In this document: positions 1 through 64,000 of the stretch, one piece after another
How the letters are laid out: each line of letters opens with the position of its first letter
Numbering within the stretch: position 1 is the first letter of the stretch
Made by a program: the position numbers and the translations under genes
IMG/VR virus record: IMGVR_UViG_3300045996_002337
Span: 124,001 to 188,000 of that record
Length of the DNA stretch: 64,000 nucleotides
Reading direction: 5' to 3' (one strand)
The notes under the pieces: generated by a model
Told to the model about the DNA's origin: nothing
Seen by the model: only the letters and a program-made list of their open reading frames with translations
Database searches by the model: none

Positions 1-391
1 CTGCCAGAGCTTCCGCGGACGTGAAGGTCTTCTTCGTCTTGCACGCGATCGAGCCGTCCGCCAGCAGAACCGGCGTGATCATCGAACCATCACGCTTGTC
101 CATCACACGAACGATCCGATTCCAAGGAATCAGGTCGGGCTGCGTGGATTCGTTTTCGCCAACGTTTTGGAACTTGTGAAGGGTTCGCGCTACCACTCGC
201 CCCGTCGAGGTGTCGAAGGTGATACCACGGCATTCTTTGTACCAATCTTCGTGCTCACCGCGGAAGGTGTCTTCGTCTTGGAGCATGTAGCAGATGACGG
301 TCGTGCCGTTGGGCTGCTCAGCCACTCGGAACTGCGAGTTGCCTTCGATGTATGGGAGTAGATCATTGATGTGATTGATAGTTGGAAACAT
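1..391 (-). CDS. rnlA: RNA ligase 1 (T4 Rnl1 family), runs off the left window edge
   Basis: Not in the ORF track; manual translation MFPTINHINDLLPY...ECRGITFD...HKFQNVGE...MDKRDGSMI contains ligase motif I (KxDGS); AAGGA RBS upstream. Confidence 0.85.
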   Translation of the reverse strand, partial: MFPTINHINDLLPYIEGNSQFRVAEQPNGTTVICYMLQDEDTFRGEHEDWYKECRGITFDTSTGRVVARTLHKFQNVGENESTQPDLIPWNRIVRVMDKRDGSMITPVLLADGSIACKTKKTFTSAEALA

Positions 392-400
392 TTTGATTCC

Positions 401-733
401 TTAGGCCACTTCGACTTGTGCTTCGACAAACGCGACATAGTCGGCGTACGGAATCGGCATGATGTCGTCTTGTTGGGTGATCACACACCAACCATTCTTG
501 TTGTAGTTTTGCTTCCTCGAGCACGGATAGAACATGTCGTCTTTCAGAACACCGATCGCTTGCCAGACCGACGGCGCGTCGAAGTCGAAACCGTAGAAGG
601 CCTTGAACTCACCGAAGATCACGAAACCCATTTCGTCGTATCGAACGACGTCTTTTGCCCGCCGCTGACCTTTCTTGCGGGTCGGAAAGCAAGCGGGGAA
701 GACATCACGACCGGCGGGTTTCTTGTCAGACAT
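401..733 (-). CDS. Hypothetical protein
   Basis: 110 aa ORF downstream of the promoter at 763-791. Confidence 0.6.
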   Translation of the reverse strand: MSDKKPAGRDVFPACFPTRKKGQRRAKDVVRYDEMGFVIFGEFKAFYGFDFDAPSVWQAIGVLKDDMFYPCSRKQNYNKNGWCVITQQDDIMPIPYADYVAFVEAQVEVA

Positions 734-762
734 TTCGAGTTCCGTTTTGATTCGATAGATGT

Positions 763-791
763 ATTCTAACTCGAACCTGTATTTCTGTACA
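763..791 (-). promoter_or_regulatory. Sigma70-like promoter TGTACA-N17-TAGAAT
   Basis: Same architecture recurs at several intergenic sites. Confidence 0.6.
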
Positions 792-808
792 TCAAATAAG
801 TGTAACGA

Positions 809-1063
809 TCAGGCTTGAGGTGTAGGCACGAGCCGGTGTGGGAATACGGAGCCTGTCGAGTTTACATCTTGCTCTTCGACCATCACACCATGACGATACA
901 CTTCAACGCGAGTGAAGTTCAACGTAACCTTGTCGCCAAGCTTTCCGTGAAGGATGTTCTTGGCCACCCCGAAGGCGATTTGGTTGTACTCTTCCTTGTC
1001 ACCACCGACGTGAATGAGATACTCGCGACCGAGCACGACATCTTGCATGAATGCGTCTCTCAT
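809..1063 (-). CDS. Hypothetical protein
   Basis: 84 aa ORF, start overlaps the upstream stop. Confidence 0.6.
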   Translation of the reverse strand: MRDAFMQDVVLGREYLIHVGGDKEEYNQIAFGVAKNILHGKLGDKVTLNFTRVEVYRHGVMVEEQDVNSTGSVFPHRLVPTPQA

Positions 1064-1473
1064 TACTTCACCAGCTCGTGAAGCGTGCCATCGGCCTTGC
1101 GACGACGAACTTCAGATTTCGAGATGCCATACTTCGCGGAGATTTCAGCCACCGTGCCAAGCTCGTGCGGCTGCTGATTCGCCTTCAGCTCTTCGAGAAC
1201 GACGGCTTTAGCAGCTTTTCGTTCTTGGTGATCTTCCTTGAAAGCGTAGTCCATCAAGATTTGGAGCTGATGCTTGAAGTTAGCCTTGATATTTTCGAGG
1301 CGCACAATGGCATCCGCTTCGTCTTTGGCATTCAGCTTGGCAGTTTCGAACAGGACTTCATCGTGCGAACCCATCGCAATACACGTGATGATCGTGAGTT
1401 GATCAGGACCAGGGGTAATTGCGCCAGAGATGATGCTCAGCCCACGCAGTGACAGTTCAGTGTTGATTTTCAT
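1063..1473 (-). CDS. Hypothetical protein with possible C-terminal HTH
   Basis: C-terminus GTVAEISAKYGISKSEVRRRK is HTH-like. Confidence 0.55.
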   Translation of the reverse strand: MKINTELSLRGLSIISGAITPGPDQLTIITCIAMGSHDEVLFETAKLNAKDEADAIVRLENIKANFKHQLQILMDYAFKEDHQERKAAKAVVLEELKANQQPHELGTVAEISAKYGISKSEVRRRKADGTLHELVK

Positions 1474-1475
1474 GA

Positions 1476-1817
1476 TCAGGCCTTTTTAACGTAGTGGGCA
1501 GTCATTGCGATCCGGACTTCAGGATTTGCCAATTGAGCGCAAACCGCTTTGAGGCCTTCAGCTGTTTCGTAGAAATAATCGACGATGAACACCCCCTCAA
1601 TCCCGAAGAGGCGGACAGTATCACCAACCCGATAGGAGCCAGTGTTACACGTGTATTCCAGCAGTTCAAGCTGATCCGGCAGAAAGAAATCCACCGTCGA
1701 ATCGGCGATCTGCTCTGCCTTAATCATGTTGAGAGCAAATCCCTTGATACAATATTCGGGAGAGCCACGTTTTCCAGCTTCGCGAACGATTTGGCCGACT
1801 TCGAAGGTGATGTTCAT
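1476..1817 (-). CDS. Hypothetical protein, predicted leaderless, with two VGQ/VGD-x-V beta repeats
   Basis: 113 aa; TATAAT-N6-ATG. Confidence 0.6.
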   Translation of the reverse strand: MNITFEVGQIVREAGKRGSPEYCIKGFALNMIKAEQIADSTVDFFLPDQLELLEYTCNTGSYRVGDTVRLFGIEGVFIVDYFYETAEGLKAVCAQLANPEVRIAMTAHYVKKA

Positions 1818-1823
1818 GAATGA

Positions 1824-1852
1824 ATTATATCCATAACATCACAGGTTGTACA
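1824..1852 (-). promoter_or_regulatory. Promoter TGTACA-N17-TATAAT
   Basis: Seen directly; -10 box ends 6 nt before the ATG. Confidence 0.7.
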
Positions 1853-1855
1853 CAA

Positions 1856-2173
1856 CTATTTTCCTGCTTTTATGCAGGCCAAAAGAAATGTTGCGCGATC
1901 GTCGGCGTTAGCGTCCTTGGTGATCTTAGTTGGGGGCGTCACCTCTTTCTCGCCAATTTGGCAGGTGATTACCCCGTCGAGCTTGCACACAACTGGGTCT
2001 TTTGATTTCTGTGGTGCAATGATCACAGTCTCTGGCGCACGAGGGTAATTAAGATTTGCCTTAATCTCGCATGTGGCCCGCAGTCGCGTTGTGTCGTCAA
2101 TGGTGGATTGGTTCATTGGCTGTGGAGACGAGCACCCCGCCAATGTGAGCAACAGAATCTGGTGAATACGCAT
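1856..2173 (-). CDS. Putative lipoprotein
   Basis: MRIHQILLLTLAGC lipobox; start reassigned to 2173. Confidence 0.6.
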   Translation of the reverse strand: MRIHQILLLTLAGCSSPQPMNQSTIDDTTRLRATCEIKANLNYPRAPETVIIAPQKSKDPVVCKLDGVITCQIGEKEVTPPTKITKDANADDRATFLLACIKAGK

Positions 2174-2177
2174 ATGC

Positions 2178-2330
2178 TTACCCCCAAAAATGTAGGGCAA
2201 GCGTCAACATCAAATTTACAGCAAAAAGCCCGGCAACTGCATGTTGAAGTCGCTTGATCTGTTTTGTCTGCTTTTCATCTACTTTGTTAAGATCTGTTTT
2301 TGTGACCGCGTTGTCACTTAGTATCTTCAT
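2178..2330 (-). CDS. Small membrane protein (50 aa)
   Basis: Manual translation MKILSDNAVTK...AVAGLFAVNLMLTLALHFWG; fills the intergenic gap. Confidence 0.55.
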   Translation of the reverse strand: MKILSDNAVTKTDLNKVDEKQTKQIKRLQHAVAGLFAVNLMLTLALHFWG

Positions 2331-2344
2331 GATGGTAGAAAATC

Positions 2345-3064
2345 CTATTCGTAGACCACCTCTCCCTTTTTCAAGGTTACTGGTGTCTGTTGGTTGATGT
2401 TGATGGGTGTAACTGCCTTACCCGGCTTTTTATATGAAGTGTTTTCGGATAGGCCAGATTCAAACCTCGCGTCTGAGTCTGCGGCAATCTCTGATATCTT
2501 GATCTTAATCGGTTCTGCTTTATTCTTCGATGGAGAAGGAAGTGGGGTACGCACCGGCGTAAATGTCTTCTTAGTGGTTTCCTTCATCAACTTTAAACTT
2601 TCGGCTTGAGGTGTCTTCGGCGCAGGAGGAGGGGCCGGCGTGTAAGTTGGAGTTGGAGGAACTACTGGCTTTTCTGGTGGCAGTGGCGTGGGCTCTTCAA
2701 CCTTCTTCAATGGCACCGCCCCACCCTCATCTTCCCATGTCTCAGTTTGTTGAGGGGTTTGGGTTGGAGTTGGAGGTGTGATTGTTTCTGCTGCAATAGA
2801 CGCACGCGATGCAATTGTCATTTTCTTCTTAAGTGGAGTGAAGAGCCGGCTGTTAACAAGGACCTCCACCCGCACGTCATAGTCATTAGCAGTGAATTCT
2901 TCAGGAATGAATACGTCACTTACCCAGCTGTCACCACTCTTCACAGCGTTAAAGCTGAGGTCGGCGTTGGGCGTTTCAATTACGAAACGCACAATGGGAG
3001 CGGACGAGGAGCCGTTCACATTCACCTTGAACGAAACTTGATTGTGCTTGCCAATTTCTATCAT
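2345..3064 (-). CDS. Proline-rich hypothetical protein, probably virion-associated
   Basis: N-terminal beta-sandwich-like region plus P/T-rich linker; in the structural block. Confidence 0.6.
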   Translation of the reverse strand: MIEIGKHNQVSFKVNVNGSSSAPIVRFVIETPNADLSFNAVKSGDSWVSDVFIPEEFTANDYDVRVEVLVNSRLFTPLKKKMTIASRASIAAETITPPTPTQTPQQTETWEDEGGAVPLKKVEEPTPLPPEKPVVPPTPTYTPAPPPAPKTPQAESLKLMKETTKKTFTPVRTPLPSPSKNKAEPIKIKISEIAADSDARFESGLSENTSYKKPGKAVTPININQQTPVTLKKGEVVYE

Positions 3065-3447
3065 GTTGTGATCTCCAGTTCAGAGATATTTACAGTCACC
3101 AAATCATCATCTGAACTAATTTCAAGATCTGTGACAACTACGAACTCAAAACGCGTGGACATTTCTTGCGTCTCGATTCCTTGAACACCATCCATCTCTA
3201 CGGTAACTGAGACGAACGGCTGCTCCCAGTTTAATGGTGGCTGCTCAAGTTCTGGTGGGCGGTATGTGGCCGGATAGAGCTCAGGTCTAGTAGGGATTGC
3301 CCATCCGCCACCAGCTGGAGGTCGTGTCTCAGTTGGCGGAATATCTGGGCGCGCCTCAAGAATAAGACGCGCAAGCACCTTGGCGCGCTGCGTACCACAG
3401 AACGAATCAATGGTCGTCGTGCCGATGGTGCAGTAATTGATCGCCAC
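3061..3447 (-). CDS. Hypothetical protein
   Basis: 128 aa, coupled to both neighbours. Confidence 0.6.
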   Translation of the reverse strand: MAINYCTIGTTTIDSFCGTQRAKVLARLILEARPDIPPTETRPPAGGGWAIPTRPELYPATYRPPELEQPPLNWEQPFVSVTVEMDGVQGIETQEMSTRFEFVVVTDLEISSDDDLVTVNISELEITT

Positions 3448-3987
3448 TTAGATAGCCTCGTCAGGGTGACTTACCGTCAGATCTTCAGCGAAGCTCTCTG
3501 CCCACCCATTGGTGAAGTCATAACTGAGAGGGTCTGGAGACGACAACATAGCTTGACGGTGCTCTTCAGCTTTAGCAAAGATGAGTTGGTCATGCAACGC
3601 AGTCGCTTGGAAAATTTGAGTGGCAAGTGCTGGTGTCATTGGAACAAAGGTACCCTGCATAGTTTTCCACATAATTCCGGCTGGCATGTTTGCGCCAAAC
3701 ATTACAAGTGCTAACTGCTGGATTCTAGATGTATCGTCGGAGTGAAACCAATTCTCTCCCACCTTTACACCGGCCGACTTACGACGGTCTCGCTCAGCCT
3801 GGATGTCTCTCCAGCAACGAGTGCGAAGCAGTGAATCCATTTCTTGATCAAGCACTTCTTTTGGAGGAATAGGTTCAGAAGAGATGGACACCAGTTCGTC
3901 GTACACCCGCCCCTCGCCCACGGCGGTCGCTTGAACCTCAGGGTGAAATTCAGAAAGCACCTCTACGTAGCTCGGTTTGATTGCCAT
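3448..3987 (-). CDS. DUF4376-like tail fibre-associated protein
   Basis: IQAERDRRKSAGVKVG..WFHSD..SRIQ...WKTM..TFV pattern. Confidence 0.65.
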   Translation of the reverse strand: MAIKPSYVEVLSEFHPEVQATAVGEGRVYDELVSISSEPIPPKEVLDQEMDSLLRTRCWRDIQAERDRRKSAGVKVGENWFHSDDTSRIQQLALVMFGANMPAGIMWKTMQGTFVPMTPALATQIFQATALHDQLIFAKAEEHRQAMLSSPDPLSYDFTNGWAESFAEDLTVSHPDEAI

Positions 3988-4859
3988 TAGATAATCTCCA
4001 AAATTCGGTACTCGGTCACCATCGCGCTTCCGTAGCTACCAGACGTTCCTTGGTTCACCCCCATTGTAACGGCAGCTGTTGAGGTGTTGAGGTGTCCAAG
4101 GCGCGCGCTGAAGGTGATGGCCGCAGTTGAAGGGGCCGTATAAACCGCCTGCATAGCTAGGTTTTGAACACCGACTGCGAAGGTGGCGGCAGTGACCGCC
4201 TGATGTTGAACCACCATGCCGATGCATGTAGTCCCTGCAAACGCAGTAGAAAACAACGATCTAGCGGTGGCTGTGGTGTAGGCGCTGATCGTGAATTGAA
4301 TTACCAAGCTCGACCCTGTGACCAGCGGGGTGAATGACTGAGTCCAAATTTGAAAACCTTCGGTCGCAGTTGGTACAGTTGTTGTTGCCTTACCGGCCAC
4401 AGAGCTCGTCGTTGCATTGATCGGACCAGCTACCGACTGAATAACGCGGGCATATGGGAGCCACGCGCCATTTGAAAAGACCTCAGGCTCCAGCAACGTT
4501 GAATTGTATCGATGCTCACCCACAGAAGGCGTTAACGATCGCTGCGCAGTCGTGCCAACTGGTGGGACAAATCCTTCAGAGCCGGGCATAATGAGGTTTG
4601 GTGCCAAGCCGACCTGATGTCCGTTGATAGTTGTTTCGTTAGCTGTTTGAATGGGCGCAGAAACCAATATCCATGTGGAACCGTTATCTTGCCAAATCGT
4701 GTGGTTCGTGCTGTCGATAAAGAGCCGATTAGTTACGCCTGCTGTGGGGCGATTTGCAAGTGGGCCAGACAGCACGCTACCCACCTGACCTGTTAGGAGG
4801 GGCTCTCCATTAACGTCAGGGGTTTCCAAAAAAGAAAGCTTACCAAGATGGGTTGCCAT
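3987..4859 (-). CDS. Tail fibre/collar-like structural protein
   Basis: PVGTTAQR...GEHRYN motif shared with fibre proteins; C-terminal beta domain. Confidence 0.6.
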   Translation of the reverse strand: MATHLGKLSFLETPDVNGEPLLTGQVGSVLSGPLANRPTAGVTNRLFIDSTNHTIWQDNGSTWILVSAPIQTANETTINGHQVGLAPNLIMPGSEGFVPPVGTTAQRSLTPSVGEHRYNSTLLEPEVFSNGAWLPYARVIQSVAGPINATTSSVAGKATTTVPTATEGFQIWTQSFTPLVTGSSLVIQFTISAYTTATARSLFSTAFAGTTCIGMVVQHQAVTAATFAVGVQNLAMQAVYTAPSTAAITFSARLGHLNTSTAAVTMGVNQGTSGSYGSAMVTEYRILEII

Positions 4860-4895
4860 TATGCCATTGCTCCATTAGAATATGTATAGGCCATG

Positions 4896-7800
4896 TTACG
4901 TCAACTCCACTGTAAGTTCTGCGAGCAGGAAGCTCGAAGCTAGGTTTGATCCCGTGGTGCCCGTGACTCTTCTTGTGACTTCAAACTGGTACAGATTGCC
5001 AGGTGTAAGGCCCATTGCCGTGAGCGTTGAAGTAAAGCTTGCCTGCAGGAAGTTAGCATTAGCGGGGACCGCGATTTCACCAATTTCTTTCGCCGCGGCC
5101 CAGCCCGCAGAACCTGCTGTCATGGCGCTGCCATTTGGAATTTGGCGCGCATAAAGTCTAAAGGCTGCAACAGAAAGTGCCCCCTGTGCGACTTGAGCTC
5201 TTCCATGAAACCTGAACGTAATCGCCCCGCTACCAGTTGGGATCGAGCTAAGAAGGCCGATACCCTGCTCTGTCGTGTTGCTGAACTGTCGAACTGTCAG
5301 TGAAGAGAATGTTGGATCGGAAATGACAGGAGCTGTTGCGTTGATGGCCCAGTCAGCAGTCTGCGGCGTCTCGAGATCGGTTGCAGAATAGCTTCGGCGT
5401 AGACCGACGTTCACCGTTGAAACACCTGAACCGGAGTCTGCTACAGAAATTGCTGCGCCAGTGAAGTTCAGCCGTGTTGCTGCCGTGGTGATTGTCACTC
5501 CGTCCTTTGAGGTAATAACTGAGGACGGAGTGGATCCACCAGCTACAACGCCTAGACCGTTTGCGATTACAACGATTCTCAACGTGCGGCTGTTTCCAAT
5601 AACGGCGACGCGGACAGTGTTTGCATTCGTTAGAACAATTGAATCTGCTGTCACGACCGAGTTATCTGCGGTGTCAAACAGCGTGATGACGACGTTAGTT
5701 GTGCCAAGGTTGTGAGCAAAGTCCTGGTAGTAGCGCGTTCCAGAAATCAGTGTCCAGGTGTTCAAGACCCCTGAAGCTGTTCCTGTTGCGACCGCGCTGT
5801 TGACCCAGTTTGTGCCATTGAATGATAGCAACTGATTTGCGGCCGGGGCTGTCAGTGCAACGTTTGAAAGTTCCCCGAACCCTAGCTTGCGGAAAGCAGG
5901 TGTACCGCCCGCGATTGGTGCAACAAACACCGCGCTTGCTGTTTGAGAAGCCAGGGTAGCCGTGATGGTGCCTGTCGTCGTTACTGGCGACGAAGCTACA
6001 GTGAAAATGCTTGGTAGTGAAAGACCAACGGAAGTAACTCCGGTGTTGCTGATCGTTGGGTTACCTGCCACTCCGGATCCGTTAGCAATTGAGATACCTG
6101 TTCCAGCTGTCAGCGTGCGCGTTGCGGAAGCCCCTGTCCCGGTGACCGCGTACATGCCGGTGGTTGTGGTGGTTGCTAAGGCAGTTAGATCGGAGTCCAG
6201 TGGCTGTGCGTCACTGATACCATATCCAGCTAGAGTTGTTGGGTTAGTTCCACTTGTTACGCGCCCATACTCATCTGTGGTGACCGAGCGATATGTCCCT
6301 GAAGTTCCTACCGCATTTAGTGAAACTGTCGGTGCACCCGCAACACCGTCACCATTGTTGACCGTGATTCCAGATCCACCCGTGATTGCCCGAGTGGTCC
6401 ATGTATCATTGGCGGTTCTAACCGTGATGCCTGTTGTTGTCAGTCCTTCAACTGCCGCCAGATCATTTGCAAGTCCAAGAGTGAGTGTTCCACTGGTCGT
6501 GATCGGAGAGCCAGCAACGGTAATGCCTGCAACTGGCGCCTCCATTGCAACCGATGTAACAGAGCCGGCAGGGAGAACAACAACGCCAGTCATGCCATTA
6601 ACTGATGTGACTGAGTCTGTTGGGGATAGAAGTTCCTGCCAGTTATTGATGTTCGCGGATGGTGACGTACGAAGAATGAACGATTTGTTTAGGTCGGTTC
6701 TAACGGCGACGTCGCCAACTTCAGCAACAAGTGAGATCATCGCCGCCTCACTAGCTACAACAAACGTGTCGCTGATCGCTAGAGCAGGAATCTGCGCCTG
6801 TGAAAGTTTTCCGGTGTTGTCAAGTGTGGCTACGCCGTTAACAGCTCCAAGTTGTGAAGTGGAGACCGCATCCGTAATTTCATAACCCGCCAAGGTTGTT
6901 GGGTTAGTTCCACCTGTTACACGGCCGTACTCATCTGTGGTAACTGAACGATATGTGCCAGCCCCTCCAATTGAGGTAAGGTCAAGAACCACGTTTCCTG
7001 CAATGCCTGCACCATTAGTCAGTGAGAGAGTTGTAGTGGTGATTGAGCGATTGGCCCAAGTATTGGCAGCGGTGCGAACCGCAAAACCAGTTCCGGCCAA
7101 ACCTTCAACTCCCGCTAGGTCGCCAGCAAGTGCGAATGTGATGTTACCACCCACGCCAGCAGGGTTGGTAATGGTGATGCCTGCGGCTGGAGCAACGAGG
7201 GTTCTGATCGCCCATGTGTCTGCGCCCGACCGAACAGGAATGCCCGTTGTTGAAAGCGCCTCGATCGCCGCCAGGTCATTGGCCAGTGCAAAAGTCGGTG
7301 ATCCAGCAATTCCATCTGGATTCGTAATCGTAACGCCAGCTGCCGGGGCAACGAGTGAACGTGTGACTGAAGTTCCCGCACCAGTCACCGCGTAAAAGCC
7401 GGTGCTTCCGATGCCTGACAGCGCGGTAAGATCAGCATTGAGCGGCTGCGCATCCGTGATGCCATAGCCAGTCAAGGTCGTCGGTGCATTGACAATAGCA
7501 GCGTGTGGAACTTCATTCGTGCCAGCAGTCACACGCCCAAATGCATCCGTGGTAACGCTTTGATATGTCCCAGGGGTGCCAATTGTGGTAAGCGCGATGC
7601 TGACGTTACCAGCTACACCATCACCATTTTCTACTGCCAGGTTAGCGTCCGATGTGATGCTACGTGCCACCCATGTGTTCGGCGCAGTTCGTACAGGAAA
7701 ACCCGTTTCAGCGAAGGCGGCAAGAGAGGTAAGTTCAGTGCTGGCCGGCTGAAGACCTTCAACTGCGTGGGTGTGATCCGCACGCGATAGGTTGTTAGAG

Positions 7801-10379
7801 ATACCAGCGGTGTTCGTGCTGTTAGGGCCAATTGAAACAGCCGGTCCGGTACTAAGCGGGTCATCACCGTTCGGCTGGTGACGTGCGGCGTGTGTAAACA
7901 GATTAAATCCGTCGATGAGCCCAACGTTTGTGATGTCGTTGCCACCAAGATTCAAGTCTCCGCTCATCCCACGTGAACCATTCACCAGGAGATACTGGAG
8001 GTGATCATCGTCCGCAAGCCCGAGCAAATCGCCATGGTGTGTGGCGCCTTCAGCCCCAGCAGTTACCCCACCGGTCCTAAAGAACATTGGGCGCACGTCA
8101 ATAATTTCTACGAGGCTATCGACCCCTTGCTGAACCACAACGGCTGCGATAAGTGGCGTAGAGTCTGGCGCGACAAGCGGCGTCGGAAGAGGAGCCAAGA
8201 GGGCCGCCTCAAGTGTGGCGTATTCAGCCTGTGCGTGGGCGATGACGTACGTTTGGTATGGACCCTCAGAGGATTGGTAGATCGAGTGCTTTGCGAAATA
8301 ACCAGGGGTCATCGGAACCAAATCGGTTCCGTTGTCAATCGTGTCGTTGGGAATCGTATTTCGAGGAGTGAAAACCGTAACCCCAGCAACTCGATACCCG
8401 TCCTGCAACATAGGAGCGGTTCTTGCGCCTGGATTTCGCACCATGGTGCCATACATCCACTGACCGGCAGTGACGTCAATTGCCCGCGGTGTCGTTGCAT
8501 TTTCTGTAACGATTGATCCACTAACGTAAACAGTTCCGACGGCCTTGCGCAGGTAGTCTTCAACTTTGTTGCCGTACGAGGAAATATCGATAGAAAGATC
8601 GCCGAGCGCATAAACATCGGTTGCATTAGTCGAGCATCTGCCCAAAATAATGTTTGTTAGACCATCTGGTTCAGCAACGGATGTGGAAATTACGCCATTC
8701 TTATTGACAAAAATGTACGATGCCAAGTTTGGCGCAAGTGGGAGCGTCAGTCCATCCCATGCAACGAGAGTAACCTCTCCATCTTTTCTGAGGTAACCCG
8801 AGCCTCCACCCACTGTAACATTCAAGCCCACCGCACCCGACAATCCGCCGCCCGTTAGAATACCCATAGGCGGGGTTTCGATAATGAGGCCAGTAACGTT
8901 GGTGACGGTTCCTGCTCTAGCGCCAAGATAAAAATCACCAGTCTGAACGTACGCGTTATTTGCGGTGTCAGCAACTGCAAACGTGAACCCAGGGGCGACC
9001 GCGGCATTTAACTTTGAACGTGTTGCTGTACCAAAAATAGCGCCCTGAGCGTCGGGGTGTTCGGCGTGCAGGTCCCAAGTGGTGTTGCTATGGAGTGCGA
9101 CGCCAATAAAATCGCCAATTGCGGGCAGTCCTGCATTTTGAATATGGACGCCCGTGTCCCAACCAGAGATTGCTCCAGCCTTCGCATCAACGCGAGCCCC
9201 ATTTCCAAGATTAACGCCAATGCCAGTCGTCGAATCGCCCTCGACGGCGAATGATTGCAGATCAAGAGAAACATTGGGGCCAAAAACGTGGATGCCCTCA
9301 GAAGGATTCGTACCGCTGCCATACACGTAAAAATTTTCTGCGTTGACGTAGGTCGTGAATTCAGTTGACGTAGAATCAATGTTTAGACCGATACCACCTG
9401 CCTGCTCGGTATCGCAGTACTCAAGATAAACGCTCGAGTCAGCTGTCGTAGATGTGATGTCAAAGCCAATCGATGAGCGCTCGATGCAGACCTTGTGAAG
9501 AATTACGCCATACTCACCAGTGTTGTGAAGCTTAACAGCAATCTGATCGGCAGCCGCCGCATCAGTGACGTTAAGGAACGATAGCGTCGAGAATTCTGAA
9601 AGCGTGAAAACTGGATCAACCGCACCATTCGGCTTGACGTACACCGCGTATTCAGTCTTGCCCGCAACGTGAACATATGGCGGGATAGTGATCGCAGGCT
9701 CTACGTATGTTCCTGGACCAACGTCAATAAGCCAGTGACTTTCAGCTGTTGCCACTCCAACCAAGGACGAGCACGCAGCCGCGATAGAACTAAACTGACC
9801 CGGTTTTGGTGTTGAACGAACCTCAATAACGTTTGATTCGCCGCTCAGGCGTGAATCATTATCAAGCACGACCTTCTGCCAGGTTGCACCAATTGGGGTT
9901 TCGAGCGCTGCAGTAGTTGCGTTGAAACGGAGCATCCCAGGGGTTGGCTCGGGACGCTGGGCGGTCGTGCCAGTTGGAATCGTCGTTGCGCCCTGACCTG
10001 GCAGAATGGTGTTTGGTGCAAGACCAAATGTAATTGGGTTCTTGACCCCGCCATCCGCCAACACAATTTCACCCGCAACACCAGTGGCAATTCGATATGT
10101 AGCGCCTGGAGTGTCAGGAAGATTGCCAGTGTCGACAGCGATGAGCGGCAAGGCTTGAGCATCCTGAGCGCTGAAAGCGTCAGTGATTCCATAACCTGCA
10201 AGTGTCGTTGGATTCTCCGCGGAAGTTACGCGCCCCTTTTCATTTACCGTTACCTTCGTGTATGTACCGGCGCCAACGCCCGATGGTGAAAGCTTTTCAT
10301 CGTTAACTGATCCATCTGCAATATCTGCAGTGTCAATTCCCTTATCAAGGATCTGTTTTCCAGGGATCTGTGTTCTCAC
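4896..10379 (-). CDS. Giant (1827 aa) tail/head fibre protein with beta-helix domain and internal repeats
   Basis: PTGTTAQRP motif, beta-helix onset (FSSIAAA..IDVGPGTYVE), several GTYxxVTxD/NxxGRVT...T(T)LAGY repeats, G/T/A-rich. Confidence 0.75.
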   Translation of the reverse strand: MRTQIPGKQILDKGIDTADIADGSVNDEKLSPSGVGAGTYTKVTVNEKGRVTSAENPTTLAGYGITDAFSAQDAQALPLIAVDTGNLPDTPGATYRIATGVAGEIVLADGGVKNPITFGLAPNTILPGQGATTIPTGTTAQRPEPTPGMLRFNATTAALETPIGATWQKVVLDNDSRLSGESNVIEVRSTPKPGQFSSIAAACSSLVGVATAESHWLIDVGPGTYVEPAITIPPYVHVAGKTEYAVYVKPNGAVDPVFTLSEFSTLSFLNVTDAAAADQIAVKLHNTGEYGVILHKVCIERSSIGFDITSTTADSSVYLEYCDTEQAGGIGLNIDSTSTEFTTYVNAENFYVYGSGTNPSEGIHVFGPNVSLDLQSFAVEGDSTTGIGVNLGNGARVDAKAGAISGWDTGVHIQNAGLPAIGDFIGVALHSNTTWDLHAEHPDAQGAIFGTATRSKLNAAVAPGFTFAVADTANNAYVQTGDFYLGARAGTVTNVTGLIIETPPMGILTGGGLSGAVGLNVTVGGGSGYLRKDGEVTLVAWDGLTLPLAPNLASYIFVNKNGVISTSVAEPDGLTNIILGRCSTNATDVYALGDLSIDISSYGNKVEDYLRKAVGTVYVSGSIVTENATTPRAIDVTAGQWMYGTMVRNPGARTAPMLQDGYRVAGVTVFTPRNTIPNDTIDNGTDLVPMTPGYFAKHSIYQSSEGPYQTYVIAHAQAEYATLEAALLAPLPTPLVAPDSTPLIAAVVVQQGVDSLVEIIDVRPMFFRTGGVTAGAEGATHHGDLLGLADDDHLQYLLVNGSRGMSGDLNLGGNDITNVGLIDGFNLFTHAARHQPNGDDPLSTGPAVSIGPNSTNTAGISNNLSRADHTHAVEGLQPASTELTSLAAFAETGFPVRTAPNTWVARSITSDANLAVENGDGVAGNVSIALTTIGTPGTYQSVTTDAFGRVTAGTNEVPHAAIVNAPTTLTGYGITDAQPLNADLTALSGIGSTGFYAVTGAGTSVTRSLVAPAAGVTITNPDGIAGSPTFALANDLAAIEALSTTGIPVRSGADTWAIRTLVAPAAGITITNPAGVGGNITFALAGDLAGVEGLAGTGFAVRTAANTWANRSITTTTLSLTNGAGIAGNVVLDLTSIGGAGTYRSVTTDEYGRVTGGTNPTTLAGYEITDAVSTSQLGAVNGVATLDNTGKLSQAQIPALAISDTFVVASEAAMISLVAEVGDVAVRTDLNKSFILRTSPSANINNWQELLSPTDSVTSVNGMTGVVVLPAGSVTSVAMEAPVAGITVAGSPITTSGTLTLGLANDLAAVEGLTTTGITVRTANDTWTTRAITGGSGITVNNGDGVAGAPTVSLNAVGTSGTYRSVTTDEYGRVTSGTNPTTLAGYGISDAQPLDSDLTALATTTTTGMYAVTGTGASATRTLTAGTGISIANGSGVAGNPTISNTGVTSVGLSLPSIFTVASSPVTTTGTITATLASQTASAVFVAPIAGGTPAFRKLGFGELSNVALTAPAANQLLSFNGTNWVNSAVATGTASGVLNTWTLISGTRYYQDFAHNLGTTNVVITLFDTADNSVVTADSIVLTNANTVRVAVIGNSRTLRIVVIANGLGVVAGGSTPSSVITSKDGVTITTAATRLNFTGAAISVADSGSGVSTVNVGLRRSYSATDLETPQTADWAINATAPVISDPTFSSLTVRQFSNTTEQGIGLLSSIPTGSGAITFRFHGRAQVAQGALSVAAFRLYARQIPNGSAMTAGSAGWAAAKEIGEIAVPANANFLQASFTSTLTAMGLTPGNLYQFEVTRRVTGTTGSNLASSFLLAELTVELT
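5950..7620 (-). repeat. Coding repeats within the fibre gene (LAAVEGL.TTG..VRT..TW.R; GTYRSVTTDEYGRVT.GTNPTTLAGY)
   Basis: Repeats visible in the translation; degenerate at DNA level. Confidence 0.7.
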
Positions 10380-10391
10380 GTTGTTTCCTTA

Positions 10392-11804
10392 TTACGCCTT
10401 GAAGTAGCTCACGCGAATTTTGTCGCCTGGAGTCAACAGGTACAGCGTTGTAATGATCGTTCCACTTACAGTATAGTCATTGCCTGCCCCGGCATCTTGT
10501 AGTACGCCGTTGATAAAGAGCTCAACTGTTCCAGCTCTTGGGGTATGAGCAAGCACAAACGTGTCGTTTACACCATCGATTGCACCGGTAGGAACCTCGC
10601 CTTTTACGATGTCAGCAACGCGGACGACAGTAGCTGGATTTACTGTAACAACACCCGCTTCGTTGATAGTGACGTCACCAGACAAGGCAACAGTTGCATT
10701 TCCACCGGACGTACCAATAAGCAGGCGGCCGGCAGGGATCGTGACTAGCTTTGGAAGCGTGACGCTTGCATTTACCAGCTGAGTAGTCCCAACCGAGTTA
10801 GTTGAAAGCTGGATCTGTCCAGTTCCGGAAACAGTTGCTGCTCCAGAAATGGTCACATACGATGGAGTTCCTGAGTCACCAATTACGATAAGTTGACCAG
10901 TTGTACCACCTGCAAGCTTACTCAAGCCTAGGGTGCCATCGGCAATGCTCGTTGCGTTGACTGCGCCCTCAACGATGCGGGCGACGCCGGCAGAGTCAAT
11001 CGTGATGTCGCCAGAAATCGTTCTCGGGGTTGCAACATTGGCGCCAGAACCAATGAGCACCTGCCCCTCTGGTAGGTCTGAAAGCTTCAATCCGGCTGGA
11101 CCGACTGTAAGAGATGGGCCATCAAGTGTCAATGCAATTGCATCGGACGAGGCAACGATGCCGCCGTTAGAAGAGACCACATTCAACGTATTGCCGGTTT
11201 TCGCCAGACCTGTTCCAGCCAGGACAACACCTGCGGTTGAGAACTGCGCGAATGGAAGTGGTGTGGTGCCCAGAACGGTGGTACCGGTCGAGGTTAGAAC
11301 CCAACCAGTTCCAGCGTTTGCGTTACCCTCTTCAACGAAGGTGAAGAGCCCTGGAGTTACGTCGGCGGCAGTTGTTGCGTCAGGTGAACGGGTCCATCCA
11401 CCGGCAGCTACAATGTAGATACCGTTTTGAACGCTGTTTGATTGGCCAGCTAGAAGGACGCGATCGCCCACATTGAGGGACACCCCGTCAACTGTCTGCG
11501 TGCCAGACATTGGAATGCTCGTTGTGGCGACAGCACGAACAGAGAGCTTTACATCGAGACCCTGCGCCTGCGCGTCAACATATTCCTTAGTGGCGAGATG
11601 CCCGTTTTGACTAGGAGTTACGCCAGAGATTGGAGTCGTGAATGGGACAGAGCCATCAGACTTGATAAGCAGTGAGCCATCCTGAATTTTGGACAGCAGA
11701 ATACCATCCGGGTTTACCGGATCGGGAAGCGAAATTTGGGCGTTGGTAATCGACAGGTCCTGAACCTGTGTGTTACCGCGAATCTTGGTCAGGGCCATGT
11801 CCAC
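10392..11804 (-). CDS. Virion structural/fibre protein
   Basis: HLATKEYVD and SGTQTVDGVSLNVGDRVLL..Q...QNGIY modules; downstream of a late promoter. Confidence 0.65.
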   Translation of the reverse strand: MDMALTKIRGNTQVQDLSITNAQISLPDPVNPDGILLSKIQDGSLLIKSDGSVPFTTPISGVTPSQNGHLATKEYVDAQAQGLDVKLSVRAVATTSIPMSGTQTVDGVSLNVGDRVLLAGQSNSVQNGIYIVAAGGWTRSPDATTAADVTPGLFTFVEEGNANAGTGWVLTSTGTTVLGTTPLPFAQFSTAGVVLAGTGLAKTGNTLNVVSSNGGIVASSDAIALTLDGPSLTVGPAGLKLSDLPEGQVLIGSGANVATPRTISGDITIDSAGVARIVEGAVNATSIADGTLGLSKLAGGTTGQLIVIGDSGTPSYVTISGAATVSGTGQIQLSTNSVGTTQLVNASVTLPKLVTIPAGRLLIGTSGGNATVALSGDVTINEAGVVTVNPATVVRVADIVKGEVPTGAIDGVNDTFVLAHTPRAGTVELFINGVLQDAGAGNDYTVSGTIITTLYLLTPGDKIRVSYFKA

Positions 11805-11836
11805 CTCTTAAGCGTTTGGTGTTAGCAGGATTGCTA

Positions 11837-11844
11837 TATTTATG
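11837..11844 (-). promoter_or_regulatory. T4-type late promoter CATAAATA
   Basis: One mismatch to T4 TATAAATA, upstream of structural genes; identical copies at 13256, 40520, 44276 and 62085. Confidence 0.6.
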
Positions 11845-11867
11845 AGGTATGGCCCCGCGGACGGGTG

Positions 11868-12527
11868 TTATGCTAGAGCGTAATCTACGACAACATTCAA
11901 GCCATCTGCAATTTGTTCAGGAGAAAGTGCAAATTGAAGCTCAAGTGTCGTGGCCCCGGTTTCAATAAAGTCAACACCACGTTTCTGTCTCACTCCACCG
12001 ATGTATACCGCTGTGCTACCGGGCACGAAGGCTGAAGGTGTTTGAACTAAAGTGTGTGTACCATTTGGTTGAACGGATGTTTGAACGGCTGCGTCAACAA
12101 CCGTAGTTGTCCCACCGCCCTCTCCACTGCCATTGGTCTGTAGGAGATAGTCGATGGCTTCCTTAAAATCAGTGAGCAACGGAAAGCCATTGTGCTGATA
12201 TTGGTTACCAAGACGGAGGAGCGATTCGGCAGTGATCCGGTGATCTACAAGGGTGTCGCTTCCGGAGGATGCCGACCAGGCGCGGGCGGATGTTCCCTCT
12301 TGCCCGCGAACAACAGTAAAGGTATCACCAGAGCGGGCCGTAACGTAGACGATTTCCTGTGCGGTGGCAGATTGATCTTCTAACGTTACAACAAAGAATT
12401 CATTTGCCTGTGGGGTAGGAAACTTTTCACCATGACCAGACAGAACGGTGATGACGGTTGCGTCAATGCTTAGCGGAGCCGCAAGAAGCGAGACCGCGTT
12501 ATTGGTGAAAAGTTGCTTCAGCGCCAT
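11868..12527 (-). CDS. Virion structural protein
   Basis: FTNNAVSLLAAPLS...EIVYVTARSGDTFTVVRGQEGT pattern typical of phage structural proteins. Confidence 0.6.
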   Translation of the reverse strand: MALKQLFTNNAVSLLAAPLSIDATVITVLSGHGEKFPTPQANEFFVVTLEDQSATAQEIVYVTARSGDTFTVVRGQEGTSARAWSASSGSDTLVDHRITAESLLRLGNQYQHNGFPLLTDFKEAIDYLLQTNGSGEGGGTTTVVDAAVQTSVQPNGTHTLVQTPSAFVPGSTAVYIGGVRQKRGVDFIETGATTLELQFALSPEQIADGLNVVVDYALA

Positions 12528-12529
12528 TT

Positions 12530-12739
12530 TTAACCTCGCACCTTACCAGAGTGGCTCGAGATTATCTCTAGAAGCGCGGTCTTAGAATGATCGGTGTTTG
12601 CATGAAAATCTGCTTCAAACATTTTTGCGTTTTTCAACGGGACTAGAACCTTGAGTTCTTCAATTCCGTGTTTTACGGTGTAGGTCTGGTATGCGATCTT
12701 CTCTGCAACTGAATCAATTCCGGAAAGGAGTGATTTCAT
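12530..12739 (-). CDS. Hypothetical protein
   Basis: 69 aa coupled ORF. Confidence 0.55.
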   Translation of the reverse strand: MKSLLSGIDSVAEKIAYQTYTVKHGIEELKVLVPLKNAKMFEADFHANTDHSKTALLEIISSHSGKVRG

Positions 12740-13230
12740 CGTGAACCTCTGTAGTCTGCGTAATAAGCCAGGAAGCGATCGCGAGAAAACAGGTCATTCC
12801 CAATATCGCGCTCAAGGTCGATGATTTGATCAAGGCGCACCATTACACGCTCTTGGGTCTCTGGGTCTTCAGCGACTATTTGGAGGCCCTTGGCCAGTTC
12901 GCCGCGCTTGTGCAACTTAAGGCTCTTGACCGTGACATCTTGTGTCACTCCACTAGCGCGCCAGGTAACCTTGTCGTTTTGTTGCGGCAGTTGAAATTTG
13001 CGCTTAAGCGGGCCGAGGGATCTGAAGACCTTCGGTCCGCTCATGAACTCAACCGATTTGCCGTTGATCTTTGCGATGTCAAAGAAGTAAACGGCGTCAG
13101 AGGGCACCGCCGGGGTGTGCTCAACGTAGACCGCTGGACCTTTATCACGATAATTCGTGTAGGACAGAACTTTGAAGGAAACGCCGTCCTTCGTTTCAAT
13201 GGTATCGCCTTTTAGAGGGACTACAAGCAT
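12736..13230 (-). CDS. Hypothetical protein (late promoter at 13256-13263)
   Basis: 164 aa. Confidence 0.6.
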   Translation of the reverse strand: MLVVPLKGDTIETKDGVSFKVLSYTNYRDKGPAVYVEHTPAVPSDAVYFFDIAKINGKSVEFMSGPKVFRSLGPLKRKFQLPQQNDKVTWRASGVTQDVTVKSLKLHKRGELAKGLQIVAEDPETQERVMVRLDQIIDLERDIGNDLFSRDRFLAYYADYRGSR

Positions 13231-13283
13231 GTGTTCACCAATCTGTGTTTCACCTTATTTATGGCAAGGTGGAGCCAGATTGG

Positions 13284-13481
13284 TTAGTTCGCTTCGTCGA
13301 TTTGACCGTCAACGATATCTGCATCATCCTCGATTTCAAGGTCGGCTTCAAGAAGCTCTTCCTCGATTTCGCGCAAGTAATTCTTGAAGGTGACACGGGT
13401 TGCTCGTGCCAGCGGATCATTGCCTTCCTTCAGCTTCTTGTTGCGCTTACCGTACTTACGGTTGTCGATGTGTTCACCCAT
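13284..13481 (-). CDS. Small protein with basic N-terminus and acidic C-terminus
   Basis: MGEHIDNRKYGKRNKK...IEEELLEADLEIEDD. Confidence 0.55.
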   Translation of the reverse strand: MGEHIDNRKYGKRNKKLKEGNDPLARATRVTFKNYLREIEEELLEADLEIEDDADIVDGQIDEAN

Positions 13482-13507
13482 TTTAGTTTCTCTAGTTTCC
13501 AAGCCAA

Positions 13508-14395
13508 TCACGGCAAGTAAATTCGGGCCCACGGTTGGTTACGGTGGATACAGTAGAGCCCGATCATTTCTTCAGTCACATGACCAAAAAACATCATTTG
13601 AAGCGATCTCGTATTGATAAGAGCGACGTTTTTACCAACAAGATAGTTCTCAAACGCGTTCTTCCTCCATCTGTCGATGATCTTTTTCAAGGTTGATGCT
13701 TTATTATCTACAGAGATTTCATGCTCCGCTAGCGTAAATTCAAGCACTTTCTTTAGTCCCTGCTTATCATGTAGTGAAATGAGTGTTTCAGCAGTTTCAG
13801 TTAAGATGGTTTGGGTGGCAGGGTCTAGGAAGACTGGAATGGGCGCCCGAGACACACCCTTAAACTGCTGAGCCAGCTTCTTCAAGTCGAGGTGCGACCA
13901 CTCTTCAATCGTGGTAACACCTGCAGCCCCAGCATTCCACTTGTTCAATGGCTTACCTGTGATTTTTTTGTAGGTTTCATTGAAGTCCTTGACCTCAGCC
14001 ATGAGCTGCGTGACAGCGGGGTCGCCATCCTTGGAGATTTTGAAGTTGTCCAGTGTGTTCGTTTTCTTGGTGTAGTCGCCACCTTTGACCTCTACGAATT
14101 CCTTACCGTTCATCCAAAGGTCAGTATGCGAATTTTTCCCACCGAGGTGGATATTGTCAAAAAGGAAGTACGCGATCATTTCACCGGGGCCCACGCCATC
14201 GGGCCGGTCGTCGCTGATGATCTTAGCCTCTTGCGGAAATGCCGTAACAAATGCGTTGAAGTTCTTTTGAAAGTTTTTGTGCGTAGCCACCGAAAAATAT
14301 GGGGCCGCAGCTTCTAGCGAAAGGCCGGCGATTCGCGCCTGCTCTATTCTGCCCTGTTCTTTGACCTCAAGGAATTGAGGGTTGAACGAGACCAT
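13508..14395 (-). CDS. Putative PD-(D/E)xK nuclease
   Basis: GPGE...GG...TDLWMNGKEFVEVKG matches the E...D-x9-ExK core. Confidence 0.5.
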   Translation of the reverse strand: MVSFNPQFLEVKEQGRIEQARIAGLSLEAAAPYFSVATHKNFQKNFNAFVTAFPQEAKIISDDRPDGVGPGEMIAYFLFDNIHLGGKNSHTDLWMNGKEFVEVKGGDYTKKTNTLDNFKISKDGDPAVTQLMAEVKDFNETYKKITGKPLNKWNAGAAGVTTIEEWSHLDLKKLAQQFKGVSRAPIPVFLDPATQTILTETAETLISLHDKQGLKKVLEFTLAEHEISVDNKASTLKKIIDRWRKNAFENYLVGKNVALINTRSLQMMFFGHVTEEMIGLYCIHRNQPWARIYLP

Positions 14396-14463
14396 TTACT
14401 GTGTCATTTTATTCTCGCGTGTGGTTCACTTGTTGCAGGTTCTCTTTTGGTTATTTTGAGCGC

Positions 14464-14946
14464 TTATTCGGGAAGTTCCCAAAGCGTATGATTGATTGTA
14501 TCAAGGCGGGTGTTGATAATCGCAGAAACGATGGACCAGTCACCGCCACCAAGCCCACATCCAATCAGTGGATAGTGAACATCAAGACCGAACGGTTTTG
14601 CCATTGCGCTGATCTTTGAGAAGCCCTCATCCAAGGCATCATACGAGGTGTAACGCTTCTTGTCGCGTCCAAAGAACTGCTGGCCCACCACGCTAGCAAT
14701 CCACAAATCAGGCGCCACTTGAGTCCAGACGCAAAGCCCCATGTACGGCCGACCCCCGTCACGCTGGGTGTAGGCAGGTCCAATCATATCGATGTAGTCA
14801 CGGTACATCTGGGGGTAGCGGTCTTTAAGCACTTTTGCAACGCCGCCACCCATTACGCCTTGCGCGTTTACTTGATGGACGATGATGCCGCGTTCGACGG
14901 TGAGAATGTCACCCTTGCAGCGATTTTGCATGGTAGAGTCTTTCAA
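14464..14946 (-). CDS. Macro-domain ADP-ribose hydrolase (Poa1p/TARG1/DarG-like)
   Basis: GDIL...IVHQVNAQGVMGGGVAK...YPLIGCGLGGGDW. Confidence 0.85.
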   Translation of the reverse strand: MKDSTMQNRCKGDILTVERGIIVHQVNAQGVMGGGVAKVLKDRYPQMYRDYIDMIGPAYTQRDGGRPYMGLCVWTQVAPDLWIASVVGQQFFGRDKKRYTSYDALDEGFSKISAMAKPFGLDVHYPLIGCGLGGGDWSIVSAIINTRLDTINHTLWELPE

Positions 14947-15406
14947 TGTTCATGGCTAGAGTTGTGTCGTAATAAAGCTTCTCAAGATCTTTCGCAAGCC
15001 GCTGCTCGAGCGTGTAAACGATGATTTCTTTGACAAGCTTTATCAGCTCCTCGCGGGCGTAGACGCTGCTGTCATCGCACTCTTCTTTTGACAGCTGTTG
15101 CCAATGCGAGACAAAGCTAGCCGCGATGTCCTTGGTGGAAACAGATTCTGGGTACAGGGTGTAGAAGTGACCGTTCTCGTAGCGGGTGACGGCGATCTTC
15201 TTCGCTACGTCTTTGTTAAACTTCATTCCATCTTCACAGATGGAAAACGAGACGCGAATTTTGCGGCCTGAGTCATGACCATTCTCGTCCACTGCGTAGC
15301 CCTCGTCCACCACGTAAAAACAAATCCCGCCGGTATCAGGTATGTAGACCTCCTTCCGCTTTTCATCGAAGCGGAAGGAGTGGAAGTAGCGGTAGAAAGA
15401 GTTCAC
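14909..15406 (-). CDS. Hypothetical protein
   Basis: 165 aa coupled ORF. Confidence 0.6.
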   Translation of the reverse strand: MNSFYRYFHSFRFDEKRKEVYIPDTGGICFYVVDEGYAVDENGHDSGRKIRVSFSICEDGMKFNKDVAKKIAVTRYENGHFYTLYPESVSTKDIAASFVSHWQQLSKEECDDSSVYAREELIKLVKEIIVYTLEQRLAKDLEKLYYDTTLAMNIERLYHAKSLQG

Positions 15407-15585
15407 AGGGTATGTTCTTCCAAGAGATGATATAACTCAAGAAGGTGTTTCTCTGTGGCCTTGATTTCATTAAGAATAAGCTGGTGGGCATGTTCTTTTG
15501 CGGCTTCGGCCGAAATGAAGTCACCCTTCCAGGGTGTCCCTTCGTATCTTACTGGCTTTAAATTTTCAACCACCCAATATGCCAT
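15403..15585 (-). CDS. Hypothetical protein
   Basis: 60 aa coupled ORF. Confidence 0.5.
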   Translation of the reverse strand: MAYWVVENLKPVRYEGTPWKGDFISAEAAKEHAHQLILNEIKATEKHLLELYHLLEEHTL

Positions 15586-15587
15586 GA

Positions 15588-16484
15588 TTACACCGCCATA
15601 TCCATCTTGATTGCAGGCTGAGAAACGTAATTTTCCAGTGCGATGTCAGCCATCGTGAACTTTTCGATGTCGTCGATGTCTGGGTTCAACTTCAGAACTG
15701 GGGGCAGTCCGGGGATGCGAAGCAGCTGCTCACGCGCACCGTCAAGGTGGTTGTTGTAGAGGTGCACGTCGCCCAGATTCATGATCAACCGATCCACAGC
15801 TAGGCCAGCTACTTGGGCGAGCATGTGTGTAAACAGCGCATAAGATGCGATGTTAAACGGAAGCCCGAGCATCGTGTCAACCGAACGCTGGTACATTTGG
15901 CATGAAAGCTTGCCCTTTGCGACGAAGAACTGCGCCATCATATGGCAAGGCGGCAATGCCATTTGATCGAGCTCGCCAGGATTCCAAGCGCTGATGATCA
16001 TGCGCCGGTCGGTGTTGTTCGTCTTCAGCTTCTTGACTAGCTCGAGCAGTTGATCAACCTCTTCTTCAAGGTGCCAAACATGTCCGTCTTTGTCTGGAGT
16101 TGCAACATGGCGACCTGTCCACCAATGACGCCATTGAACGCCATACACGCGACCAAGGTCACCATCGAACCGCGCCTTCGGTTTCCAGTAGTCGGCCTGC
16201 GCGTTGCCCGTCCAGATCGTAACTTTTGATGGATCGCGGGAGCCGTGTAGAATCTCTGCCAGCCGCCGCTCATCGCCCGATCCTTCGATAAACCAAAGTA
16301 GTTCAGACGTAACCGCCTTCCATGCCAGTTTCTTGGTGGTCATGGCAGGGAACCCGGCTTTCAGGTCGATGTCGAGGGTACGGCCGAACAGGGCGCGGGT
16401 GCCCACGCCGGTGCGATCGGTGCGATCATCGCCGTTTTCGAGAATATCTCTAACCAGAGACAAATATTGATTTTCCCAGGTCAT
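15588..16484 (-). CDS. thyA: Thymidylate synthase
   Basis: DRTGVGT, MALPPCH, YQRSVD, GLPFNIASY (Asn, dUMP-specific). Confidence 0.97.
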   Translation of the reverse strand: MTWENQYLSLVRDILENGDDRTDRTGVGTRALFGRTLDIDLKAGFPAMTTKKLAWKAVTSELLWFIEGSGDERRLAEILHGSRDPSKVTIWTGNAQADYWKPKARFDGDLGRVYGVQWRHWWTGRHVATPDKDGHVWHLEEEVDQLLELVKKLKTNNTDRRMIISAWNPGELDQMALPPCHMMAQFFVAKGKLSCQMYQRSVDTMLGLPFNIASYALFTHMLAQVAGLAVDRLIMNLGDVHLYNNHLDGAREQLLRIPGLPPVLKLNPDIDDIEKFTMADIALENYVSQPAIKMDMAV

Positions 16485-17005
16485 ACTTTCACCTTAATAT
16501 ATTTTGAATCTACTGAACTTACGAGCCATACGCCATTTTCAGATTTGAAGAAAATGATGCCGTCGGTAAGCATTTGCGCTGCGTCGATTTCAAATACCGC
16601 AACATCGCCACGGCGCCGACCCCCAACATCTCTTGCCTCTTGTTCTTCGGCGGTGAGGTGAACGTAGTGCCGCTTCATTGGCTTAATGCCAGATTTTTTA
16701 ATTCCCTCGGCCGCGTCCTTTGTCGTACCGTGATACAGCGTCGGTGGTGGAATTGCTTTTGCGAAGGTCAGGCGAACTTGGCTGGTGCTGTGCCCCTGAT
16801 TTGCACGAATCTTCTTGCCATCTTCTGATATGGAATATCGCTGCTTTGGGTCTAGTTCAACGATTGACTTCATTTCAGCAATGGTAAATCCTGCACTTTT
16901 GACAAGGTCTTCCATGGAAGCCCAGCCGTCACGATCTAATTTTAGACCTTTAGCTTCAGGACGGTGTCTTAGCAAGAAGGACAGAAATTTTGATCGTTCA
17001 TTCAT
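16481..17005 (-). CDS. kptA: RNA 2'-phosphotransferase (Tpt1/KptA)
   Basis: SKFLSFLLRH, IRANQGHS, LYHGT, RHYVHL, SENGVWL. Confidence 0.95.
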   Translation of the reverse strand: MNERSKFLSFLLRHRPEAKGLKLDRDGWASMEDLVKSAGFTIAEMKSIVELDPKQRYSISEDGKKIRANQGHSTSQVRLTFAKAIPPPTLYHGTTKDAAEGIKKSGIKPMKRHYVHLTAEEQEARDVGGRRRGDVAVFEIDAAQMLTDGIIFFKSENGVWLVSSVDSKYIKVKV

Positions 17006-17564
17006 TGGTGTATTGTATCAACTCTGACGGTAGAAGTCCACGCGTATGCAGGTCAAGTAGCACCCATGTGACAAGCTTGTGGGTTGAATGAAAGTGGTGC
17101 GTGTCGTTGCCCGTGTCGCGGTTGCCCGCCACATTTAATACATGAATGCGATTTTTGATTATCCAATGAACCACCGGTTTAACCTGCTCATTAAGCCATT
17201 CGTTAGTGTAGTCGCGATCTACTTGGATTCTGAGGAGGGGCTTCTTCGTCTTTTCTGCAAAATTTGCGGTGAGGGTGCACCCAGGTGATGCCAGATTTGA
17301 GGCGATGATAAGTGTACCATCCGACCGCTCTACGTTAACACGCGTACGCGGGGCATAGCTAAATGACGCGTGTTCAGCCAAACCAAAGACATCACGCAGC
17401 CTGAGATTTGGCCCCGTTTGTGTACGATACCCGAGCGGTGCGGTACCGCCAGTTGCAACTCCCATTTCGCGAGCTGCGTGGAGACCGCCTTGGTCTGCAC
17501 CAACCTGACCACCAGAAATCACCTTGAAGAGGCCAACAAAATCAGGTTCGTGAAATGTCAACAT
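16998..17564 (-). CDS. SLOG/putative molybdenum-carrier family nucleotide-binding protein
   Basis: VISGGQVGADQGGL...RTRVNVERSDGTL...LNVAGNR. Confidence 0.8.
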   Translation of the reverse strand: MLTFHEPDFVGLFKVISGGQVGADQGGLHAAREMGVATGGTAPLGYRTQTGPNLRLRDVFGLAEHASFSYAPRTRVNVERSDGTLIIASNLASPGCTLTANFAEKTKKPLLRIQVDRDYTNEWLNEQVKPVVHWIIKNRIHVLNVAGNRDTGNDTHHFHSTHKLVTWVLLDLHTRGLLPSELIQYTNE

Positions 17565-17865
17565 CGCCAGCCCATTGATCAGCTTCTTCCTCGAAGCCGT
17601 GTTTTTCTAAAAGATACTCGTAATCAACAAGCGCGTCATCACTGTGATAATCCACCAACAACCCAAGCAGATCGTTCTGAAGTGCCATGCGTGAGTTCAA
17701 CTCTCGCCATCTGGAATTGTTAGATCGTACATGCATGATCCATATCATTGGGATCAAGAAGAAGGCATCATGGAGGTGGGCTCCGAAGATCGCCCAAAGC
17801 ATGAGTCCGAAGCTCGCCCCAAGCAGGAGATTGATCAACCTAAATGACCAAGCATCTGCTCGCAT
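17542..17865 (-). CDS. Membrane protein
   Basis: Two hydrophobic segments at the N-terminus. Confidence 0.55.
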   Translation of the reverse strand: MRADAWSFRLINLLLGASFGLMLWAIFGAHLHDAFFLIPMIWIMHVRSNNSRWRELNSRMALQNDLLGLLVDYHSDDALVDYEYLLEKHGFEEEADQWAGDVDISRT

Positions 17866-18719
17866 TAGAGCCCCTCAACGGTCTTATAGAGGTCGATGAT
17901 TTTCTGCCGCTCGATATCTTCTGGTCTGTTGAAGATTGGATTGAGCTTGATAAACATGTCCATTCGATTGTTCGAGGGCCGGTTAAACTCCTGCAGCCAA
18001 CCGTAGTAACCTTTGCTTGCCACCTTCAATCGATGAAGTGGATTAAAACCTGCCGGCACCCGCACCACCAGTTTTTCTCCAAGGAAGTCCTCGACTTTCA
18101 CCCAGGTCCCAGTGATCAGGTCAATTGCATCCACATCCATCGCGATTTCGACATCACCAACCTGAAGCCCGGCGCTGAAGAGGTTGTTTTGATTATCCAA
18201 CCCTCTAACCTTATGGAAAGACGATTGAATGGTCACGTGAACGGTAACGGGTCTGCCGTCACTAGCGACATACTTTCCTACATACCCACTTGGGGTGCCA
18301 CGTGGAATGTCGACAGTGGTGTTCGTGCCATCAGCCCTTTGAAATTCTGCACGAAACCCACGATAGGCAGTTCGCAGATCGACATTGACTTCATGTGCGG
18401 CAAAATCAAAATTGCTGTTTTGGCCATTCGGGGCTGACCTGTTCGCCTGACGAAATTCATCAGCCCAGTGGCCTGCATATTTGAATGTGCTTGAAGAGCC
18501 AGGCGAAGATGGACGTGAAACCGGCTCGCGGTAGCCGCCGTCAATCTTTTCCCAGGCGGCCTTGATTTCCTTGAACTTTGCTTCGTTGCCGGTCTCACGG
18601 TCCGGGTGATATCGCTGGGCGAGCTTACGGTAAGCATCTTTGGCTACCTGCACGTCACAGTTGGTGGAAACGCCGAGAACGGTAAATGGATTCATACTTT
18701 TTGGGTGGGTGTTAAACAC
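17865..18719 (-). CDS. dnaJ: J-domain co-chaperone (DnaJ/CbpA-like, no Zn finger)
   Basis: AYRKLAQRYHPDR...KFKEIKAAW; DnaJ C-terminal-like region. Confidence 0.85.
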   Translation of the reverse strand: MFNTHPKSMNPFTVLGVSTNCDVQVAKDAYRKLAQRYHPDRETGNEAKFKEIKAAWEKIDGGYREPVSRPSSPGSSSTFKYAGHWADEFRQANRSAPNGQNSNFDFAAHEVNVDLRTAYRGFRAEFQRADGTNTTVDIPRGTPSGYVGKYVASDGRPVTVHVTIQSSFHKVRGLDNQNNLFSAGLQVGDVEIAMDVDAIDLITGTWVKVEDFLGEKLVVRVPAGFNPLHRLKVASKGYYGWLQEFNRPSNNRMDMFIKLNPIFNRPEDIERQKIIDLYKTVEGL

Positions 18720-19089
18720 CGCCCTTGATGATTGGACGGTCCTTCTCTTCTTTGGAATCTACGTTGGAATCTACGTAGCGGACGAATTCGAAGTCATACC
18801 ATGACCAATCCACGTTCCATGCACGCTCGATGTTGCACAGTTCGTAGATGGCAATCTTACCGCTTTGCATCTCAACAGGAACCTGTATACCGAGCGTATT
18901 TGGGCAACCAAGTTCGTGCCACATAACCGCAATGCTAGATGTACGGAAGTGCTTTTTTGGTCCTTCTGCGGTGTTGTTAGGCGGAGAATACTCTTTAGGT
19001 TTAACAATCTGCTTAGCAAAATGCAAACTGACAACCAACGCAACAAGGACTACCGTCAGCAGAAGAAGGAGAAAAAAGGTGACCATCAT
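18712..19089 (-). CDS. Membrane-anchored hypothetical protein
   Basis: N-terminal TM helix. Confidence 0.55.
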   Translation of the reverse strand: MMVTFFLLLLLTVVLVALVVSLHFAKQIVKPKEYSPPNNTAEGPKKHFRTSSIAVMWHELGCPNTLGIQVPVEMQSGKIAIYELCNIERAWNVDWSWYDFEFVRYVDSNVDSKEEKDRPIIKGGV

Positions 19090-19343
19090 TTTGCAGTCAG
19101 CGTCGTGCCACAGATGATACAGAAGCGAGCGTCATAGGGATAGCCTTTGTGGTCTTGGAAAACCTCGTGCTTACAGTTGCGTCTTGCAAGCTCGCGCATA
19201 ATTTCAAGTCGCTGCAGCACGTCACGAGTATCATGAATTTCCTGACCCAGCGTTTTAAGCCTTGCCTTTAGAACTTCTTGCTCTTCCGTCAACCTACGAA
19301 CCGGTCGTGGGTTTTCTTCATCCGTATAGCCAATTATGGTCAT
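19086..19343 (-). CDS. Small coiled-coil protein with CxH...CxxC Zn-binding end
   Basis: CKH...CIICG. Confidence 0.55.
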   Translation of the reverse strand: MTIIGYTDEENPRPVRRLTEEQEVLKARLKTLGQEIHDTRDVLQRLEIMRELARRNCKHEVFQDHKGYPYDARFCIICGTTLTAK

Positions 19344-19402
19344 CTTGTTCTCCGTATGTAGACGGGGCGGACTTGAACGTCTCTTCTCCCTGAAGGTATT
19401 TA

Positions 19403-19433
19403 CACTAGAAGCGGTTCAAGCCCGCTTCTAGTG
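19403..19433. terminator. 12-bp hairpin downstream of gp52
   Basis: cactagaagcgg/ccgcttctagtg. Confidence 0.6.
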
Positions 19434-19445
19434 ACCACTTGAAGA

Positions 19446-20846
19446 TTACTCTTCAGCGTCAAGTACGTTTTCTTCGTACTTGAATGCCTTCAATTCCCGC
19501 TTGTACATATCGTTCGCGGTATCGGACTCGAGCGTAGCGTAGTAAGTCTTCGATTCACCAAGCTTTTTCTCCAGCTCGGCGATCTTGTCCTTCGTCAGGT
19601 TCCAGATCGGCATGCCCAAGAGTTTGTCATAGTCAGCGAACTTTTCGCTCAGCAAAAGCGCAATCAGTTCCTTCTTCGACGTATCACGGAAGAGCTTGAC
19701 GTTTGCGAGATAGAAACGAATGAATCGAATCTGTTCGCTCATCCAGCGAATTGCTTCCGCCGTATCGCTCATGAGCTTTTGGCGACGCTTCTCATAGAAG
19801 CTGAGCCGCCAAACAGTGTACATCGTAATGATGTCTTCCGCGGACTCGAACCGTTGGAGCACGCCTTCAGCGTTCCAGAGGGTGAAGTTTTCGGACTCGC
19901 GGGCGACAAGCTTGAACTTTTGATACAACTGATCTTCAGACATCGCGGTCGTAGAACGCGGAACCGTCACCTTGAAGCAGAAGCTTTGCTCAGTCGACGA
20001 GTCTTCATAGTCCTTGATAACTTCTTCTTCCTCAAGACGGTTGAGGATTGCCTTGTAGTCATCAAGGAAGCGACCAACCGGCAGCTCGGTGATCATGATT
20101 GTGGTGGAGTTCACAACCTCAAGCTTGCCGGTCGTGACGATCTGTCCATTTTCATTACGAGAGACCGAGCCTTTGAAGCCGCCGAGGGCCCGGAACCAAG
20201 GGACGAGGGTGCCAGGAACCAGCTTCTTACCATCCAGAACCTTGAGTGTGGCATCACGAACATGCATCGGATGATAAGGCTTGATCTCGACGCTGTGGCC
20301 AGTACCGATGCCTGTGGCGCCGTTAATCAAGGCGAGCGGGAGAATCGGGAGGTAGAATTTTGGCTCGATCTTTTCGCCGTCAACGATGTGGTGCTCGAGA
20401 ATGATGTCATCCTCTTTCTTGCACAGCATGCGGAAGTTCTCAGAGAGCTTCGTCTTGATGTAGCGACCAGCACCAGGATCACGCGTAAGGCGCGAACCGA
20501 ATTGGCCCTTCGGGCTGAAGAGGTTCATGTTGTTCGAGCCAGCGTACTTCACTGCAGCGAGGCCGGCAAGAGTCGACTCCATCGAGCCAGTGCCGTGGTG
20601 GTAGTCGGTGAGTTCCGCGATCGAGGCTGCAAGTCGCGCAACGACGTGAAAGTTGGCGTTCTCACCCTTCAGGTACGTGCCGTAGATGGCCTTACGCTGC
20701 GATGGTTTGAGACCGTCAATTCCAGGAATCGAACGAACGTTGTCGTAAAGCGAGAACGTTTTGAACGCAGAGTTGAAGAAGTTGCGTGCGCTGATCGATT
20801 GCGTCGTCGTGGAGCCGTGCTTTGAAACGATGTTGATTTTCTTCAT
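19446..20846 (-). CDS. 52: DNA topoisomerase II medium subunit (T4 gp52/GyrA-ParC-like)
   Basis: RSIPGIDGLKPSQRK, YHHG, GQFGSR, GAGRYI (catalytic Tyr), NGATGIGTG; start reassigned to MKKINI. Confidence 0.95.
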   Translation of the reverse strand: MKKINIVSKHGSTTTQSISARNFFNSAFKTFSLYDNVRSIPGIDGLKPSQRKAIYGTYLKGENANFHVVARLAASIAELTDYHHGTGSMESTLAGLAAVKYAGSNNMNLFSPKGQFGSRLTRDPGAGRYIKTKLSENFRMLCKKEDDIILEHHIVDGEKIEPKFYLPILPLALINGATGIGTGHSVEIKPYHPMHVRDATLKVLDGKKLVPGTLVPWFRALGGFKGSVSRNENGQIVTTGKLEVVNSTTIMITELPVGRFLDDYKAILNRLEEEEVIKDYEDSSTEQSFCFKVTVPRSTTAMSEDQLYQKFKLVARESENFTLWNAEGVLQRFESAEDIITMYTVWRLSFYEKRRQKLMSDTAEAIRWMSEQIRFIRFYLANVKLFRDTSKKELIALLLSEKFADYDKLLGMPIWNLTKDKIAELEKKLGESKTYYATLESDTANDMYKRELKAFKYEENVLDAEE

Positions 20847-20871
20847 AGGTCTATTATACACCAGTTTTCAG

Positions 20872-21111
20872 TTATCGTGTTGCGTTAAGGGGACGCCACG
20901 GGCTTTTACCAAGCCGAAGACGATTGTAGCGGACTGTGGCTCGCATCCAAAATAGCGCCCGCCCGTTCATTTCTTCAGTCGGCTCGTTACCAGTGAGAAT
21001 AGAATAGTTTATCCCGTCTGATACCGCCGCCATCATGATGTCATGCGCGAGCAAGGCGCACTTCTTTGCCAGCTTGCGCCGTTCCCAACCACGAATAAGT
21101 TTAGTGATCAT
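20872..21111 (-). CDS. Hypothetical protein between the topoisomerase subunits
   Basis: ATGA overlap with the gp39 stop gives MITKLIRGW... Confidence 0.55.
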   Translation of the reverse strand: MITKLIRGWERRKLAKKCALLAHDIMMAAVSDGINYSILTGNEPTEEMNGRALFWMRATVRYNRLRLGKSPWRPLNATR

Positions 21112-23072
21112 TCTGCGCTCTTCACGATGAATTCTTCGAAGTCGGCTGCGGGAGTTTCCAGCCATGCCTTGCGATCGTCAGCACGTTGACCATTGAACGC
21201 GAGGTCAATTGCGTCCTTGTCATCTTCATCTTCCATCGTGACCTTGAAGAGATATGTGTCCAGATTTTGAAGGAACTTGGCGAACTCCTTCGTCTCCCAC
21301 TGCGAGAGGCCTTTGTAGTACTCATGCGCCCAACCGCGGAGCTTGACGCCTTCGGACTCTTCCCAATCGTGGAAGTCGCGTTCAGTGAAGAACTCAAGAT
21401 TCGGCTTGCCCTTCATTCGAACAACCACCACGGGGGTGCGAAGGATGTGGATGAAACCCATCTTGAACAGCTCAGGCCAGAACGTGTCGATCATGTTCAT
21501 CAGCAGACCACAGATGTGGAAGCCGTCTACGTCGGCGTCAGATGCAATCGCGAGCTTGCCGAAGCGCAGCTCAGCGAGTGACTTCACAGGCACACCAATT
21601 TGGAGGCCGATGATCGTGAGAATCTTTTGGATCTCGTTCGGTTCGACCTTCTTGCCTGCTTGTTCTTTTTCCTTCTTCTTGTCGAGACCCAACACACGGG
21701 TGATTTCCTTTTCACGCACGTTCAGCGGCTTACCCTTGAGAGGGAAAGAGGCGATGTATGGGTTGGAACCACGGCCACCTTGTACGGACTTGGCAGCAGA
21801 ATCACCCTCAGCCAGGAAGAGTACGCACTTGTGACGTTGCGTCCGTTCCATCGCGTCAGAAAACTTGTCCACCTTACGAGGATCAGATTTCGTTTGCTCC
21901 TTGCCGGCCTTACGCAGTTCCTTTTGGAGTTCGGCGTTGGCTTTCGCTTCGGCCCAATCAAGGATGGACTGAATGATCTCGGTCTTGAGCAGCTTCTGAA
22001 TGAACTTGTCAGAGACAGTCCAGGACGTCTTCCACTCGCTCGGCAGAGAAATCATGTTCTCCTTCGTCTGCGAGGAAAAACGCGGGCGGTTCACGTTTGC
22101 GCTGATATAGATGCGCATGTGACCGCGGATGTCACCTGGTGAAACGTCGACCTTGTGCTTTTTCTTGATGATCGTGCGGAGTTCATCGACGATCTGGTTG
22201 ATCGCGTACTTGACGTGCTCGCCACCTTGGTACGTTTCGACAGAGTTCACGAAGCTGATCTGCTCGAACCCATCGGACTTGGAGATGCCGACCTTCCAGT
22301 CGGGGGTCTCGTCGTAGACATATTCGTCGGCGTACATCGCGATGTAGTCATCGAAGTTGCGGGTCATGATCCGCTCGCCGTTCACGTAGAACTTGACCTT
22401 CGGGTTCGTGGCGGCCGCGTCCACGACCTTCTTGATCATACGCAGCTTGTGATCTTCGTCGAGACCCTTCAGCTTGAAGAACTCGTAGTCGGGGGTGAAG
22501 GTGATCTTCGTGTGGTTCTTGTCGTGATCACGAATCTTCGGTTCGCTGCGTTCGCGCATGCCGTTGAAGAACTCTTGGCGGAAGAGCTTCTTGCCATCAC
22601 ATGACTCGATCTTGAAGGACGTCGAGAGCACGTTCGTGAGCGTGGAACCGACGCCGTTGGTGCCGATAAGCTGCTGATCTTCTTCGTCGTTGAAGTTGGA
22701 GCCGGCGCGGAGGTTCGAGAACACCGTTTCTGCGATGTACTTGCCGGTCTGCGGGTGGAGCTGAACGGGGATGCCGCGGCCGTTGTCGGTCACCGAGATG
22801 GTGCCATCGTCGTTGATTTCAACGCGAATGGCGTCGAGAACATCTGGTGCACGACGGCTTTCGTCGATCGCGTTGTCGAGAATTTCAGAGAAGATCTTGA
22901 TGAAGGCAGGGATCACGCTGATCTGCTTGCGAACCATCTTCTTGGTTTCGGTGTCGTAGACCCACTGATCTGCGGTCTCAAGCGCGGTCGAACCCGCGTA
23001 CATGCCAGTACGTTTGCGGATGTGTTCGATTTCGTCGAGAACTTGGTAGGTTTGAGCGATGTGTTTTGTCAT
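21108..23072 (-). CDS. 39: DNA topoisomerase II large subunit (gp39+60 unsplit; GyrB/ParE-like)
   Basis: EHIRKRTGMYAG, EILDNAIDE, DNGRGIP, GTNGVGS, LAEGDSA, DADVDG, YYKGL. Confidence 0.96.
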   Translation of the reverse strand: MTKHIAQTYQVLDEIEHIRKRTGMYAGSTALETADQWVYDTETKKMVRKQISVIPAFIKIFSEILDNAIDESRRAPDVLDAIRVEINDDGTISVTDNGRGIPVQLHPQTGKYIAETVFSNLRAGSNFNDEEDQQLIGTNGVGSTLTNVLSTSFKIESCDGKKLFRQEFFNGMRERSEPKIRDHDKNHTKITFTPDYEFFKLKGLDEDHKLRMIKKVVDAAATNPKVKFYVNGERIMTRNFDDYIAMYADEYVYDETPDWKVGISKSDGFEQISFVNSVETYQGGEHVKYAINQIVDELRTIIKKKHKVDVSPGDIRGHMRIYISANVNRPRFSSQTKENMISLPSEWKTSWTVSDKFIQKLLKTEIIQSILDWAEAKANAELQKELRKAGKEQTKSDPRKVDKFSDAMERTQRHKCVLFLAEGDSAAKSVQGGRGSNPYIASFPLKGKPLNVREKEITRVLGLDKKKEKEQAGKKVEPNEIQKILTIIGLQIGVPVKSLAELRFGKLAIASDADVDGFHICGLLMNMIDTFWPELFKMGFIHILRTPVVVVRMKGKPNLEFFTERDFHDWEESEGVKLRGWAHEYYKGLSQWETKEFAKFLQNLDTYLFKVTMEDEDDKDAIDLAFNGQRADDRKAWLETPAADFEEFIVKSAE

Positions 23073-23078
23073 GTGTTA

Positions 23079-23107
23079 ATTATACAACGTTTCAACCTGT
23101 GCGTACA
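23079..23107 (-). promoter_or_regulatory. Promoter TGTACG-N17-TATAAT (leaderless geometry)
   Basis: Seen directly. Confidence 0.7.
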
Positions 23108-23121
23108 ATGAGATTTTTAGG

Positions 23122-23328
23122 TCACTGGCAGATGAGAACAATCTCAGGATTCACCTCATGAAACGTGATGAGCTGCCCGCAGAGAGATTCACCCGCGTAT
23201 TCATACAGCTTGCCAGCACGCACCACAAAGTTGTAGTCGAGGACAGGGCTGCCTGGTGTCACCGTGATCTTCGCCACAACTTCACCTGACCAATTGTAGA
23301 GCTCGATCATTTTGATTCTCATAGTCAT
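23122..23328 (-). CDS. Small hypothetical protein
   Basis: ATGA-coupled start MTMRIKMIELYNW. Confidence 0.5.
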   Translation of the reverse strand: MTMRIKMIELYNWSGEVVAKITVTPGSPVLDYNFVVRAGKLYEYAGESLCGQLITFHEVNPEIVLICQ

Positions 23329-23519
23329 TCCTGATTGTAAAAGCATTCGGCCCGCGCCAACCAACCTGCCCATGCCATATAGGTGTCATCAGCGATGAAT
23401 GCAGGCATGTCAGAATGATCCGTAGTCCTTTCATCAGTGGTCGTGTCGAACTCATTCTTTTTAGCCCAAATGATGAACTTAATACGTTCACCAAAGATTT
23501 GTGCTTTTTCCATGATCAT
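23325..23519 (-). CDS. Small hypothetical protein
   Basis: 64 aa coupled ORF. Confidence 0.5.
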   Translation of the reverse strand: MIMEKAQIFGERIKFIIWAKKNEFDTTTDERTTDHSDMPAFIADDTYMAWAGWLARAECFYNQE

Positions 23520-23803
23520 TCCTTAATAGCTTTGAGTGCATTCATAGCCTGAATCACTTCAGCTTCTTGCATAGGATCCCAGTTACCTGCATCGCCTGAC
23601 TGAATCAGACTGATGTAATGCTGGGTCATGTCATCCAATGCTTTGGTAAGCATTTCAATCTTGGTATCTGCCTTCAATGCCAATTCAGCAGCAGCATGGC
23701 GAGCTTCTTTGTGACCGGTCTTGTAGCAAATACGTTCTTGAAAGCTGTTGTAATGATTGATATCACCGCAACTCAGATTCATGATTTGATCGTGGTAAGA
23801 CAT
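23516..23803 (-). CDS. Hypothetical protein
   Basis: MSYHDQIMNL with AAGGA RBS; promoter at 23842-23870. Confidence 0.55.
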   Translation of the reverse strand: MSYHDQIMNLSCGDINHYNSFQERICYKTGHKEARHAAAELALKADTKIEMLTKALDDMTQHYISLIQSGDAGNWDPMQEAEVIQAMNALKAIKE

Positions 23804-23841
23804 GGTTATTCCTTTGTGGCAGTTGCCGTGTTGATAGATGC

Positions 23842-23870
23842 ATTGTACACCGCTCTCACTAAGAAGTACA
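23842..23870 (-). promoter_or_regulatory. Promoter TGTACT-N17-TACAAT
   Basis: Seen directly. Confidence 0.6.
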
Positions 23871-23877
23871 CATAAAA

Positions 23878-23898
23878 AAGCCCTCACGAGGAGGGCTT
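23878..23898 (-). terminator. Intrinsic terminator
   Basis: aagccctc/gagggctt stem followed by a T-run on the minus strand. Confidence 0.65.
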
Positions 23899-23919
23899 GA
23901 AATATAAGCGTTGAATTTC

Positions 23920-24213
23920 TTAGAAGCGTTGGCGATCGCAGTAGCGGCGTGAGTTCACACGTCGGCAGTCGTCATAACGGCGACGTGCATCTTCATAGCG
24001 GCGATCCTCGCGGTTACGGTCGACTTCAGAGCCGATCAGACCACCGATGACTGCACCAGCGGCTGTTGCACCAACTGAGCCACCGCCGATCACGTTACCT
24101 GCTACACCACCAATGGCTGCGCCAGAGAAGATGCGTTGGTCGCGGTCGGACATACCAGCACAGCCGGTGAGGGTTGCAACTGCGAGAGCTGCTGAAACAA
24201 TTAGGGCGCGCAT
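23920..24213 (-). CDS. Glycine-zipper outer-membrane lipoprotein
   Basis: LTGC lipobox; GAAIGGVAGNVIGG..GAVIGGLIG. Confidence 0.8.
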   Translation of the reverse strand: MRALIVSAALAVATLTGCAGMSDRDQRIFSGAAIGGVAGNVIGGGSVGATAAGAVIGGLIGSEVDRNREDRRYEDARRRYDDCRRVNSRRYCDRQRF

Positions 24214-24223
24214 ACGTTACTCC

Positions 24224-24565
24224 TTACTTTTGGTCAAGCTGGCCAGTTGAGCCATCGCTGTTTGGGCGAGTGGTAGACTGGTCACCCGATGTAGTGGCAT
24301 CCTTACCAGCCTGTGGAATTTCGGCGGCGCCGTCTTTCACGGCGTCAGCGCCACGTTCAACGCCTTGCTTAATGTCCGTTGAGACAGACGCGGGCGTATC
24401 TTCCTGACCGTTGAAATAAAACCAACCGCCGATGGCGAGCGCGATAGCAACGATAATTGCAACCACGCCGACGCCAGCACCAGCTGAACCAGAACCTTCA
24501 GTTACGACCGTTGTTTCACGAACTACACGGTCTCCATTTTCATCATAATCGTACTTTTTAACCAT
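24224..24565 (-). CDS. Single-pass membrane protein (paralog A)
   Basis: YDYDENGDRVVRET plus TM helix and low-complexity tail. Confidence 0.65.
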   Translation of the reverse strand: MVKKYDYDENGDRVVRETTVVTEGSGSAGAGVGVVAIIVAIALAIGGWFYFNGQEDTPASVSTDIKQGVERGADAVKDGAAEIPQAGKDATTSGDQSTTRPNSDGSTGQLDQK

Positions 24566-24577
24566 GGATTACTCCTC

Positions 24578-24955
24578 CTAGTTTACTGAACTTGCCGCAG
24601 GTTCCAACGGGGGAACGGGTGGTGTAGTCGCTGCCTTTGCGGCTTCTGCAGCTTCTTTTGCCGAACGTGCGGCGTCTTCTGCCGCCCTTCGTGCCTCTTC
24701 CACTCCGGGATCAGGCGTGACAATTACCGGCGGAGGTGTCTCAACCGGTGTTGGTACGATGATTTGTGGAAGTGGATCTGGTGGGGCAAGTTGCGTTTGA
24801 GGTTCTTGCTTTACTAGAAACAAGAAGCCGATTAACGCAAAAACTGCGACGATTAGAATCGCCACGATTGCGCCCGTGTTATCTGATTTTGAAGACGTGC
24901 TAGTGCGCGTTTCACGCACTACTACACGGTCGTCGTCATCGTAGTGCATAGTCAT
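24578..24955 (-). CDS. Single-pass membrane protein with Pro-rich tail (paralog B)
   Basis: HYDDDDRVVVRET plus TM helix. Confidence 0.65.
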   Translation of the reverse strand: MTMHYDDDDRVVVRETRTSTSSKSDNTGAIVAILIVAVFALIGFLFLVKQEPQTQLAPPDPLPQIIVPTPVETPPPVIVTPDPGVEEARRAAEDAARSAKEAAEAAKAATTPPVPPLEPAASSVN

Positions 24956-25015
24956 CTCCTAAGTAGCTGCACATCTGCAGCGGCGTCAAATAAATTGACT
25001 ACCTAAGATATGTAT

Positions 25016-25044
25016 AGCGATCTGCCTCTTTTAGGCAGATCGCT
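25016..25044. terminator. Perfect 12-bp hairpin next to a late-like promoter (TATACATA)
   Basis: agcgatctgcct/aggcagatcgct. Confidence 0.55.
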
Positions 25045-25064
25045 TGCGCTGAAATAAGTAAATT

Positions 25065-25238
25065 TTACTTACGTACGCAGGTGAGGAGGATCACTGAACC
25101 TCCGCCCAAATTCTCCCGAATTTGAGTTTTTGCTGCTTCGCACGTTTCTTTTGAGTTGTGCTCATGTTCAAAAGCGACAGGCCTTGCGGACCCACCTGGC
25201 GCACTAACCAGGATTACCGCGTAGAGGATGAAGATCAT
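25065..25238 (-). CDS. Small exported protein (57 aa)
   Basis: Manual translation MIFILYAVILVSAPGG...SKETCEAAK...LTCVRK; ATGA-coupled. Confidence 0.6.
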   Translation of the reverse strand: MIFILYAVILVSAPGGSARPVAFEHEHNSKETCEAAKTQIRENLGGGSVILLTCVRK

Positions 25239-25738
25239 ACGAGGCGGTATCCTTTGATGATGTTGATAAAGTTGAATTCTGGGCTGTCAGCATCATACCT
25301 GATTGCGCCAACCACCTCACCAAGGCTGTCCTTCTGATAGTGAGTGTATGACTCACGGTCGGCCCCACCGCCCACGCCACCATAACCGGGGGTGCGGTCG
25401 TATTCAACATCGAAGTACTGCTTAGGCACAACAACACCGACTGCAGTTGCCGCACCACCCAAGCTAACTTCATCTTCATAAAAGATCGAGAGCGGGAGTC
25501 CGAAGAGCACGGCGAAGGGCACGAGGCGTTCATGAAGACTGATCACCCCACCAGAGTTCAGCGCGTTGAGGATGATGATCGTCTTGTTCTTTTCTGCCCA
25601 ATCTGCGTACTTCTGCCGGGCCGGTCCAGCTTGACGCGTGGCGTACAGCTCGCTCACGATGTGGGCCGTCTGCAGACCGCATTGAAGAGGACTCAGGTAA
25701 AGACCTGCGACGAAAGAGTAGAGGCGAAGATCATCCAT
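25235..25738 (-). CDS. Peptidyl-tRNA hydrolase 2-like protein
   Basis: LSPLQCGLQTAH...W..NKTIIIL...FYED...ATAVGV resembles the PTH2 fold. Confidence 0.55.
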   Translation of the reverse strand: MDDLRLYSFVAGLYLSPLQCGLQTAHIVSELYATRQAGPARQKYADWAEKNKTIIILNALNSGGVISLHERLVPFAVLFGLPLSIFYEDEVSLGGAATAVGVVVPKQYFDVEYDRTPGYGGVGGGADRESYTHYQKDSLGEVVGAIRYDADSPEFNFINIIKGYRLV

Positions 25739-25740
25739 GT

Positions 25741-27150
25741 TTAATCCTTATATTCGGCTTTGAAGGTGTACAACTTTCCTTCATTATACCACGTTTTGAG
25801 CTGATTGAGCACCTCTTCTTTCGACAACGGTGGCAACGTCATTAGTGGAACTTCAATGCCGGAGTTTGACACGTGAAACGTGCGGTGATAGTAGTCGTTG
25901 TGCCGTGGTGATTTTGGGCCGGTGATAGAGAGCTTTGTATCTGTGTAGCGGACCAGCTCAAATGGATACTCGTAGTTGCTACGTTCGGCCCCATAGGGGT
26001 AGAACAAGCCTTTGCAGTCATATGACTGATAACTCGATGGTTGCCATAGCCCGGTTTCTGTTTGCACGGCGAAGAAGAACGGGCATTCGTCGGCATCGTC
26101 ATAGCCTTTGTAGATCCACATGCTTTCACGATTGGAACGATGCTTGTCCTCGTGTACCTTCTTGATGAGTGTGTGAAACAACTCCTGCGAAAGTGGAGTC
26201 TTGACCCAGTGCATCACAGCTTTCTTGTCGGTAGATGCAGAGATGAAGTCGATGTTATAGGTGCTGTTTGCAGCAGCTCTCATCTCTCGGCCATTGATGT
26301 ATTTGAGGGCTTCCTCGGTCGACATCGATCCCTTCTCGACAATGTTCGCAACCTTGATGTCACGGTAGAGAAGGACCTCATGTTCAGAATCGACAGCGTG
26401 ATATTGAATCGGCGCGTTGATTACGTATTGTGCTTCAGAGCCTTCATGGCGCTTGATATCGCCGACGTTCGAGGTGAAAACGACTGGATCGAAGCCAACA
26501 TAATCCTCGTACACCTGGCTCTTCGAGGTGAACCAGTATCGGCCAAGATACGTCGTCTCGAGTCCATTGGTCAGCACGACTTTATCACCCGGCCCAAACT
26601 TCGACTTCTCCAGGCCGGCCAGTGGCTTGATCGTTTCAGCAGCGAGTCGAGCGGTCTTGTACTCCTCGCTCGACTCGTGAATGAGAATGTTGTTTGCCCC
26701 ATCACGGCCCCAGCAGCACTTGCCGGGGATCACACCGCCTTCATTGATGCCAACCAGACGAATGATCGTCATCAGGTTCTGTGCCTGAATCTCGAGTTCG
26801 AACCCGCGCGGGTCCTCGATTCGGAAGACAACGTTGCCACCACCATAGTACGTGCGCTTGATGTCGTCGGTGACCTTGAAGCCTTCAGCGAGCTCGTTGT
26901 TGATCAGCTTCGCCTGAAGTGCCGGTACTCCATGTGGGAAACCGTGCTTGGCCCAGGAGTCAACTGTCGTCTGCCGTTTGCGGCCTTGTGCGTTGTCCTC
27001 ATGAGGCGTCGCAAATCCGAGTGGAACAGCGTATACGACGTTGCTCAATTGCCCCGTTTTCGAATCGTAGTCATATGACGCCATTTGCTGGCGAAAGCCG
27101 ACATACAGCTTCGAAAAAACCTTCATTCCCACGTTTTGTTCGTATTTCAT
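25741..27150 (-). CDS. Large hypothetical protein
   Basis: About 470 aa; start reassigned to MKYEQ. Confidence 0.65.
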   Translation of the reverse strand: MKYEQNVGMKVFSKLYVGFRQQMASYDYDSKTGQLSNVVYAVPLGFATPHEDNAQGRKRQTTVDSWAKHGFPHGVPALQAKLINNELAEGFKVTDDIKRTYYGGGNVVFRIEDPRGFELEIQAQNLMTIIRLVGINEGGVIPGKCCWGRDGANNILIHESSEEYKTARLAAETIKPLAGLEKSKFGPGDKVVLTNGLETTYLGRYWFTSKSQVYEDYVGFDPVVFTSNVGDIKRHEGSEAQYVINAPIQYHAVDSEHEVLLYRDIKVANIVEKGSMSTEEALKYINGREMRAAANSTYNIDFISASTDKKAVMHWVKTPLSQELFHTLIKKVHEDKHRSNRESMWIYKGYDDADECPFFFAVQTETGLWQPSSYQSYDCKGLFYPYGAERSNYEYPFELVRYTDTKLSITGPKSPRHNDYYHRTFHVSNSGIEVPLMTLPPLSKEEVLNQLKTWYNEGKLYTFKAEYKD

Positions 27151-27160
27151 ATGGTGAAAA

Positions 27161-27319
27161 TCACTTAGGTTGACAAGCCACACCACCACGCTGGTAATGA
27201 GCAGGTGTACACGGTTCCATGAATTTTTTCACGGGCTGACTAGCACAGGTTGAAAGAACCGCAAGCGCAACTGCTGCGATCACGAACGAAAGCCAAACAG
27301 GAAATTTTGGTGGACACAT
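27161..27319 (-). CDS. Small secreted/lipoprotein-like peptide (52 aa)
   Basis: Manual translation MCPPKFPVWLSFVIAAVALAVLSTC...; AGGAG RBS. Confidence 0.55.
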   Translation of the reverse strand: MCPPKFPVWLSFVIAAVALAVLSTCASQPVKKFMEPCTPAHYQRGGVACQPK

Positions 27320-27355
27320 TACTTTTTCTCCTCGCACGCGATTTTATAGCATTAG

Positions 27356-27405
27356 TTGACAAATAGCGGTTAACTCATTATAACCATTGACAAATAAGAA
27401 GTACA
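27356..27405. promoter_or_regulatory. Overlapping bidirectional promoter: plus TTGACA-N17-TATAAC; minus TGTACT-N17-TATAAT
   Basis: Both -10 boxes use the TTATAA palindrome. Confidence 0.6.
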
Positions 27406-27420
27406 TAGGCCCGGGCAACA

Positions 27421-27447
27421 AAAAGCCCAGGCTTGACCTGGGCTTTT
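27421..27447. terminator. Bidirectional intrinsic terminator
   Basis: aaaagcccagg-cttga-cctgggctttt. Confidence 0.8.
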
Positions 27448-27538
27448 TTGGTTCGACTTACTGTCGCTTCGCGCGATCCTTAAGTATTTCCCTCGCCTCT
27501 ATCATGGCAGCCACTGTCTCCTCATTTGGTGAATCGGA

Positions 27539-27877
27539 TCACAAAATCTTTGGGGCGGCACAAACTACGCCACCGTGCTTGACGGCGTTGAGGATGTCAC
27601 GGACACGTTCAGCACCGACGTCGGACATGGCGCAGGCCAGCGGCGTCGCCCCATCGAGCATGGGGTGTGGCTGCCGTAGCCACATAGCCGCCTCTTCATC
27701 AGACTCGAAGGTGTCACGTGCCATCGCGTCAAGCTCGAGTAGGCGCAGCATGCGGTCCATTCCCAAGACATCCGCTTGGCTTTTCTTTTGACGCCATCTA
27801 CCGAGAAGATATCCTGCCCCACCAGCTAGTAAAATCGGGATGAAGAATCCAAACACATAGTGGGCATTTTCCATCAT
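27539..27877 (-). CDS. Xre/MbcA/ParS-type antitoxin C-terminal domain (DUF2384) with an N-terminal TM helix
   Basis: ARDTFESDEEAAMWLRQPHPMLDGATPL...GAERVRDILNAVKHG. Confidence 0.8.
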   Translation of the reverse strand: MMENAHYVFGFFIPILLAGGAGYLLGRWRQKKSQADVLGMDRMLRLLELDAMARDTFESDEEAAMWLRQPHPMLDGATPLACAMSDVGAERVRDILNAVKHGGVVCAAPKIL

Positions 27878-28353
27878 GACTTTTCACCAGTGCGTCTATC
27901 TTCACCCTTCCATTTCAGACGTTCGATTTCAGTCACTCTTGCACGTAGCTCGCTGGTAGAGAAGCTGTGCTTGCGGGTGTTGAAGTAAAACTCCATGTGC
28001 GTGAGGTCGTGCCCCGTGAACGGCTTGCCCTTGTATTCGTCACCCAAAATTCGAACGTCAATGGGGTACGCCAAAAGAATATCAAGAAGGTCCTTCTCAG
28101 TCGCGTACACGACGATTTCGTCAACATACTTGCAGGCCTCGAGTTGCACAAAGCGCTCGAAGACTGACTGGACTGGCTTGTTCTTTTCCGGCCGATCAAT
28201 CGTTGGATCCGTCTGCAGCCCCACAATGAGGAAGTCGCACTGACGCCTTGCTTCACGAAGCATCATGATGTGACCTGCATGGAAGAGGTCGAAGCAAGAT
28301 GCGGTGAAGCCGGTTCTTACGTGTTCAGCTGGGCGTTCCGATAATTTCGCCAT
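27874..28353 (-). CDS. Cytidylyltransferase (TagD/RfaE-II-like)
   Basis: GFTASCFDLFHAGH (HxGH), LIVGL, ER...CKYVDEI, GDEY. Confidence 0.88.
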   Translation of the reverse strand: MAKLSERPAEHVRTGFTASCFDLFHAGHIMMLREARRQCDFLIVGLQTDPTIDRPEKNKPVQSVFERFVQLEACKYVDEIVVYATEKDLLDILLAYPIDVRILGDEYKGKPFTGHDLTHMEFYFNTRKHSFSTSELRARVTEIERLKWKGEDRRTGEKS

Positions 28354-29057
28354 TTGATTCCCTGTTCAATATGTTGAATTGCCTTGTTCACGTCATCACC
28401 TGGAACTTGAAGATCCCATCGCGTAACGTTTGACCATGCTCGTTCTTCACCAGTGATGGAAAGGAGACGGTTGGTGTGAATATGAATAAGCTTCTCGGCC
28501 GCATCATGCATGTCCATTGATGTCAGCAGCGCAGAAACGTTCTGTGAGGATTTGGCGATATTGTGAAGCGCATTACGAATGTCCAGCGCGGTTCGGCGGT
28601 TCAGCCGGGCGATGCGCTCTGATTCAACGGTGTGTACGTAGATCTTGAAGATTTCCCATCCATTGTCTCTACACAGCTGCTCGTACATCTCGAGACCCTT
28701 CGGTTCCAAGATCACGATCGGCGCCCTGTCACCGTGCATCTTACCTTGCATTTCTTTATGCGTCACGCCGTAACGAACGCCCTGAAATGTGATGAGCTCT
28801 GCGAACTCACCGTTCTTTTCCATTGCCAACGATTGCTCAACGCTAATGAAGTTGTAGTCAACTCCTTCCACCTCACCATCGCGCCGCGCACGTGTAGTGG
28901 TGCTGACGATGCGCGAGAACATTGGCTCGAACTGATAGGCCTGCCCTCGCTTTGCCACGGCAGCAGGATCCGGTTTCGTCATCGCATCAAGCAGGTACGA
29001 CTTGCCAGAGCACGTAGGGGCCGTCATTGTGACGAGAGTAGGTTTGTCAAATTTCAT
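28317..29057 (-). CDS. gmk: Guanylate kinase-like NMP kinase
   Basis: APTCSGKS, STTTRARRDGEVEGVDYNF, GVRYG. Confidence 0.75.
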   Translation of the reverse strand: MKFDKPTLVTMTAPTCSGKSYLLDAMTKPDPAAVAKRGQAYQFEPMFSRIVSTTTRARRDGEVEGVDYNFISVEQSLAMEKNGEFAELITFQGVRYGVTHKEMQGKMHGDRAPIVILEPKGLEMYEQLCRDNGWEIFKIYVHTVESERIARLNRRTALDIRNALHNIAKSSQNVSALLTSMDMHDAAEKLIHIHTNRLLSITGEERAWSNVTRWDLQVPGDDVNKAIQHIEQGIKWRNYRNAQLNT

Positions 29058-29104
29058 GATGCAATTATACCAAAGTTAGATCTTGTTACAAATGAGTCGT
29101 AGGT

Positions 29105-30238
29105 TCAACAGAAGGCATTGTAAAACTCCAATCTATTCTTCCCAGCTCTCTTAGCGCAGTACATCGCCTTGTCAGCCTTATCACGCAGGTCGTTAATGTC
29201 TCCAGAATCATCAGGATAAATGGCGACACCAATGCTGGCGCCAATCTTGATGTTGCGCTCTCCAATTGGAACCCGCACTATCTCAATCATTGCCTGACCA
29301 ATCTCATGAATCGCCTTCAGGTCATGGGCTTCTCCAAGGATCGCGATAAATTCATCACCGCCAATGCGGGCGACAGTGTCAGTGTTTCGTACGACCCCTG
29401 ACAATCTGTCAGCAACTTCCTTCAGAACTTCGTCACCTACACCATGGCCGTAGGTGTCATTCACTGCCTTAAACCCGTCGAGATCAATAAACATAACAGC
29501 AACCTTATCACCAACTCGCTTTGCGTGAAGCGCCGCCATTTGAAGGCGGTCCTCAGCAACCCGAACTGAGGGCAATCCCGTAAGGTGGTCCTTACGGGCA
29601 AGTTGTTCAAGCTCAAGCTTTTGTTGATCCACAATTTCACGCTGTGATAAAAGTAGATCTCGCTGCTCAGCCACTTGATCAAGAAGATCGATGACCGTCC
29701 GCTGAAAGCGACTAACAGACACGAGTGTAATAAACGGCACTGCAACCGCAATCGCGAGAAAATTCAACCACCCTGACGGGCTTGCCACATGTTCAGCCAG
29801 ATTGAACGGGGGTTGAATCCATCCATTCATGAAGCAGATGCCAGCCGAAACCATTGAGGCGGCGGCCAGGACAGTAATTACAACGCTGGCTTCATGCGAG
29901 TACAGCATGCACACCAAGAACGTGCTGAACGCGACCCAAAAGAAACCAGTCCCCGTCATACCAAGAGAAAAAATCCCTGACAGCCCTAGCGTCATCGAGA
30001 AGATGATCAGCCCAATTGCCATGAAGTTGAAGCTAAGCTTGTTACGGGCAAGGGCAACAACGATGGTCGACAAGAAGAGGATGAAATGCAAGATCAGCTG
30101 TGTGTGCCAGCCAATATCAACCCCGCGCCAAATAATGATGGGTGCGTCAATGACCGCGAGGATGGCCGCCCCCACCCACACCTGTTTTACAAATCGGTGT
30201 TTGCTCTCTCGCAGCTTCGTGTGGGTGGTTGTCGTCAT
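29105..30238 (-). CDS. Membrane-bound diguanylate cyclase
   Basis: About 5-6 TM helices, coiled coil, DHLTGL, FIDLDGFKAVNDTYGH.VGD, RNTD I-site, GGDEF. Confidence 0.93.
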   Translation of the reverse strand: MTTTTHTKLRESKHRFVKQVWVGAAILAVIDAPIIIWRGVDIGWHTQLILHFILFLSTIVVALARNKLSFNFMAIGLIIFSMTLGLSGIFSLGMTGTGFFWVAFSTFLVCMLYSHEASVVITVLAAASMVSAGICFMNGWIQPPFNLAEHVASPSGWLNFLAIAVAVPFITLVSVSRFQRTVIDLLDQVAEQRDLLLSQREIVDQQKLELEQLARKDHLTGLPSVRVAEDRLQMAALHAKRVGDKVAVMFIDLDGFKAVNDTYGHGVGDEVLKEVADRLSGVVRNTDTVARIGGDEFIAILGEAHDLKAIHEIGQAMIEIVRVPIGERNIKIGASIGVAIYPDDSGDINDLRDKADKAMYCAKRAGKNRLEFYNAFC

Positions 30239-30252
30239 CGCTTTCTTACGCT

Positions 30253-31467
30253 TTATTCAATGTCTGGCTGGGTATCACCTGCGAGAAATTTTCGAACTTG
30301 TGCTAGGGTTGAGTTAACGCAAGGTTGCATGTCCGTGTACACGTATCGCCCGCAGCGACCGATGAAGTGAATGCCATCCGCCCTGGCCCGCTCACGGTAT
30401 TTCTTGTAGAGCTCACGGTTCGGGTCAACAGCATGAGACGTCTTCACTGGATAGTAGCGCTCCATGCTGTTGTCCTTGTAGTCGCACGGCTCTTCGATGG
30501 TAAGCGTCGTCCAGTGCGGATTGCCGCCGTGCCCCGGCAGCTGCTTCCACTCGGTGGCGCGGGTGTGCGGACCATCATGTGTGAAGTTGACGACTGGAGC
30601 GGAGAGCGCTTTCGGCAGCGGCACGCTGTACGTGTGGCACTTGATCGACCGCCAAGGTAGCTCGCCCATGTCGCAGTTGTAGTACGTGTCGATCGGCTCG
30701 GACGTGAAGACGGCGTCGAAGTTCACGTTGTCCCATTCGCGGTCGATGACGCATGGATACGAGTACGTCGCACCGTATTGCGGCAGTTGCTTCCGCTCGG
30801 TGCTGAGCTTGAGCGTGATGTTCGGGTGATCGAAGATGCGCTTGAACATCGCCGTGTACCCATCCTTTGGCAAGCACTGGTGCTTGTCCTTCGGGAAGTA
30901 GTAGGGGTCGTAGTCGCTCTTCGTGGGAATTCGTGCAGCCACAGATGTGGGCAAATCACTCAAATCCATGCCCCACATCTTCTTGGTGTAGGGCGCGAAG
31001 AACAGCTCGCAAAGCTCCTTGCCAACCGATGCCTCAACGTGCTGGCGCGAGTTGGTGATCTTGTCGTGCTTCACCAACTTTTTCTCAAAGAACTCCGTAA
31101 ACTGCCAGTCATCGAGGTAGTTCGGTCCATACGCGGCGACGATTTCATTCCCGAAAACCGTCTCAATGGTGCCTCGGTTGATTGGAAGCGGAACGTGCTG
31201 ACCATCTGGAAGCTGCGCGTGAACCCAGTGCTTGTACGGCAGCCACTCGGTGAAACGCGAAGCCCATTCCTGGGCGACGTCGTTGCTTCCGTGCCAGAGA
31301 TGGGGGCCATACTTATGCACCCGAATTCCATGCTCATTCACGAAATCATACGCGTTACCAGCGATGTGGTTGCGTTTGTCAATCACAAGCACCTCCCACC
31401 CTGCTTCTGCTAGCTCACGAGCAACAACTGCGCCGGCAAAACCAGCGCCAACAACCAAAGCTTTCAT
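30253..31467 (-). CDS. glf: UDP-galactopyranose mutase
   Basis: GAGFAG FAD motif, HIAGNAYD, HKYGPH, RYYP, GRCGRYVYTDM. Confidence 0.92.
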   Translation of the reverse strand: MKALVVGAGFAGAVVARELAEAGWEVLVIDKRNHIAGNAYDFVNEHGIRVHKYGPHLWHGSNDVAQEWASRFTEWLPYKHWVHAQLPDGQHVPLPINRGTIETVFGNEIVAAYGPNYLDDWQFTEFFEKKLVKHDKITNSRQHVEASVGKELCELFFAPYTKKMWGMDLSDLPTSVAARIPTKSDYDPYYFPKDKHQCLPKDGYTAMFKRIFDHPNITLKLSTERKQLPQYGATYSYPCVIDREWDNVNFDAVFTSEPIDTYYNCDMGELPWRSIKCHTYSVPLPKALSAPVVNFTHDGPHTRATEWKQLPGHGGNPHWTTLTIEEPCDYKDNSMERYYPVKTSHAVDPNRELYKKYRERARADGIHFIGRCGRYVYTDMQPCVNSTLAQVRKFLAGDTQPDIE

Positions 31468-31736
31468 TCTTTTCCCTTGTAAATGTGAATTGCGAAAGGA
31501 ACCTCATCGTTACAACTGATTTCCCAGAAGGCCACAAATCGCTGGGCCTTCATGTTGTATGTATGCTCAAGAACGTGCAACGAATAGCTGACATTGGTCG
31601 GGACGAGGCCCTTCAAAACCCCATGCCAAAACGATGCCAAATGCGATTCTTGTATATCGCGATATGGGCAGCCCGCAACATGGGTTTCGTAAAACTCAAG
31701 CAGAGCTTCAATTTGTTCTGGGGTGATATCGGTCAT
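31464..31736 (-). CDS. Hypothetical protein
   Basis: 90 aa, coupled between the glycosyltransferase and glf. Confidence 0.55.
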   Translation of the reverse strand: MTDITPEQIEALLEFYETHVAGCPYRDIQESHLASFWHGVLKGLVPTNVSYSLHVLEHTYNMKAQRFVAFWEISCNDEVPFAIHIYKGKE

Positions 31737-32917
31737 TTGTCAGCTTCCAAAATGGCGCGCAGTTCTTCCTTCTGCAGATCTTTGCTGAGGTGGTGCGTCT
31801 TGTACAGCGCGACCTTCTGTGCATCTGCAATGTCACGAAGCTCTTCATCGCTGAGGTTCACGAGATCGCTTGCCTTCAGGCCGTAGTACTCGTACTCGGC
31901 GCCGTAGTAGACACGCAGCTCCTTCTCTTCACCAATGAGGATAGATCCTGCATCAGCACACTGCAGAGGACGAGCGCGCCACCAGCCGGACCCAGCATGT
32001 TCGTAACCAGGCATCAAGCAGCCCCAGTCACGTGTGATGATTTCCACCATCTGATCTTCAGTCAGGCGTTTCTGTGTTTCAGCTTTCGACCCGTAAAGGT
32101 CAACAGCCCAACCACCGATCGTGCCTTCTTCGTCGTTCTTCGGGTTGCCCGTGTAGCCTTGCTTCTTCAGCCACTTCTGGGTCTTCGATTGAACGAGGGA
32201 GGCGAAGTTGAAGCGACGTTCCTTTTCAGGCAAACGAATCATTTTATAAATCGCAGCTGCATCGTCACCAAAGTTCAGCGTTGATTTCCAAGTCGGATCT
32301 TCCGAACCTTCATGAATCAAATCACCGATCTTTCGGTTGCGGTGGTACGGGTTCGGGTTGTAGACGAAGAGGCGGTCGCGTGGATAGGCGATCTTGTCGA
32401 ACAACAGGTGAGGACCGTAGTTCTCGTCGTCACCAACGTGCTCAGTGCGGAAGGCGCTGATCAGCATGCGATTCTTCATCGCGGTGATCGTAGCAATCGC
32501 GGCCATGAACTTGTCCTCATACGGCTGCACGACCTCGAGCGTCTTCTTGTTCACGTCGAGAATGAACTGCGCGAAGAGCTCATTCGGCTTCCCATCGCAC
32601 TTTGCCACGCCCTTGAACAGGTCAGGAACTTGCCAGTCATCGAACGCGAGGATGCACTTGGGATGTTGACTGATTGCCCAGAGGCCCTCGTAAACGGTGG
32701 TTGCCACGAGCTGACGAGGACCGGCAATGAACACGATGACTTCATCGTAGCCGCTCAGGTCTTCGCCGAGTGTGACTTGACGCTGCTCAACCTCGTGACC
32801 CATGTCAACGAGGCAGTTGAACAGAGAGTAGTGCGAAGGCACCACCTTCAAGTTTTGACGAAGGTAGAACTTGCGGGTGCACTGATTTTTGTTGAAGCCG
32901 GTGATGAGAATTTTCAT
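31733..32917 (-). CDS. GT-B glycosyltransferase resembling T4 DNA beta-glucosyltransferase
   Basis: MKILI...VVPS...LFNCLVDMGHEV...YDEVIVF and RARPLQCADAGSILI align by eye to T4 BGT. Confidence 0.65.
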   Translation of the reverse strand: MKILITGFNKNQCTRKFYLRQNLKVVPSHYSLFNCLVDMGHEVEQRQVTLGEDLSGYDEVIVFIAGPRQLVATTVYEGLWAISQHPKCILAFDDWQVPDLFKGVAKCDGKPNELFAQFILDVNKKTLEVVQPYEDKFMAAIATITAMKNRMLISAFRTEHVGDDENYGPHLLFDKIAYPRDRLFVYNPNPYHRNRKIGDLIHEGSEDPTWKSTLNFGDDAAAIYKMIRLPEKERRFNFASLVQSKTQKWLKKQGYTGNPKNDEEGTIGGWAVDLYGSKAETQKRLTEDQMVEIITRDWGCLMPGYEHAGSGWWRARPLQCADAGSILIGEEKELRVYYGAEYEYYGLKASDLVNLSDEELRDIADAQKVALYKTHHLSKDLQKEELRAILEADK

Positions 32918-33114
32918 TTGTTACCTAGTCGTTTGAGAAGTTCTTCACGGATGCCGTCTTGGTCGAACTCATACTTATTCGCGTGAAACCTGCAGTAAGG
33001 ATCATAGTGGTTGCAAGCCACAAATGTTTCAAACAGATCAATCAGCGCAGAATCTGAAAGAGCTTTCAGCTCTTCAAGGGACATCTGGTGATGATTGAAC
33101 ATCAGAAAAACCAA
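32914..33114 (-). CDS. Small hypothetical protein
   Basis: 66 aa coupled ORF. Confidence 0.5.
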   Translation of the reverse strand: MVFLMFNHHQMSLEELKALSDSALIDLFETFVACNHYDPYCRFHANKYEFDQDGIREELLKRLGNK

Positions 33115-33314
33115 CCCATGAATGAACCAAGTGGTGGAATGAAGATGCCGACCACGCGCACGATGCCAATGCCCGTGGAAAGCGCGTCAGACATGCCGAT
33201 AAGATCAGCGATGTTCAGGCACCACCCGACGATACCAAGCACCGCTAGCGTTAGCCAAAACAAAAGCGCCACAAGGCCAATTTTTTCATAGCGCCGCAAT
33301 CCAGTTCGCTTCAT
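33102..33314 (-). CDS. Small membrane protein
   Basis: Two hydrophobic helices. Confidence 0.6.
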   Translation of the reverse strand: MKRTGLRRYEKIGLVALLFWLTLAVLGIVGWCLNIADLIGMSDALSTGIGIVRVVGIFIPPLGSFMGWFF

Positions 33315-33385
33315 TTTCTTCCTTAAGGATGTTATGAGGTCTATTGTAACCCGACTTTGCCAGAGCCGATACCATATTTTATAGG

Positions 33386-33892
33386 TCAGAGCGCCCGTTT
33401 AAGTTCATCAATCAACGCGTACGGCTCTTTCGATTTGAACCGTTTTGCGAATTGGGGGTGATAGACCTTCACGTACTCAGATGTAGGAGCGTTGCGCCGC
33501 ACCCACATCTCGGCTTTGCCGCCGAGACAAATGATCGCTGGTTTACCGGCCATCAGATCCTGCACATAAACAGGGTCAAGCGTGGTCCCGTCTGCAAGTT
33601 CAGCGTTAAACCACACCAACTTTTCTTCCTCTATGCCCGCCTCGACAAGTTGCTTGTTGAGCCACAGGCTCGAGTTCTTTGTGCTGTAAAAGGGGGTGTG
33701 ATGGTAACCTGCAGTTGTTGGTCTACCTGGCCCGGGCGTGTCACCAATTACGATCGCCTTCGTTAAACCATTGTACTGTCGGTGCAGGGCCCGCAGGTAT
33801 ATATGCTTGCGAATCTGCAGCTGATCACGAATGCCCTTCTGAATTTCTGGTGTCAACTTGTCGAACGCCGCCCCAAAAATACTAGCGCCCAT
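33386..33892 (-). CDS. Uracil-DNA glycosylase superfamily protein (family 4-like)
   Basis: IVIGDTPG...PF...SS.WL...WFNA...ICLG.KA...YHPQF..R. Confidence 0.65.
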   Translation of the reverse strand: MGASIFGAAFDKLTPEIQKGIRDQLQIRKHIYLRALHRQYNGLTKAIVIGDTPGPGRPTTAGYHHTPFYSTKNSSLWLNKQLVEAGIEEEKLVWFNAELADGTTLDPVYVQDLMAGKPAIICLGGKAEMWVRRNAPTSEYVKVYHPQFAKRFKSKEPYALIDELKRAL

Positions 33893-34595
33893 TTTTTGCT
33901 CCAAGGGTGGTCATGCCAATGTTGAAAGAGGACAAGCTCGTGTTGATCGTGGCCCGCTTCGAGATAGCTTTTTCTTCAGAGCGAGGGTCATCGTTGATCG
34001 AGAGCTTCACGAAATCATGAAGACGATCATATTCGGCGTCCTCAACCCCCAATGTGGTCTTCGCGGCGGGGCGAAGCTCTTCCTTGATGATGTCGGCCTT
34101 CTTGCAGATCTGCCGCTGGAGCTCTTGGCATTCCTCAACAATTGCGGCGATCAAAGTTTTGAGGTCGGTGATCTCGTCGAGGTTAAAGTACGCGGAAGAA
34201 TACTCATTATCCAAGTACTTGATTTCATTGGGTGTGAGCTCGTGATTTTTGATTTGGTGTTCGGGAGCGAGCGACACACTGATGCCGTATTGGGCAAGGT
34301 GATCGCGTACGATTTGTCCGCTGCCAATGAAATCCAACACACGGTACATGCCTGCGAAGCTGTCAAGGAGGGCCTCCATGCGGCCCTTCGAGTTGGGCGT
34401 GGGCCAGCCGCCACCCAAATAATAAAGCGCGTCGACGGCTTTCTTCACATCTGCGTGTGAGACGCCTGCTGAATAAACGGCGATGTCAGTGAGCGCGCGG
34501 TACTGGCTATAGTGCTCAGTAATTTCTGCGCGAATCGCAACCGCCGTTTTGATCAGGCCGAGCGCCTCTTCAGCTTTCGCAACGAGTTTAGTCAT
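33882..34595 (-). CDS. Helical hypothetical protein
   Basis: MTKLVAK start with GGAG RBS. Confidence 0.6.
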   Translation of the reverse strand: MTKLVAKAEEALGLIKTAVAIRAEITEHYSQYRALTDIAVYSAGVSHADVKKAVDALYYLGGGWPTPNSKGRMEALLDSFAGMYRVLDFIGSGQIVRDHLAQYGISVSLAPEHQIKNHELTPNEIKYLDNEYSSAYFNLDEITDLKTLIAAIVEECQELQRQICKKADIIKEELRPAAKTTLGVEDAEYDRLHDFVKLSINDDPRSEEKAISKRATINTSLSSFNIGMTTLGAKNGR

Positions 34596-34644
34596 TGTGG
34601 CTCCAGTAAAAGAACATTCTAACACCTGTTGCCACAATTGTACA

Positions 34645-34860
34645 CTATCGCCTAATCAGATCCTGCGCAGCCACGTCAATCTTCAGGAGGTGAAGCTTTT
34701 CACAAAGCTCCTCGTCGCTGTGTATGTAAAGGAACTTGTCGGCGAGCAGTTCGTGCTTTGGATCCGCGTGATGGTAAATGAACGTGATATAGCCCTGGCT
34801 CTGACTCTCGTTCAACAGGCTCCGAATCCCGTGGGGATTTGAGATGGCGATGACCTTCAT
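34645..34860 (-). CDS. Hypothetical protein
   Basis: 71 aa. Confidence 0.5.
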   Translation of the reverse strand: MKVIAISNPHGIRSLLNESQSQGYITFIYHHADPKHELLADKFLYIHSDEELCEKLHLLKIDVAAQDLIRR

Positions 34861-35282
34861 AGCGGCTTGTCATTGACGAGGACGTCGACTTCGAACTTTT
34901 TCTGTTCCATGTCGTAGTAGAAAATGTTCACTGCGTCGATGCGTGCATTCGTGCTGTAACCACCGTCGGTGGTGTCCCGCTGGACGAAGCTGTCGCGAAA
35001 TTGATCGATGGCCTTTTTATCCATGCCAAGCTCAGAGAGGTGCTGCTCCAATGCTTGCTCCTCAAGGCGCCGATCGTAGAGCCCAGAGTACTCTGGGGTG
35101 CGCATGAACGCCAGGCCATAGAGGTGACCCTTCATCTCGTTGAACTGCAGACGCGGCTTGTAGAAGCACGACTCCGTCGAATAGGCATCTGCATCGCCAT
35201 GCATGAAGCCCACCTCGATCTCGTACACGTCCTTATAGGTAGGAAGCTCGACCTCTTTCCCAATCGTGAGCTTAACGGTCAT
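34857..35282 (-). CDS. Hypothetical protein
   Basis: MTVKLTIG start. Confidence 0.55.
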   Translation of the reverse strand: MTVKLTIGKEVELPTYKDVYEIEVGFMHGDADAYSTESCFYKPRLQFNEMKGHLYGLAFMRTPEYSGLYDRRLEEQALEQHLSELGMDKKAIDQFRDSFVQRDTTDGGYSTNARIDAVNIFYYDMEQKKFEVDVLVNDKPL

Positions 35283-35859
35283 GGAGCGCCTCGCTAAGAA
35301 TTTCATCCCTGCTTCGGAAACTGCCGTCTCTTGCGGTGACACAGATCATTCTCTTATCGAGGATGATTGACCTGTTAAAGGCAGCGACGAAGAGCTCCTG
35401 TTCATCACGACGCTTTGTATCATCAAAGCTTTCACCATCTGAAACGAAGTGCTTGCTGCGGTCAAAATCCTCAACGAGAAGAATGAGGCGAACGAGAGAA
35501 TCATTTAATTGGTGTACGCGCTCAAGCTCGAAGACGTAGTCGCCTGAGTAGCCGCGATAGAGAGGTGCGTAGACTGCTTCACCAAGATGCCAGCGGTCAA
35601 AGATGATGCTCGCACCTGACTGCGCAAGGATCATCGAGTGTGAAAAGCTGGCGCGCTGGTAGAGGTACGCCCCATTACGTGATTGACCTTGACCTTCAAA
35701 TTCCTTGTTCCACCGCTCGGCCGCCTCCTCGTAAACCTTCAGAATTTCTGGTTTGCCGAAATGAATGACCTGGAAGAAGCCTTCGCGCTGCTTAATTCCG
35801 TCGATGAGTGTTGACTTACCGAGACGGTCAAGCCCCTCAATTGCATATACTGATGGCAT
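35272..35859 (-). CDS. Thymidylate kinase-like dNMP kinase
   Basis: IEGLDRLGKST P-loop, FDRWHLGEAVY. Confidence 0.8.
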   Translation of the reverse strand: MPSVYAIEGLDRLGKSTLIDGIKQREGFFQVIHFGKPEILKVYEEAAERWNKEFEGQGQSRNGAYLYQRASFSHSMILAQSGASIIFDRWHLGEAVYAPLYRGYSGDYVFELERVHQLNDSLVRLILLVEDFDRSKHFVSDGESFDDTKRRDEQELFVAAFNRSIILDKRMICVTARDGSFRSRDEILSEALHDR

Positions 35860-36149
35860 TAAACCTCCAAAATAATTTGATAACGATTCAAGATTGCAAC
35901 GGTCCGCTCGGAGTCGTCCACCTGAGTAACATGGAGGTCAACGTCATCGGCCGCCCTCGCCTGAAAATCCTTATCGGTGATCTGCTCAATGGTGCCCATG
36001 AGCTTCATCGACGCGCGCTGGTATGTGCCTGGACCGAGGCGCGTCACATACAGCATCGCTGAGATTACCTGAAGTTCCTCAACGGTCATTCGAAGAGTGA
36101 ACTCACCCTCTCCGGCTGGCTCGTCATATTCACGTGAGCAGATATTCAT
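35859..36149 (-). CDS. Hypothetical protein
   Basis: 96 aa coupled ORF. Confidence 0.55.
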   Translation of the reverse strand: MNICSREYDEPAGEGEFTLRMTVEELQVISAMLYVTRLGPGTYQRASMKLMGTIEQITDKDFQARAADDVDLHVTQVDDSERTVAILNRYQIILEV

Positions 36150-36346
36150 TGCTTTGTCTTAGGTGTGTTTGCAAGGAGTGATTGTAACACGCGGTGCTGT
36201 GGGACGTCGATCTTTTCCCGTTCAACAAACAGGGCGCCGTCGTACAGCATTGGCTGGCCAATGAACGTAGACCAGTCATGGTTGAGTGATTCCGCGTTGA
36301 ACGTTGCATGCATCGCGGAACGACGAGCAGTGCGTGATTTCATCAA
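36146..36346 (-). CDS. Hypothetical protein
   Basis: 66 aa coupled ORF. Confidence 0.5.
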   Translation of the reverse strand: MMKSRTARRSAMHATFNAESLNHDWSTFIGQPMLYDGALFVEREKIDVPQHRVLQSLLANTPKTKQ

Positions 36347-37416
36347 ATGAATCCCGGGCCGCGTTTGCGACGTTGATTGTCGCTAGGTTGCTGGCAAAAG
36401 AGCTCTGCCAGAGTAACGCGCGTCTTGCCTTCTGGCACCTGCCCCTTGCCAGTTTCCTTGATGATTACTTCCGCTTCCGAGACGGTCAGAGGCCGAAATT
36501 CAACGACGTCAAAACAGCGGCCGGGCCGCATGAGAGCCGGGTCGATATCTGAGATGTTCGGCAGGTTGGTCGAGAAGATCATCTTCTTGTCGGAAGCCGA
36601 GATCAGACCATCCGACACGTTCAGAAATTTGTGCATCATGGTGTTGCCGTCTGCGCGTGATTGGAGGAACGCGTCTGCATCTTCCATCACGAGAAAGCGA
36701 CTGTCATCATCAATGAAGCCAGCGAACAGACCGTCGTCCATCATCACCTTCTCATCGTACGCGACCTTTGCATTTCCACCGGAGCGGTGGATCAGGTTCT
36801 TGATGAAGGTCGTCTTGCCAGTTCCCGGTGGGCCAATCAAGATCAGGACGCTGGCATCCGAATTCAGGTAATCGTCGATGTAGTCGATCAGGTTCTTCTG
36901 GATCCACGGATACGCACCGTTGATGGCCGGGCGGTAGTTCAGTGGAACGCGAATCGTATCACCTCGGGTGGAGTAGACCCACTCGATCAGGCTTTGGGCC
37001 CGCCGGAAATGTTCGTCAAAGCAACTAACCCACCGCTTAACCCACTCCATATCCCCGATATGCTCAACTGCAAGTTTGCCACGGGAGTGAGTGATGCGAA
37101 GAATTCCAGAGCTTTCAACGATCACCACACGCTGGGCGGAGTAGAAGGTGAATTTCTTCGCGCGATCAGGAACCCACTCTGCGAGAGAGAAACCTGCCGG
37201 TACGAGCCAGGTAACGTCGATCTGGATCGTAGCGGCACCACTCAGGTGCCGCTGGCGAAGGACATCCGCCAGAACCCATTCCTCTGAGCCGTAAACGCCG
37301 AGCACGACTTCGTTTCGTTCGACTGTTCTCGGCGCAAAAATGTGGGCGTCGTCCATTGCAGTGTCGTGCTGCTCAGGCAGCGACTCGAAATAATCTTGAT
37401 GGGCTGAATAGTTCAT
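36343..37416 (-). CDS. AAA+ ATPase (BCS1-like)
   Basis: GPPGTGKT, LVMEDAD, LNVSDG, FSTN...DPALMRPGRCFD. Confidence 0.88.
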   Translation of the reverse strand: MNYSAHQDYFESLPEQHDTAMDDAHIFAPRTVERNEVVLGVYGSEEWVLADVLRQRHLSGAATIQIDVTWLVPAGFSLAEWVPDRAKKFTFYSAQRVVIVESSGILRITHSRGKLAVEHIGDMEWVKRWVSCFDEHFRRAQSLIEWVYSTRGDTIRVPLNYRPAINGAYPWIQKNLIDYIDDYLNSDASVLILIGPPGTGKTTFIKNLIHRSGGNAKVAYDEKVMMDDGLFAGFIDDDSRFLVMEDADAFLQSRADGNTMMHKFLNVSDGLISASDKKMIFSTNLPNISDIDPALMRPGRCFDVVEFRPLTVSEAEVIIKETGKGQVPEGKTRVTLAELFCQQPSDNQRRKRGPGFI

Positions 37417-37434
37417 AATGAGATTATAACTCGT

Positions 37435-39186
37435 TTAATTATCACCAAGCTGCGAAGTGAAGGATGTTTTGAACTCGTCTGCCCAGGCGTTCGTCTTCGA
37501 GGTCCAGAGCCGCTGAATGCCGGCGTCCAAACAGTACGTGGTGGCCCAATCCGTTGCTGAACGTACGGAACGTCCGGCGCCCTGCGTAACCTTCATCAGC
37601 GCGGTCAGTGAGTAGATGTCAGGGTACACGTTCAGGATATGTGCAACCCGCTTGTCGCCGAGTGATCCGAACGGGGCTTTACACAGAATCTGAAAGCGAG
37701 AAAGATCCCCTGGCAAGTCAATACCTTCAAAGCCTGATGGCGTCAGCAGAACAGCCGGCCCTCGTGTGTACGCCTTAAACTCCTCAAGCACATCAGCCAA
37801 CTTCTCGCCACGTTGCTGTTCAAACACCCGGTAGTTTCCGCCCATTTGGCGAAGCGTTTCGGAAACCGATTGAACGATCACAAAAGACGGAGCTAGAATG
37901 ATGCCACGTTCCCCCTTCTTCGTATGGTGATCCACAATTTGATAGACGGAAGCACACAGCTTTTTAATGGTGGCCGGGTCCTTCATGGTCGTGTAGTTTA
38001 ACGCCTGCGTCTTGAAAAAGATAACCTTCTTGTTTTCTGGCGGAAACTGCGGATCAAGCTTGATGAACTTTGTTTCACCTGGCAGCGTCATCGTTCGCTT
38101 AGCAAATACGTCGCTGATTGTCGCTGACATGAGGAGATTGTGATCCGCGTTGTCGAGGGCCTCGAACATGTCACCAACAAAGATCGGCTTGACAGAGACT
38201 TCGTGCTCATGTTGCCCCTTCTTGGTGTCCTTTGCTTTGTGCTCGAACACGTGCGGATAACCAAAGATGATCAGGTCGTCGATCTTGCAACCGAGGTTGT
38301 AGTACTTCTTTGAAAGCTTTGAAAGCGTAAGGTACTTCTTGTGATTGCGATTGTTGCGATCAGCTTCACGGGCAGCTGCCTCCGAGATTTGCTTGTACGT
38401 GGCATGCAGCGTCTGGAGGTACGCCATGTACGTTTGGTCAGTGATCTTACCAGCGATCAGGTGTTCGCGAATTGTCTTCAGGTTCTTGAAGATGTCCGTG
38501 TTACCGACTGATAGTTGCTCACTGATTTCCTCGGCGAACTGGGCCAGCCGCTTCTCGGAGAAGAAGATGGCGTTGTGCTCAACGAACAGATCATTAATGA
38601 GGTGCGCTTCGTCAAACACACAGACGGACCGCTTTTCCATCGGGTGAGTAGAGTACATACGATCGAGAAAGTACCACGAGTAGTTCGTGATCAGGTGCCG
38701 TGAGCTGTTCTTCTTCGACCGTGAACGTTTGTACTCGCAGGAATCGCAGTGTGCCTGGATGATGGAGTCCATTGCCTGCTTTTGAAACATCACGATCGAG
38801 CATGACTCAGCGTTCTGCGGTTCCTCGGGCACCGACAGGGCAGAACACTCGTAGTTACCGGCACCTTTGATGATGTGGAAGATGTTGTCGTCAGGCGCCG
38901 AATCATCTACGAAAGTGTCATGATACTGGTGCGCAAGCACGTTCGTCGCTGTGAGGAGAAAGGAAGCGCCTGCCGATGTGCCAGGATGCTTAACTGTGTG
39001 GATCACATCTGCCACAATTGCACCAATGATCGACTTACCAGTTCCGGTTGGAGCGGACAGAATCACATTCTTCACCTTCTCATCGAGAAAGGCAATGAGA
39101 ATTTTGTCAATGTGTTCAACCTGGCGATCACGCGGTTTGAACCCGATGCGATCATAGGCTTCTAGAATTTGTTTTTCGTATCTCAT
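37435..39186 (-). CDS. dinG: DinG/YoaA-family SF2 helicase
   Basis: APTGTGKS, DEAH, MSAT, EGIDLPG, QGAGRSVRS. Confidence 0.88.
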   Translation of the reverse strand: MRYEKQILEAYDRIGFKPRDRQVEHIDKILIAFLDEKVKNVILSAPTGTGKSIIGAIVADVIHTVKHPGTSAGASFLLTATNVLAHQYHDTFVDDSAPDDNIFHIIKGAGNYECSALSVPEEPQNAESCSIVMFQKQAMDSIIQAHCDSCEYKRSRSKKNSSRHLITNYSWYFLDRMYSTHPMEKRSVCVFDEAHLINDLFVEHNAIFFSEKRLAQFAEEISEQLSVGNTDIFKNLKTIREHLIAGKITDQTYMAYLQTLHATYKQISEAAAREADRNNRNHKKYLTLSKLSKKYYNLGCKIDDLIIFGYPHVFEHKAKDTKKGQHEHEVSVKPIFVGDMFEALDNADHNLLMSATISDVFAKRTMTLPGETKFIKLDPQFPPENKKVIFFKTQALNYTTMKDPATIKKLCASVYQIVDHHTKKGERGIILAPSFVIVQSVSETLRQMGGNYRVFEQQRGEKLADVLEEFKAYTRGPAVLLTPSGFEGIDLPGDLSRFQILCKAPFGSLGDKRVAHILNVYPDIYSLTALMKVTQGAGRSVRSATDWATTYCLDAGIQRLWTSKTNAWADEFKTSFTSQLGDN

Positions 39187-39497
39187 AGACCCTTCATGAG
39201 GTCACGCAGGACCTCATCGTCGATTTCTTTGGCGATTTCAGTTGACAGTTTGGACAGGATTTCTTTCTCGGCCTCAGCCCATGACTTTCGTGGACCTTTC
39301 CACTTGTGCATGTGCCCGCACTGCTCTAGATACATTTTACCGATGACGCGTTCCGAGTCTGGCACCATGAGAGATTCAATGGCCATTCGCCTGGCACGGT
39401 GCATGGCCATTTGCGTGTCTTCGCTTGGGCGATTGTTCCGATCGTTAAGTACCTCGGCGGTCTCCAACATCAGCTTTTCAAAACGCGTCATCGTCAT
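39183..39497 (-). CDS. Hypothetical protein
   Basis: MTMTRFEK start. Confidence 0.5.
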   Translation of the reverse strand: MTMTRFEKLMLETAEVLNDRNNRPSEDTQMAMHRARRMAIESLMVPDSERVIGKMYLEQCGHMHKWKGPRKSWAEAEKEILSKLSTEIAKEIDDEVLRDLMKGL

Positions 39498-39499
39498 TC

Positions 39500-40465
39500 T
39501 CAGTCCTCTTGGCCAAACAGGGCGTGCATGGCTTCTTCGTCTTTTCCAAGCAAGGCTTTCACACACGTCTGCCAGTACGGTGAGAGCATGGCAAAGGCAC
39601 CAACTGCTTCAAAGTCAAAGTCGTCAGGAGCGCCTGCAGCCTGCCACGCTGCCTCAACACCTGCAAGGCCAGTAAGAATTTCGTCGTCGAAACGATCCAT
39701 TGGAATCATCTCAAGGTCAAATGCCTTCTCGTTGGCGATGATCTTTTCGGCCATCTCAAAGTGACGATCATAGATGTGCATCGAGCCAGCGTTGTGGAAA
39801 TAATGACCAAGGCCCAGATCAGGATACATTTCCTTCAGCTGCACCTGCATGCACTCTTGAAGCATTGTAAACTGAAACACGTCGTTTGTAAACCCGAGAA
39901 TGATGTCATTCGAGCGCATGTTACAGATCATGTGCAGCTTGTTCTCGCGAATGAACCAGTGCAGGGTCAAGGTGCACGGAACGTCCTTGTTGCCATCGTG
40001 ACGGTCGGCCGGCATGTGGATGTTCATGATGGCCTGGCGGGAATCCTTGTCCTTCTTCAGGAGCTCAACGGTGCTGTTCCATTGTGACAGCCCAGACACG
40101 TTCATTCGCTCATCATGGCCAAAAAGGCGGTGACCGTAGTTGGAGTTGATCGTGCCCTTTTCGTAACCTGCGACGTCACCCGAGTTCGTGATGTTCGCCC
40201 AGAACTTTGAGTAAGGGAGGATGCCCTTCGGGTCGTTTGAACCTGTGAGGTACCAGATGAACTCACCAAGGAGGTACTTTGTGTTCGTGTTACGCTCAGG
40301 AAATGTAATCACCCGATTACGCGCGGACTGCAGGGTGATGTTGTAGTTCAGCAGCTCTCTGGTGGTTGTACCACGGGGATGAGCAACCATCCCGTACTCC
40401 ATCAGCTGGGCCAGGCAGGTGCGAAAATCGTTGTTGAGATAACCTGTTTGAATGTGTTCTGTCAT
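39500..40465 (-). CDS. 42: dCMP hydroxymethylase-like (T4 gp42 family)
   Basis: TS fold with DVPCT, MRSNDIILGFTND (Asp, dCMP-specific), GSMHIYDRH. Confidence 0.8.
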   Translation of the reverse strand: MTEHIQTGYLNNDFRTCLAQLMEYGMVAHPRGTTTRELLNYNITLQSARNRVITFPERNTNTKYLLGEFIWYLTGSNDPKGILPYSKFWANITNSGDVAGYEKGTINSNYGHRLFGHDERMNVSGLSQWNSTVELLKKDKDSRQAIMNIHMPADRHDGNKDVPCTLTLHWFIRENKLHMICNMRSNDIILGFTNDVFQFTMLQECMQVQLKEMYPDLGLGHYFHNAGSMHIYDRHFEMAEKIIANEKAFDLEMIPMDRFDDEILTGLAGVEAAWQAAGAPDDFDFEAVGAFAMLSPYWQTCVKALLGKDEEAMHALFGQED

Positions 40466-40519
40466 GAGTTCTCCTTCTTGAATGTTCAATTGTAACTTAT
40501 TGGGAACCTGCCCAAGATC

Positions 40520-40527
40520 CATAAATA
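40520..40527 (+). promoter_or_regulatory. Late promoter CATAAATA
   Basis: 34 nt upstream of the fibre gene. Confidence 0.6.
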
Positions 40528-40561
40528 GGTTGGTAAGCTTACCTGTCACAGGACGACGAAA

Positions 40562-42280
40562 ATGATCAAACATCTCGCGGGCGGCGCAGTCATTAACTAC
40601 GGACCAACCCTCCCTTCTTCAGCGGAAGCCATCGACGGCTCCCTTTTCTACAAGTCAACAGGTGCCGATACCGGCCTCTATCTTTTCAGCTTTACGCAGG
40701 ATTCATCCACCACGATCGTGGGTGATCAGGTTGCGCAGAACTGGACTGCAGTTGCATCGCCTTCGCTCTTCGTGAGCAAGAAGGGTGATGAAATGACCGG
40801 GGCATTGACAGTTTCCACGCCGAACGTTGGTACCTTTGGTTCTGGTGCTGGTAGCATCATTCTAAACAACACCACTGGCACGACAAACTCACGCGCAGGT
40901 GCCATTCAATGGGTCTTCACGGGATCGACAAACGTTTCTGCCCAGATCGATACCGTCGTTGGAGCCACCAACAGCAAAGGCACCCTCTCCTTCTCGACCC
41001 GTGGAACATCTGGCATCATTGCTGAGCGGATGAAGATCGATGAAACCGGTGTTTACATCGGCACTGGCAAGGTCTGGCACTCTGAAAACGATGGGGCTGG
41101 TTCCGGTCTTGACGCTGACCTGCTTGACGGACAAAGCTCGGCCTTCTTCCAAAATGCCTCGAACATTACCGCTGGTACGTTAGATGTATCACGGCTACCG
41201 TTCACCCCTGTTCAACAGGGCGGAGGCGGGAACCAAACCGGAAGCAAGGTCTACATCGGCTGGTTAAACACGGCCCAGCTTGGTCTACAGGTTGATACGA
41301 CAAACTTCGGCTCCTCATGGCCTATCAGCGTCTCGGGTTCATCGTCAACTTCGAACTACTCCAACACCTCGGGCACCGCCACAAACGCAACTGACGCGAC
41401 GTCTGCTCGCTACCTCCGTGCGGGTGCAGGTGCTGCTGCGACAAATATGGCGTTCAACTGGGAAGCTCGTCCAGGCACACCAACATATGTTTGGGGCTCA
41501 GATGGCGTTGCTAACCACTACGTTTGGTCGCCATCGACAATGACGGTGGGTGCTGCGACGAACGCAACCAACGCGTCGAACGCGTCGAACGCGACCTTCC
41601 TTCGTCAAGGCGGAAATGCTGGCGGAACTGCAATGTCATTCCACTGGTCCGGTCAAGACGTCAACCCAACGTGGATTTGGGGCGGTTCCGACGGTGTCAA
41701 CCATTACGTCTATAGCCCATTTAGAGTTGTAAACGCCGCGACTAGTGGCTCTTACGGGTGGACTGGCGTAAACAACTTCTATTCGAATCAGAACACTGGA
41801 GGATCGGGCCAGGCCGCAATTATTGCCTCTGCGGACCTTGTCGGCCGAGGCGGCATTATCAAGTTCTCTAACTTGTCACAGGCTGTTAACGTTGGCATGG
41901 ATTCTGACAACGTCTTCCGCATCGGTGGACATTCATGGGGTGCAAACCGCATGCAGCTTGATGCGTCTGGTAACGTTACCTTCTCTGGAAACGTAACTGC
42001 ATTCTCTGACGCCCGGTTGAAGTCTGACGTTGTCCTGATCAGCTCTGCCCTCGACAAGGTAGATGCTCTTCGCGGCGTTACCTTCACTCAGACCGAAAGC
42101 GAACAGCGCTCGACTGGTCTTATCGCTCAAGAGCTGCAATTAGTGCTCCCTGAGGCAGTGCATGAGAACGAAGATGGTTATCTCTCTGTTGCGTACGGCA
42201 ACTTAGCAGGTCTTTTCGTCGAGGCCATTAAGGAACTTCGAGCTGAAATTACAGACCTGAAGGCACAACTCGGAAAGTAA
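40562..42280 (+). CDS. Tail fibre with C-terminal S74 intramolecular chaperone
   Basis: GSGLDADLLDG, FSDARLK...LRGV..F...GLIAQE...PEAV...VAYG...EAIKEL. Confidence 0.88.
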   Translation: MIKHLAGGAVINYGPTLPSSAEAIDGSLFYKSTGADTGLYLFSFTQDSSTTIVGDQVAQNWTAVASPSLFVSKKGDEMTGALTVSTPNVGTFGSGAGSIILNNTTGTTNSRAGAIQWVFTGSTNVSAQIDTVVGATNSKGTLSFSTRGTSGIIAERMKIDETGVYIGTGKVWHSENDGAGSGLDADLLDGQSSAFFQNASNITAGTLDVSRLPFTPVQQGGGGNQTGSKVYIGWLNTAQLGLQVDTTNFGSSWPISVSGSSSTSNYSNTSGTATNATDATSARYLRAGAGAAATNMAFNWEARPGTPTYVWGSDGVANHYVWSPSTMTVGAATNATNASNASNATFLRQGGNAGGTAMSFHWSGQDVNPTWIWGGSDGVNHYVYSPFRVVNAATSGSYGWTGVNNFYSNQNTGGSGQAAIIASADLVGRGGIIKFSNLSQAVNVGMDSDNVFRIGGHSWGANRMQLDASGNVTFSGNVTAFSDARLKSDVVLISSALDKVDALRGVTFTQTESEQRSTGLIAQELQLVLPEAVHENEDGYLSVAYGNLAGLFVEAIKELRAEITDLKAQLGK

Positions 42281-42283
42281 ACC

Positions 42284-42919
42284 ATGGCCATCAAAAATTC
42301 TGGTCCGCTAAGCTTAACAGAAATTCAGGCAGAGTACGGTGGTTCTGCGCCTATCTCGCTGAGTGAGTACTACTCTGGTGGCGGGCAGGTTCCTTCGCCG
42401 GCCCCAACAAGCGCCTATCAAATCGGTGGGGCGATTCCTACCTCAGGCGCGATCCGAATGGGCAGCTTCTACGGTACATCGAAAATTACGAACTTCGTCG
42501 TCGGACGATATGCGATGGCAGTGGATAGAATTACGCACTATCGCGTAGATCCAAATGGTGAGATTGGCGTTGTTGCGTCTACAAGTTGGAACACAAACAT
42601 TTGGAACCAAATCATACGGCTCCCCGCGGTTTCTTTCGCGGGTGGTACAGCTTCGGCTTTTTCATATCCCGCAATGGGTGAACGTTTGCCAGGGGCCATT
42701 ACCATAGTGCATCAACCAACCCAGGCTCAACCGTACATTGAATTTGTTGTAAACGATGATGGCCCACCTGGCGCCTCGCAGTTGATAGTGCAAGTCACAA
42801 TTAACGGAGTTGTCGGTGGACCCCTGTACACGGGCCCATTCAGGGGTGGAATGCAGGGAAATCAACCATCTGTTTATGGAATTTTCGCGTCTGATGAAAC
42901 GCCACCAGCGCCGTTCTAA
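42284..42919 (+). CDS. Tail fibre-associated protein
   Basis: SGPLSLTEIQAEYGG..PISLSEYY motif typically follows S74 fibres. Confidence 0.6.
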   Translation: MAIKNSGPLSLTEIQAEYGGSAPISLSEYYSGGGQVPSPAPTSAYQIGGAIPTSGAIRMGSFYGTSKITNFVVGRYAMAVDRITHYRVDPNGEIGVVASTSWNTNIWNQIIRLPAVSFAGGTASAFSYPAMGERLPGAITIVHQPTQAQPYIEFVVNDDGPPGASQLIVQVTINGVVGGPLYTGPFRGGMQGNQPSVYGIFASDETPPAPF

Positions 42920-42920
42920 T

Positions 42921-42949
42921 AACAAAGGGCTCCTTAGGAGCCCTTTGTT
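42921..42949. terminator. Bidirectional terminator between convergent genes
   Basis: aacaaagggctcc-tta-ggagccctttgtt. Confidence 0.85.
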
Positions 42950-42963
42950 TTATTGGTGAACTT

Positions 42964-43320
42964 TCACGACATTCCTTCTTTGATTTCGAAGGTGATGCCC
43001 CACCCGTATTCTGTTTCGACATCCGCGAGATAGAATTCATTCTCGATCGTGTCGAAGAACTTCTTCAGGTTTTCACTATCGAGTGTGATCGTCCAGTCAA
43101 GAAAATCATTCCGCTTGTACTTTCCACCCGCTGTCTTTGCGCTGTTTCTCACGACGCGATTGAACTGACGCTCCTCGCGACTGTCAACTGATGGATAATC
43201 AGAGTAGTAGCCCTTCAGAGTGATGGGACCCGAAAATGAACCAATTTTCTCTGCAGTTTTGGCGCTGTTCACTTCAACCGATTTTCCAGCGGCTTCATTC
43301 AACAGTTCATTAATCTTCAT
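42964..43320 (-). CDS. Putative internal head protein
   Basis: MKINELLNE N-terminus resembles a capsid-targeting propeptide. Confidence 0.5.
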   Translation of the reverse strand: MKINELLNEAAGKSVEVNSAKTAEKIGSFSGPITLKGYYSDYPSVDSREERQFNRVVRNSAKTAGGKYKRNDFLDWTITLDSENLKKFFDTIENEFYLADVETEYGWGITFEIKEGMS

Positions 43321-44213
43321 TTGTATTGCTCCAGTTCAGGCGGAACTTCCAGCCCTTGTTCTTTTAGGTCGTCCATCGTGTTCTTGAAGATGGTCGATGC
43401 GTCTTTTCGTTTCCGAATGATATTTACGATCTGCTCAACTGACATCACGTCCTTTGCCTTCACACCTTTCCCAAACATCAGCGAGGCAGCTTGATCTGGG
43501 TCGGTGATTGGGTCTGAGCTTGGATCAAACTTGTGATCCAGCCCCATTCTTTTTAGCTCAGCAGAAACTTCTTCAGCTGTTGCCTTGGCAAGGTTCTTGG
43601 TTCGTCCCTTGCCATCCTTGCGCATTGGACGCACCTTAAAGAGTCGCTCAAGCCCAACGTCTGCCTTGAAGGAGCGTCGAACCCGAATCACTGGCTCTCC
43701 ATCCTCAGGGTCCTTGACCTCTAGGTCCTTGCCAGGTTCGAAGATCTGCTTCATCATGTTCACGAAGAGCAGGGACCGAACGGCACCTTTGTACTTAGAA
43801 TCGGGTGCTGAGTGAAATGAGAATTTCGCCCACTTCTTTGAGGGGACAAACATCAGGTCAACTTGTACCTTCCGATCACCGGGGACCGGGACTGCAAAGG
43901 AGAAAACACCAGCACCGGCTCGGTGAATTTCGTCCGTGCCAGTTGCGTCGAGCATCTTCTGAATCACTGCCTCACGATCTACTGAACCTTCCTCAACCGC
44001 GATGTCAATGTCACCGGAGTCCTGTTGCTTTCCAGCAAGGGTCTTCTCAGTGGACCCAATAAGACTGGTTTTGATCTCATCGAGATCCAGCCCAGCATGC
44101 TTCGCCACAAATTTGAGCGCCGACTTGATATCATTCGCGCTCGCCCGGGTCGTGCCCATGTGGGCGGTAGATTTACCGCTGGACTTAGCCTCGAAAAGCT
44201 GTTTCAACTTCAT
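43317..44213 (-). CDS. Pol-beta superfamily nucleotidyltransferase
   Basis: LIGS...SGDIDIAV...VQVDLM; MKLKQLFE N-terminus; CTAAATA upstream. Confidence 0.75.
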   Translation of the reverse strand: MKLKQLFEAKSSGKSTAHMGTTRASANDIKSALKFVAKHAGLDLDEIKTSLIGSTEKTLAGKQQDSGDIDIAVEEGSVDREAVIQKMLDATGTDEIHRAGAGVFSFAVPVPGDRKVQVDLMFVPSKKWAKFSFHSAPDSKYKGAVRSLLFVNMMKQIFEPGKDLEVKDPEDGEPVIRVRRSFKADVGLERLFKVRPMRKDGKGRTKNLAKATAEEVSAELKRMGLDHKFDPSSDPITDPDQAASLMFGKGVKAKDVMSVEQIVNIIRKRKDASTIFKNTMDDLKEQGLEVPPELEQYK

Positions 44214-44251
44214 ATGTCTATTTTAACCTTAGGCAAAATTTTGTACACCTC

Positions 44252-44283
44252 TATTTAGAGAACCTGGCCGCTAACCATAAATA
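44252..44283. promoter_or_regulatory. Divergent late promoters (minus CTAAATA 44252-44258; plus CATAAATA 44276-44283)
   Basis: T4-late-like boxes on both strands. Confidence 0.55.
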
Positions 44284-44313
44284 CAGCACGACATCCCTGG
44301 AAGTAAAAAGACC

Positions 44314-46272
44314 ATGCTTATTGATCGCCCACAAATTGTAGAAAACTCCACTATCGTAAACACGACAGTAGCTTCAGGAACAGCCTTCCCCGCCCAACCA
44401 TCAGCCGGCGAGCTGTTCTACTTGACAACAGGTGAAGTAGGACTTTACTCGTACAGCGGCACGGTTTGGCTTCTTTCTGCCACGAACGCGGCCCTGACTG
44501 CCCACATTGCAGATGAGACAAAGCACCTTTCGGCTGCGCAGAACACTCTCCTTGACGGGGTAACAGTCACCAGTGCTGAACTCAACACGATTCCAGCCCT
44601 AACTACTCGTGTAACTGATGTCGAAACAGATCTTGACGGCCATATAACCAATCAAGCGGTTCACCTTACAGCAGCGCAGAACACGCTTCTTGACGGGCTC
44701 TCGGCGTCTCTAACCGCAGCCGAGTTGAACCATGTAGTTGGCGTAACCTCGCCGATCCAAGCTCAGCTTAACGCAATTGTCCAGGTGAATAACCAACAGG
44801 GCACTGACATCATTGACCTGCAAGATGCAGCATCCGGTGGAGCGGCCGCTGTGCAGGAAGAGCTCGACACCCACGTTGCCGACCAGACTGTTCACTTGAC
44901 CGCAGCACAGAACACCTTTCTAGATGGCGTTACAGTCACGGCCGCAGAAGTGAACTTTCTTTCAGGTGTCACTTCATCCGTTCAGACGCAACTTACGACA
45001 ACCGCAGGTGCCGTGGCTGGGTTGGGAACGAGCAAGCTAAGCGTCGACGGCACAAACGCAATGGCAGCAAATCTAAATGCTGGCAACTTTCGAATCATCA
45101 ACCTTGCAGCTCCTACGGCGCAAACTGACGCGGTCACCAAAGAGTACGTGGACAACTTTGTTCAAGGCCTGCACTGGGTTGGTTCAGCAAGGGCAGCAAC
45201 AACCGCGAACATCACGCTATCCGGTCTTCAGACTGTCGACGGCGTGGTGCTTGCAGTTGCAGATCGCGTGCTCGTCAAGGACCAGACGACTACATCACAG
45301 AACGGTGTGTGGCTTGCGGCGGCTGGAGCTTGGTCTCGCGCCACCGACTACAACACGACTGTAGAGGTTTCAAACTCAGCAGTGTTCGTTCTAGAGGGCA
45401 CTGTCAATTTGAAATCTACATGGGTACAGACATCGACATCTCCGGTAATTGGAACTGACCCGATCGTTTTTACCGCCTTCTCGGGACCAACGATCAACAC
45501 CGCAGGGGCGGGTGTTCAGTTCATTTCCACCGGTCACGTTGCCCTAGATCTTTATACTGGCGGCGGGCTCATGCTCACGTCAAACGGCACCGCTGCTGAT
45601 GCGAGCAACCCAGATTCTAAGTTGGCCCTCACAAACATCGGAACTGCGGGCACATATCGCTCAGTGACAGTCGATGCAAAGGGGCGAGTTAGCGCTGGGA
45701 CAAACCCGACGACAATTGCCGGTTACGGCTTGACTGACGCTGTTTCAAAAGCGGGCGACACCATGACCGGCCCGCTCGCTGTTAATGGACGTGTTTCAAT
45801 CACGAACACGACTGGCACACAGTATCTGCTCATGGGTAACCAAGATGCTGGAGGTCTCAACAAACCAGGCATGGTGGTTGCCACCGATGGTAGCATCCGA
45901 ATTGGACAAGGCACTTCATGGACAGGCAACGGTGGAACCTTCACAGCTGGGTTGTCTGTTACCAACGGAGTCGTAACAGACAGCTCTGGAAATGAGCTTG
46001 GCTGGAAGAACATTCCGCCAGTCGGAGCATGGACGGCTGGAGCGTGCTTCGTAACCACGACAAACCAGAACATTGACACAACCCCAGCTGGCACTGTCTA
46101 TTCGATCTATAACAACTCAGCGGTGTCGATCACAATTACGCCTATCAGCGGCGTGGTTCTTTACCTTGGTGGTACGGCCTCTGTCGGCGTGCGTACTCTT
46201 CTTCCGCATGGCTACGCCACGATTTGGTTTAGAACGACGGGTGAAGCTGTGATCAACGGGAACGTAACGTGA
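44314..46272 (+). CDS. Fibre/structural protein with three HLxAAQNTxLDG repeats
   Basis: Repeats, DAVTKEYVD, and LSGLQTVDGV and GTYRSVT modules shared with genes at 4.9-11.8 kb. Confidence 0.7.
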   Translation: MLIDRPQIVENSTIVNTTVASGTAFPAQPSAGELFYLTTGEVGLYSYSGTVWLLSATNAALTAHIADETKHLSAAQNTLLDGVTVTSAELNTIPALTTRVTDVETDLDGHITNQAVHLTAAQNTLLDGLSASLTAAELNHVVGVTSPIQAQLNAIVQVNNQQGTDIIDLQDAASGGAAAVQEELDTHVADQTVHLTAAQNTFLDGVTVTAAEVNFLSGVTSSVQTQLTTTAGAVAGLGTSKLSVDGTNAMAANLNAGNFRIINLAAPTAQTDAVTKEYVDNFVQGLHWVGSARAATTANITLSGLQTVDGVVLAVADRVLVKDQTTTSQNGVWLAAAGAWSRATDYNTTVEVSNSAVFVLEGTVNLKSTWVQTSTSPVIGTDPIVFTAFSGPTINTAGAGVQFISTGHVALDLYTGGGLMLTSNGTAADASNPDSKLALTNIGTAGTYRSVTVDAKGRVSAGTNPTTIAGYGLTDAVSKAGDTMTGPLAVNGRVSITNTTGTQYLLMGNQDAGGLNKPGMVVATDGSIRIGQGTSWTGNGGTFTAGLSVTNGVVTDSSGNELGWKNIPPVGAWTAGACFVTTTNQNIDTTPAGTVYSIYNNSAVSITITPISGVVLYLGGTASVGVRTLLPHGYATIWFRTTGEAVINGNVT

Positions 46273-47060
46273 TTCGATCGCAAGTTTACAGCAAGCAGCA
46301 CATGGGCCTTGGGCTCAGTGACGGTTCTTCAGCGGCTAACGCTGGCGGGTCCGCGCTTCAAATCAAGCAACGTACAGGCACCACCACAAATGGCCTGTAC
46401 TGGATCAAGCCGCCAAATGGACCTGCGGAGCAGGTGTGGTGTGACATGAACACGGCTGGTGGTGGATGGATTTTGATTGCGCGAACTCACCCTTCGTTCT
46501 CTCCAACGATGGGAACCTTTGGTTGGAACTCGTCAACGCTGATTGGTGGAGCCACTACATTCGGCGCCGGTTATCACCTAGGTCTAAAGCGCTTGACTGA
46601 TGCAGGTTTTTTATTCAACTCGTTCATTTATGGCAATCAACGAGACATCGTAAGCAACGAATGGGGTCCTTTCGTTTATCAGGTTGGGATTTATACGCCG
46701 ATTTCATTCATGGGAAACATAGATCCACCCGAGCGCTTAAACGAACGGTCGACGGTCAAAATGGATTTGAACGTGTATGGGAGCTCTGCATTTCCTCCCA
46801 TGCAGCAATACATGAGTCCTAGAGAAACGACAACAACGAATGAGAATTTATTCAACATGCGAGATGTTACCCCATCATCGGGATATGGTATTTCCCCAGT
46901 TGGCATGTTAACAGGTTACTGTAATTCTGCGGGGGTGCCATGGTATGCAGGCGCATTCTGCAATGGGGCGACCTTAAGCGGCAATGACTGGGTGCAGGGT
47001 GGGTCCTCATTAGTTACGAACATGGGCGGTACGAGTCAAGTGATGCTCATGGTCCGGTAA
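46269..47060 (+). CDS. Fibrinogen-like (FReD/lectin) domain protein
   Basis: NGLYWIKP...QVWCDMNTAGGGWILIAR. Confidence 0.75.
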   Translation: MIRSQVYSKQHMGLGLSDGSSAANAGGSALQIKQRTGTTTNGLYWIKPPNGPAEQVWCDMNTAGGGWILIARTHPSFSPTMGTFGWNSSTLIGGATTFGAGYHLGLKRLTDAGFLFNSFIYGNQRDIVSNEWGPFVYQVGIYTPISFMGNIDPPERLNERSTVKMDLNVYGSSAFPPMQQYMSPRETTTTNENLFNMRDVTPSSGYGISPVGMLTGYCNSAGVPWYAGAFCNGATLSGNDWVQGGSSLVTNMGGTSQVMLMVR

Positions 47061-47063
47061 CGG

Positions 47064-47089
47064 AAAAGGGTTCCTCACGGAACCCTTTT
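47064..47089. terminator. Bidirectional terminator
   Basis: aaaagggttcc-tcac-ggaaccctttt. Confidence 0.85.
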
Positions 47090-47129
47090 TCTTATTTGTC
47101 AACTAATGCTATAATTGTTGCGCGCTGTG

Positions 47130-48620
47130 TTATGACAGTGTCACAGCATGACCCCAAAGCCCATCGATGTGATCTACGACAGCTACTGCGTCGTCCTCAT
47201 CGAGCGTGCGGCCAAGATACGGCTTGTACTTCAGGACAAGAGCGCGGTCGTCCTTAGGCGTTCCGATACCAGTAACCGCGATCTGCGGAACGTAGTTGAT
47301 TCGCTCCATGGACCGAGCCAGAGAATTACGGAGGTTTTGGTATCCCACATCGTCGTGAATCTCACTTACGAATGCGCTCGGATCTTCTTCTTCCTCGTCA
47401 TCTGGGTAATTCACCTTGACCGAGAACATCTTCATGTCTCGGATGACCTTCGGTGAAAGATACTGCGCCACGAAGCTGTCGTCGCGGTGCTCAAACGCTG
47501 CTTCCTTGACGGCATCCTGCCAACGCTTTCCAATTAGCTGGGGGAACCATTCACGGTCCTCATCCGTTGGATTTTCGCAGATGCGTTTCACGTCCATGAG
47601 AATGTTAAAGCCGAGGGCATACGGGTTAATGCCGCTGTACCAGCGCTTCGTGTACTCAGGTTGATAGATGACACCGCTGTGGTAGTTCAAGAACGAAATG
47701 AAGGCGTCAGGTGAAAGGAACCCCTTCTCCTCCAACCGGGTCATGATGTAGTAGTGTGTGAAGGTTGCAAAGCCTTCGTTCAGGTTCTTCGTCTGCCCCT
47801 GCGGGTAGAAGTATTGATTCACCTTGTACACGATCCGAAGAATTTCACGCTTCCACTGGGGCAGAGTAGACGAGTTCTTCATGATAAAGTAGAGAAGATT
47901 CTCTTCTTCCTCGATCTGGTCATCCTCATCATGATCAGAAAGGTCAACTTCCTTGAAGCTTGTTTTCTTCAAGATGATGTCCAGCTCACGCTGCTTAGCC
48001 TCTTCATCATCGAGCAGCTTCTTCAGTCGAGATTCCTCGCTCAACTTGGGCTGGTGCTTCCGCTTGAACTTGTCAACGCCGTGAGGGGCAATCGCGTGGG
48101 CAGCATCAAGAACTTCCTCGACCTCTTCCTCACCGTACCGGTCTTCGCATTGACGAATGTAATCGCGCGCGAAGATCATGTAGTCAACGATGGAGCCTGC
48201 ATTTGTCCACTGCTTGAAGCACTCGTTGTTCTTGAACACAGCGTTATGGCCGATGGCCGCGTGCGCAATCACCATCGTCTGCATGAGCATGTCGTTTTCC
48301 TCCATGAGGTACGAAATGCACGGGTTCGTGTTGATCACGATTTCATATGCAAGGCCTTGGTGGCCTTTCTCATAAGCGCGCGAGCTCTTGAGAAAGTCCT
48401 TACCAAAGGACCAGTGGTTGTAGTGGATCGGAAGACCGATTGAGCTGTACGCATCGAGCATCTGCTCAGCGGAGATGATTTCGATGGAGTTAGGGTAGAA
48501 GTCCACGCCGGGCTTCAGTTCCATCTCCTCCTCTGCAATCTTCTCAATCTCCTTATACATCCTCGCAATCAGATCTGGGGTCCAATCGGTACGTGATGTG
48601 ACATAGAGCGGTTCAGTCAT
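47130..48620 (-). CDS. ycgB: SpoVR/YcgB family protein
   Basis: GLPIHYNHWSFGK, LAYEIVIN, AHAAIGH, YFYPQGQTK..NEGFA, NPYALGF. Confidence 0.93.
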   Translation of the reverse strand: MTEPLYVTSRTDWTPDLIARMYKEIEKIAEEEMELKPGVDFYPNSIEIISAEQMLDAYSSIGLPIHYNHWSFGKDFLKSSRAYEKGHQGLAYEIVINTNPCISYLMEENDMLMQTMVIAHAAIGHNAVFKNNECFKQWTNAGSIVDYMIFARDYIRQCEDRYGEEEVEEVLDAAHAIAPHGVDKFKRKHQPKLSEESRLKKLLDDEEAKQRELDIILKKTSFKEVDLSDHDEDDQIEEEENLLYFIMKNSSTLPQWKREILRIVYKVNQYFYPQGQTKNLNEGFATFTHYYIMTRLEEKGFLSPDAFISFLNYHSGVIYQPEYTKRWYSGINPYALGFNILMDVKRICENPTDEDREWFPQLIGKRWQDAVKEAAFEHRDDSFVAQYLSPKVIRDMKMFSVKVNYPDDEEEEDPSAFVSEIHDDVGYQNLRNSLARSMERINYVPQIAVTGIGTPKDDRALVLKYKPYLGRTLDEDDAVAVVDHIDGLWGHAVTLS

Positions 48621-49978
48621 TTCTTACCTTTCTTCTTTCCATACAGCGACTTGAAGGCATCGAATACCTGCGCCTCATCAGCAATTTTAACACAAGCCAG
48701 CTTACGGTTAGTGTTAGAAATTGACATCATGACGTTCCACAGAGTGGGTGAACCGCCAAACGAAGCTGCAAAGTTTTGACCGACTTGAACATACACGGCA
48801 TGTCGCACCTTTGCGAGGAGGCCCTTAGTTTCAATTTCATCAATCACGTTTGCGTTATCATTGTCCCAGTTGTCACCGTCACCAGCATACGACAGGTAAA
48901 TGTTTGTCTGATTCGCATCATACCGTGACTTGATGATGTCATGCATCATTGCCCAGGCTGGTGAGACCGTCGTGCCACCACTCAAGCGCGTGGTGAAAAA
49001 CTCCTCTTCAGAGAGCTCGTGCGGCTCGTCAGTGTGAGCGATGAAGATCAGGTCAGTCGTCGGGTACTTACGCTTAATGAAGGCGTACTGTAGAGAGAAG
49101 AACTTGCGCGCCATCCGCTTCTTATCTTCATCCATCGACCCTGAAACGTCCATGATCATGCCAAGCACGGCGTCTGACGCCTTTACTTGAACCTTCTCAG
49201 ATTTACGGTAACGAAGATCAACATCCTCAAAAATCGGCATTGACGAGACCTTCTGCTTCAGCTCAGCGATGCGCAGCGCAACTTCCTGAACGCGAAGTGC
49301 CCATGCATCTACGCCTGCCTCATGCTCATGATCGTCGGCCATGAGCTCAGCCAGCTCAGCCTCAAGCTCAGCAAGTTCATCACGTGAGTCCTTTGTAAGA
49401 GCCAGTCGCCGCGCCTTTGAGTGCTTGAAGGACCGAATTACTGAAAGTTGCCCTGGGTTGCCGACCTTTTGGAAGCCTGCCCGTTGCATCTTGAATTCTG
49501 GCAGGTCCTTCTCGTGCGTTTCCTTCAGGTCTGGTAGTTCGCAGTCCTCAAAGAACACGTCAAAGAACTCAGAGCGCGAGATGTTGACGATGAAGTCATC
49601 TTCACCTTCTTCACCAGGGCCATTGCCGTTTCCACGACCACCTGATCCTCCGCTAGGGTTGATTGGAAATTCATCTCCCTTCAGCCAGTGATCGTTGCCA
49701 ATCAGGACGATTTCGCGCTCACCAATGTTTGGGTCGTAATGAAATGTCGGTTCGCTCAATGCGTGCCGCGCAACTTTAACCGGGTTCGTGTAGTTGCCGG
49801 CCCCCTGAGGGCCACCGGCTTTGCCCACGCCGCCAGCATCGATGTCTTCAGGCTTCGCATTCTTAATCGAATCCTTGACGCGCTTCAGCAACTTCTGTCG
49901 GTTATTCAGCGACTTTCCACGACCAGTCTTACGTCGATCGACGAAGATAAAGGTCGTGGAGGTAGGAGTGGTAGCCAT
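48617..49978 (-). CDS. yeaH: YeaH/YhbH (UPF0229) vWA protein
   Basis: KSLNNRQK, LSEPTF, MDVSGSM, SGGT, GDGDNW. Confidence 0.92.
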   Translation of the reverse strand: MATTPTSTTFIFVDRRKTGRGKSLNNRQKLLKRVKDSIKNAKPEDIDAGGVGKAGGPQGAGNYTNPVKVARHALSEPTFHYDPNIGEREIVLIGNDHWLKGDEFPINPSGGSGGRGNGNGPGEEGEDDFIVNISRSEFFDVFFEDCELPDLKETHEKDLPEFKMQRAGFQKVGNPGQLSVIRSFKHSKARRLALTKDSRDELAELEAELAELMADDHEHEAGVDAWALRVQEVALRIAELKQKVSSMPIFEDVDLRYRKSEKVQVKASDAVLGMIMDVSGSMDEDKKRMARKFFSLQYAFIKRKYPTTDLIFIAHTDEPHELSEEEFFTTRLSGGTTVSPAWAMMHDIIKSRYDANQTNIYLSYAGDGDNWDNDNANVIDEIETKGLLAKVRHAVYVQVGQNFAASFGGSPTLWNVMMSISNTNRKLACVKIADEAQVFDAFKSLYGKKKGKK

Positions 49979-49998
49979 TCCTAACCTCCTTTAGTTAA

Positions 49999-51963
49999 TT
50001 ACGACGACTTACGGTTGTTGGAAAACCAATTGACCAAGATTTGAACTTGGTGTGGGGTGTAACCCTTTTCAACCATACGCTCAACAAAACCGCGGTGCTT
50101 CTCTTCGGTTTCCTTGTCTTGCTTTGGACCGAAGGCAATCACTGGCATGATTTGCTCAGTGGCAGCGAACATGCGCTTTTCGATGACCGTCTTGATCTTT
50201 TCGTACTGGTCCCAGCGAGGCGACTTGCCTTCGTTCTTCGCCTTGTGACGGAGAACATAGTGCACGATGTCATTGCGGAAGTCCTTCGCGTTTGTAATCG
50301 CGGCGGCCTTTTCAATTTCCTCAAGCTTCTGATTCAGCGTGTCGCGGTTGAGAAGCTGATGTGTTTCGGGATCACGGGTCTGTTCATCATCGATCCATGC
50401 TGCAGCGAACTGAACATAACGTTCGAACATGTTCTGACCGAACGAGCTGTACGACTCAAGGTAGGCGGTGCGCAGTTCTTTCTCGAGGAACTCGAAATAG
50501 CGCGGTTGCAGGTGCGACTTGATGAAGTCAACGTAGCGCGTGAACTTCTCTTCAGGGAGAGCCTCCTTCTTGATCGCCTCTTCGATGACATACATCAGGT
50601 CGATCGGGTTCGCTTGGAACTCCTCTGGACGAAGGTCAAAGACCGACGACAGAACCTTGAAGGCAAAACGGGTCGACATGCCGTTCATTCCTTCATCAAC
50701 GCCAGCTGCATCGCGATACTCTTCGTACGGCTTGGCGTTCGGCATCGTGTCCTTAACGTTCTCGCCGTTGTACACACGAAGCTTGGCGTAGATCGTCGAG
50801 TTTTCCGGTTCCTTGAGACGCGTCAGAATCATCCACTGCGCAAGCATCTTCAACGTGCCGGGGGCGATCGGTGCCTTGCTGAGGCTGGAGCCGCTCAGCA
50901 TCTTCTCGTAGATCTTGATCTCCTCGTTCACGCGCAGGCAGTACGGCACATCAACGATAAAGACGCGGTCCAAGAAAGCTTCGTTCGTCTTGTTGTTCTT
51001 GAACGCGAACCATTCAGATTCGTTCGAGTGGGCGCAGATGATGCCGGTGTAAGGCATCGCGGGGATGGCTTCCGTGCCGTTGTAGTTGTGTTCTTGCGTT
51101 GCCATCAGGAGCGGGTTAAGCGTCTTGATGTTCGCCTTGAACATTTCAGCGAAGTCCATCAGGCCTTGGTTCGTGCGGTTCAAGCCACCGCTGTACGAGT
51201 ACGAGTACGGGTGATTCTGCGGGAACTTCTCCAGCTTGCGCAGGTCTGTCTTGCCGATCAGGACCGAAACGTCTTGGTTGTTCTCATCGCCTGGCTCGAC
51301 CTTCATGACGCCGATTTGGCGATCCTTATTAGGCCACAGCTTTACGACCGAGAAGCGGGTGATGTCGCCACCGAATTCCTGCAGCTTTTGCTGAGCCCAG
51401 CCAGAGAGAACAGTTTGGCCGATCAGGTTGCGCGGAATGCCGATTTCATTGACGAGCGCCATGTGATCTGCATCGTACTTGTCGAACAGGCCGAGCGGGC
51501 TTTCAAAGACTGGCGAGGTGGCCAGCTCAGGGTCCTTTTCGCTTGCATCGTGCAGCACGTAGATGGGGTGCTTCTCCATCAGCGATTTCAGGCGTTCGAC
51601 GAGTGAGGACTTACCACCACCGACTGGACCCTTGAGGTACAGGATCTGCTTGGATTCTTCCAGGCCGGCCGACGCGTGGCGGAAGTAGGCGGCAATGCGT
51701 TCGATGGTGTCTTCCATGCCGTGGAAGTCGTCGAAGCCTTGGTAAAGGCGGACCTTCTTGTTCGAGTGAATGCGCGAAAGGCGCGGATCCTCAGAGGTGT
51801 CAACGATGCGTGCATCGCCAATTGCTGCAACCATGCGCTCTGCAGCGGTTGCGTAGGCCATCTGGTCCGTCTTGCAGAGGTCCAGATATTGATCGAGGGT
51901 TAGAACCTCGGGCTTGGAAAACTTCTTCTCGAAAGAAGCCTTGAGAGATGACAAGGTGCTCAT
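49999..51963 (-). CDS. prkA: PrkA/YeaG AAA+ ATPase/serine kinase
   Basis: LEESKQILYLKGPVGGGKSS, EPGDENNQD, NQGLMDFAEMFK, AHSNESEW, PYCLR. Confidence 0.95.
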   Translation of the reverse strand: MSTLSSLKASFEKKFSKPEVLTLDQYLDLCKTDQMAYATAAERMVAAIGDARIVDTSEDPRLSRIHSNKKVRLYQGFDDFHGMEDTIERIAAYFRHASAGLEESKQILYLKGPVGGGKSSLVERLKSLMEKHPIYVLHDASEKDPELATSPVFESPLGLFDKYDADHMALVNEIGIPRNLIGQTVLSGWAQQKLQEFGGDITRFSVVKLWPNKDRQIGVMKVEPGDENNQDVSVLIGKTDLRKLEKFPQNHPYSYSYSGGLNRTNQGLMDFAEMFKANIKTLNPLLMATQEHNYNGTEAIPAMPYTGIICAHSNESEWFAFKNNKTNEAFLDRVFIVDVPYCLRVNEEIKIYEKMLSGSSLSKAPIAPGTLKMLAQWMILTRLKEPENSTIYAKLRVYNGENVKDTMPNAKPYEEYRDAAGVDEGMNGMSTRFAFKVLSSVFDLRPEEFQANPIDLMYVIEEAIKKEALPEEKFTRYVDFIKSHLQPRYFEFLEKELRTAYLESYSSFGQNMFERYVQFAAAWIDDEQTRDPETHQLLNRDTLNQKLEEIEKAAAITNAKDFRNDIVHYVLRHKAKNEGKSPRWDQYEKIKTVIEKRMFAATEQIMPVIAFGPKQDKETEEKHRGFVERMVEKGYTPHQVQILVNWFSNNRKSS

Positions 51964-52007
51964 TAGAATCCCCTTTAAAAATGGGTTGACGAGTCTGCTA
52001 TTTGCGG

Positions 52008-52014
52008 TATTTAG
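52008..52014 (-). promoter_or_regulatory. Late-type promoter CTAAATA upstream of prkA
   Basis: Same box at 44252 and 62813. Confidence 0.45.
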
Positions 52015-52031
52015 AGAGTAATGGAAAGCGT

Positions 52032-52451
52032 TTAGGTTTGCTCGCCCTCCGAAACATGGTCAAGATGGAACATTTGTCCATGAACGACGGCGCTCGTTTC
52101 AATGACGAGGTTGCGGTAAAGAATTTTCTTCGCGATCAACTTGGCGCCAGCCTTGACCGCAAGAGTACCCTCAACTCGAATTACATCACACACGAGGTTG
52201 CCGGTGATGATGACGTTTGTGACAGTGACGTCTAGCGCCCGGTCAAAAGATGGAGCACTCAGCTTGCCATTGACAACCAGGGTGGTTTTAGTATCCACCT
52301 TACCATCCTCGGCAGGGATCGTTGAGATAACCTGCGCTGCGACTTCTCCGTCGATAACGAAGGTGCCGTTACGGGCGAGCGTGATGTCACCAGTAATTTT
52401 GGTACCAGCGCCAATCAGCGAATCAAAACCGCGGGGGCGAAAAATGCTCAT
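52032..52451 (-). CDS. Bactofilin (polymer-forming cytoskeletal protein)
   Basis: SLIGAGTKITGDI...IDGEV...V.GNL....EG.L......L....VI...AVVHGQM beta-solenoid. Confidence 0.8.
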   Translation of the reverse strand: MSIFRPRGFDSLIGAGTKITGDITLARNGTFVIDGEVAAQVISTIPAEDGKVDTKTTLVVNGKLSAPSFDRALDVTVTNVIITGNLVCDVIRVEGTLAVKAGAKLIAKKILYRNLVIETSAVVHGQMFHLDHVSEGEQT

Positions 52452-53011
52452 CGTGCTCTCTTCAAAGTAATAAACGTAAAGTGGATGCCGTCATCAGTTT
52501 GTTGACGGTCGCTCATTTCGGTAAGATACCATTTTACACCAATTTTCGCCTGTTGGAGGACAAATAGCTTCCAGGCGCTCAGGTCGAAGGGCAAAATAAC
52601 ATCGCCACCAGAGTTTTCATCGACGAGTGTCAAGTAAATTTCATCGACCATCTTCAGCTCCAACGCCTGCGCATAGACGTTGGCGCCACCAATGAGCCAG
52701 ACATCTGGTGCGGTGCGCCCAAGGCATGCCTGTGATGCCTGAACCCAATCGAAACTGGAGATGATGTCGATCTTGTCACCTGACTTCCCGCGAATTTCAC
52801 CGTAAGGTTTCCGAGTCATCACGATGTTTCGACGGTTTGGGAGACCATTTGGTCTCCCGAGAGATTCGAAGGTGTTCCATCCCATGACAACTGTGCCGCC
52901 AGTCGTGAGCTCCTTGAACCGTGCCATGTCCCCGGGAATCTTCCACGGCAGACGACCATCTTTCCAACCAATCGCGTTGCCGCGATCGACCGCCACGATC
53001 ATCTTCAGCAT
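52448..53011 (-). CDS. folA: Dihydrofolate reductase
   Basis: IVAVDRGNAIG...LPWKIPGDMARFKELT...VVMG..T.ESL..LPNRRNIV..IGGA. Confidence 0.95.
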   Translation of the reverse strand: MLKMIVAVDRGNAIGWKDGRLPWKIPGDMARFKELTTGGTVVMGWNTFESLGRPNGLPNRRNIVMTRKPYGEIRGKSGDKIDIISSFDWVQASQACLGRTAPDVWLIGGANVYAQALELKMVDEIYLTLVDENSGGDVILPFDLSAWKLFVLQQAKIGVKWYLTEMSDRQQTDDGIHFTFITLKRAR

Positions 53012-53268
53012 TCGATAAGCTCCTTTAGATTTTCAACCGGTGGGATGGGGCCACGTGAAAAACGGCTGTAGAAAAGATCAGTGCACGACTTTGGGCCGAT
53101 GTAATCATAGTTGACGTAGTAGTCTGGTACTGGAAGTTCTCGATCTTTCATCGCTTCCATGCTATATTTCAGCGCCTCAGCTTCAGTTCTGAACGTCAAG
53201 TATCCGCTGATTCTTGAACCCCAGCCCCGCTCATATTCAACACGCTCTATAACGTAAACAATCTTCAC
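53005..53268 (-). CDS. Hypothetical protein
   Basis: 87 aa coupled ORF. Confidence 0.55.
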   Translation of the reverse strand: MKIVYVIERVEYERGWGSRISGYLTFRTEAEALKYSMEAMKDRELPVPDYYVNYDYIGPKSCTDLFYSRFSRGPIPPVENLKELIEC

Positions 53269-53942
53269 GGTTGTTCCAATGTTTCCTGCTTTGGCTCATA
53301 TGCGTTCATGATGTGCTCAATCAGCTGCAATTGGTTGATCAGTTGCAACTTGATGTTCTCGAACACGCCTTCTTGGTCAGGGAACCGACGACGGGCAAGC
53401 TTGATACGGTGCAGGAACTCTTCGACGGTTTCTTTGATGTAGCGCTCAAGGCGAGCTGGCTTGAACACACCAAACATCGTTGCAACGTTGTTTGCGCGGT
53501 CACCCGCTTTCACGACCGCGGTGTCTTCATCCGCGAAGATGGTATCAAGGCTGTAATCTGGGTTCTTGATGCCCATGATTTCCTTAGACAGCTTGCGAAC
53601 TTTTTCGGCGATCTGATCACCCCAAAGCTGCGAAACTTCTTCAAGCGAGACGTAGTGCTTTTGCTTCGTTTCTTTATCAGTGCGCGGGTCTTCAACTGCG
53701 TCGTGAAGGAACACGAGGATATAAACCGTCACCGGGTTGCGGATGTGCCGGTGCAAGGTGCGAAGGTCGTGAAAGATGCTCAACTGGTGGATGAACTCCG
53801 GTTCACCGCCGTTGCGCAGTCCGTCGTGGTGGGCTGCGCCATATTCCATGGCTTCGAGGACCTTGAAATAACGGTGATCAGACTCCGCCATTCCAAGAAG
53901 CCAGTAGCGGGCGGCGATCATCAGCTTTTCGTATTTGGTCAT
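53265..53942 (-). CDS. HD-domain (p)ppGpp hydrolase-like protein (SpoT/Mesh1-type)
   Basis: AHHDGLR.GGEPEFIH...LHDAVED...VKAGDRANN. Confidence 0.75.
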   Translation of the reverse strand: MTKYEKLMIAARYWLLGMAESDHRYFKVLEAMEYGAAHHDGLRNGGEPEFIHQLSIFHDLRTLHRHIRNPVTVYILVFLHDAVEDPRTDKETKQKHYVSLEEVSQLWGDQIAEKVRKLSKEIMGIKNPDYSLDTIFADEDTAVVKAGDRANNVATMFGVFKPARLERYIKETVEEFLHRIKLARRRFPDQEGVFENIKLQLINQLQLIEHIMNAYEPKQETLEQP

Positions 53943-53968
53943 AAGTTTATTATAACACAAAAGCGCGA

Positions 53969-54763
53969 TTAGCCCTGAACGATTGGCGCACCTTTAAACA
54001 GCGCCGCTACACCATCAGGTTGCTTAGACAGCCAGATGTCAAGCTGATCGATAAATGATCGTTCGACAGGTCCAGTTGGCCGGTGCTTTTCCGGAATCTT
54101 CGCGAGTTGATCTTCAGTCAGCATGCGTTCTTCGCGAACCCGGCGAGCGAACGTGCCGCGCTTGAAGAAATACGGATAGTCGTTGAAGTTGATCCCCACC
54201 TTGAAAAGCATCTCCTGCATCTCAGGTCCGCTCTTGTGCTGCAGTTCCTTGTGCGAGAACATAGATTGGGCCGCCATGGAGATGGCGTTCTTCGTTGCAT
54301 CCTGCTGGCGCCAAAGCACGCAGTTGTAGGCCTCAACGAGGTTAGGAACCACGAAGGCCCGAGCATCGAAGATTGGAAGCTGATCGGCCTTCTCAGGCAG
54401 GTGGAACTCGAGCTGCTTGTTGAAGTACGCGGTGGCGTAGGAAGCGCACAGCGACTCCATCTTCTGGATGCGCCCGTTGAACGGGTAGTCAGCGCTGGAG
54501 AACGAGTCCTCGTAGAAAACGAGGGTGATTTCATCCGACTGAGTGTAACCAACGATGGAACCCATGCGGTCAACCAGCGCCTTCATCGTCTCCACCATGA
54601 GGGCGCTCAGCCGTGTATCATATGGCCGCTTGAGCCCCTTGGTGAAGGTGTGAAAGGACTTGCCATCCAGTCGCACGATCAGCGGTTGTCCCTTGAATGC
54701 TTTTCGCGAGGTCGTAACGGCCTCGTAAGATTTCATCCGATCACCTAGGTCGTCCATGCTCAT
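53969..54763 (-). CDS. thg1: tRNA(His) guanylyltransferase Thg1-like 3'-5' polymerase
   Basis: RMKSYE, RLDGKSFH, YTQSDEI, FDARAF, WRQQDA.KNAIS. Confidence 0.92.
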   Translation of the reverse strand: MSMDDLGDRMKSYEAVTTSRKAFKGQPLIVRLDGKSFHTFTKGLKRPYDTRLSALMVETMKALVDRMGSIVGYTQSDEITLVFYEDSFSSADYPFNGRIQKMESLCASYATAYFNKQLEFHLPEKADQLPIFDARAFVVPNLVEAYNCVLWRQQDATKNAISMAAQSMFSHKELQHKSGPEMQEMLFKVGINFNDYPYFFKRGTFARRVREERMLTEDQLAKIPEKHRPTGPVERSFIDQLDIWLSKQPDGVAALFKGAPIVQG

Positions 54764-55005
54764 TTCTCCACTCCACATTTAATGCCCACTGCGGCGATTC
54801 CGGCAGTGCCATTCCATTCATTTCTGATTTTTGGGGCCAATCCACCACCTTCAGATACTAGGTAAACGTAGCCGTCGTAGCAAACTTCATTAAGATTGAT
54901 AACAGGCCTGGCAGCCGCCACCTTTGTTACCAGGTGCGCATCTTCATTTTTCTGACCACACGCCACTAGCATCAGAGCTGCAACCACAGAAATTACGCGT
55001 TTCAT
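54760..55005 (-). CDS. Putative lipoprotein
   Basis: MKRVISVVAALMLVAC. Confidence 0.6.
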   Translation of the reverse strand: MKRVISVVAALMLVACGQKNEDAHLVTKVAAARPVINLNEVCYDGYVYLVSEGGGLAPKIRNEWNGTAGIAAVGIKCGVEK

Positions 55006-55499
55006 GATTTCACTTGCTTGATAAGTTGAACCAACTCCATGATCAACCACACCTTTGGTGCAAACCAGACCAAGAGAAATTCCTTGAGGTGGGCCATCGT
55101 GATGATGAAACCCACAGTCATTCCGAGAAGGCCCGTGGCTACTGCAAAAATTCGTTGGCCGGCCCACTGATCAGCGAAATCGTTCTCGGCATTTTGCACG
55201 TTCTTGAAGCCGTATCGATAGGCAATCATAAAGAACCCGATGAAGAACGCAAGACCAAGAAGAATCAGCCCAGTGTTGTAAGCGCGACCGAAGGCCACGT
55301 ACTGGAAGGCGATTTCAGGGATTTCCTGCGCAACGGCTTTGCCACCTTCGACAGCGAAGTCGGTTGCCTTCGAGACGGCAGACCCGACTGAAGCAAAGAT
55401 AGCATCGGCCCGACCGAGGAGCTCAGCCTGCATTGGGGAGAGACCCGAAGCCGGGGCAGAGGCGGCAACAGCCGCGGCGGCAGCTACGTCAGACATCAC
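55002..55499 (-). CDS. Membrane protein
   Basis: 2-3 TM helices. Confidence 0.6.
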   Translation of the reverse strand: MMSDVAAAAAVAASAPASGLSPMQAELLGRADAIFASVGSAVSKATDFAVEGGKAVAQEIPEIAFQYVAFGRAYNTGLILLGLAFFIGFFMIAYRYGFKNVQNAENDFADQWAGQRIFAVATGLLGMTVGFIITMAHLKEFLLVWFAPKVWLIMELVQLIKQVKS

Positions 55500-55822
55500 T
55501 TACCTTTCACCGTTTGTTCGAGACCTTGCATCGCATCGATGAGATCAGAAATTCGATCAAAATCTTGGCCGCTCAAGCCATAAAAATGTTGAGCGCAGAG
55601 CTCGATGACAACTCCGAGAGTGATTCGCTCATTTGCCTGCGGGCTTTCAAGCGCTTCCTTCAGCCAAACTTCACGTTCAGCATCTGTGAGCTCTGAAAAA
55701 TTGGGAGTTTTTGCTGGCGCAGACTGCTCGTATTGCAAGATAAGCTCATCGAGCTGGTCGGCGAAACACGCGACCTCGGGAACAGACCCAACGAGGTCAT
55801 AGTGAATAGTCAAAATGGTCAT
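55496..55822 (-). CDS. Hypothetical protein
   Basis: MTILTIHYD start with AGGA RBS. Confidence 0.5.
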   Translation of the reverse strand: MTILTIHYDLVGSVPEVACFADQLDELILQYEQSAPAKTPNFSELTDAEREVWLKEALESPQANERITLGVVIELCAQHFYGLSGQDFDRISDLIDAMQGLEQTVKGK

Positions 55823-55823
55823 C

Positions 55824-56150
55824 TTAGTCCTTGAGCTCAAGGCCGTGGCGCTCAGCCAGGTCGGTGCGGCGCTGATGAAAGTCGATGAACTTACCATCGA
55901 CGCGATATACCCAATCACCGGAGAGCGGGTTGCCGCGAGGGGTGAGACCATACTCACGTTGAACAGCGTGAAGTTGATCGTCGGCGACCGCGTTGTAGCA
56001 GTCATCAGCAAATTTGGTGAGTGTGATTTTCATGTTCCTATTATAACTAACCGGGACAGGTTGTACAACGGAAAATTGTAACGGGTTTGGCTGTTTGCAC
56101 TGATGCGAAGAATGGCCGCCCTGAAGGCAGCGAACGCAGATTTTCGTCAT
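55824..56150 (-). CDS. Protein with N-terminal CCHC zinc knuckle; nested in-frame start at 56033
   Basis: CVRCLQGGHSSHQC; internal promoter at 56040-56067. Confidence 0.55.
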   Translation of the reverse strand: MTKICVRCLQGGHSSHQCKQPNPLQFSVVQPVPVSYNRNMKITLTKFADDCYNAVADDQLHAVQREYGLTPRGNPLSGDWVYRVDGKFIDFHQRRTDLAERHGLELKD

Positions 56151-56197
56151 GCCATTTTCTCCTACAGATCAGCTTGCAGTTGGGTGTTCATAGATGT

Positions 56198-56226
56198 ATT
56201 ATACATCGTGAACCTGCGTTTGTACA
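56198..56226 (-). promoter_or_regulatory. Promoter TGTACA-N17-TATAAT
   Basis: Seen directly. Confidence 0.7.
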
Positions 56227-56394
56227 TCAATGTCTAGTAGAAGTGGGTGGCAAGATTGGAGCGTTCTTCTTGCGCGCGATGGCGTCGAACACCATTCGCT
56301 CGAGTTTACGCAGTTCCTTGTCGGTCAAATCCTCAAATGGAATCAATCCGTTCAGGGCAAGCTGAATACGTTCAGCGCTTTTCAGTTTCTTCAT
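56227..56394 (-). CDS. Small basic protein (55 aa)
   Basis: Manual translation MKKLKSAERIQLALNG... Confidence 0.5.
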   Translation of the reverse strand: MKKLKSAERIQLALNGLIPFEDLTDKELRKLERMVFDAIARKKNAPILPPTSTRH

Positions 56395-56665
56395 TTGCGG
56401 CTCTCTTTGCGGCTCGTTTTTCCATGATCGGGCCTTCGAGGTTATCAGCCACGAAGTCGGCGAAGGAGTGTAGAAGCTTGCGCGTAGCTTCTGGACCCAT
56501 CATTTCCGTGCCGCACGACCACTTCTCATGATTGTAGTGAAAGGACAGCTGTCCAAAACCGCAGCCCTTCCAACTCCAATCAAAGTAAGCACTGGCTGAA
56601 TGCACACCCTCGCAGGTAGGAGGGTTGTCCTTCATTGATGCAGAAAATAGGTCATTGATAAACAT
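56372..56665 (-). CDS. Hypothetical protein
   Basis: About 97 aa. Confidence 0.5.
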   Translation of the reverse strand: MFINDLFSASMKDNPPTCEGVHSASAYFDWSWKGCGFGQLSFHYNHEKWSCGTEMMGPEATRKLLHSFADFVADNLEGPIMEKRAAKRAANEETEKR

Positions 56666-57206
56666 TCCAATCAAAAGTTGAACCAAAAACGGGTGGCGTG
56701 CCAGCTCTCAAATCATCTCGAGCGCGCATCAGCATGTGTCCAAGCCAATTCGTTCCTCGCCACTGCGACTTGTCAAAGATTCGCTCATCTAGATGCTCCA
56801 AACCGACACCCCATTTCGTGTCGAGCGGTGAAGCTTCTACGATGATTTTATCACATGTCGAGAGCAAAAGATCACGCTCTTTAGCGTTCTGTTCAAATTT
56901 CGCGTAGACGCCTGGATACGTTAAATCGCGGGCGGCGCCGTCCCATACTGCGTCCGAGTAACCTTGAATTGAACGGCCAATGGCTTTCTGTTTGCGAGGA
57001 TCTGAAGTTGCCATAACACGCGTCGCGGCGTCTGCATCCTTAAACAGATCAGCCTTGACGCGCATCATGTATTGCTCTGACGTGTTGTACCGCTCAAAAG
57101 CACCGTCAATCTCAGCTTGCGCGGTAAATCCGATCTTCGCCCAATTGGAGAGGATGCCGCCCCAAAAGTAGACGCCAGTCTCGGTTTCAAGTTCCCATGT
57201 TTTCAT
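56652..57206 (-). CDS. NADAR (YbiA-like) hydrolase
   Basis: LSNW, SEQYMM..KA.LF.D, PRKQKAIGR, AKFEQN, EASPLD..WGVG, NWLG..LM. Confidence 0.92.
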   Translation of the reverse strand: MKTWELETETGVYFWGGILSNWAKIGFTAQAEIDGAFERYNTSEQYMMRVKADLFKDADAATRVMATSDPRKQKAIGRSIQGYSDAVWDGAARDLTYPGVYAKFEQNAKERDLLLSTCDKIIVEASPLDTKWGVGLEHLDERIFDKSQWRGTNWLGHMLMRARDDLRAGTPPVFGSTFDWNVYQ

Positions 57207-57224
57207 CTTTTCTTTCTCTTTCAA

Positions 57225-57248
57225 GAAGAGGCTCCTAGGAGCCTCTTC
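57225..57248. terminator. Hairpin downstream of Ro60
   Basis: gaagaggctc(c)/(g)gagcctcttc. Confidence 0.55.
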
Positions 57249-57252
57249 ACCT

Positions 57253-58881
57253 TTACAGGTTGGCGATGATCTGCGGTGCAGCTGAGTCGAAGCCTGCAAT
57301 GTCCAGCATCCCACCGTCCTTCGGATCAGCGATCGTGAATTCCGATACCGAGGTACCGATCACGATGGACTTCGCGAAGACGCCCGCCTTCTGACGGTAC
57401 TTCTTCAGTGCCTGCACTGGGGCTTGGCCGCCGGCGTAGGTTTCATTGTCCGTGATGATGACGAACTTGTCGACCGGGATGTTGTGCGCCGTAGCGTACT
57501 CGAAGGTCTTCGCGCAATCGGTTGAACCACCGGACCAGTGCATGTCACGCATTGCCTTGAGCGCTGCGTCGAGGCGCATCGTCGGGCTGATCATCAGCGG
57601 CTCGATGTTGTGCTTGAAGCCAACGATGAAGTGGTTCGGCTGGTTACGAACTGCTGCCATCGCCATCACTGCCGCAACTTCCGCTGCATAGAGGTTCGGC
57701 GAACCGTTGACCGTTGCCCCCGTCATCGAACCAGAGATGTCCACACCGACCATGTAGTTCTCGTCAGTGGTCTTCGACGTTGCGAAGGCTGCGTAGAACG
57801 CGTCATCGAGAGCCGACACGATCTTCTGGTCCGGAGACCAGGTCATCGAGCCACGTTCGCCATGACCAGCCGAGTACTGCTTCATCGCCTGCAGGATCGT
57901 GATCGGGTGAACACGACCGCGCTTCAGCGCTTCGGTATCGAGGAGCTTCGACACGACCAGCTTCGAGCCTTCCGACATCGGAGCAATCACGCCGTGAGAC
58001 GTCAGAGCACCGAGCTTACGGATCAGAGCCGTCATGCCCATGTTACGCGCGAGCGCGAACAGAACATCCTTGTCCTTCAGGAACTGCGTTGGCACCATTT
58101 CCCACGTGAGCAGGTCAGAGCCTTCGATCAGCTTGAGAACGGTCTTCTTGTCGTCAGCACGCTTCAGGTACTCGAAGTCAACGAGGACTTGCGGAACAGC
58201 GGCACCTTCTGGCAGCTCGCCCTTCACGGAGTAACGGAAGAGGTTCGATTGGATTTCAGACGATGGCTTGACGTGCGCCAGACGCAGAACGTCACGGTGC
58301 GCCCAGCCATTACGCTGCTGGTACTTCAGGAGCTGAACTGCCAGCTTGTCGACCGTCTTCGTGGTGTACCATGCGGCAACGCCACGCTTTGCAGCTGCGT
58401 TCCACTTGCCCAGCGAGTCGAGGATCGAGACGAACAGGAACAGCCACGTACCCGTACGAGCGACCTTTGGAAGGGCTTCGTACGCAGCTGCAACAGTCTG
58501 TGGGTCGCCGTAGACAGCAGCAATGGCCAGGGCTACAACGGCTGGGTCGTTCTTCGGTGCACGGCCCGCCAGCGAGTACTCGACGACGCGAGCAACCACA
58601 CGGAGACCATCTTCCTTCAGACACTTCTTGACGGTGTCGAACGACTTCGCGGTCGTTTCCTTCGCACCGACGTAGTAACCAGCTGATTCAGAACCGATCA
58701 TGAGGAAGCGGTCAAGCACGCCCCAATGGTCCATCGTGAACGTGAAGCCGCCCGCGTTGTTCAGCTTCATGTCAGCTTCGCGGCCAGGAATTGGCTGAGT
58801 CTGTGGCGTCGACACCTTGGCGGTGACCTTTGCCTTCGTGGAAGTCGAGGACGCGTGGTTCGTGTAGTTCGAAGATGACAT
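57253..58881 (-). CDS. rsr: Ro60/TROVE RNA-binding protein with vWA domain
   Basis: NNAGG, LDRFL.IGSE..YY, RTGT.LF.F, KYQQRNGW.HRD.LR..H, LIRKLG, DISGSM, TDNET, AGFD. Confidence 0.95.
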   Translation of the reverse strand: MSSSNYTNHASSTSTKAKVTAKVSTPQTQPIPGREADMKLNNAGGFTFTMDHWGVLDRFLMIGSESAGYYVGAKETTAKSFDTVKKCLKEDGLRVVARVVEYSLAGRAPKNDPAVVALAIAAVYGDPQTVAAAYEALPKVARTGTWLFLFVSILDSLGKWNAAAKRGVAAWYTTKTVDKLAVQLLKYQQRNGWAHRDVLRLAHVKPSSEIQSNLFRYSVKGELPEGAAVPQVLVDFEYLKRADDKKTVLKLIEGSDLLTWEMVPTQFLKDKDVLFALARNMGMTALIRKLGALTSHGVIAPMSEGSKLVVSKLLDTEALKRGRVHPITILQAMKQYSAGHGERGSMTWSPDQKIVSALDDAFYAAFATSKTTDENYMVGVDISGSMTGATVNGSPNLYAAEVAAVMAMAAVRNQPNHFIVGFKHNIEPLMISPTMRLDAALKAMRDMHWSGGSTDCAKTFEYATAHNIPVDKFVIITDNETYAGGQAPVQALKKYRQKAGVFAKSIVIGTSVSEFTIADPKDGGMLDIAGFDSAAPQIIANL

Positions 58882-58925
58882 GGTATTTCCTTTCAACGTT
58901 ACGGCTGCGCATGCAGCAAAAGAGA

Positions 58926-59235
58926 TCAACTCACTGACAAACAAAAGATGCAATTGGAACTTCAGGCCTCACTCTACGCTCAAAATTCCTTACGGCATGA
59001 GTTTCGAGTGCTCCCTACATCGGGCTTATTTCTGGGTGCGCCGATGACCTGCAAGGTTACGGTCCTTGAACAACAGCGAATTTTCGGATCGCTGCAATCT
59101 TATCCATCGTATCGCATGATGGCGGGCGTCTGATTTTCAGGCTTCTCTTTCAACTCGCGAAGAAAGATCAGATTCTCGGATTACAGAGTCACATGTAGTG
59201 GATAACCAATACGCGACGGTTTGTCAGTGGGTTGA
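58926..59235 (-). ncRNA. Candidate structured ncRNA (Ro60-associated) in the rsr leader
   Basis: 16/17-bp terminal helix plus nested helices; no credible ORF over most of it. Confidence 0.5.
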
Positions 59236-59442
59236 GTTTGAATTAGACCTAGAGAAAAGAGCGACAAATGATGGTGACGAAGTGGAGGTTCTGCTTTCGC
59301 TTTGCTCCGATGTTCCCAAAGGGAACCCTTTTCAGTTTGAAGATAATCGTCGACCGTTCGGTCACTTAGTTCTTTGCAGACCTTGTTAAGCTGGTCTGCT
59401 AATTGCGCTACAAGTTCTGTTGCAGCATCAATTTATATATGT

Positions 59443-59471
59443 ATTGTAAGCAGTTTGTGCGCGTTTGGACA
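59443..59471 (-). promoter_or_regulatory. Promoter TGTCCA-N17-TACAAT, followed by late-like TATAAATT
   Basis: Seen directly; defines a leader of about 550 nt. Confidence 0.6.
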
Positions 59472-59485
59472 CCTTTTTACGTAGG

Positions 59486-60031
59486 TTAAAGGTCCCTGGC
59501 GTAAAACAGGCCGTTAACCATTGCAAAGGTCTTTGTGTCGTCCTTTGGGAAAAGAGGGATTCCACGACCATCAAGACACGCAAGTGAATGATAGAAGTAC
59601 TTTTCTTCCTGACTTGTCTGCGGATCCATTACAACGATCCATTCGTGGATGTCCACGTCGCCGAAACGGCCGACAATTTCTTCAGAGCAGTCAGCTACCT
59701 CTGAGATACCCGCGACGCCGAGCGTCTCAAGTGCCTGCGCATGTTCTTCTGTTCCAACTTTAATCTCGCCGTTGCTAAGCGCATCATCAAGGTTGTTGAT
59801 GCCGAGTCGCATGTGTTCGGCTTCAAGATCTTCTTGTGTGATCACGGTTCCAAGATAAACCGCGGCAAGAGTAATGCTCGCGTAGTACGTGATGATCCCA
59901 AGCGGAATTAGAAAGATCGTGTACCAGAATGGAAGATTGAAGACGACAAGCAGGGTCGCAAGAACCATGCCAAGTGCCCACGTCTTTCGAACCCGCTCCA
60001 TCGTGGAGACAATACGCTGTTGTACGTTCAT
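59486..60031 (-). CDS. Membrane-anchored hypothetical protein
   Basis: Two TM helices plus acidic domain. Confidence 0.6.
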   Translation of the reverse strand: MNVQQRIVSTMERVRKTWALGMVLATLLVVFNLPFWYTIFLIPLGIITYYASITLAAVYLGTVITQEDLEAEHMRLGINNLDDALSNGEIKVGTEEHAQALETLGVAGISEVADCSEEIVGRFGDVDIHEWIVVMDPQTSQEEKYFYHSLACLDGRGIPLFPKDDTKTFAMVNGLFYARDL

Positions 60032-60047
60032 GATTTCCAATCGTTGT

Positions 60048-60209
60048 TTACCACACACCAATCACGTGCAACAGGACGATGCTGTTAAGCACGAGAGCGA
60101 TCATCGCACACACGGTCCTGATCACCTCCATGCGGTGGCTCCAGAGCTTTTTTCGCTTTCGCTCTGAAGCCTTCTCCGCTTTTTCCTGCTCAGTCATCGC
60201 CCGTGTCAT
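60048..60209 (-). CDS. Small membrane protein (53 aa)
   Basis: Manual translation MTRAMTEQEK...VCAMIALVLNSIVLLHVIGVW. Confidence 0.55.
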   Translation of the reverse strand: MTRAMTEQEKAEKASERKRKKLWSHRMEVIRTVCAMIALVLNSIVLLHVIGVW

Positions 60210-60802
60210 TAGTGCCCTCTTGCACGGATGTCATCCCAAACACGCGAATGTGTTGGAATAAAACCACACAGGTATTCCATCTGGCACGCGAGAACGTTTC
60301 GGTTCTCGAGAATCAGCGCTTCAGCCCAGTTCGGGGCGTACGGCACGTACAGGAGCTTCATGCCACATTCTTCCAGAAGCTGGTCATCCTTGTCATGGTT
60401 GCAGTCAAGGCACGCTGTGACAACGTTGGTCCACACGTCCTTGCCGCCGCGAGAAGTCGGGATCACGTGGTCGCGAGACAAGTGAGAATCACGGAACAGT
60501 CGGCCACAGTAAGCGCACAGCATGCGGTCACGGCGGAACAGTTCCGGGTTCGTCAGGGTCGGCGTCTTGTTCATCCGCTTTGCGGCACCTGGCGACTTTC
60601 CCTTGATAGCGATAATCGGAGCAGTTGTGATTCGCGACTGCGTGCCAGTCAAGCGGTTATCTCCACCACGGAAAAGAATGTCGCCCTCGCCTTCACCAAG
60701 CTGCCATGCAACAAGGTTCTTGGCGTGGTAAACGATTGCGTCCTGGTGGGAGCACCATTCCTTCGGTTGGCCCGAAGCGTCGAGTGTCAAAATTCTGCTC
60801 AT
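60209..60802 (-). CDS. HNH endonuclease
   Basis: RRDRMLCAYCG...DHVIPTSRGG...NVVTAC..CN..K. Confidence 0.9.
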   Translation of the reverse strand: MSRILTLDASGQPKEWCSHQDAIVYHAKNLVAWQLGEGEGDILFRGGDNRLTGTQSRITTAPIIAIKGKSPGAAKRMNKTPTLTNPELFRRDRMLCAYCGRLFRDSHLSRDHVIPTSRGGKDVWTNVVTACLDCNHDKDDQLLEECGMKLLYVPYAPNWAEALILENRNVLACQMEYLCGFIPTHSRVWDDIRARGH

Positions 60803-61254
60803 GATTTCCTCAAGATTTCTTCTAAGCGTTCCACGTATTTCACGTGGTCCTTGCGACCTTTTTGTTTGAAACTATCTAACGACATCCAAGTTGTGAACTC
60901 TGTCTCGTCACACCACTTGTCAAAGTCATACTTGTCCATGATCTCAACACCAAACACCGCGAGATCATAGGTGCCAGAATGAAGGGTCACCCTTTCATCT
61001 GCAATCTCAAACAACGGAAGACGCATGTTCCGTTGTTTGAAGCCAAGTTCTTCTTCAGCTTCACGAATCGCCGCCTGGAGCTTTGTCTCGCCTGGCTCGA
61101 TTTTCCCTTTCGAGATCATCGGACGTGGCCCGCCGAAACGGGGATCTGAGCTGACCATCATCAAATAACGGTATTGACCGTCATCTGCCTTCATGTAGGG
61201 GATGAGACCTGCTCGAGCCCGTTTTTCGTATCCAGTTTCGTCAATGTTGTGCAT
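60799..61254 (-). CDS. Nudix hydrolase
   Basis: Nudix box GKIEPGETKLQAAIREAEEELG; TATAAT-N6-ATG. Confidence 0.88.
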   Translation of the reverse strand: MHNIDETGYEKRARAGLIPYMKADDGQYRYLMMVSSDPRFGGPRPMISKGKIEPGETKLQAAIREAEEELGFKQRNMRLPLFEIADERVTLHSGTYDLAVFGVEIMDKYDFDKWCDETEFTTWMSLDSFKQKGRKDHVKYVERLEEILRKS

Positions 61255-61260
61255 GAAGCA

Positions 61261-61289
61261 ATTATAACCTGAAAAACCCGCTCTGTAAA
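61261..61289 (-). promoter_or_regulatory. Promoter TTTACA-N17-TATAAT
   Basis: Near-consensus sigma70. Confidence 0.75.
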
Positions 61290-61295
61290 CAAAAA

Positions 61296-61323
61296 CGGGG
61301 TCCTGCTTGTGAACAGGACCCCG
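61296..61323 (-). terminator. Intrinsic terminator
   Basis: cggggtcctg/caggaccccg followed by T5. Confidence 0.75.
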
Positions 61324-61426
61324 ACTTGCTATTAAGAGTGCTGTTCTTTTTAACGTAAGCGCGCGTCCATGCCCCAGGCATGAAACCCGGTGCATACCTC
61401 ATTCAATTTGATTGTTGGTTGTGTGT

Positions 61427-61561
61427 TCATACAGCGAAGATAAAGCGAAGAAATAAAACGTCAAGAACAATGGAATTCGGGATATCATCTTCAGGGATGG
61501 CGTCTACGTATTCGAGACCAAAAGACAGACCTTGGATGAGAGAAAGTGATGCGAGTGTCAT
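61427..61561 (-). CDS. Small hypothetical protein (44 aa)
   Basis: Manual translation MTLASLSLIQGLSFGLEYV... Confidence 0.45.
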   Translation of the reverse strand: MTLASLSLIQGLSFGLEYVDAIPEDDIPNSIVLDVLFLRFIFAV

Positions 61562-61599
61562 ATGCGTTCCAAAAGAAGGATCGTAACTTCTACTCTTAT

Positions 61600-61746
61600 T
61601 TATTCGTGCCGCCTTTCAGGTCCAACGTAACCCGGGTCAGGGCGCTTACGCCTAAACCCCGGCTTGGTACGCATGTAACCTACCAAGAGGACAACCCCGA
61701 CCACGGCAATGACGCCAATTGCGCAGATGACGCCGAGCGTGTTCAT
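61600..61746 (-). CDS. 48-aa membrane microprotein ending in YVGPERR
   Basis: Manual translation MNTLGVICAIGVIAVVGVVLLVGYMRTKPGFRRKRPDPGYVGPERRHE. Confidence 0.6.
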   Translation of the reverse strand: MNTLGVICAIGVIAVVGVVLLVGYMRTKPGFRRKRPDPGYVGPERRHE

Positions 61747-61748
61747 GA

Positions 61749-62051
61749 TTACTTTTTCTTGCGCGAACGAGTCTTGGCCTTCTTCGCGGCCGCGTGCTCG
61801 ATCTTGGCTTCATCAACTTCAGCAGCTGCGTTAATTGCTTCAACTGAATCTACACCAGATGTTTTCTCAGCCACCTCTTGCTTCACTTCGGCCCTATCGA
61901 GCTTTTTGTCAGCAGCTTCTTCTTCCTTGTCGTGCTTAATTTTTTCTTCAAGCTCGTCTTTTGCGGCTTCATACTTCGTCTCTACATTCGTCAGAAACGA
62001 TTTGAACCATGCCTTGATTCTTGCAAAGAACTTACGAATTGCTTCCATCAT
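61749..62051 (-). CDS. Highly charged small protein (late promoter at 62085-62092)
   Basis: Amphipathic N-terminus, K/E-rich. Confidence 0.55.
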   Translation of the reverse strand: MMEAIRKFFARIKAWFKSFLTNVETKYEAAKDELEEKIKHDKEEEAADKKLDRAEVKQEVAEKTSGVDSVEAINAAAEVDEAKIEHAAAKKAKTRSRKKK

Positions 62052-62095
62052 CTTCTCCTTTATGCCAGGACAACTGGCTTGCACTATTTATGCCT

Positions 62096-62782
62096 TCACT
62101 TTGGAAGGCGTCGATTTTCAGGTAGTACGTCACGGAAATAAATTTCAGTGCTGATGTTCAAAGTTTCACCTTTGATCGAATCTAACTCCTGCGGGGTTGG
62201 AACACGGTTCAAGGAAACGGTAATGTACCCCGAGAACTGTCCGTAGTACGGTGGCAGACTTGTTCTACAGACATACGGAAACCTGTTTCCTAGCCCAGGA
62301 AACAACGATGCATTACCACCCTCGTTATACGCCGAGCAGGCAAACTCGCCATTGATGACCCCGACAATGCTCTCGTTGTTCTTCTCGTCAGACGTAAAGA
62401 GAGGAATGCCACCGTAGCGTCCATTGAACAGCGTCTCTAGCTGGCGCTGCACTGATGCATCATCAGAGTACCATTGAATCGGCAAGCGCCGGTTGTTTCG
62501 AATGTCCGCGTTCAGAACCGTGATTGCAATCACCGCATCATCGACATCAACCAAATGTTTGATTCGCGCCTTAGATGTATCTGACATGGTGAATGTCGTT
62601 ACTTGAGGCGTGTCACCTTCTGGCCCATTGACAATGTAATTGACAATCACCGTGCGGTTTTCAAAGATGGTGTAGCCGATCAGTGCCACTAGAGCGGCAA
62701 AGGTCCAAATCGCCACGTTCTTCAACGAGATGACGCGAATTACCTTTGCCGCAAGTGAGAACAGCCGGTCTTGAATGGCCAT
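62096..62782 (-). CDS. T4 holin T-like protein (paralog 1)
   Basis: Single TM plus periplasmic GAF-like domain ending CRTSLPP..GQFSGYITV...L..I. Confidence 0.5.
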   Translation of the reverse strand: MAIQDRLFSLAAKVIRVISLKNVAIWTFAALVALIGYTIFENRTVIVNYIVNGPEGDTPQVTTFTMSDTSKARIKHLVDVDDAVIAITVLNADIRNNRRLPIQWYSDDASVQRQLETLFNGRYGGIPLFTSDEKNNESIVGVINGEFACSAYNEGGNASLFPGLGNRFPYVCRTSLPPYYGQFSGYITVSLNRVPTPQELDSIKGETLNISTEIYFRDVLPENRRLPK

Positions 62783-62854
62783 TGCGTTTTCCCTAGATTT
62801 TTTCTGTCAACCTATTTAGGACAATGACCTCCAACCGTGACACTTACATTGGTG

Positions 62855-63643
62855 TCATTGGGGCTTTTTTGTGACGTCGTTTAGATAAATTTCTACCGCC
62901 AAACGTGAGACTTCTAGTCGAATCGTGTCCAATTCTTGCTTTGTTAGCTGCTGACTCATCCCCACCGAAACGAAGCCGACAAACTGCCCCACGAATGGAG
63001 GGATCGCTAAGCGACAAATCGTGGGCAGTTTGCCGGCCAAGTCAGGTGCAAAACGAAAATAGATGGTGTCCTTGTAGTTGTCACACTTGAATTCATTTCC
63101 CAGGATAGCAACCATTTGAGCCGTGTTTTTTGCGTCATAATCAAACACCGCACGAGGCAAAGAAAGGGCAGATGTTATCTCTGGCGTGATAGCGACTGAG
63201 GCGTCATCGATGTAGTAGTAACGTACGACCCTGCGATTTTTCTTAAGGTCAACCTCAGAGACGCTTACGAAGGAAACGTTTGTTGATTTTGCTAAATTTT
63301 GGAGTGCTGTTTTGCTCGCCTCAGATAATTCCCAGGATGTGACGACTGGCTCGGCGGCGATGGGTGGTTGCACGAGCTTCTCGACGATGGTGAGCCGATT
63401 CTCATATAGCGAGAATAAAATCAACCCAATAATGGTGAGAAGACCGATGAGCGCAACCCGCTTGAACGTAAGCGTATCAATCAGGTCCTCAATGAAGGTT
63501 AAAACCTTTTCCTTGTCTACTTTTGGCGCGGCTGGGGCAGGAGTGGCCTCTGGTTCTGGCGAAGGTTTTGGGGCGGGAAGTTGATCTCCTTCCATTTCGG
63601 GTGCCCGAACTTCTTGATCGCTGAGAGATTTTTTGCTAGGCAT
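62855..63643 (-). CDS. T4 holin T-like protein (paralog 2)
   Basis: Same architecture; YENR, NRR, CRLAIPP..GQFVGFVSV. Confidence 0.5.
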   Translation of the reverse strand: MPSKKSLSDQEVRAPEMEGDQLPAPKPSPEPEATPAPAAPKVDKEKVLTFIEDLIDTLTFKRVALIGLLTIIGLILFSLYENRLTIVEKLVQPPIAAEPVVTSWELSEASKTALQNLAKSTNVSFVSVSEVDLKKNRRVVRYYYIDDASVAITPEITSALSLPRAVFDYDAKNTAQMVAILGNEFKCDNYKDTIYFRFAPDLAGKLPTICRLAIPPFVGQFVGFVSVGMSQQLTKQELDTIRLEVSRLAVEIYLNDVTKKPQ

Positions 63644-64000
63644 GAATTGAACTCCTTGATAGCATTATCAGGTACATCGGCAGCTGCGATGAGAATAGAT
63701 TGGGTTGCCTTTGTTTCTACGGGATAATCCTGCCAAAGATACGTAAGAGCGGGGATGCGTGCTGGTTGATATACTTTTTCAAATTCTGTCTCCGTTATGG
63801 GAATCATTAGGATGCGTTCGGCCATGCTTTGCCCTAGTTCTTGAAATAGCCGTACAGGGGAACCGCCGACAATTAACATCGCGTCAACTTCACCCGTTAG
63901 AACCAGAAGAATGCTTTCTTCTGGAAGGCGGTCAACTTGAAGCCACTTGATGTTTAGCGCATTTCTGATGGTGTTGGCGGTAAACCACATTCCAGACCCA
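63517..64000 (-). CDS. TAXI-family TRAP solute-binding protein, C-terminal part (runs off the window)
   Basis: GSG...G.VDAM..VGG.P...IP..TY......T......L...GHPKWKEI. Confidence 0.6.
   Translation of the reverse strand, partial: GSGMWFTANTIRNALNIKWLQVDRLPEESILLVLTGEVDAMLIVGGSPVRLFQELGQSMAERILMIPITETEFEKVYQPARIPALTYLWQDYPVETKATQSILIAAADVPDNAIKEFNSCLAKNLSAIKKFGHPKWKEINFPPQNLRQNQRPLLPQPRQK

What the first reader, a model, noticed from the sequence alone, without database searches (positions are those of the whole stretch)
1817..61266. Systematic TA(T/C)AAT-N6-ATG geometry, implying leaderless mRNAs for key early genes
Seen: ten minus-strand ATGs lie exactly 6 nt after a -10 box, with no usable Shine-Dalgarno: 1817, 17005 (tpt1), 20846 (gp52), 23072 (gp39), 29057 (gmk), 37416 (AAA), 53942 (HD), 56033, 56191 (9-aa minigene MNTQLQADL) and 61254 (Nudix). 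Most other genes have a normal SD. Established: sigma70 initiates about 7 nt after the -10 box, so the TSS would fall on the A of ATG. Inference: a leaderless translation class including both topoisomerase subunits, possibly robust to host translation shut-off or anti-SD-damaging toxins.
Basis: partly seen in the sequence, partly recalled or inferred. Interest (0 to 1): 0.7.

Follow-up and report, generated by a model that had tools for sequence, protein, structure and literature searches.

The report
Leaderless early genes in a jumbo phage
In this uncultivated 350-kb soil phage, about 30 genes, including both topoisomerase II subunits, start 5-6 bases after a host-type promoter's -10 box, so their mRNAs very probably begin at the AUG; this is a known expression mode found in a new and conserved setting, and no RNA data exist to prove it.

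Summary
All ten sites exist as described: 10 matches in the window against 0.47 expected. In the whole 349,660-bp phage genome, TAYAAT-N6-ATG occurs 25 times and -N5-ATG 12 times on the coding strand, against about 1 in shuffles.

- **Real gene starts:** 30 of the 37 ATGs open ORFs of at least 60 codons. Usually there is an in-frame stop a few codons upstream and no SD-led alternative downstream. Five Pfam domains begin at residues 2-7 of the proposed N-termini.
- **The A at N6 is the general +1:** the same promoter type (TGTACA-N16/17-TATAAT-N6-AT) also drives about 49 SD-led genes with 17-30 nt leaders.
- **Only ATG is enriched,** not GTG or TTG.
- **Conserved in relatives:** gp39 and gp52 orthologues in metagenomic relatives (57-80% aa identity) keep the N5/6/7 spacing although the intervening bases differ.

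So a leaderless class of early/middle genes read by host sigma70 is well supported in silico. It is unproven, because no RNA data exist.

- The 9-codon "minigene" at 56191 is probably an incidental +1 AUG on an SD-led transcript.
- 56033 is ambiguous.
- 17005 and 37416 could also use translational coupling.
- The "shut-off-proof" idea has no support.

This is a new member of a known kind: Thermus phage phiYS40, and hosts in the Burkholderiales.

The parts
1815..1852 (-). Promoter TGTACA-N18-TATAAT-N6 plus ATG (1817) of a 113-aa ORF (1476-1817, no family hit)
   Evidence: In-frame stop 7 codons upstream and no upstream alternative start. One weak downstream alternative (AAGG) at codon 30.
17003..17040 (-). 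TGGACT-N17-TACAAT-N6-ATG (17005) of Tpt1 RNA 2'-phosphotransferase (16481-17005)
   Evidence: Pfam PTS_2-RNA matches residues 4-163 to profile 6-176. The ATG overlaps the end of the upstream ORF by 8 nt, so coupling is also possible. The G003 orthologue is not leaderless.
20844..20858 (-). TATAAT-N6-ATG (20846) of the topoisomerase II medium subunit (gp52-like, 19446-20846, 466 aa); no clear -35
   Evidence: Orthologues in L032, L033, L034, L036, L037 and L040 (66-81% id) keep TATAAT-N5/6-ATG, and G003 has TAAAAT-N6-ATG.
23070..23107 (-). TGTACG-N17-TATAAT-N6-ATG (23072) of the topoisomerase II large subunit (gp39-like, 21108-23072, 654 aa)
   Evidence: Stop 1 codon upstream. The N-terminus MTKH... 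is conserved from residue 1. Relatives L029, L033 and L036/37 have N6 and L030/G003 has N7. L031, L038 and L041 have 23-29 nt spacers (leadered), with SD-like cores in L038 and L041.
29055..29091 (-). TTGTAA-N16-TATAAT-N6-ATG (29057) of a guanylate-kinase-domain protein (28317-29057, 246 aa)
   Evidence: Stop 6 codons upstream and no alternative start. The G003 orthologue has no -10 box next to its ATG (AAAGG lies just upstream).
37414..37428 (-). TATAAT-N6-ATG (37416) of an AAA ATPase (36343-37416, 357 aa); the promoter overlaps the 3' end of the upstream gene
   Evidence: Only 18 nt from the upstream gene's stop, so reinitiation is a rival here.
53940..53954 (-). TATAAT-N6-ATG (53942) of an HD-type phosphohydrolase (53265-53942, 225 aa)
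   Evidence: The G003 orthologue has TACAAT-N7-ATG.
56031..56067 (-). TGTACA-N16-TATAAT-N6-ATG (56033); 69-aa ORF, in frame inside the 108-aa ORF 55824-56150
   Evidence: Coding score +20.5 downstream of 56033 and -6.6 upstream of it. However, phrog_23667 aligns from residue 29 of the long form. Ambiguous: a true start or an internal promoter.
56163..56226 (-). TGTACA-N17-TATAAT-N6-ATG (56191) plus a 9-codon ORF whose TAG overlaps the AGGAG SD of the ATG at 56150
   Evidence: Most simply a leadered promoter (41-nt leader) with an incidental +1 AUG. A leaderless uORF is not excluded.
61252..61289 (-). TTTACA-N17-TATAAT-N6-ATG (61254) of a NUDIX hydrolase (60799-61254, 151 aa), preceded by a terminator-like hairpin
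   Evidence: The G003 orthologue starts at the same MHN residues. The upstream in-frame ATG at 61395 would read through the hairpin.
44211..44247 (-).
   Evidence: This is the first start of the ORF. No Pfam or PHROG hit.

Best explanation
The window belongs to an uncultivated 350-kb jumbo phage with a T4-like transcription programme. It has no RNA polymerase of its own and encodes a gp55-like late sigma factor. Its early/middle genes are read by the host's housekeeping sigma70 holoenzyme from strong promoters of the form TGTACA-N16/17-TATAAT. Transcription starts at an A six (sometimes five) bases after the -10 box. At about 49 of these promoters the transcript has a 17-30 nt leader with a Shine-Dalgarno site. 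At about 30 of them the +1 A is the A of the gene's ATG, so the mRNA starts with AUG and has no leader. These mRNAs would be translated by the leaderless route: 70S or 30S ribosomes with fMet-tRNA recognise a 5'-terminal AUG, using host factors only. Shown here: the geometry, its statistics, that the ATGs are the true gene starts, and conservation of the spacing in relatives. Inferred: the exact start site, the early timing, and the translation route. The class covers replication (topo II large and medium subunits, primase), nucleotide metabolism (guanylate kinase, NUDIX, HD) and RNA-repair genes (Tpt1, PNK-like, CCA/poly(A) polymerase family, cREC). I see it mainly as a compact way to give single genes their own promoter, in a host lineage (probably Betaproteobacteria) whose ribosomes already translate leaderless mRNAs.
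For: Statistics. Only ATG is enriched: at N5/N6, ATG 12/25, GTG 0/0, TTG 2/3. This fits the known need for a 5'-terminal AUG. The shared +1: ATC (17) and ATA (14) are also enriched at N6, and the same promoter type drives SD-led genes with short leaders. True starts: an in-frame stop lies 1-7 codons upstream at most sites, and the coding-score optimum coincides with the ATG at 23 of the 27 strict sites that my gene caller picked up. 24 of 30 have no downstream SD-led start within 40 codons. Pfam domains begin at residues 2-7 for Tpt1, cREC_REC, PolyA_pol, Fer2_BFD and Metallophos. The first 45 nt are less structured than other CDS starts (-4.4 vs -6.7 kcal/mol, p = 4e-4) and equal to the 5' ends of leadered transcripts. 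Conservation: 8 of 13 orthologue pairs with relative G003 keep a -10 box at N6/N7. gp39 and gp52 keep N5-N7 in relatives down to 57% aa identity, with different discriminator bases. Host polymerase: no RNAP beta homologue, and the nearest cultured relative, RsoM2USA, has no RNAP genes (PMC8504454). A separate late class, (C/T/A)ATAAATA, and a gp55-like sigma exist, and none of the late sites is leaderless. A -10 box about 12 nt upstream of the start codon, counted from its first T, is the accepted in-silico mark of leaderless genes (PMC3160421). It is experimentally validated in Deinococcus (PMC12340547) and seen at mapped start sites in Burkholderia and Cupriavidus (PMC4603805, PMC7563307).
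Against: No transcript 5' ends are available: no RNA run was listed, and the only DNA holder is a soil metagenome. Nearly all genes point the same way and few terminators are evident, so read-through transcripts must also carry these ATGs internally. Four of the 30 sites lie within 25 nt of the upstream gene's stop, where coupling could serve instead. About 7 of the 37 +1 ATGs open only 1-46 codons, which shows that some +1 ATGs are incidental. The -35 element is weak or absent at about 40% of the leaderless sites. The host is unknown. The betaproteobacterial assignment rests on a beta-type permuted tmRNA and on a Ralstonia phage as the nearest cultured relative.
Confidence: 0.75

Rival explanations
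1. The promoters are real, but the proteins are made mainly from longer read-through transcripts, by termination-reinitiation or coupling after the upstream gene or by SD-independent entry at an A/U-rich site. On this view the +1 = ATG coincidence just reflects tight packing of promoters into short intergenic gaps.
For: Genes are almost all co-oriented. The median gap from the upstream stop to the ATG is 47 nt, and 4 of 30 gaps are at most 25 nt (17005 overlaps the upstream stop; 37416 is 18 nt away). Few terminators are seen next to the sites.
Against: Eleven of 30 gaps exceed 60 nt and 15 are 26-60 nt, which is far for reinitiation without an SD. Packing alone does not predict the sharp N5/N6 peak, the ATG-only rule, or conservation of the spacing while the discriminator bases change. 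Leadered promoters of the same type fit an SD into only 17-30 nt, so space did not force loss of the SD.
Confidence: 0.12
2. The TATAAT next to the ATG is not a promoter here. It acts instead as an A/U-rich translation enhancer or ribosome standby site on a longer mRNA.
For: A/U-rich sequences upstream of start codons can promote SD-independent initiation (general knowledge). About 40% of the leaderless sites lack a good -35.
Against: The same hexamer sits 17 nt downstream of TGTACA in 33 cases, all on the coding strand. In about 49 further cases it lies 25-36 nt upstream of ATGs, with an SD in between. G at -14 is present at 24 of 30 leaderless sites. An enhancer would not need a spacing exact to one base.
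Confidence: 0.05
3. It is chance. The promoters prefer +1 AT, G follows in a quarter of cases, and the true starts lie downstream.
For: AT at N6 is followed by G 25, C 17, A 14 and T 3 times, so part of the raw ATG excess comes from the +1 AT preference. Seven of the 37 ATGs open only short ORFs, including 56191.
Against: Thirty of 37 open ORFs of at least 60 codons, against 32% for random ATGs. Twenty-two of 37 also sit just after an in-frame stop, against 7% (p about 2e-16). Domains start at residues 2-7. Orthologue N-termini align from residue 1.
Confidence: 0.03
4. This goes beyond the best explanation. The leaderless set is a specialised regulon that keeps replication and RNA-repair enzymes translated when SD-dependent initiation is impaired, either by the phage's own host shut-off or by host defences that damage rRNA or tRNA.
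For: The set is rich in RNA-repair and nucleotide genes (Tpt1, PNK-like, CCA/poly(A) polymerase, cREC, NUDIX, HD) and replication genes. Thermus phage phiYS40 is reported to shift the IF2/IF3 balance in favour of its leaderless mRNAs (PMC3594737). The geometry is kept for topo II across the clade.
Against: The phage has no IF1, IF3, S21 or MazF/PemK homologue and no initiator tRNA among its 51 tRNAs. Relatives switch the same genes between leadered and leaderless forms. SD-led genes share the same promoter type.
Confidence: 0.15

Closest known systems
Thermus thermophilus phage phiYS40 (and P23-45) leaderless middle/late transcripts
   Same: A large lytic phage that relies on host RNA polymerase and places a -10 element directly before many ORFs, so that many mRNAs lack a leader (PMC3594737; cited in PMC4842269 as 'promoters of leaderless bacteriophage genes' with extended -10 TGnTA).
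   Different: There it is the middle/late class, in a host phylum where about 40% of genes are leaderless (PMC3160421). Here it is the sigma70-type (presumably early/middle) class, often with a -35 element. The host is probably a betaproteobacterium, where a few percent of genes are leaderless. The late class here, (C/T/A)ATAAATA, is always leadered.
TA-led (leaderless) genes of bacteria: Deinococcus-Thermus, Actinobacteria, and Burkholderiales such as Burkholderia cenocepacia and Cupriavidus metallidurans
   Same: A TANNNT box about 12 nt upstream of the start codon, counted from its first T, no SD, and the start site on the start codon (PMC3160421, PMC12340547, PMC4603805, PMC7563307). In C. 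metallidurans leaderless mRNAs are enriched for replication/repair functions (PMC7563307).
   Different: These are cellular genes. In the phage the class makes up about 6% of genes but about 38% of its recognisable sigma70-type promoters (30 of 79), with a near-perfect TATAAT.
Phage lambda cI mRNA from PRM
   Same: The classic phage leaderless mRNA starting with AUG, translated by 70S ribosomes (PMC11514452 uses it as the model).
   Different: A single regulatory gene of a temperate phage, not a set of about 30 enzyme genes.
Jumbo phages with mapped start sites (phiKZ, AR9)
   Same: Genome size class.
   Different: phiKZ shows no leaderless transcript (PMC8244752). AR9 leaders are 26-491 nt (PMC5312081). 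Both use their own RNA polymerases, which this phage lacks.

Membership tests
Leaderless (TA-led) genes | -10 promoter element ending 5-7 nt upstream of the start codon | tested here: met
   Sharp peak at N6 (25) and N5 (12) against 0-4 at other spacings below N19; all ten window sites are N6.
Leaderless (TA-led) genes | Start codon is AUG, needed at the 5' terminus | tested here: met
   At N5/N6: ATG 12/25, GTG 0/0, TTG 2/3. Elsewhere about 17% of starts are GTG or TTG.
Leaderless (TA-led) genes | No Shine-Dalgarno site and no alternative SD-led start | tested here: met
   The 12 nt before the ATG are the box and the discriminator. 24 of 30 have no SD-led in-frame start within 40 codons. Stops lie 1-7 codons upstream.
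Leaderless (TA-led) genes | Transcript 5' end mapped on, or within a few nt of, the start codon | not testable with these tools
   No RNA run was listed for this phage. The only indirect support is that leadered promoters of the same type also have A at N6.
Leaderless (TA-led) genes | Protein actually starts at that AUG | tested here: inconclusive
   There is no proteomics. Support is indirect: domain boundaries at residues 2-7 and orthologue N-termini aligned from residue 1.
Sigma70 (housekeeping) promoters read by host RNA polymerase | -35-like and -10 hexamers 16-18 nt apart | tested here: met
   33 copies of TGTACA-N16-18-TA(A/T/C)AAT, all on the coding strand. 18 of 30 leaderless sites match TGTACA at 4 or more of 6 positions.
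Sigma70 (housekeeping) promoters read by host RNA polymerase | Phage lacks its own RNA polymerase | tested here: met
   No RNA_pol_Rpb2_6 match. A T7-type single-subunit polymerase was not searched for. The cultured relative RsoM2USA has no RNAP genes (PMC8504454).
phiYS40-type phage leaderless class | -35-less promoters with extended -10 (TGn) | tested here: not met
   TGn at only 11 of 30 sites and a -35 is present at most, although G at -14 is found at 24 of 30.
phiYS40-type phage leaderless class | Middle/late timing and a shift of host IF2/IF3 | not testable with these tools
   No expression data. The phage encodes no IF1 or IF3 homologue.
T4-type late promoters (TATAAATA, gp55) | TATAAATA-like box without a -35 | tested here: not met
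   The leaderless sites carry TATAAT or TACAAT. The (C/T/A)ATAAATA class is separate, and at all but two of the 47 motif copies the next called start lies at least 19 nt downstream.

The most novel reading that the evidence does not exclude
A clade of soil jumbo phages, probably of Betaproteobacteria, maintains a dedicated leaderless regulon for replication and RNA-repair enzymes. On this reading the regulon has been selected because translation of these genes then escapes damage to, or manipulation of, SD-dependent initiation during infection. That would make it a phage-encoded 'translation-mode switch' achieved purely by promoter placement.
Probability: 0.15. Interest if true: 0.7.

Novelty: new member of a known kind. 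Interest (0 to 1): 0.45.

Why it matters
If start-site mapping confirms it, this would be a clear case outside Thermus and the actinobacterial phages of a virus using leaderless mRNAs systematically: about 30 genes, or about 38% of its host-type promoters. The geometry is conserved for both topoisomerase II subunits across relatives that have diverged to 57% protein identity.

There is a practical side. Gene callers that expect an SD may misplace such starts in jumbo-phage genomes. The TATAAT-N6-ATG cassettes are compact, portable expression signals. The leadered and leaderless variants of the same gene among relatives offer a natural experiment on why leaders are gained and lost.

Tried and rejected
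- **RNA evidence:** two run searches found only one soil DNA metagenome holding 10% of the words, and no RNA run was listed.
- **Close cultured relatives:** megablast against phage records found nothing. The nearest cultured phage, Ralstonia phage RsoM2USA (48% aa identity in topo II), shows no enrichment (12 hits vs 6 in the control) and no promoter before its topo gene. Pseudomonas phage pf16 has annotated promoters abutting start codons, but not this motif.
- **Relatives G001 and G002:** little or no N6 excess.
- **Pattern counts in the large metagenome contigs of relatives:** these could not be run because the records are not held.
- **Generic promoter/terminator scan:** not informative, 14 promoter-like sites against 10.5 expected.
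- **Rfam on the window:** no RNA family.
- **Phage-encoded helpers of leaderless translation:** no S21, IF3, IF1 or MazF/PemK, and no initiator tRNA.
- **Rejected reading:** that the motif is a T4-type late promoter. The late class is a different motif and is always leadered.
- **phiYS40 primary paper:** it could not be read, so it is cited through PMC3594737 and PMC4842269.
- **Gene calls:** they come from my own crude codon-score caller, so genome-wide percentages are approximate.

Full report
**What the window is.** The window is bases 124001-188000 of a 349,660-bp virus record. CheckV rates it 97% complete, its GC content is 51%, and nearly all genes lie on the minus strand. The only sequencing run that holds part of it is a soil metagenome. 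The nearest cultured relative is Ralstonia phage RsoM2USA, at 48% aa identity in the topoisomerase II large subunit. Closer uncultivated relatives exist at 57-80% identity.

The phage has no RNA polymerase beta homologue. It does encode a gp55-like late sigma factor (phrog_234, E = 3e-29), 51 tRNAs and a betaproteobacterial-type permuted tmRNA. It therefore looks like a jumbo phage with a T4-like transcription plan that depends on host RNA polymerase, and its host is probably a betaproteobacterium. The host assignment is an inference.

**The observation.** All ten sites are exactly as described.
- The window holds 10 matches to TAYAAT-N6-ATG, against 0.47 expected.
- Across the genome, the minus strand has 164 TAYAAT boxes against 51 on the plus strand.
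- The distance from box to ATG shows a sharp peak at N6 (25) and N5 (12). Every other spacing below N19 gives 0-4. A broad hump follows at N19-N30.
- Dinucleotide shuffles give 1.26 (N6) and 1.10 (N5).

**Are these ATGs the gene starts?**
- Thirty of the 37 open ORFs of at least 60 codons. Twenty-two also have an in-frame stop within 13 codons upstream, against 7% for random ATGs (p about 2e-16).
- At most sites the stop is 1-7 codons upstream and there is no upstream alternative start.
- A codon-score gene caller that knows nothing of the motif picks the same ATG at 23 of the 27 strict sites it picked up.
- Twenty-four of 30 have no downstream in-frame start with an SD core within 40 codons.
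- Pfam domains begin at residues 2-7 of the proposed proteins: Tpt1 at 17005, plus cREC_REC, PolyA_pol, Fer2_BFD and Metallophos outside the window.
- The gp39 and gp52 orthologues align from residue 1.

**Is the box a promoter, and where is +1?**
- The boxes sit 16-18 nt downstream of a -35-like TGTACA in 33 cases, all on the coding strand.
- G at -14 is frequent.
- The same architecture drives about 49 genes that have an SD and leaders of only 17-30 nt.
- In that leadered set the base at N6 is again A followed by T. ATC occurs 17 times and ATA 14 times at N6.
- So A at N6 is the general +1 of this promoter class. This matches the established 7-nt distance from the -10 box and the pyrimidine(-1)/purine(+1) rule, since C or T precedes the A at 23 of 25 N6 sites.
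- Only ATG is enriched at N5/N6, not GTG or TTG. That is what leaderless initiation requires.
- The first 45 nt of these ORFs fold less stably than other CDS starts and as weakly as the 5' ends of the leadered transcripts.

**A caveat on the raw count.** Because +1 AT is a property of the promoters, some +1 ATGs are accidents. Seven of the 37 open only 1-46 codons.

The 56191 "minigene" is one of these. Its 9-codon ORF ends in a TAG that overlaps an AGGAG placed 8 nt before the ATG at 56150. This is most simply a promoter with a 41-nt leader.

The 56033 site lies in frame inside the 108-aa ORF that starts at 56150. Coding potential favours the short form, but a PHROG alignment reaches 11 residues upstream of it. 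I leave it ambiguous.

17005 overlaps the upstream gene's stop, and 37416 lies 18 nt after one, so coupling could contribute at both.

**Comparative evidence.** In the nearest large relative, G003 (257 kb), 8 of 13 orthologue pairs keep a -10 box at N6 or N7 although the proteins are only 42-80% identical.

For gp39:
- The window, L029, L033 and L036/37 (57% identity) have N6.
- L030 (G003) has N7.
- L031, L038 and L041 have 23-29 nt between the box and the ATG (leadered); L038 and L041 carry SD-like cores.
- RsoM2USA has no promoter there.

For gp52, L032, L033, L034, L036, L037 and L040 have N5 or N6, and all were verified as orthologues.

The discriminator bases differ between lineages while the spacing holds, which argues for selection on the geometry. 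The state is also labile: relatives switch between leadered and leaderless. G003 has only about 10 such sites (N5 1, N6 5, N7 4), against 37 here.

**Timing.** A second motif, (C/T/A)ATAAATA, lies 19-38 nt upstream of many ATGs on both strands, including the largest ORFs. Twenty-one of the 25 CATAAATA copies are upstream of gene starts. Together with the gp55-like sigma factor, this looks like a T4-type late class, and it is never leaderless. By exclusion the TATAAT class is early/middle. This fits its cargo:
- topo II (both subunits) and primase
- guanylate kinase, NUDIX and HD
- Tpt1, a PNK-like protein, CCA/poly(A) polymerase and cREC

**Mechanism and purpose.** The most likely mechanism is plain leaderless expression through host sigma70 and host ribosomes.
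- Burkholderiales hosts do translate such mRNAs. 4.67% of primary start sites are leaderless in Cupriavidus metallidurans, enriched for replication/repair functions. In Burkholderia cenocepacia, 72 genes have the start site on the start codon and a TA-rich motif directly upstream (PMC7563307, PMC4603805).
- I found no phage gene that would tilt initiation: no IF1, IF3, S21, MazF/PemK or initiator tRNA.
- A simpler reading is economy. The whole promoter plus start fits into a median 47-nt gap.

**Comparison with what is known.**
- The in-silico signature is the one defined by Zheng et al. (PMC3160421) and validated in Deinococcus (PMC12340547).
- The closest viral precedent is Thermus phage phiYS40, whose middle/late mRNAs are mostly leaderless (PMC3594737, PMC4842269).
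- phiKZ has none (PMC8244752), and AR9 has long leaders (PMC5312081).

I therefore rate this a new member of a known kind. What is notable is its setting: a jumbo phage of a probable proteobacterial host, the early/middle class, about 38% of the sigma70-type promoters (30 of 79), and conservation at the topoisomerase genes.

**Verdict.** The leaderless reading is well supported by sequence and comparative evidence (confidence 0.75) but awaits 5'-end mapping. The functional speculation is unsupported. Interest is moderate.

Noticed in passing
window 62092, 61604, 13263, 11844 (-); 40520, 44276 (+); genome-wide: A second promoter-like motif, (C/T/A)ATAAATA, lies 19-38 nt upstream of many ATGs on both strands, including the largest ORFs (2873, 975 and 766 aa). 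21 of the 25 CATAAATA copies lie upstream of gene starts. It looks like a T4-type late promoter class and matches a gp55-like late sigma gene at G000 46227-46916 (phrog_234, E = 3e-29).
   Followed up: partly
genome-wide; in the window e.g. 1852-1824, 56067-56040, 56226-56198: The sigma70-type promoters share a palindromic -35 (TGTACA, often TTGTACAA) and a conserved spacer motif, CAGGTTG(g/a), just upstream of the -10 box (or its complement AACCTG right after the -35). This could be a site for a phage or host factor.
   Followed up: no
G000 195139-250364 and 258611-259675 (outside the window): There are 51 tRNA genes but none with a CAU anticodon (no Met, fMet or Ile2). Two adjacent tRNAs have a CUA (amber-reading) anticodon and sit next to a permuted betaproteobacterial-type tmRNA (tag ANEANYRMAA). 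TAG is the stop codon of only 14 of 469 called genes.
   Followed up: partly
window 55824-56150 (-): A 108-aa ORF has an N-terminal CX2CX4HX4C zinc-knuckle-like motif. It carries a full promoter and an in-frame ATG (56033) inside it, so a long SD-led form and a short leaderless form may both be made.
   Followed up: partly
window 16481-17005; G000 331440-332684, 219618-220712, 106260-106613: The genome has a scattered RNA-repair toolkit: Tpt1, a PNK/RNA-ligase-like kinase, a CCA-adding/poly(A) polymerase family enzyme and a cREC receiver domain. All have the leaderless geometry.
   Followed up: no
window 61290-61310 (-): A GC-rich hairpin with a T-run (terminator-like) lies directly upstream of, and abuts, the -35 of the NUDIX promoter. 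The same hairpin-then-promoter arrangement is kept in relative G003, which is reminiscent of promoter/stem-loop cassettes in T4-type phages.
   Followed up: no
L010 (Pseudomonas phage pf16) 1243-1270 and 1457-1497: In the deposited annotation of pf16, putative promoters end 0-3 nt before the start codons of gp194 and of the topo II gene. The sequences do not carry the TATAAT-N6-ATG motif.
   Followed up: partly

What the first reader, a model, noticed from the sequence alone, without database searches (positions are those of the whole stretch)
29105..30238. Phage-encoded intact membrane diguanylate cyclase
Seen: complete catalytic signatures (DHLTGL, DLDGFK.VND..GH..GD, GGDEF), an RNTD inhibitory site five residues upstream, and a multi-TM sensor. 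A guanylate kinase-like gene is its immediate neighbour. Established: c-di-GMP controls motility, pili, EPS and surface receptors. Inference: the phage raises c-di-GMP to remodel the host surface (superinfection exclusion, biofilm) or to interfere with nucleotide signalling. DGCs are uncommon in lytic phages to my knowledge.
Basis: partly seen in the sequence, partly recalled or inferred. Interest (0 to 1): 0.75.

Follow-up and report, generated by a model that had tools for sequence, protein, structure and literature searches.

The report
Jumbo-phage membrane diguanylate cyclase, accessory gene
A 350-kb uncultivated soil jumbo phage carries an intact, long-conserved membrane enzyme that should make the bacterial second messenger c-di-GMP; it is an accessory gene dropped into a variable slot of a conserved phage module, real and moderately interesting but a standard enzyme of a known kind.

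Summary
ORF 29105-30238 (-) encodes a 377-aa protein with six transmembrane helices (MASE11-like), a long signalling helix and a canonical GGDEF domain. The window lies in a 349,660-bp IMG/VR virus record (CheckV 97%) that is distantly related to Ralstonia jumbo phage RsoM2USA.

The gene is not a recent host capture:
- The closest bacterial proteins are 40-45% identical.
- Three collinear phage contigs carry it at 56% identity, with synonymous sites saturated and pN about 0.3.
- Its composition matches the rest of the phage.

It is an accessory gene. At least seven related jumbo phages have the same GT-Glf-Gmk-nucleotidyltransferase module with no GGDEF gene between Glf and Gmk, and that junction holds other small cargo ORFs. 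So the guanylate-kinase adjacency does not indicate coupling. The kinase belongs to a conserved module that looks like DNA or sugar-nucleotide modification.

The phage encodes no EAL, HD-GYP, PilZ or MshEN, so the host must read any c-di-GMP it makes. Two relatives carry a different, soluble SGDEF protein at another locus. GGDEF ORFs also occur in at least nine unrelated viral contigs over 200 kb.

What the enzyme does during infection (motility or pili off, EPS on, superinfection exclusion) remains inference. This is a new member of a known kind; interest about 0.5.

The parts
29105..30238 (-). Complete ORF of the phage diguanylate cyclase (377 aa plus stop)
29711..30184 (-). Six-helix membrane domain (residues 19-176), MASE11-like. 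R38 and W157 are invariant in 56 homologues.
29594..29710 (-). Signalling helix / coiled-coil linker (residues 177-215), continuous with TM6. Homologues differ here by indels of 7 or 14 residues.
29132..29593 (-). GGDEF catalytic domain (residues 216-369)
29432..29485 (-). DxD...FK..ND..GH..GD segment (residues 252-269). By PleD numbering from memory it holds the metal-binding Asp, the phosphate Lys, and the guanine-reading Asn260 and Asp269.
   Evidence: residue roles from established PleD/WspR literature
29378..29389 (-). I-site RNTD (residues 284-287), five residues before GGDEF. RxxD is kept in all five phage-clade copies.
29348..29362 (-). GGDEF active-site motif (residues 293-297)
30253..31467 (-). 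Upstream flank of the insertion slot: UDP-galactopyranose mutase (Glf) homologue. Its stop lies 14 nt before the cyclase start.
28317..29057 (-). Downstream flank of the slot: guanylate-kinase-like P-loop kinase. It is part of the conserved module, not of the cyclase insertion.

Best explanation
The ORF encodes an inner-membrane, signal-gated, product-inhibited diguanylate cyclase of the bacterial MASE11-GGDEF type. It is carried as an accessory ('moron'-like) gene by an uncultivated jumbo phage of about 350 kb with no integrase, probably infecting a soil betaproteobacterium.

How it got there: an ancestor of a sub-lineage of this phage group took the gene from a bacterial MASE11-GGDEF lineage long ago. 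It sits in a variable cargo slot between the Glf and Gmk-like genes of a conserved module and has stayed under purifying selection since.

How it should work: as a parallel dimer held by TM6 and the signalling helix, it should condense two GTP into c-di-GMP on the cytoplasmic face of the membrane. The six-helix membrane domain sets the activity and the RxxD I-site caps it.

What reads the signal: the phage encodes no recognisable c-di-GMP phosphodiesterase or receptor, so the host's own c-di-GMP network must read it. The expected outcome is flagella and type IV pili off, exopolysaccharide and adhesion on, and possibly effects on the cell cycle. During the long jumbo-phage cycle this would keep the infected cell sessile among susceptible neighbours and/or block superinfection.

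Shown: gene integrity, fold, motifs, phage residence, age, selection, accessory status, lack of phage-encoded partners.
Inferred: enzymatic activity (very likely), expression with the surrounding replication and nucleotide genes, and the benefit to the phage (plausible, untested).
For: - Domain, motifs and fold. The GGDEF model superposes on GTP-bound PA0575 at 1.1 A, on the T. maritima cyclase at 1.4 A and on YfiN at 1.3 A.
- Specificity residues are canonical. Asn260 and Asp269 are conserved, and every catalytic column is invariant or nearly so in 56 homologues.
- Phage residence. It lies in a single 349,660-bp virus record at 97% completeness, with a terminase and T4-type topoisomerase and helicase around it.
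- Independent assemblies L002 (ENA) and L003 (Logan) are collinear with the window and carry the gene in the same slot.
- Age and selection. The three phage copies form a clade (SH-aLRT 99) inside a five-member clade (98) nested among bacterial MASE11-GGDEF proteins. pS is about 0.8 (saturated) against pN of 0.27-0.39, in both the membrane and the catalytic halves. GC, GC3 and codon adaptation fall within 1 SD of 37 window genes.
- The best bacterial matches are 40-45% identical. Only 1 of 401 Burkholderiales genomes sampled has a full-length homologue, at 40%.
- Accessory status. At least seven related phages have Glf followed directly, or after other small ORFs, by the Gmk-like gene without a GGDEF gene.
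- No EAL, HD-GYP, PilZ or MshEN in the phage genome.
- Candidate host-type genomes hold 28-78 GGDEF matches each, so a rich network is there to plug into.
- Recurrent recruitment. A different SGDEF protein occurs in two relatives, and intact GGDEF ORFs occur in at least nine unrelated viral contigs over 200 kb.
- Precedent for lytic phages raising c-di-GMP: YIP peptides (PMC8085984). c-di-GMP-induced PlzR blocks type IV pili (PMC11461919).
Against: - There are no expression data. The only public run holding this DNA is one soil DNA metagenome, share 0.06.
- Enzyme activity is not measured.
- The host is unknown. 'Betaproteobacterium' rests only on the nearest isolated phage (48% topoisomerase identity) and on the taxa of bacterial homologues.
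- Most relatives of the phage do without the gene, so it is dispensable for the basic cycle.
- High c-di-GMP can also sensitise cells to some phages (the N4 receptor glycan, PMC8669472), so the direction of any benefit is uncertain.
- The MASE11 Pfam score for this protein is just under the curated cut-off (26.1 against 27.3).
- Residue roles are mapped from remembered PleD numbering, not from a tool alignment to PleD.
Confidence: 0.6

Rival explanations
1. The cyclase and the neighbouring guanylate-kinase-like enzyme form a functional pair. The kinase would feed GMP to GDP, and on to GTP, to the cyclase or recycle its product.
For: The two genes are 47 nt apart here, adjacent in L003, and in the same order in L002. 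The kinase keeps the GMP-binding residues of yeast Guk1.
Against: In at least seven related phages the same kinase follows Glf with no GGDEF gene, so it belongs to the GT-Glf-kinase-nucleotidyltransferase module. In L002 a 173-aa ORF separates the two. The more distant copy P0004 is not next to a kinase, and no kinase lies in the short flank seen beside P0010. The complex prediction gave no answer, which counts neither way.
Confidence: 0.08
2. Neutral passenger: a captured host gene that is not expressed or not useful to the phage.
For: It is absent from most relatives, and it sits in a slot that collects varied small ORFs. No expression data exist.
Against: It has stayed intact through divergence that saturated synonymous sites, with pN about 0.3 in both domains. 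All catalytic and I-site residues are kept in five copies. Composition is ameliorated. It is tightly packed in a same-strand gene run, 14 nt after the Glf stop.
Confidence: 0.1
3. Counter-defence. The c-di-GMP, or a side product, interferes with cyclic-nucleotide immune signalling (CBASS, type III CRISPR, Panoptes-like decoy systems) rather than with motility or biofilm control.
For: GGDEF and Cas10/mCpol palm domains are related (weak Pfam Cas10-Cmr2_palm2 hit). Decoy-nucleotide logic exists (PMC12657218, listed). An orphan antitoxin-like gene lies two genes away.
Against: There is no PADLOC match. The Cas10 palm hit is far under its cut-off (16.7 against 27). The residues are those of a GTP-specific cyclase. 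The closest relatives are ordinary bacterial sensor cyclases. To my knowledge no defence system in proteobacteria with native c-di-GMP signalling is blocked by c-di-GMP.
Confidence: 0.07
4. A phage-owned circuit. The membrane domain senses the state of the infected envelope (superinfection, membrane stress), and c-di-GMP acts on an unrecognised phage-encoded receptor to time lysis or other phage decisions.
For: The sensor half is as constrained as the catalytic half. R38 and W157, near the ends of TM1 and TM6 in the model, are invariant. The I-site is kept.
Against: No PilZ, MshEN, EAL or HD-GYP is found in the phage. The same sensor residues are conserved in bacterial homologues, so no phage-specific input is indicated.
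Confidence: 0.08
5. The enzyme makes another product (cGAMP or c-di-AMP, as Hypr GGDEF enzymes do), or acts only as a c-di-GMP receptor.
For: Some GGDEF enzymes are promiscuous (established knowledge).
Against: The position that is Ser/Thr in Hypr enzymes is Asp269 here. Asn260 and the full GGDEF motif are intact.
Confidence: 0.03
6. Assembly chimera or host contamination of the viral contig.
For: It is a metagenomic assembly.
Against: Phage genes flank it on both sides for over 100 kb. The same insertion at the same junction appears in two independent assemblies from other samples. Composition matches the phage.
Confidence: 0.01

Closest known systems
Bacterial MASE11-GGDEF diguanylate cyclases (for example the Rhodocyclaceae MAG protein P0019, Duganella sp. 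LX20W P0055 and the bacterial clade P0005-P0009)
   Same: Same architecture over the full length: six TM helices, a signalling helix and a GGDEF domain with an I-site. Identity is 32-45% with 95-99% coverage, and the sensor residues R38 and W157 are the same.
   Different: This one is encoded by a jumbo phage, forms its own clade, and has phage-like GC of 50.5%. No MASE11 ligand or function is known for any member.
YfiN/TpbB/DgcN, WspR, PleD and DgcB (studied cyclases with RxxD product inhibition and helical linkers)
   Same: The GGDEF fold superposes at 1.3-2.5 A. The coiled-coil-to-GGDEF arrangement resembles GCN4-WspR and DgcB. An I-site is present.
   Different: The input domains differ (CHASE8-HAMP, REC). 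The NCBIfam DgcN match covers only the C-terminal domain and lies far under its cut-off (153 against 325 bits).
YIP peptides of PB1-like Pseudomonas phages (PMC8085984)
   Same: A lytic phage raising host c-di-GMP, with reduced motility and more biofilm when expressed.
   Different: YIPs are small peptides that activate the host cyclase YfiN. Here the phage brings the cyclase itself.
GGDEF genes annotated in other large phages (Bacillus phage G gp350 'probable DgcQ', Microcystis phage MaAM05; seven PHROG families)
   Same: Phage-borne GGDEF domains that are mostly uncharacterised.
   Different: They match only over the GGDEF domain, at 33-36% identity in phage G and MaAM05. The IMG/VR jumbo contigs have other N-terminal regions and no synteny. 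None is documented as conserved within a phage lineage as shown here.
Soluble 203-aa SGDEF protein of related jumbo phages (L215, L216)
   Same: Same broad phage group. GGDEF-family domain with RxxD five residues before the motif.
   Different: 30% identity, no membrane domain, SGDEF and NT..(G/T)H variants, and a different genomic locus. This was an independent acquisition.

Membership tests
GGDEF diguanylate cyclase (Pfam PF00990 / TIGR00254) | Profile match above the curated cut-off | tested here: met
   PF00990 scores 152.4 bits against 23.8. TIGR00254 scores 146.3 against 37.4.
GGDEF diguanylate cyclase | Intact GG[D/E]EF active-site motif | tested here: met
   GGDEF at residues 293-297. 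G294, D295 and E296 are invariant in 56 homologues.
GGDEF diguanylate cyclase | Metal-binding Asp of DxD, guanine-reading Asn and Asp, phosphate-binding Lys and Lys/Arg | tested here: met
   D252, D254, K257, N260, D269, K363 and K367 are present. Their roles are assigned from remembered PleD numbering (D327, K332, N335, D344, K442, R446), not from a tool alignment to PleD.
GGDEF diguanylate cyclase | Palm-like GGDEF fold | tested here: met
   AF2 model at pLDDT 95.5. Foldseek gives 1.1-1.5 A rmsd to PA0575, the T. maritima cyclase and YfiN GGDEF domains.
GGDEF diguanylate cyclase | Makes c-di-GMP from GTP | not testable with these tools
   Needs an enzyme assay or an in vivo reporter.
I-site (product-inhibited) cyclases | RxxD five residues upstream of GG[D/E]EF | tested here: met
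   RNTD at 284-287. RxxD is kept in P0002, P0003, P0004 and P0010.
MASE11 membrane sensor domain (PF20969) | Profile match above the curated cut-off; multi-TM domain N-terminal to an output domain | tested here: inconclusive
   This protein scores 26.1 bits against a cut-off of 27.3. Precomputed Pfam lists PF20969 for it and for most full-length homologues. Six TM helices are modelled.
Hypr GGDEF (cGAMP-producing) | Ser/Thr in place of the guanine-reading Asp (PleD D344 position) | tested here: not met
   Asp269 is present and nearly invariant.
Cas10 / mCpol palm cyclases (defence) | Profile match to the Cas10 palm; defence-system context | tested here: not met
   PF22335 scores 16.7 bits against 27. 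No PADLOC hit.
Phage accessory (moron-type) gene | Present in some and absent in other closely related, collinear genomes at a variable junction | tested here: met
   Present in the window, L002 and L003. Absent at the Glf-Gmk junction of at least seven relatives, which hold nothing or other small ORFs there.
Guanylate kinase (the neighbouring gene, 28317-29057) | Equivalog-level match; GMP-binding residues | tested here: inconclusive
   The Pfam cut-off is met (53.7 against 25.2), but TIGR03263 scores 60 against 160. The GMP-binding segment aligns to yeast Guk1 1EX6 with the S/T-T-R..R.GE..G..Y.F and E...G..YG motifs kept.

The most novel reading that the evidence does not exclude
The cyclase is the input end of a phage-owned second-messenger circuit. 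Its membrane domain reads the state of the infected envelope, and c-di-GMP acts on a still unrecognised phage receptor. That receptor would set lysis timing, superinfection immunity or activity of the adjacent glycosylation module. At least two different GGDEF genes entered this one jumbo-phage group, which would then reflect a general need of giant phages for such a circuit.
Probability: 0.08. Interest if true: 0.8.

Novelty: new member of a known kind. Interest (0 to 1): 0.5.

Why it matters
Phages are known to tamper with c-di-GMP through small peptides, but in the literature searched I found no functional study of a phage-encoded diguanylate cyclase.

This case offers a clean natural experiment. 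Closely related jumbo phages exist with the MASE11-GGDEF gene, with a different SGDEF gene, or with neither at this locus. If the enzyme is active during infection, it would show a virus directly writing the host's main lifestyle signal. That has consequences for motility, biofilm and superinfection in soil bacteria. It would also give a handle on the unknown input of the MASE11 sensor family.

Tried and rejected
- Megablast of 27-33 kb against GenBank phages: no match.
- Single-protein pattern scan of IMG/VR: nothing. The alignment-based scan found only GGDEF-domain-level relatives in unrelated contigs.
- RsoM2USA, the nearest isolated phage, has neither GGDEF nor Glf.
- Sequencing runs: only one soil DNA run with a 0.06 share and no RNA, so read laying was not used and expression could not be tested.
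- Complex prediction of the cyclase dimer with the kinase: 'no answer', which is not evidence either way.
- PADLOC: no defence-family match for the cyclase or its neighbours.
- Promoter and terminator scan: counts no higher than shuffles, so no operon boundaries are claimed.
- The idea that Gmk adjacency means substrate channelling: rejected on comparative grounds.
Only a betaproteobacterial tendency can be stated.
- The secondary I-site Arg (PleD R390) could not be mapped confidently.

Full report
**1. Observation**

The minus-strand ORF 29105-30238 is open for 377 codons.
- Pfam gives GGDEF (PF00990) at E=1.2e-44 over residues 216-369, and MASE11 (PF20969) at 26.1 bits, just under its 27.3 cut-off.
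- NCBIfam gives TIGR00254 at 146 bits and only domain-level matches to named cyclases.
- Six hydropathy peaks lie between residues 19 and 176.

An AlphaFold2 model built on 56 homologues has mean pLDDT 95.5. It shows six TM helices, the last running on as one helix (154-215) into a GGDEF fold. Foldseek superposes the catalytic domain on GTP-bound PA0575 (1.1 A), the T. maritima cyclase (1.4-1.5 A) and YfiN (1.3 A). It also finds the coiled-coil-plus-GGDEF arrangement of GCN4-WspR and DgcB.

By PleD numbering, taken from memory of the literature and not tool-tested, the following are all present:
- metal-binding Asp (D252)
- phosphate Lys (K257)
- guanine-reading Asn260 and Asp269
- GGDEF Asp295 and Glu296
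- Lys363 and Lys367

These columns are invariant or nearly so in 56 homologues. Asp269 argues against a Hypr (cGAMP-type) enzyme.

**2. Whose gene is it**

The window is positions 124,001-188,000 of a 349,660-bp IMG/VR virus record with CheckV completeness 97%. This is its only GGDEF match.
- Around the gene lie T4-type topoisomerase II subunits and a helicase. The record has a terminase and no tyrosine integrase; other routes to lysogeny are not excluded.
- No GenBank phage is similar at the DNA level.
- The nearest isolated phage, by topoisomerase at 48% identity, is Ralstonia jumbo phage RsoM2USA. That phage has neither GGDEF nor Glf.

**3. Relatives of the protein**

In 5.8 billion proteins the best hits are P0002 and P0003 (56%), P0004 (48%) and P0010 (46%). 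Next come bacterial MASE11-GGDEF proteins at 32-45%.
- P0003 lies on a 57-kb contig (L002) and P0002 on a 5-kb contig (L003). Both are collinear with the window: helicase 83%, Glf 66-73%, nucleotidyltransferase 86-91%.
- P0006 and P0014 have plainly bacterial neighbours.
- P0004's neighbours match other parts of this phage genome at 42-50%, so it is probably a more distant phage relative with the gene at another position. P0010's context is unclear.

A maximum-likelihood tree puts the three collinear phage copies in one clade (SH-aLRT 99). That clade sits inside a five-member clade with P0004 and P0010 (98), nested among bacterial proteins.

Between phage copies, synonymous differences are saturated (pS about 0.8) while pN is 0.27-0.39. 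The membrane half and the catalytic half show similar values. The gene's GC (0.505), GC3 (0.553) and codon adaptation (0.74) lie within one SD of 37 window genes. Only 1 of 401 sampled Burkholderiales genomes has a full-length homologue, at 40%.

So the gene is old in the phage lineage and under purifying selection. The 'recent capture' refutation fails. Linker indels among homologues are 7 or 14 residues, whole heptads, as expected for a working signalling helix.

**4. The neighbourhood changes the reading of the kinase**

The 394-aa ORF upstream (31733-32917) has no family hit but 682 homologues. More than 120 of them are at least 64% identical, on contigs up to 358 kb. Its model (pLDDT 86) is a GT-B fold whose best solved matches are the T4 DNA beta- and alpha-glucosyltransferases.

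In relatives the order runs:
- thymidylate-synthase-like gene
- helicase
- AAA ATPase
- thymidylate-kinase-like gene
- epimerase (in some)
- GT
- Glf
- Gmk-like kinase
- nucleotidyltransferase

No GGDEF gene is present in that run.

Across seven distinct relatives, Glf is followed by the kinase either directly (L183, L185 type, L211) or after unrelated small ORFs (L206, L207, L208, L209). Only the window, L002 and L003 have the cyclase there. The cyclase is therefore cargo in a variable slot of a conserved module. Its adjacency to the kinase is not evidence of coupling.

The kinase itself keeps the GMP-binding residues of yeast Guk1 but is far below the guanylate-kinase equivalog cut-off. A complex prediction of the cyclase dimer with the kinase gave no answer.

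**5. What the phage lacks, and what recurs**

The phage genome has no EAL, HD-GYP, PilZ or MshEN match. Any c-di-GMP it makes must be read and degraded by the host. Three Burkholderiales genomes that hold bacterial homologues have 28-78 GGDEF matches each, so such hosts have large c-di-GMP networks.

Two relatives, one a complete 358,444-bp genome with terminal repeats, carry a different GGDEF-family gene at another locus. It is a soluble 203-aa protein with SGDEF and an RxxD site. The two copies are 62% identical to each other and 30% identical to this cyclase.

Intact GGDEF ORFs with varied N-termini also occur in at least nine unrelated IMG/VR contigs over 200 kb. They occur too in Bacillus phage G (gp350) and Microcystis phage MaAM05. 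PHROGs holds seven families that match the domain, all of unknown function.

**6. Mechanism**

Most likely this is a dimeric inner-membrane cyclase that makes c-di-GMP from GTP. It would be gated through the MASE11-like domain and signalling helix and capped by I-site feedback. I infer from position alone that it is expressed with the surrounding replication and nucleotide genes.

The signal would drive the host's own effectors towards a sessile state without pili or flagella and with exopolysaccharide production.

Two published results support the direction, though not this case:
- Lytic PB1-like phages raise c-di-GMP by activating host YfiN with YIP peptides, cutting motility and raising biofilm (PMC8085984).
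- Raised c-di-GMP induces PlzR, which blocks type IV pili, a common phage receptor (PMC11461919).

The opposite effect is also possible, since phage N4 needs a c-di-GMP-dependent glycan (PMC8669472, listed). My confidence that it is an active cyclase is about 0.85, that it is a conserved phage accessory gene about 0.95, and that the stated benefit is right about 0.4.

**7. Novelty and score**

The protein is a standard member of a known bacterial family, and phage-borne GGDEF genes are already annotated. New here are three things:
- documented long-term conservation in a jumbo-phage sub-lineage
- the gene's nature as an insertion into a conserved module
- recruitment of a second, unrelated GGDEF gene in the same phage group

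I found no functional study of a phage-encoded cyclase. Verdict: new member of a known kind, interest 0.5.

Noticed in passing
window 27874-40573 (minus strand); relatives L183, L185, L186: A conserved module that looks like DNA or sugar-nucleotide modification. In order: divergent thymidylate-synthase-family gene (39500-40573, 88 bits; a canonical ThyA sits at 15588-16484), helicase, AAA ATPase, thymidylate-kinase-like gene (35272-35859), a GT-B glycosyltransferase whose best structural matches are the T4 DNA beta/alpha-glucosyltransferases (31733-32917), UDP-galactopyranose mutase (30253-31467), Gmk-like kinase, and an RfaE-II/TagD-like nucleotidyltransferase (27874-28353). The GT has 682 homologues on contigs up to 358 kb. 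This may be a hypermodified (glycosylated hydroxymethyl-pyrimidine, possibly galactofuranose) DNA system, and could be more novel than the cyclase.
   Followed up: partly
window 27539-27877 (-): A 112-aa protein with an N-terminal hydrophobic helix and the Xre/MbcA/ParS antitoxin C-terminal toxin-binding domain (Pfam E=3.7e-15; NCBIfam RES/Xre antitoxin subfamily). No RES toxin was noticed beside it. It is absent from every related locus examined, including L002 and L003. It may be an orphan antitoxin used against host RES-type toxin systems.
   Followed up: partly
L216:1459-2070 (-) and L215:1408-2019 (+): Related jumbo phages (one complete, 358,444 bp with terminal repeats) carry a soluble 203-aa coiled-coil plus SGDEF protein with RxxD five residues upstream. 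It lies at a different locus, next to conserved 197-210-aa and 362-377-aa ORFs. The two copies are 62% identical to each other and 30% identical to the window's cyclase.
   Followed up: partly
Glf-Gmk junction: window 29058-30252; L206:8986-9585, L207:8158-8963, L208:8271-9142, L209:9009-9314, L002:9740-9997 and 11181-11702: The junction between Glf and the Gmk-like gene is a variable cargo slot. Different relatives hold nothing, one or two unrelated small ORFs of 85-199 aa, or the cyclase.
   Followed up: partly
window 29064-29091 (-): A sigma-70-like site, TTGTAA-16 nt-TATAAT with an upstream TG (10 of 12 matches). Its -10 hexamer ends 7 nt before the ATG of the Gmk-like gene, which would give a near-leaderless transcript. 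The number of such sites in the region is not above shuffles, so this may be chance.
   Followed up: no
G000:C1:337772-339156 (outside the window): Two adjacent Terminase_6N matches on the same strand, the second with one in-frame TGA. This may be a split, interrupted or duplicated large terminase gene.
   Followed up: no
IMG/VR loci L098, L099, L102, L105, L107, L123, L140, L154, L162: GGDEF-domain ORFs of 260-548 aa with 0-7 hydrophobic segments in viral contigs of 137-543 kb that share no synteny with this phage. All but one (L102) have intact GGDEF motifs. L099 (358 kb) has six TM segments and an RxxD site.
   Followed up: partly
window 40562-42280 (+) and 4896-10379 (-): A tail-fibre-like gene (C-terminal 180 aa match long-tail-fibre distal subunit PHROGs) sits divergently beside the thymidylate-synthase-like gene, inside the replication region. 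A 1827-aa ORF at 4896-10379 was not examined.
   Followed up: no

What the first reader, a model, noticed from the sequence alone, without database searches (positions are those of the whole stretch)
30253..40465. Candidate new DNA hypermodification: furanose (galactofuranosyl?) glycosylation of hydroxymethylcytosine
Seen: a T4-BGT-like glycosyltransferase (31733-32917) is translationally coupled, via one 90-aa ORF, to a UDP-galactopyranose mutase (30253-31467). A dNMP kinase (35272-35859) and a gp42-type dCMP hydroxymethylase (39500-40465) lie upstream. The hydroxymethylase has GFTND (Asp, dCMP-specific), while a separate true ThyA has PFNIA. Established: T4 makes hm-dCMP, phosphorylates it and glucosylates it in DNA with BGT; Glf makes UDP-furanose sugars, normally for cell-wall glycans; arabinosylated cytosines are known in RB69-like phages. 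Inference: Glf supplies UDP-Galf (or UDP-Araf) to the DNA glycosyltransferase, giving a furanosyl base I do not know from any described phage, as armour against restriction and CRISPR.
Basis: partly seen in the sequence, partly recalled or inferred. Interest (0 to 1): 0.92.

Follow-up and report, generated by a model that had tools for sequence, protein, structure and literature searches.

The report
Predicted furanose-sugar coat on phage hydroxymethylcytosine
A giant uncultured phage carries a gene set that most likely replaces cytosine in its DNA with hydroxymethylcytosine and caps it with an unusual five-membered-ring sugar, a modification not chemically described that can be tested in cultured Aeromonas phages carrying the same genes.

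Summary
The window is part of a 349,660-bp uncultured jumbo-phage contig. Gene 30253-31467 is a full-length UDP-galactopyranose mutase homolog (Glf). Gene 31733-32917 has no Pfam or PDB sequence match, but its confident model is a GT-B glycosyltransferase (GT) whose best solved neighbour is T4 beta-glucosyltransferase (BGT). The thymidylate-synthase (ThyA) homolog at 39500-40465 has the T4 gp42 hydroxymethylase signature. It lacks the D169N signature of the 5-hydroxycytosine (5hoC) synthases described in 2026.

Comparative evidence supports a functional link:
- GT and Glf are adjacent in 29 of 34 assessable viral loci, in either gene order.
- An hmC-type synthase lies upstream in 32 of 32 assessable loci.
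- The family is almost absent from cellular genomes.
- Cultured Aeromonas phages (25, Aes508, phiAS4) and Erwinia phage FBB1 carry the pair. These Aeromonas phages also carry gp42, and phage 25 was listed in 2010 as lacking glucosyltransferases.

Most likely the DNA carries galactofuranosyl-hydroxymethylcytosine, but there is no chemical evidence. The concept is partly anticipated: RB69 and DLP3 DNA carries arabinofuranosyl-5hoC, and a phage Glf was proposed to supply UDP-galactofuranose in Rhizobium phage RL38J1. Verdict: partly supported, a new variant of a known kind.

The parts
39500..40465 (-). Thymidylate-synthase-family enzyme, predicted dCMP hydroxymethylase (5-hydroxymethyl-dCMP synthase).
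   Evidence: PF00303 E 8e-25. Best PDB sequence hits are the CMP hydroxymethylase MilA (3.4e-28) and T4 dCMP hydroxymethylase (1.2e-18). In E. coli ThyA numbering it has L143D, N177D and a retained D169, plus INSNYG as in T4 gp42. The 5hoC synthases have MRSQN and FNTFYG at the same sites. A Shine-Dalgarno site precedes the ATG at 40465.
35272..35859 (-). Thymidylate-kinase-like nucleotide kinase, a candidate kinase for the modified dCMP.
   Evidence: Pfam PF02223 scores 21.2 bits, below its cut-off. PHROG_761 'thymidylate kinase' gives E 1.4e-11. It is conserved at 53-62% identity in the same position in all jumbo-phage relatives. Similarity to RB69 gp45 and RL38J1 gp214 is limited to the P-loop, although those occupy the analogous position.
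33386..33904 (-). Small basic protein with a uracil-DNA-glycosylase-superfamily fold; its role in the pathway is unknown.
   Evidence: Conserved between the kinase and the GT in the jumbo-phage relatives. Weak PF03167 hits in 3 of 6 members, best E 3.7e-4. Model pLDDT 83. The top 27 Foldseek PDB hits are all UDG-superfamily proteins, best 1vk2 at E 1.4e-5, though TM is only about 0.45. pI 9.4.
31733..32917 (-). GT-B fold glycosyltransferase of a phage-restricted family, the predicted DNA (hmC) furanosyltransferase.
   Evidence: No Pfam, NCBIfam or PDB sequence hit. Model pLDDT 82.3, pTM 0.83. T4 BGT is the top PDB fold hit, followed by other GT-B enzymes, T4 AGT and the phage HY126 DNA GT. The family has 623 representative clusters and only 3 hits in cellular genome collections, all phage-like MAG contigs. 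It lies next to Glf in 29 of 34 assessable loci.
31464..31736 (-). 90-aa acidic ORF that bridges the GT and Glf through two ATGA overlaps. It is specific to this contig and is probably not a core part.
   Evidence: ATGA overlaps at both ends. No family hit. No homolog in any related locus. In relatives the GT-Glf gap ranges from 0 to about 615 nt.
30253..31467 (-). UDP-galactopyranose mutase homolog (Glf), the predicted supplier of the UDP-furanose donor.
   Evidence: PF03275 E 7e-48. TIGR00031 scores 269 bits, below the equivalog cut-off of 303.75. Full-length alignment with solved mutases; the GxGxxG, YT..W, R.PT, WRS, YYPV and GR..Y.Y.DM blocks are conserved.
28317..29057 (-). Guanylate-kinase-like protein, conserved downstream of Glf in jumbo-phage relatives; a possible second nucleotide kinase.
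   Evidence: PF00625 E 2.7e-14. Found at 36-52% identity after Glf in L005-L013.
27874..28353 (-). Cytidylyltransferase-like nucleotidyltransferase; a possible accessory of the pathway, role unknown.
   Evidence: PF01467 E 5e-14. NCBIfam matches are RfaE-domain-II-like and TagD-like. It recurs beside the ThyA homolog, GT and Glf in distant loci L026-L030 and L033 at 58-63% identity.
15588..16484 (-). Conventional thymidylate synthase (context). It shows that the homolog at 39500-40465 is an additional, specialised copy.
   Evidence: Motifs PPCH, QRSVD and LPFNIA. It forms its own clade in the tree.

Best explanation
This is a cytosine hypermodification pathway of a jumbo phage.

1. The ThyA homolog (39500-40465) converts dCMP to 5-hydroxymethyl-dCMP.
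2. The phage kinase or kinases together with host enzymes raise it to the triphosphate, and the polymerase incorporates it.
3. Glf (30253-31467) isomerises a host UDP-pyranose, most likely UDP-galactopyranose, to the UDP-furanose.
4. The adjacent GT-B glycosyltransferase (31733-32917) transfers that furanose to the hydroxymethyl group of hmC in DNA.

The product would be galactofuranosyl-hmC, which shields the genome from restriction enzymes and CRISPR nucleases.

**Shown:** gene identities, signatures, fold and conserved linkage.

**Inferred:** the acceptor (hmC in DNA), the donor sugar, the anomeric linkage, and whether modification is complete.
For: - **Mutase.** Glf is a full-length mutase homolog with conserved FAD and substrate motif blocks.
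- **Fold.** The GT model is confident, and its best solved neighbours are four T4 BGT entries. T4 AGT and the phage HY126 DNA glycosyltransferase are also among the hits.
- **GT-Glf linkage.** The two genes are adjacent in 29 of 34 assessable IMG/VR loci, with gaps of 0-615 nt. They are also adjacent in Aeromonas phage 25 and its relatives, Erwinia phage FBB1, phage C48C1 and a MAG contig. The gene order is reversed in the Aeromonas and Erwinia phages, so adjacency has survived rearrangement.
- **Link to an hmC synthase.** A ThyA homolog lies 0.4-7.6 kb upstream in 32 of 32 assessable loci. All have the D...C, MRSND, xND signature of T4 gp42.
- **Same GT, different synthase lineage.** Jumbo relatives L007, L008 and L010 carry a GT about 74% identical to the window's but a T4-clade gp42 in place of the window-type enzyme. 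This argues that both synthase types make the same acceptor.
- **Deoxy specificity.** The positions that make MilA CMP-specific are Ser and Arg here, as in T4 gp42 (significance of these residues from my own knowledge of the MilA literature).
- **Use with another furanose donor.** A homolog of this GT (E 2e-19) sits inside an RB69-type arabinose/5hoC cluster in Morganella phage Rgz1. UDP-arabinofuranose is a demonstrated donor in that type of system, shown with DLP3 gp76 and gp77 (PMC13326640).
- **Variable sugar partner.** In the most divergent GT clade, one locus (L035) has an NAD-dependent sugar epimerase/dehydratase about 1.4 kb downstream of the GT and no Glf.
- **Phage-restricted.** A scan of 185,579 species' genomes found 3 hits, all on MAG contigs with phage-type gene content.
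- **No alternative GT in phage 25.** It has gp42, gp56 dCTPase and denB, and was listed as lacking glucosyltransferases (PMC2993671).
Against: - There are no chemical data.
- The GT has no significant sequence similarity to BGT. TM-scores are moderate (0.54-0.61).
- The GT and its homologs are acidic (pI 5.5-5.9), whereas T4 BGT has pI 9.05.
- In the tree the window-type ThyA homolog clade lies outside the T4 gp42 clade. It joins the 5hoC clade weakly (81/68, flagged as possible long-branch attraction), so the hmC assignment for this contig rests on signature residues and on its relatives.
- Glf scores below the NCBIfam equivalog cut-off, so its substrate could differ.
- In Rgz1 the homologous GT may act on a sugar acceptor rather than on the base.
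- No dCTPase was found in the 64-kb window, although most of the 350-kb genome is unseen.
Confidence: 0.55

Rival explanations
1. The pathway has the same layout, but the acceptor is 5-hydroxycytosine, linked by an ether bond as in Rhizobium phage RL38J1 and RB69. The ThyA homolog would then be a flavin-dependent 5hodCMP synthase.
For: RL38J1 combines a Glf with galactosylated 5hoC (PMC13326640). The window-type ThyA homolog clade groups weakly with the 5hoC synthases. A homolog of the GT occurs in a 5hoC/arabinose cluster.
Against: - The published diagnostic D169N is absent. The window has MRSND, where RB69 gp48, Rgz1 gp33 and RL38J1 gp216 have MRSQN.
- INSNYG matches T4 gp42 and not the FNTFYG of the 5hoC enzymes.
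- No homolog of the base-proximal 5hoC transferase family (RB69 gp46:47, RL38J1 gp215) was detected.
- Close relatives with about 74% identical GT carry T4-clade gp42.
Confidence: 0.12
2. The Glf-GT pair does not act on DNA. It would glycosylate a host envelope glycan, a small molecule, or a phage or host protein, for example to block superinfection. Its proximity to nucleotide-metabolism genes would be incidental.
For: The classical role of Glf is cell-surface glycan synthesis. The GT is acidic, unlike BGT. There is no sequence-level link to any DNA glycosyltransferase. Glf also occurs in phages that lack this GT, such as Streptococcus phages and gut contigs.
Against: - An hmC-type synthase lies upstream in 32 of 32 assessable loci across very different phage lineages.
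- DNA glycosyltransferases dominate the top fold hits.
- The family is nearly absent from cellular genomes, where envelope glycosyltransferases would be expected.
- A homolog is embedded in a DNA arabinosylation cluster.
Confidence: 0.18
3. The DNA is glycosylated on hmC, but the sugar is not galactofuranose. The mutase homolog would act on another UDP-sugar, such as UDP-arabinopyranose or UDP-GalNAc, giving a pentofuranosyl or N-acetylhexofuranosyl base.
For: Glf scores below the equivalog cut-off and carries two insertions relative to solved mutases. The GT family is also used in an arabinofuranose system. Some bacterial mutases accept related UDP-sugars (own knowledge).
Against: UDP-galactopyranose is the widely available host substrate, and no phage genes for making another UDP-pyranose lie beside the module. 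The motif blocks around the substrate-binding arginines and tyrosines are conserved.
Confidence: 0.12

Closest known systems
T4 hydroxymethylcytosine glucosylation (gp42 dCMP hydroxymethylase, gp1 kinase, alpha- and beta-glucosyltransferases using host UDP-glucose)
   Same: A ThyA-family enzyme with the L143D, N177D and retained D169 signature. Post-replicative sugar transfer by a GT-B enzyme whose nearest solved fold is T4 BGT. The genes lie among replication and nucleotide-metabolism genes.
   Different: The donor is not taken directly from the host, because a phage Glf is coupled to the GT. The GT has no significant sequence similarity to BGT or AGT and is acidic. The kinase is thymidylate-kinase-like. 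The window's synthase forms a clade separate from T4 gp42.
Rhizobium phage RL38J1 / Pootjesviridae galactosyl-(glucosyl)n-5-hydroxycytosine system (PMC13326640)
   Same: A phage-encoded UDP-galactopyranose mutase homolog, 31% identical to the window's, is proposed to supply UDP-galactofuranose for DNA glycosylation. The system also contains a ThyA homolog and a thymidylate-kinase-like kinase.
   Different: RL38J1's synthase has the D169N 5hoC signature and the window's does not. Its base-proximal transferase gp215 is unrelated by BLAST to the window GT (E 0.48). In RL38J1 Glf lies far from the transferases, whereas here it is fused into one translationally coupled module.
RB69 / DLP3 arabinofuranosyl-5-hydroxycytosine system (PMC13326640; PMC6024577)
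   Same: A furanose sugar on a C5-modified cytosine. The phage makes its own UDP-furanose donor. A synthase, kinase and GT are clustered. A homolog of the window GT sits in such a cluster in Morganella phage Rgz1.
   Different: The acceptor is 5hoC, made by a flavin-dependent synthase. The donor is built by an arabinose-5-phosphate isomerase, phosphatase, kinase and uridylyltransferase route rather than by a mutase. RB69's own transferases are not detectable homologs of the window GT.
Bacterial UDP-galactopyranose mutase (Glf) in cell-surface galactofuranose synthesis
   Same: Same fold and motifs; the alignment with solved mutases is full length.
   Different: The context is a phage DNA-modification cluster with no lipid-linked glycan genes. 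The score is below the NCBIfam equivalog threshold.

Membership tests
UDP-galactopyranose mutase (PF03275 / TIGR00031) | GLF domain above the Pfam gathering score, plus an N-terminal FAD-binding Rossmann motif | tested here: met
   PF03275 scores 163.5 bits against a cut-off of 26.3. NAD_binding_8 gives E 2e-17. The protein starts with GAGFAG.
UDP-galactopyranose mutase (PF03275 / TIGR00031) | Score above the NCBIfam equivalog cut-off (same function expected) | tested here: not met
   TIGR00031 scores 269.2 bits against a cut-off of 303.75.
UDP-galactopyranose mutase (PF03275 / TIGR00031) | Conserved substrate- and flavin-site blocks, including those that hold the two essential arginines | tested here: met
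   The alignment with 3hdq and 2bi7 conserves YT..W, R.PT, (Y/W)RS, YYPV and GR..Y.Y.DM. Which residues are essential comes from my own knowledge.
UDP-galactopyranose mutase (PF03275 / TIGR00031) | Interconverts UDP-Galp and UDP-Galf | not testable with these tools
   An enzyme assay is needed.
T4 beta-glucosyltransferase family | Detectable sequence homology to T4 BGT | tested here: not met
   phmmer against PDB found no hit at E <= 10. hhalign of the 25-sequence profile against T4 BGT gave probability 24% over 58 N-terminal columns only.
T4 beta-glucosyltransferase family | GT-B two-Rossmann fold with BGT as the closest structure | tested here: met
   Foldseek hits to 1nzd, 1qkj, 1j39 and 1bgt rank 1, 2, 5 and 6, with E 3.5e-7 to 1e-5 and TM 0.48-0.61.
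T4 beta-glucosyltransferase family | Catalytic base equivalent to BGT Asp100 | tested here: inconclusive
   An invariant DDW motif (residues 93-95) follows the fourth N-domain strand. No residue-level structural superposition was available.
T4 beta-glucosyltransferase family | Transfers sugar to hmC in duplex DNA | not testable with these tools
   An in vitro assay is needed.
dCMP hydroxymethylase (T4 gp42-type 5hmdCMP synthase) | ThyA fold with a catalytic Cys, N177D (dCMP specificity) and L143D/E (water access) | tested here: met
   PF00303. The DVPC and GFTND motifs align with T4 DFMC and GFRND.
dCMP hydroxymethylase (T4 gp42-type 5hmdCMP synthase) | Asp retained at position 169, which distinguishes it from 5hodCMP synthases | tested here: met
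   The window has MRSND, as do T4 gp42 and phage 25 gp42.
dCMP hydroxymethylase (T4 gp42-type 5hmdCMP synthase) | Falls within the T4 gp42 clade | tested here: not met
   The window-type clade of 6 rows is separate from the 22-row gp42 clade, and its placement is unresolved.
5-hydroxy-dCMP synthase (RB69 gp48 / DLP3 gp80 / RL38J1 gp216) | D169N substitution (PMC13326640) | tested here: not met
   The window has Asp at that position. The three reference enzymes aligned here have Asn.
Pootjesviridae Gal-5hoC system | Base-proximal transferase of the RL38J1 gp215 / RB69 gp46:47 family | tested here: not met
   BLASTP of the window GT against gp215 gave E 0.48. tblastn found no hit between the window GT and the RB69 cluster region L003. 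The gp215, gp46:47 and Rgz1 gp32 proteins do match one another.
T4 gp1-type dNMP kinase | Sequence membership of the kinase at 35272-35859 | tested here: inconclusive
   The only matches are thymidylate-kinase-like: 21.2 bits against a cut-off of 27, and PHROG_761 at E 1.4e-11. No gp1-family sequence match to it turned up in the family scans.

The most novel reading that the evidence does not exclude
A base that has not been described, 5-(D-galactofuranosyl-oxymethyl)cytosine, replaces cytosine in a widespread clade of roughly 350-kb jumbo phages, in marine T4-like phages and in cultured Aeromonas and Erwinia T4-like phages. It would be installed by a phage-restricted GT-B family specialised for UDP-furanose donors. 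That family has been coupled in different lineages to a mutase (Glf), to an arabinofuranose pathway, or to an epimerase, making it a modular way to diversify the sugar coat of phage DNA.
Probability: 0.4. Interest if true: 0.75.

Novelty: new variant of a known kind. Interest (0 to 1): 0.62.

Why it matters
Sugar-modified cytosines decide whether a phage escapes restriction enzymes, type IV systems and CRISPR nucleases. They also affect whether its DNA can be sequenced, cut or engineered.

If confirmed, this module would add a new sugar chemistry to the hmC branch: a hexofuranose supplied by a phage mutase. It would define a new family of DNA glycosyltransferases with about 600 sequence clusters. 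It would also explain how Aeromonas phages long listed as 'gp42-positive but without glucosyltransferases' protect their hmC DNA.

The prediction is cheap to test. Cultured phages exist with the module (phage 25, Aes508, phiAS4, FBB1) and without it (31, 44RR).

Tried and rejected
- **Nucleotide search.** Megablast of the region against 50,697 phage records found nothing, so there is no close cultured relative.
- **Sequence annotation of the GT.** Pfam, NCBIfam and PDB phmmer gave nothing. PHROGs gave only an unnamed family.
- **BGT homology by profile.** hhalign of the GT profile against T4 BGT was not significant, so membership of the BGT family is rejected at the sequence level.
- **Match to the RL38J1 transferase.** BLAST against RL38J1 gp215 found no similarity, so this is not a copy of the Pootjesviridae system.
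- **5hoC hypothesis.** I considered it seriously after finding PMC13326640 and rejected it as the leading reading on the D169 test.
- **Promoters and terminators.** The scan of 27000-41000 was at chance level and uninformative.
- **Kinase homology.** Comparison with RB69 gp45 and RL38J1 gp214 showed P-loop similarity only.
- **Literature.** Searches for galactofuranosyl-hmC, or for Glf in Aeromonas phage DNA modification, found no such report in the held library.
- **Remaining ORFs.** A Pfam scan of 30 further large ORFs elsewhere in the window found no dCTPase and no second glycosyltransferase.

Full report
**What is there**

The window is a 64-kb piece of IMGVR_UViG_3300045996_002337, a 349,660-bp viral contig, so this is a jumbo phage. 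Megablast finds no close relative among 50,697 phage records. From 40465 down to 27874 a run of minus-strand genes encodes, in order:

- a thymidylate-synthase (ThyA) homolog (39500-40465)
- a small ORF
- a DEAD/DEAH-box helicase
- an AAA ATPase
- small ORFs
- a thymidylate-kinase-like kinase (35272-35859)
- several unknown ORFs, including a conserved 172-aa protein (33386-33904)
- a 394-aa protein with no family match (31733-32917), the glycosyltransferase (GT) discussed below
- a 90-aa ORF (31464-31736)
- a UDP-galactopyranose mutase homolog, Glf (30253-31467)
- a GGDEF protein
- a guanylate-kinase-like protein
- a cytidylyltransferase-like protein

The junctions orf66/GT, GT/orf90 and orf90/Glf are all 4-nt ATGA overlaps. 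A conventional ThyA with the QRSVD...LPFNIA motifs is at 15588-16484.

**The mutase**

The Glf product aligns over its full length with solved bacterial mutases. The best is Deinococcus radiodurans 3hdq at E 8e-70. The FAD motif and the conserved substrate-site blocks are present. It passes the Pfam threshold by a wide margin but falls short of the NCBIfam equivalog cut-off (269 versus 303.75 bits). The fold and chemistry are secure; the exact UDP-sugar is not.

**The glycosyltransferase**

Sequence methods give nothing. I built a 25-sequence alignment from relatives in public collections. It gave an AlphaFold model with mean pLDDT 82.3 and pTM 0.83. Foldseek against the PDB ranks T4 beta-glucosyltransferase (BGT) entries first (1nzd E 3.5e-7; 1j39 TM 0.55/0.61). 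Other GT-B enzymes follow, along with T4 alpha-glucosyltransferase (AGT) and the phage HY126 DNA glycosyltransferase.

A profile-sequence comparison with T4 BGT is not significant: probability 24%, N-terminal 58 columns only. The protein and its homologs are acidic (pI 5.5-5.9) while BGT has pI 9.05. So it works like a GT-B nucleotide-sugar transferase and resembles BGT in fold, but it is not a demonstrable member of the BGT family.

The family is coherent and of moderate size. It has 623 representative clusters at E <= 1e-3 among 1.84 billion representatives. A pattern scan of one genome for each of 185,579 bacterial and archaeal species found three hits, all on MAG contigs with phage-type gene content.

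**The base-modifying enzyme**

- RB69 and DLP3 carry arabinofuranosyl chains on 5-hydroxycytosine (5hoC), not on hmC.
- The 5hoC is made by flavin-dependent ThyA homologs that can be recognised by a D169N substitution (E. coli numbering).
- Rhizobium phage RL38J1 makes galactosyl-glucosyl-5hoC and encodes a Glf that the authors propose supplies UDP-galactofuranose.

I therefore aligned the window enzyme with T4 gp42, Aeromonas phage 25 gp42, RB69 gp48, Morganella phage Rgz1 gp33, RL38J1 gp216 and the window's own ThyA.

| Enzyme group | Motif before Cys | Central motif | Motif at 167-169 | Position 177 |
|---|---|---|---|---|
| Window ThyA homolog | DVPC | INSNYG | MRSND | D (GFTND) |
| T4 gp42 (hmC) | DFMC | INSNYG | MRSND | D (GFRND) |
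| 5hoC synthases | E-Y-P-C | FNTFYG | MRSQN | D |

The window enzyme thus has L143D, a retained D169 and N177D, as T4 gp42 does. The two positions that make MilA prefer CMP are Ser and Arg here, the deoxy-type residues (alignment; significance from my own knowledge).

One caveat comes from a maximum-likelihood tree. The window-type enzymes (six rows) form their own clade outside the 22-row T4 gp42 clade. They join the 5hoC clade weakly (81/68), and the tool flags this as a possible long-branch artefact. For this contig the hmC assignment rests on signature residues, not on clade membership.

**Comparative genomics: the main test**

A scan of IMG/VR with the GT returned 36 loci, and I searched them with all the cluster proteins.

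- **GT-Glf adjacency.** Glf lies directly after the GT in 29 of the 34 loci with enough downstream sequence. Gaps range from 0 to about 615 nt.
- **The exceptions.** The five exceptions all belong to the most divergent GT clade (36-39% identity). In the two I looked at, L035 and L040, a cytosine-C5-methylase-like gene follows the GT. L035 then has an NAD-dependent sugar epimerase/dehydratase, and L040 has a GT8-like gene upstream.
- **Upstream synthase.** A ThyA homolog lies upstream in all 32 loci with enough upstream sequence. Every one carries the hmC-type signature.
- **Two synthase lineages, one GT.** Within the jumbo-phage clade, L007, L008 and L010 keep a GT about 74% identical to the window's but carry a T4-clade gp42 instead of the window-type enzyme. 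Two different synthase lineages serve the same transferase, which argues that both make the same acceptor.
- **Cultured phages.** The pair is adjacent in 19 Aeromonas and 2 Stenotrophomonas T4-like phage records (phage 25, Aes508, Aes012, phiAS4, IME13 and others), in Erwinia phage FBB1 and in phage C48C1. In the Aeromonas and Erwinia phages the gene order is reversed (Glf then GT), so adjacency has survived rearrangement.
- **Phage 25 in detail.** Its gp42 has the hmC signature. It also has gp56 dCTPase and denB. The other module-positive isolates have gp42 that is 85-99% identical to phage 25's. Phage 25's record marks both module genes as 'not conserved in 44RR'. The 2010 T4-family review lists phage 25, 31 and 44RR as having genes 42 and 56 but no glucosyltransferase (PMC2993671). 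The module has therefore gone unrecognised, and phages 31 and 44RR provide a natural module-negative comparison.

**A link to furanose donors**

In Morganella phage Rgz1 a homolog of the window GT (23.5% identity over the full length, E 2e-19) sits inside an RB69-type cluster. Its neighbours are an arabinose-5-phosphate isomerase, an NDP-sugar enzyme, a 5hoC-signature synthase, a homolog of the base-proximal arabinosyltransferase, and a kinase. This GT family is therefore used in two settings where the phage makes a UDP-furanose. That is suggestive, not proof. In Rgz1 the enzyme might extend a sugar chain rather than act on the base.

**Most likely mechanism**

1. dCMP is converted to hm-dCMP by the ThyA homolog.
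2. It is phosphorylated and incorporated into DNA.
3. A host UDP-galactopyranose is converted to UDP-galactofuranose by Glf.
4. The GT transfers the furanose to hmC in DNA.

I put about 0.55 on this general scheme and about 0.4 on galactofuranosyl-hmC specifically. The rivals are:

- a 5hoC acceptor (0.12), disfavoured by the D169 test
- a non-DNA target for the Glf-GT pair (0.18), disfavoured by synteny, fold neighbours and phage-restricted distribution
- a different furanose (0.12)

**Other parts of the cluster**

The 172-aa protein between the kinase and the GT is conserved in the jumbo clade and is basic. It has GDTPGPG and HPQ motifs. Its model (pLDDT 83) matches only uracil-DNA-glycosylase-superfamily structures among the top 27 PDB hits, although TM-scores are modest at about 0.45. 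Its role is unknown; it could serve repair or act as a base-flipping accessory.

The 90-aa ORF that couples the GT to Glf is specific to this contig. The cytidylyltransferase-like gene recurs beside the module in distant marine-type loci, at higher identity than the GT itself.

**Novelty**

Searches of the held literature found no report of galactofuranosyl-hmC, and none of Glf acting in an hmC phage. The general idea does exist for the 5hoC systems: a phage-made furanosyl donor for DNA glycosylation. This finding is therefore a new variant of a known kind. It combines an hmC-type acceptor, a mutase-coupled donor and a new GT family. It is directly testable in cultured phages.

Noticed in passing
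window 29105-30238 (-): A GGDEF diguanylate cyclase with a MASE11-like N-terminal region lies between Glf and the guanylate-kinase-like gene. It is present only in this contig and absent at that position in all jumbo-phage relatives. A phage-borne c-di-GMP synthase is unusual.
   Followed up: partly
window 27874-28353 (-); L026-L030, L033: A cytidylyltransferase-like gene (RfaE-domain-II-like and TagD-like) recurs next to the ThyA homolog, GT and Glf in distant marine-type viral contigs at 58-63% identity. That is more conserved than the GT (45%). It may be a further step of the modification pathway.
   Followed up: partly
window 33386-33904 (-): A conserved 172-aa basic protein has a UDG-superfamily fold and sits inside the modification cluster. 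A homolog (43% identity) exists in Ralstonia jumbo phage RsoM2USA.
   Followed up: yes
window 47130-51963 (-): The complete PrkA - DUF444 (YeaH-like) - SpoVR (YcgB-like) gene triad, a bacterial stress and sporulation module, is encoded on a phage with very strong Pfam scores (E 5e-152, 8e-113, 8e-139).
   Followed up: no
window 53969-58953 (-) and 14464-17564 (-): A set of RNA-repair and NAD/ADP-ribose-related genes: Ro60/TROVE with a vWA domain, NADAR, Thg1-like tRNA-His guanylyltransferase, Tpt1/KptA RNA 2'-phosphotransferase, a circularly permuted YpsA SLOG protein and a Macro domain. Together they suggest a counter-defence or RNA-repair arsenal.
   Followed up: no
window 4896-10379 (-): An 1827-aa ORF with no Pfam match. 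It lies next to a DUF4376 protein and other unknown ORFs.
   Followed up: no
L035:3045-5523; L040:7205-10254: In the most divergent GT clade, Glf is absent. A cytosine-C5-methyltransferase-like gene follows the GT. One locus then has an NAD-dependent sugar epimerase/dehydratase, and the other has a GT8-like gene before the GT. This may reflect a different sugar supply for the same transferase family.
   Followed up: partly
L043 (Morganella phage vB_MmoM_Rgz1) 7001-8068: An RB69-type arabinose/5hoC cluster contains an extra GT homologous to the window GT, in addition to the RB69 gp46:47-type transferase. The 2026 paper on these systems does not mention this phage or its genus.
   Followed up: partly
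L007, L008, L010 versus window, L005, L006, L009, L011: Within one jumbo-phage clade, two unrelated lineages of hmC-signature ThyA homologs occupy the same cluster position: a 247-aa T4-type and a 321-aa window-type with a C-terminal extension. This looks like non-orthologous replacement.
   Followed up: partly
L045 (MAG labelled Acinetobacter sp.), L046 (Omnitrophota), L047 (Bacteroidetes): Contigs binned into bacterial MAGs carry this phage cluster and are probably phage sequence mis-binned into those genomes. The host labels should not be trusted.
   Followed up: no
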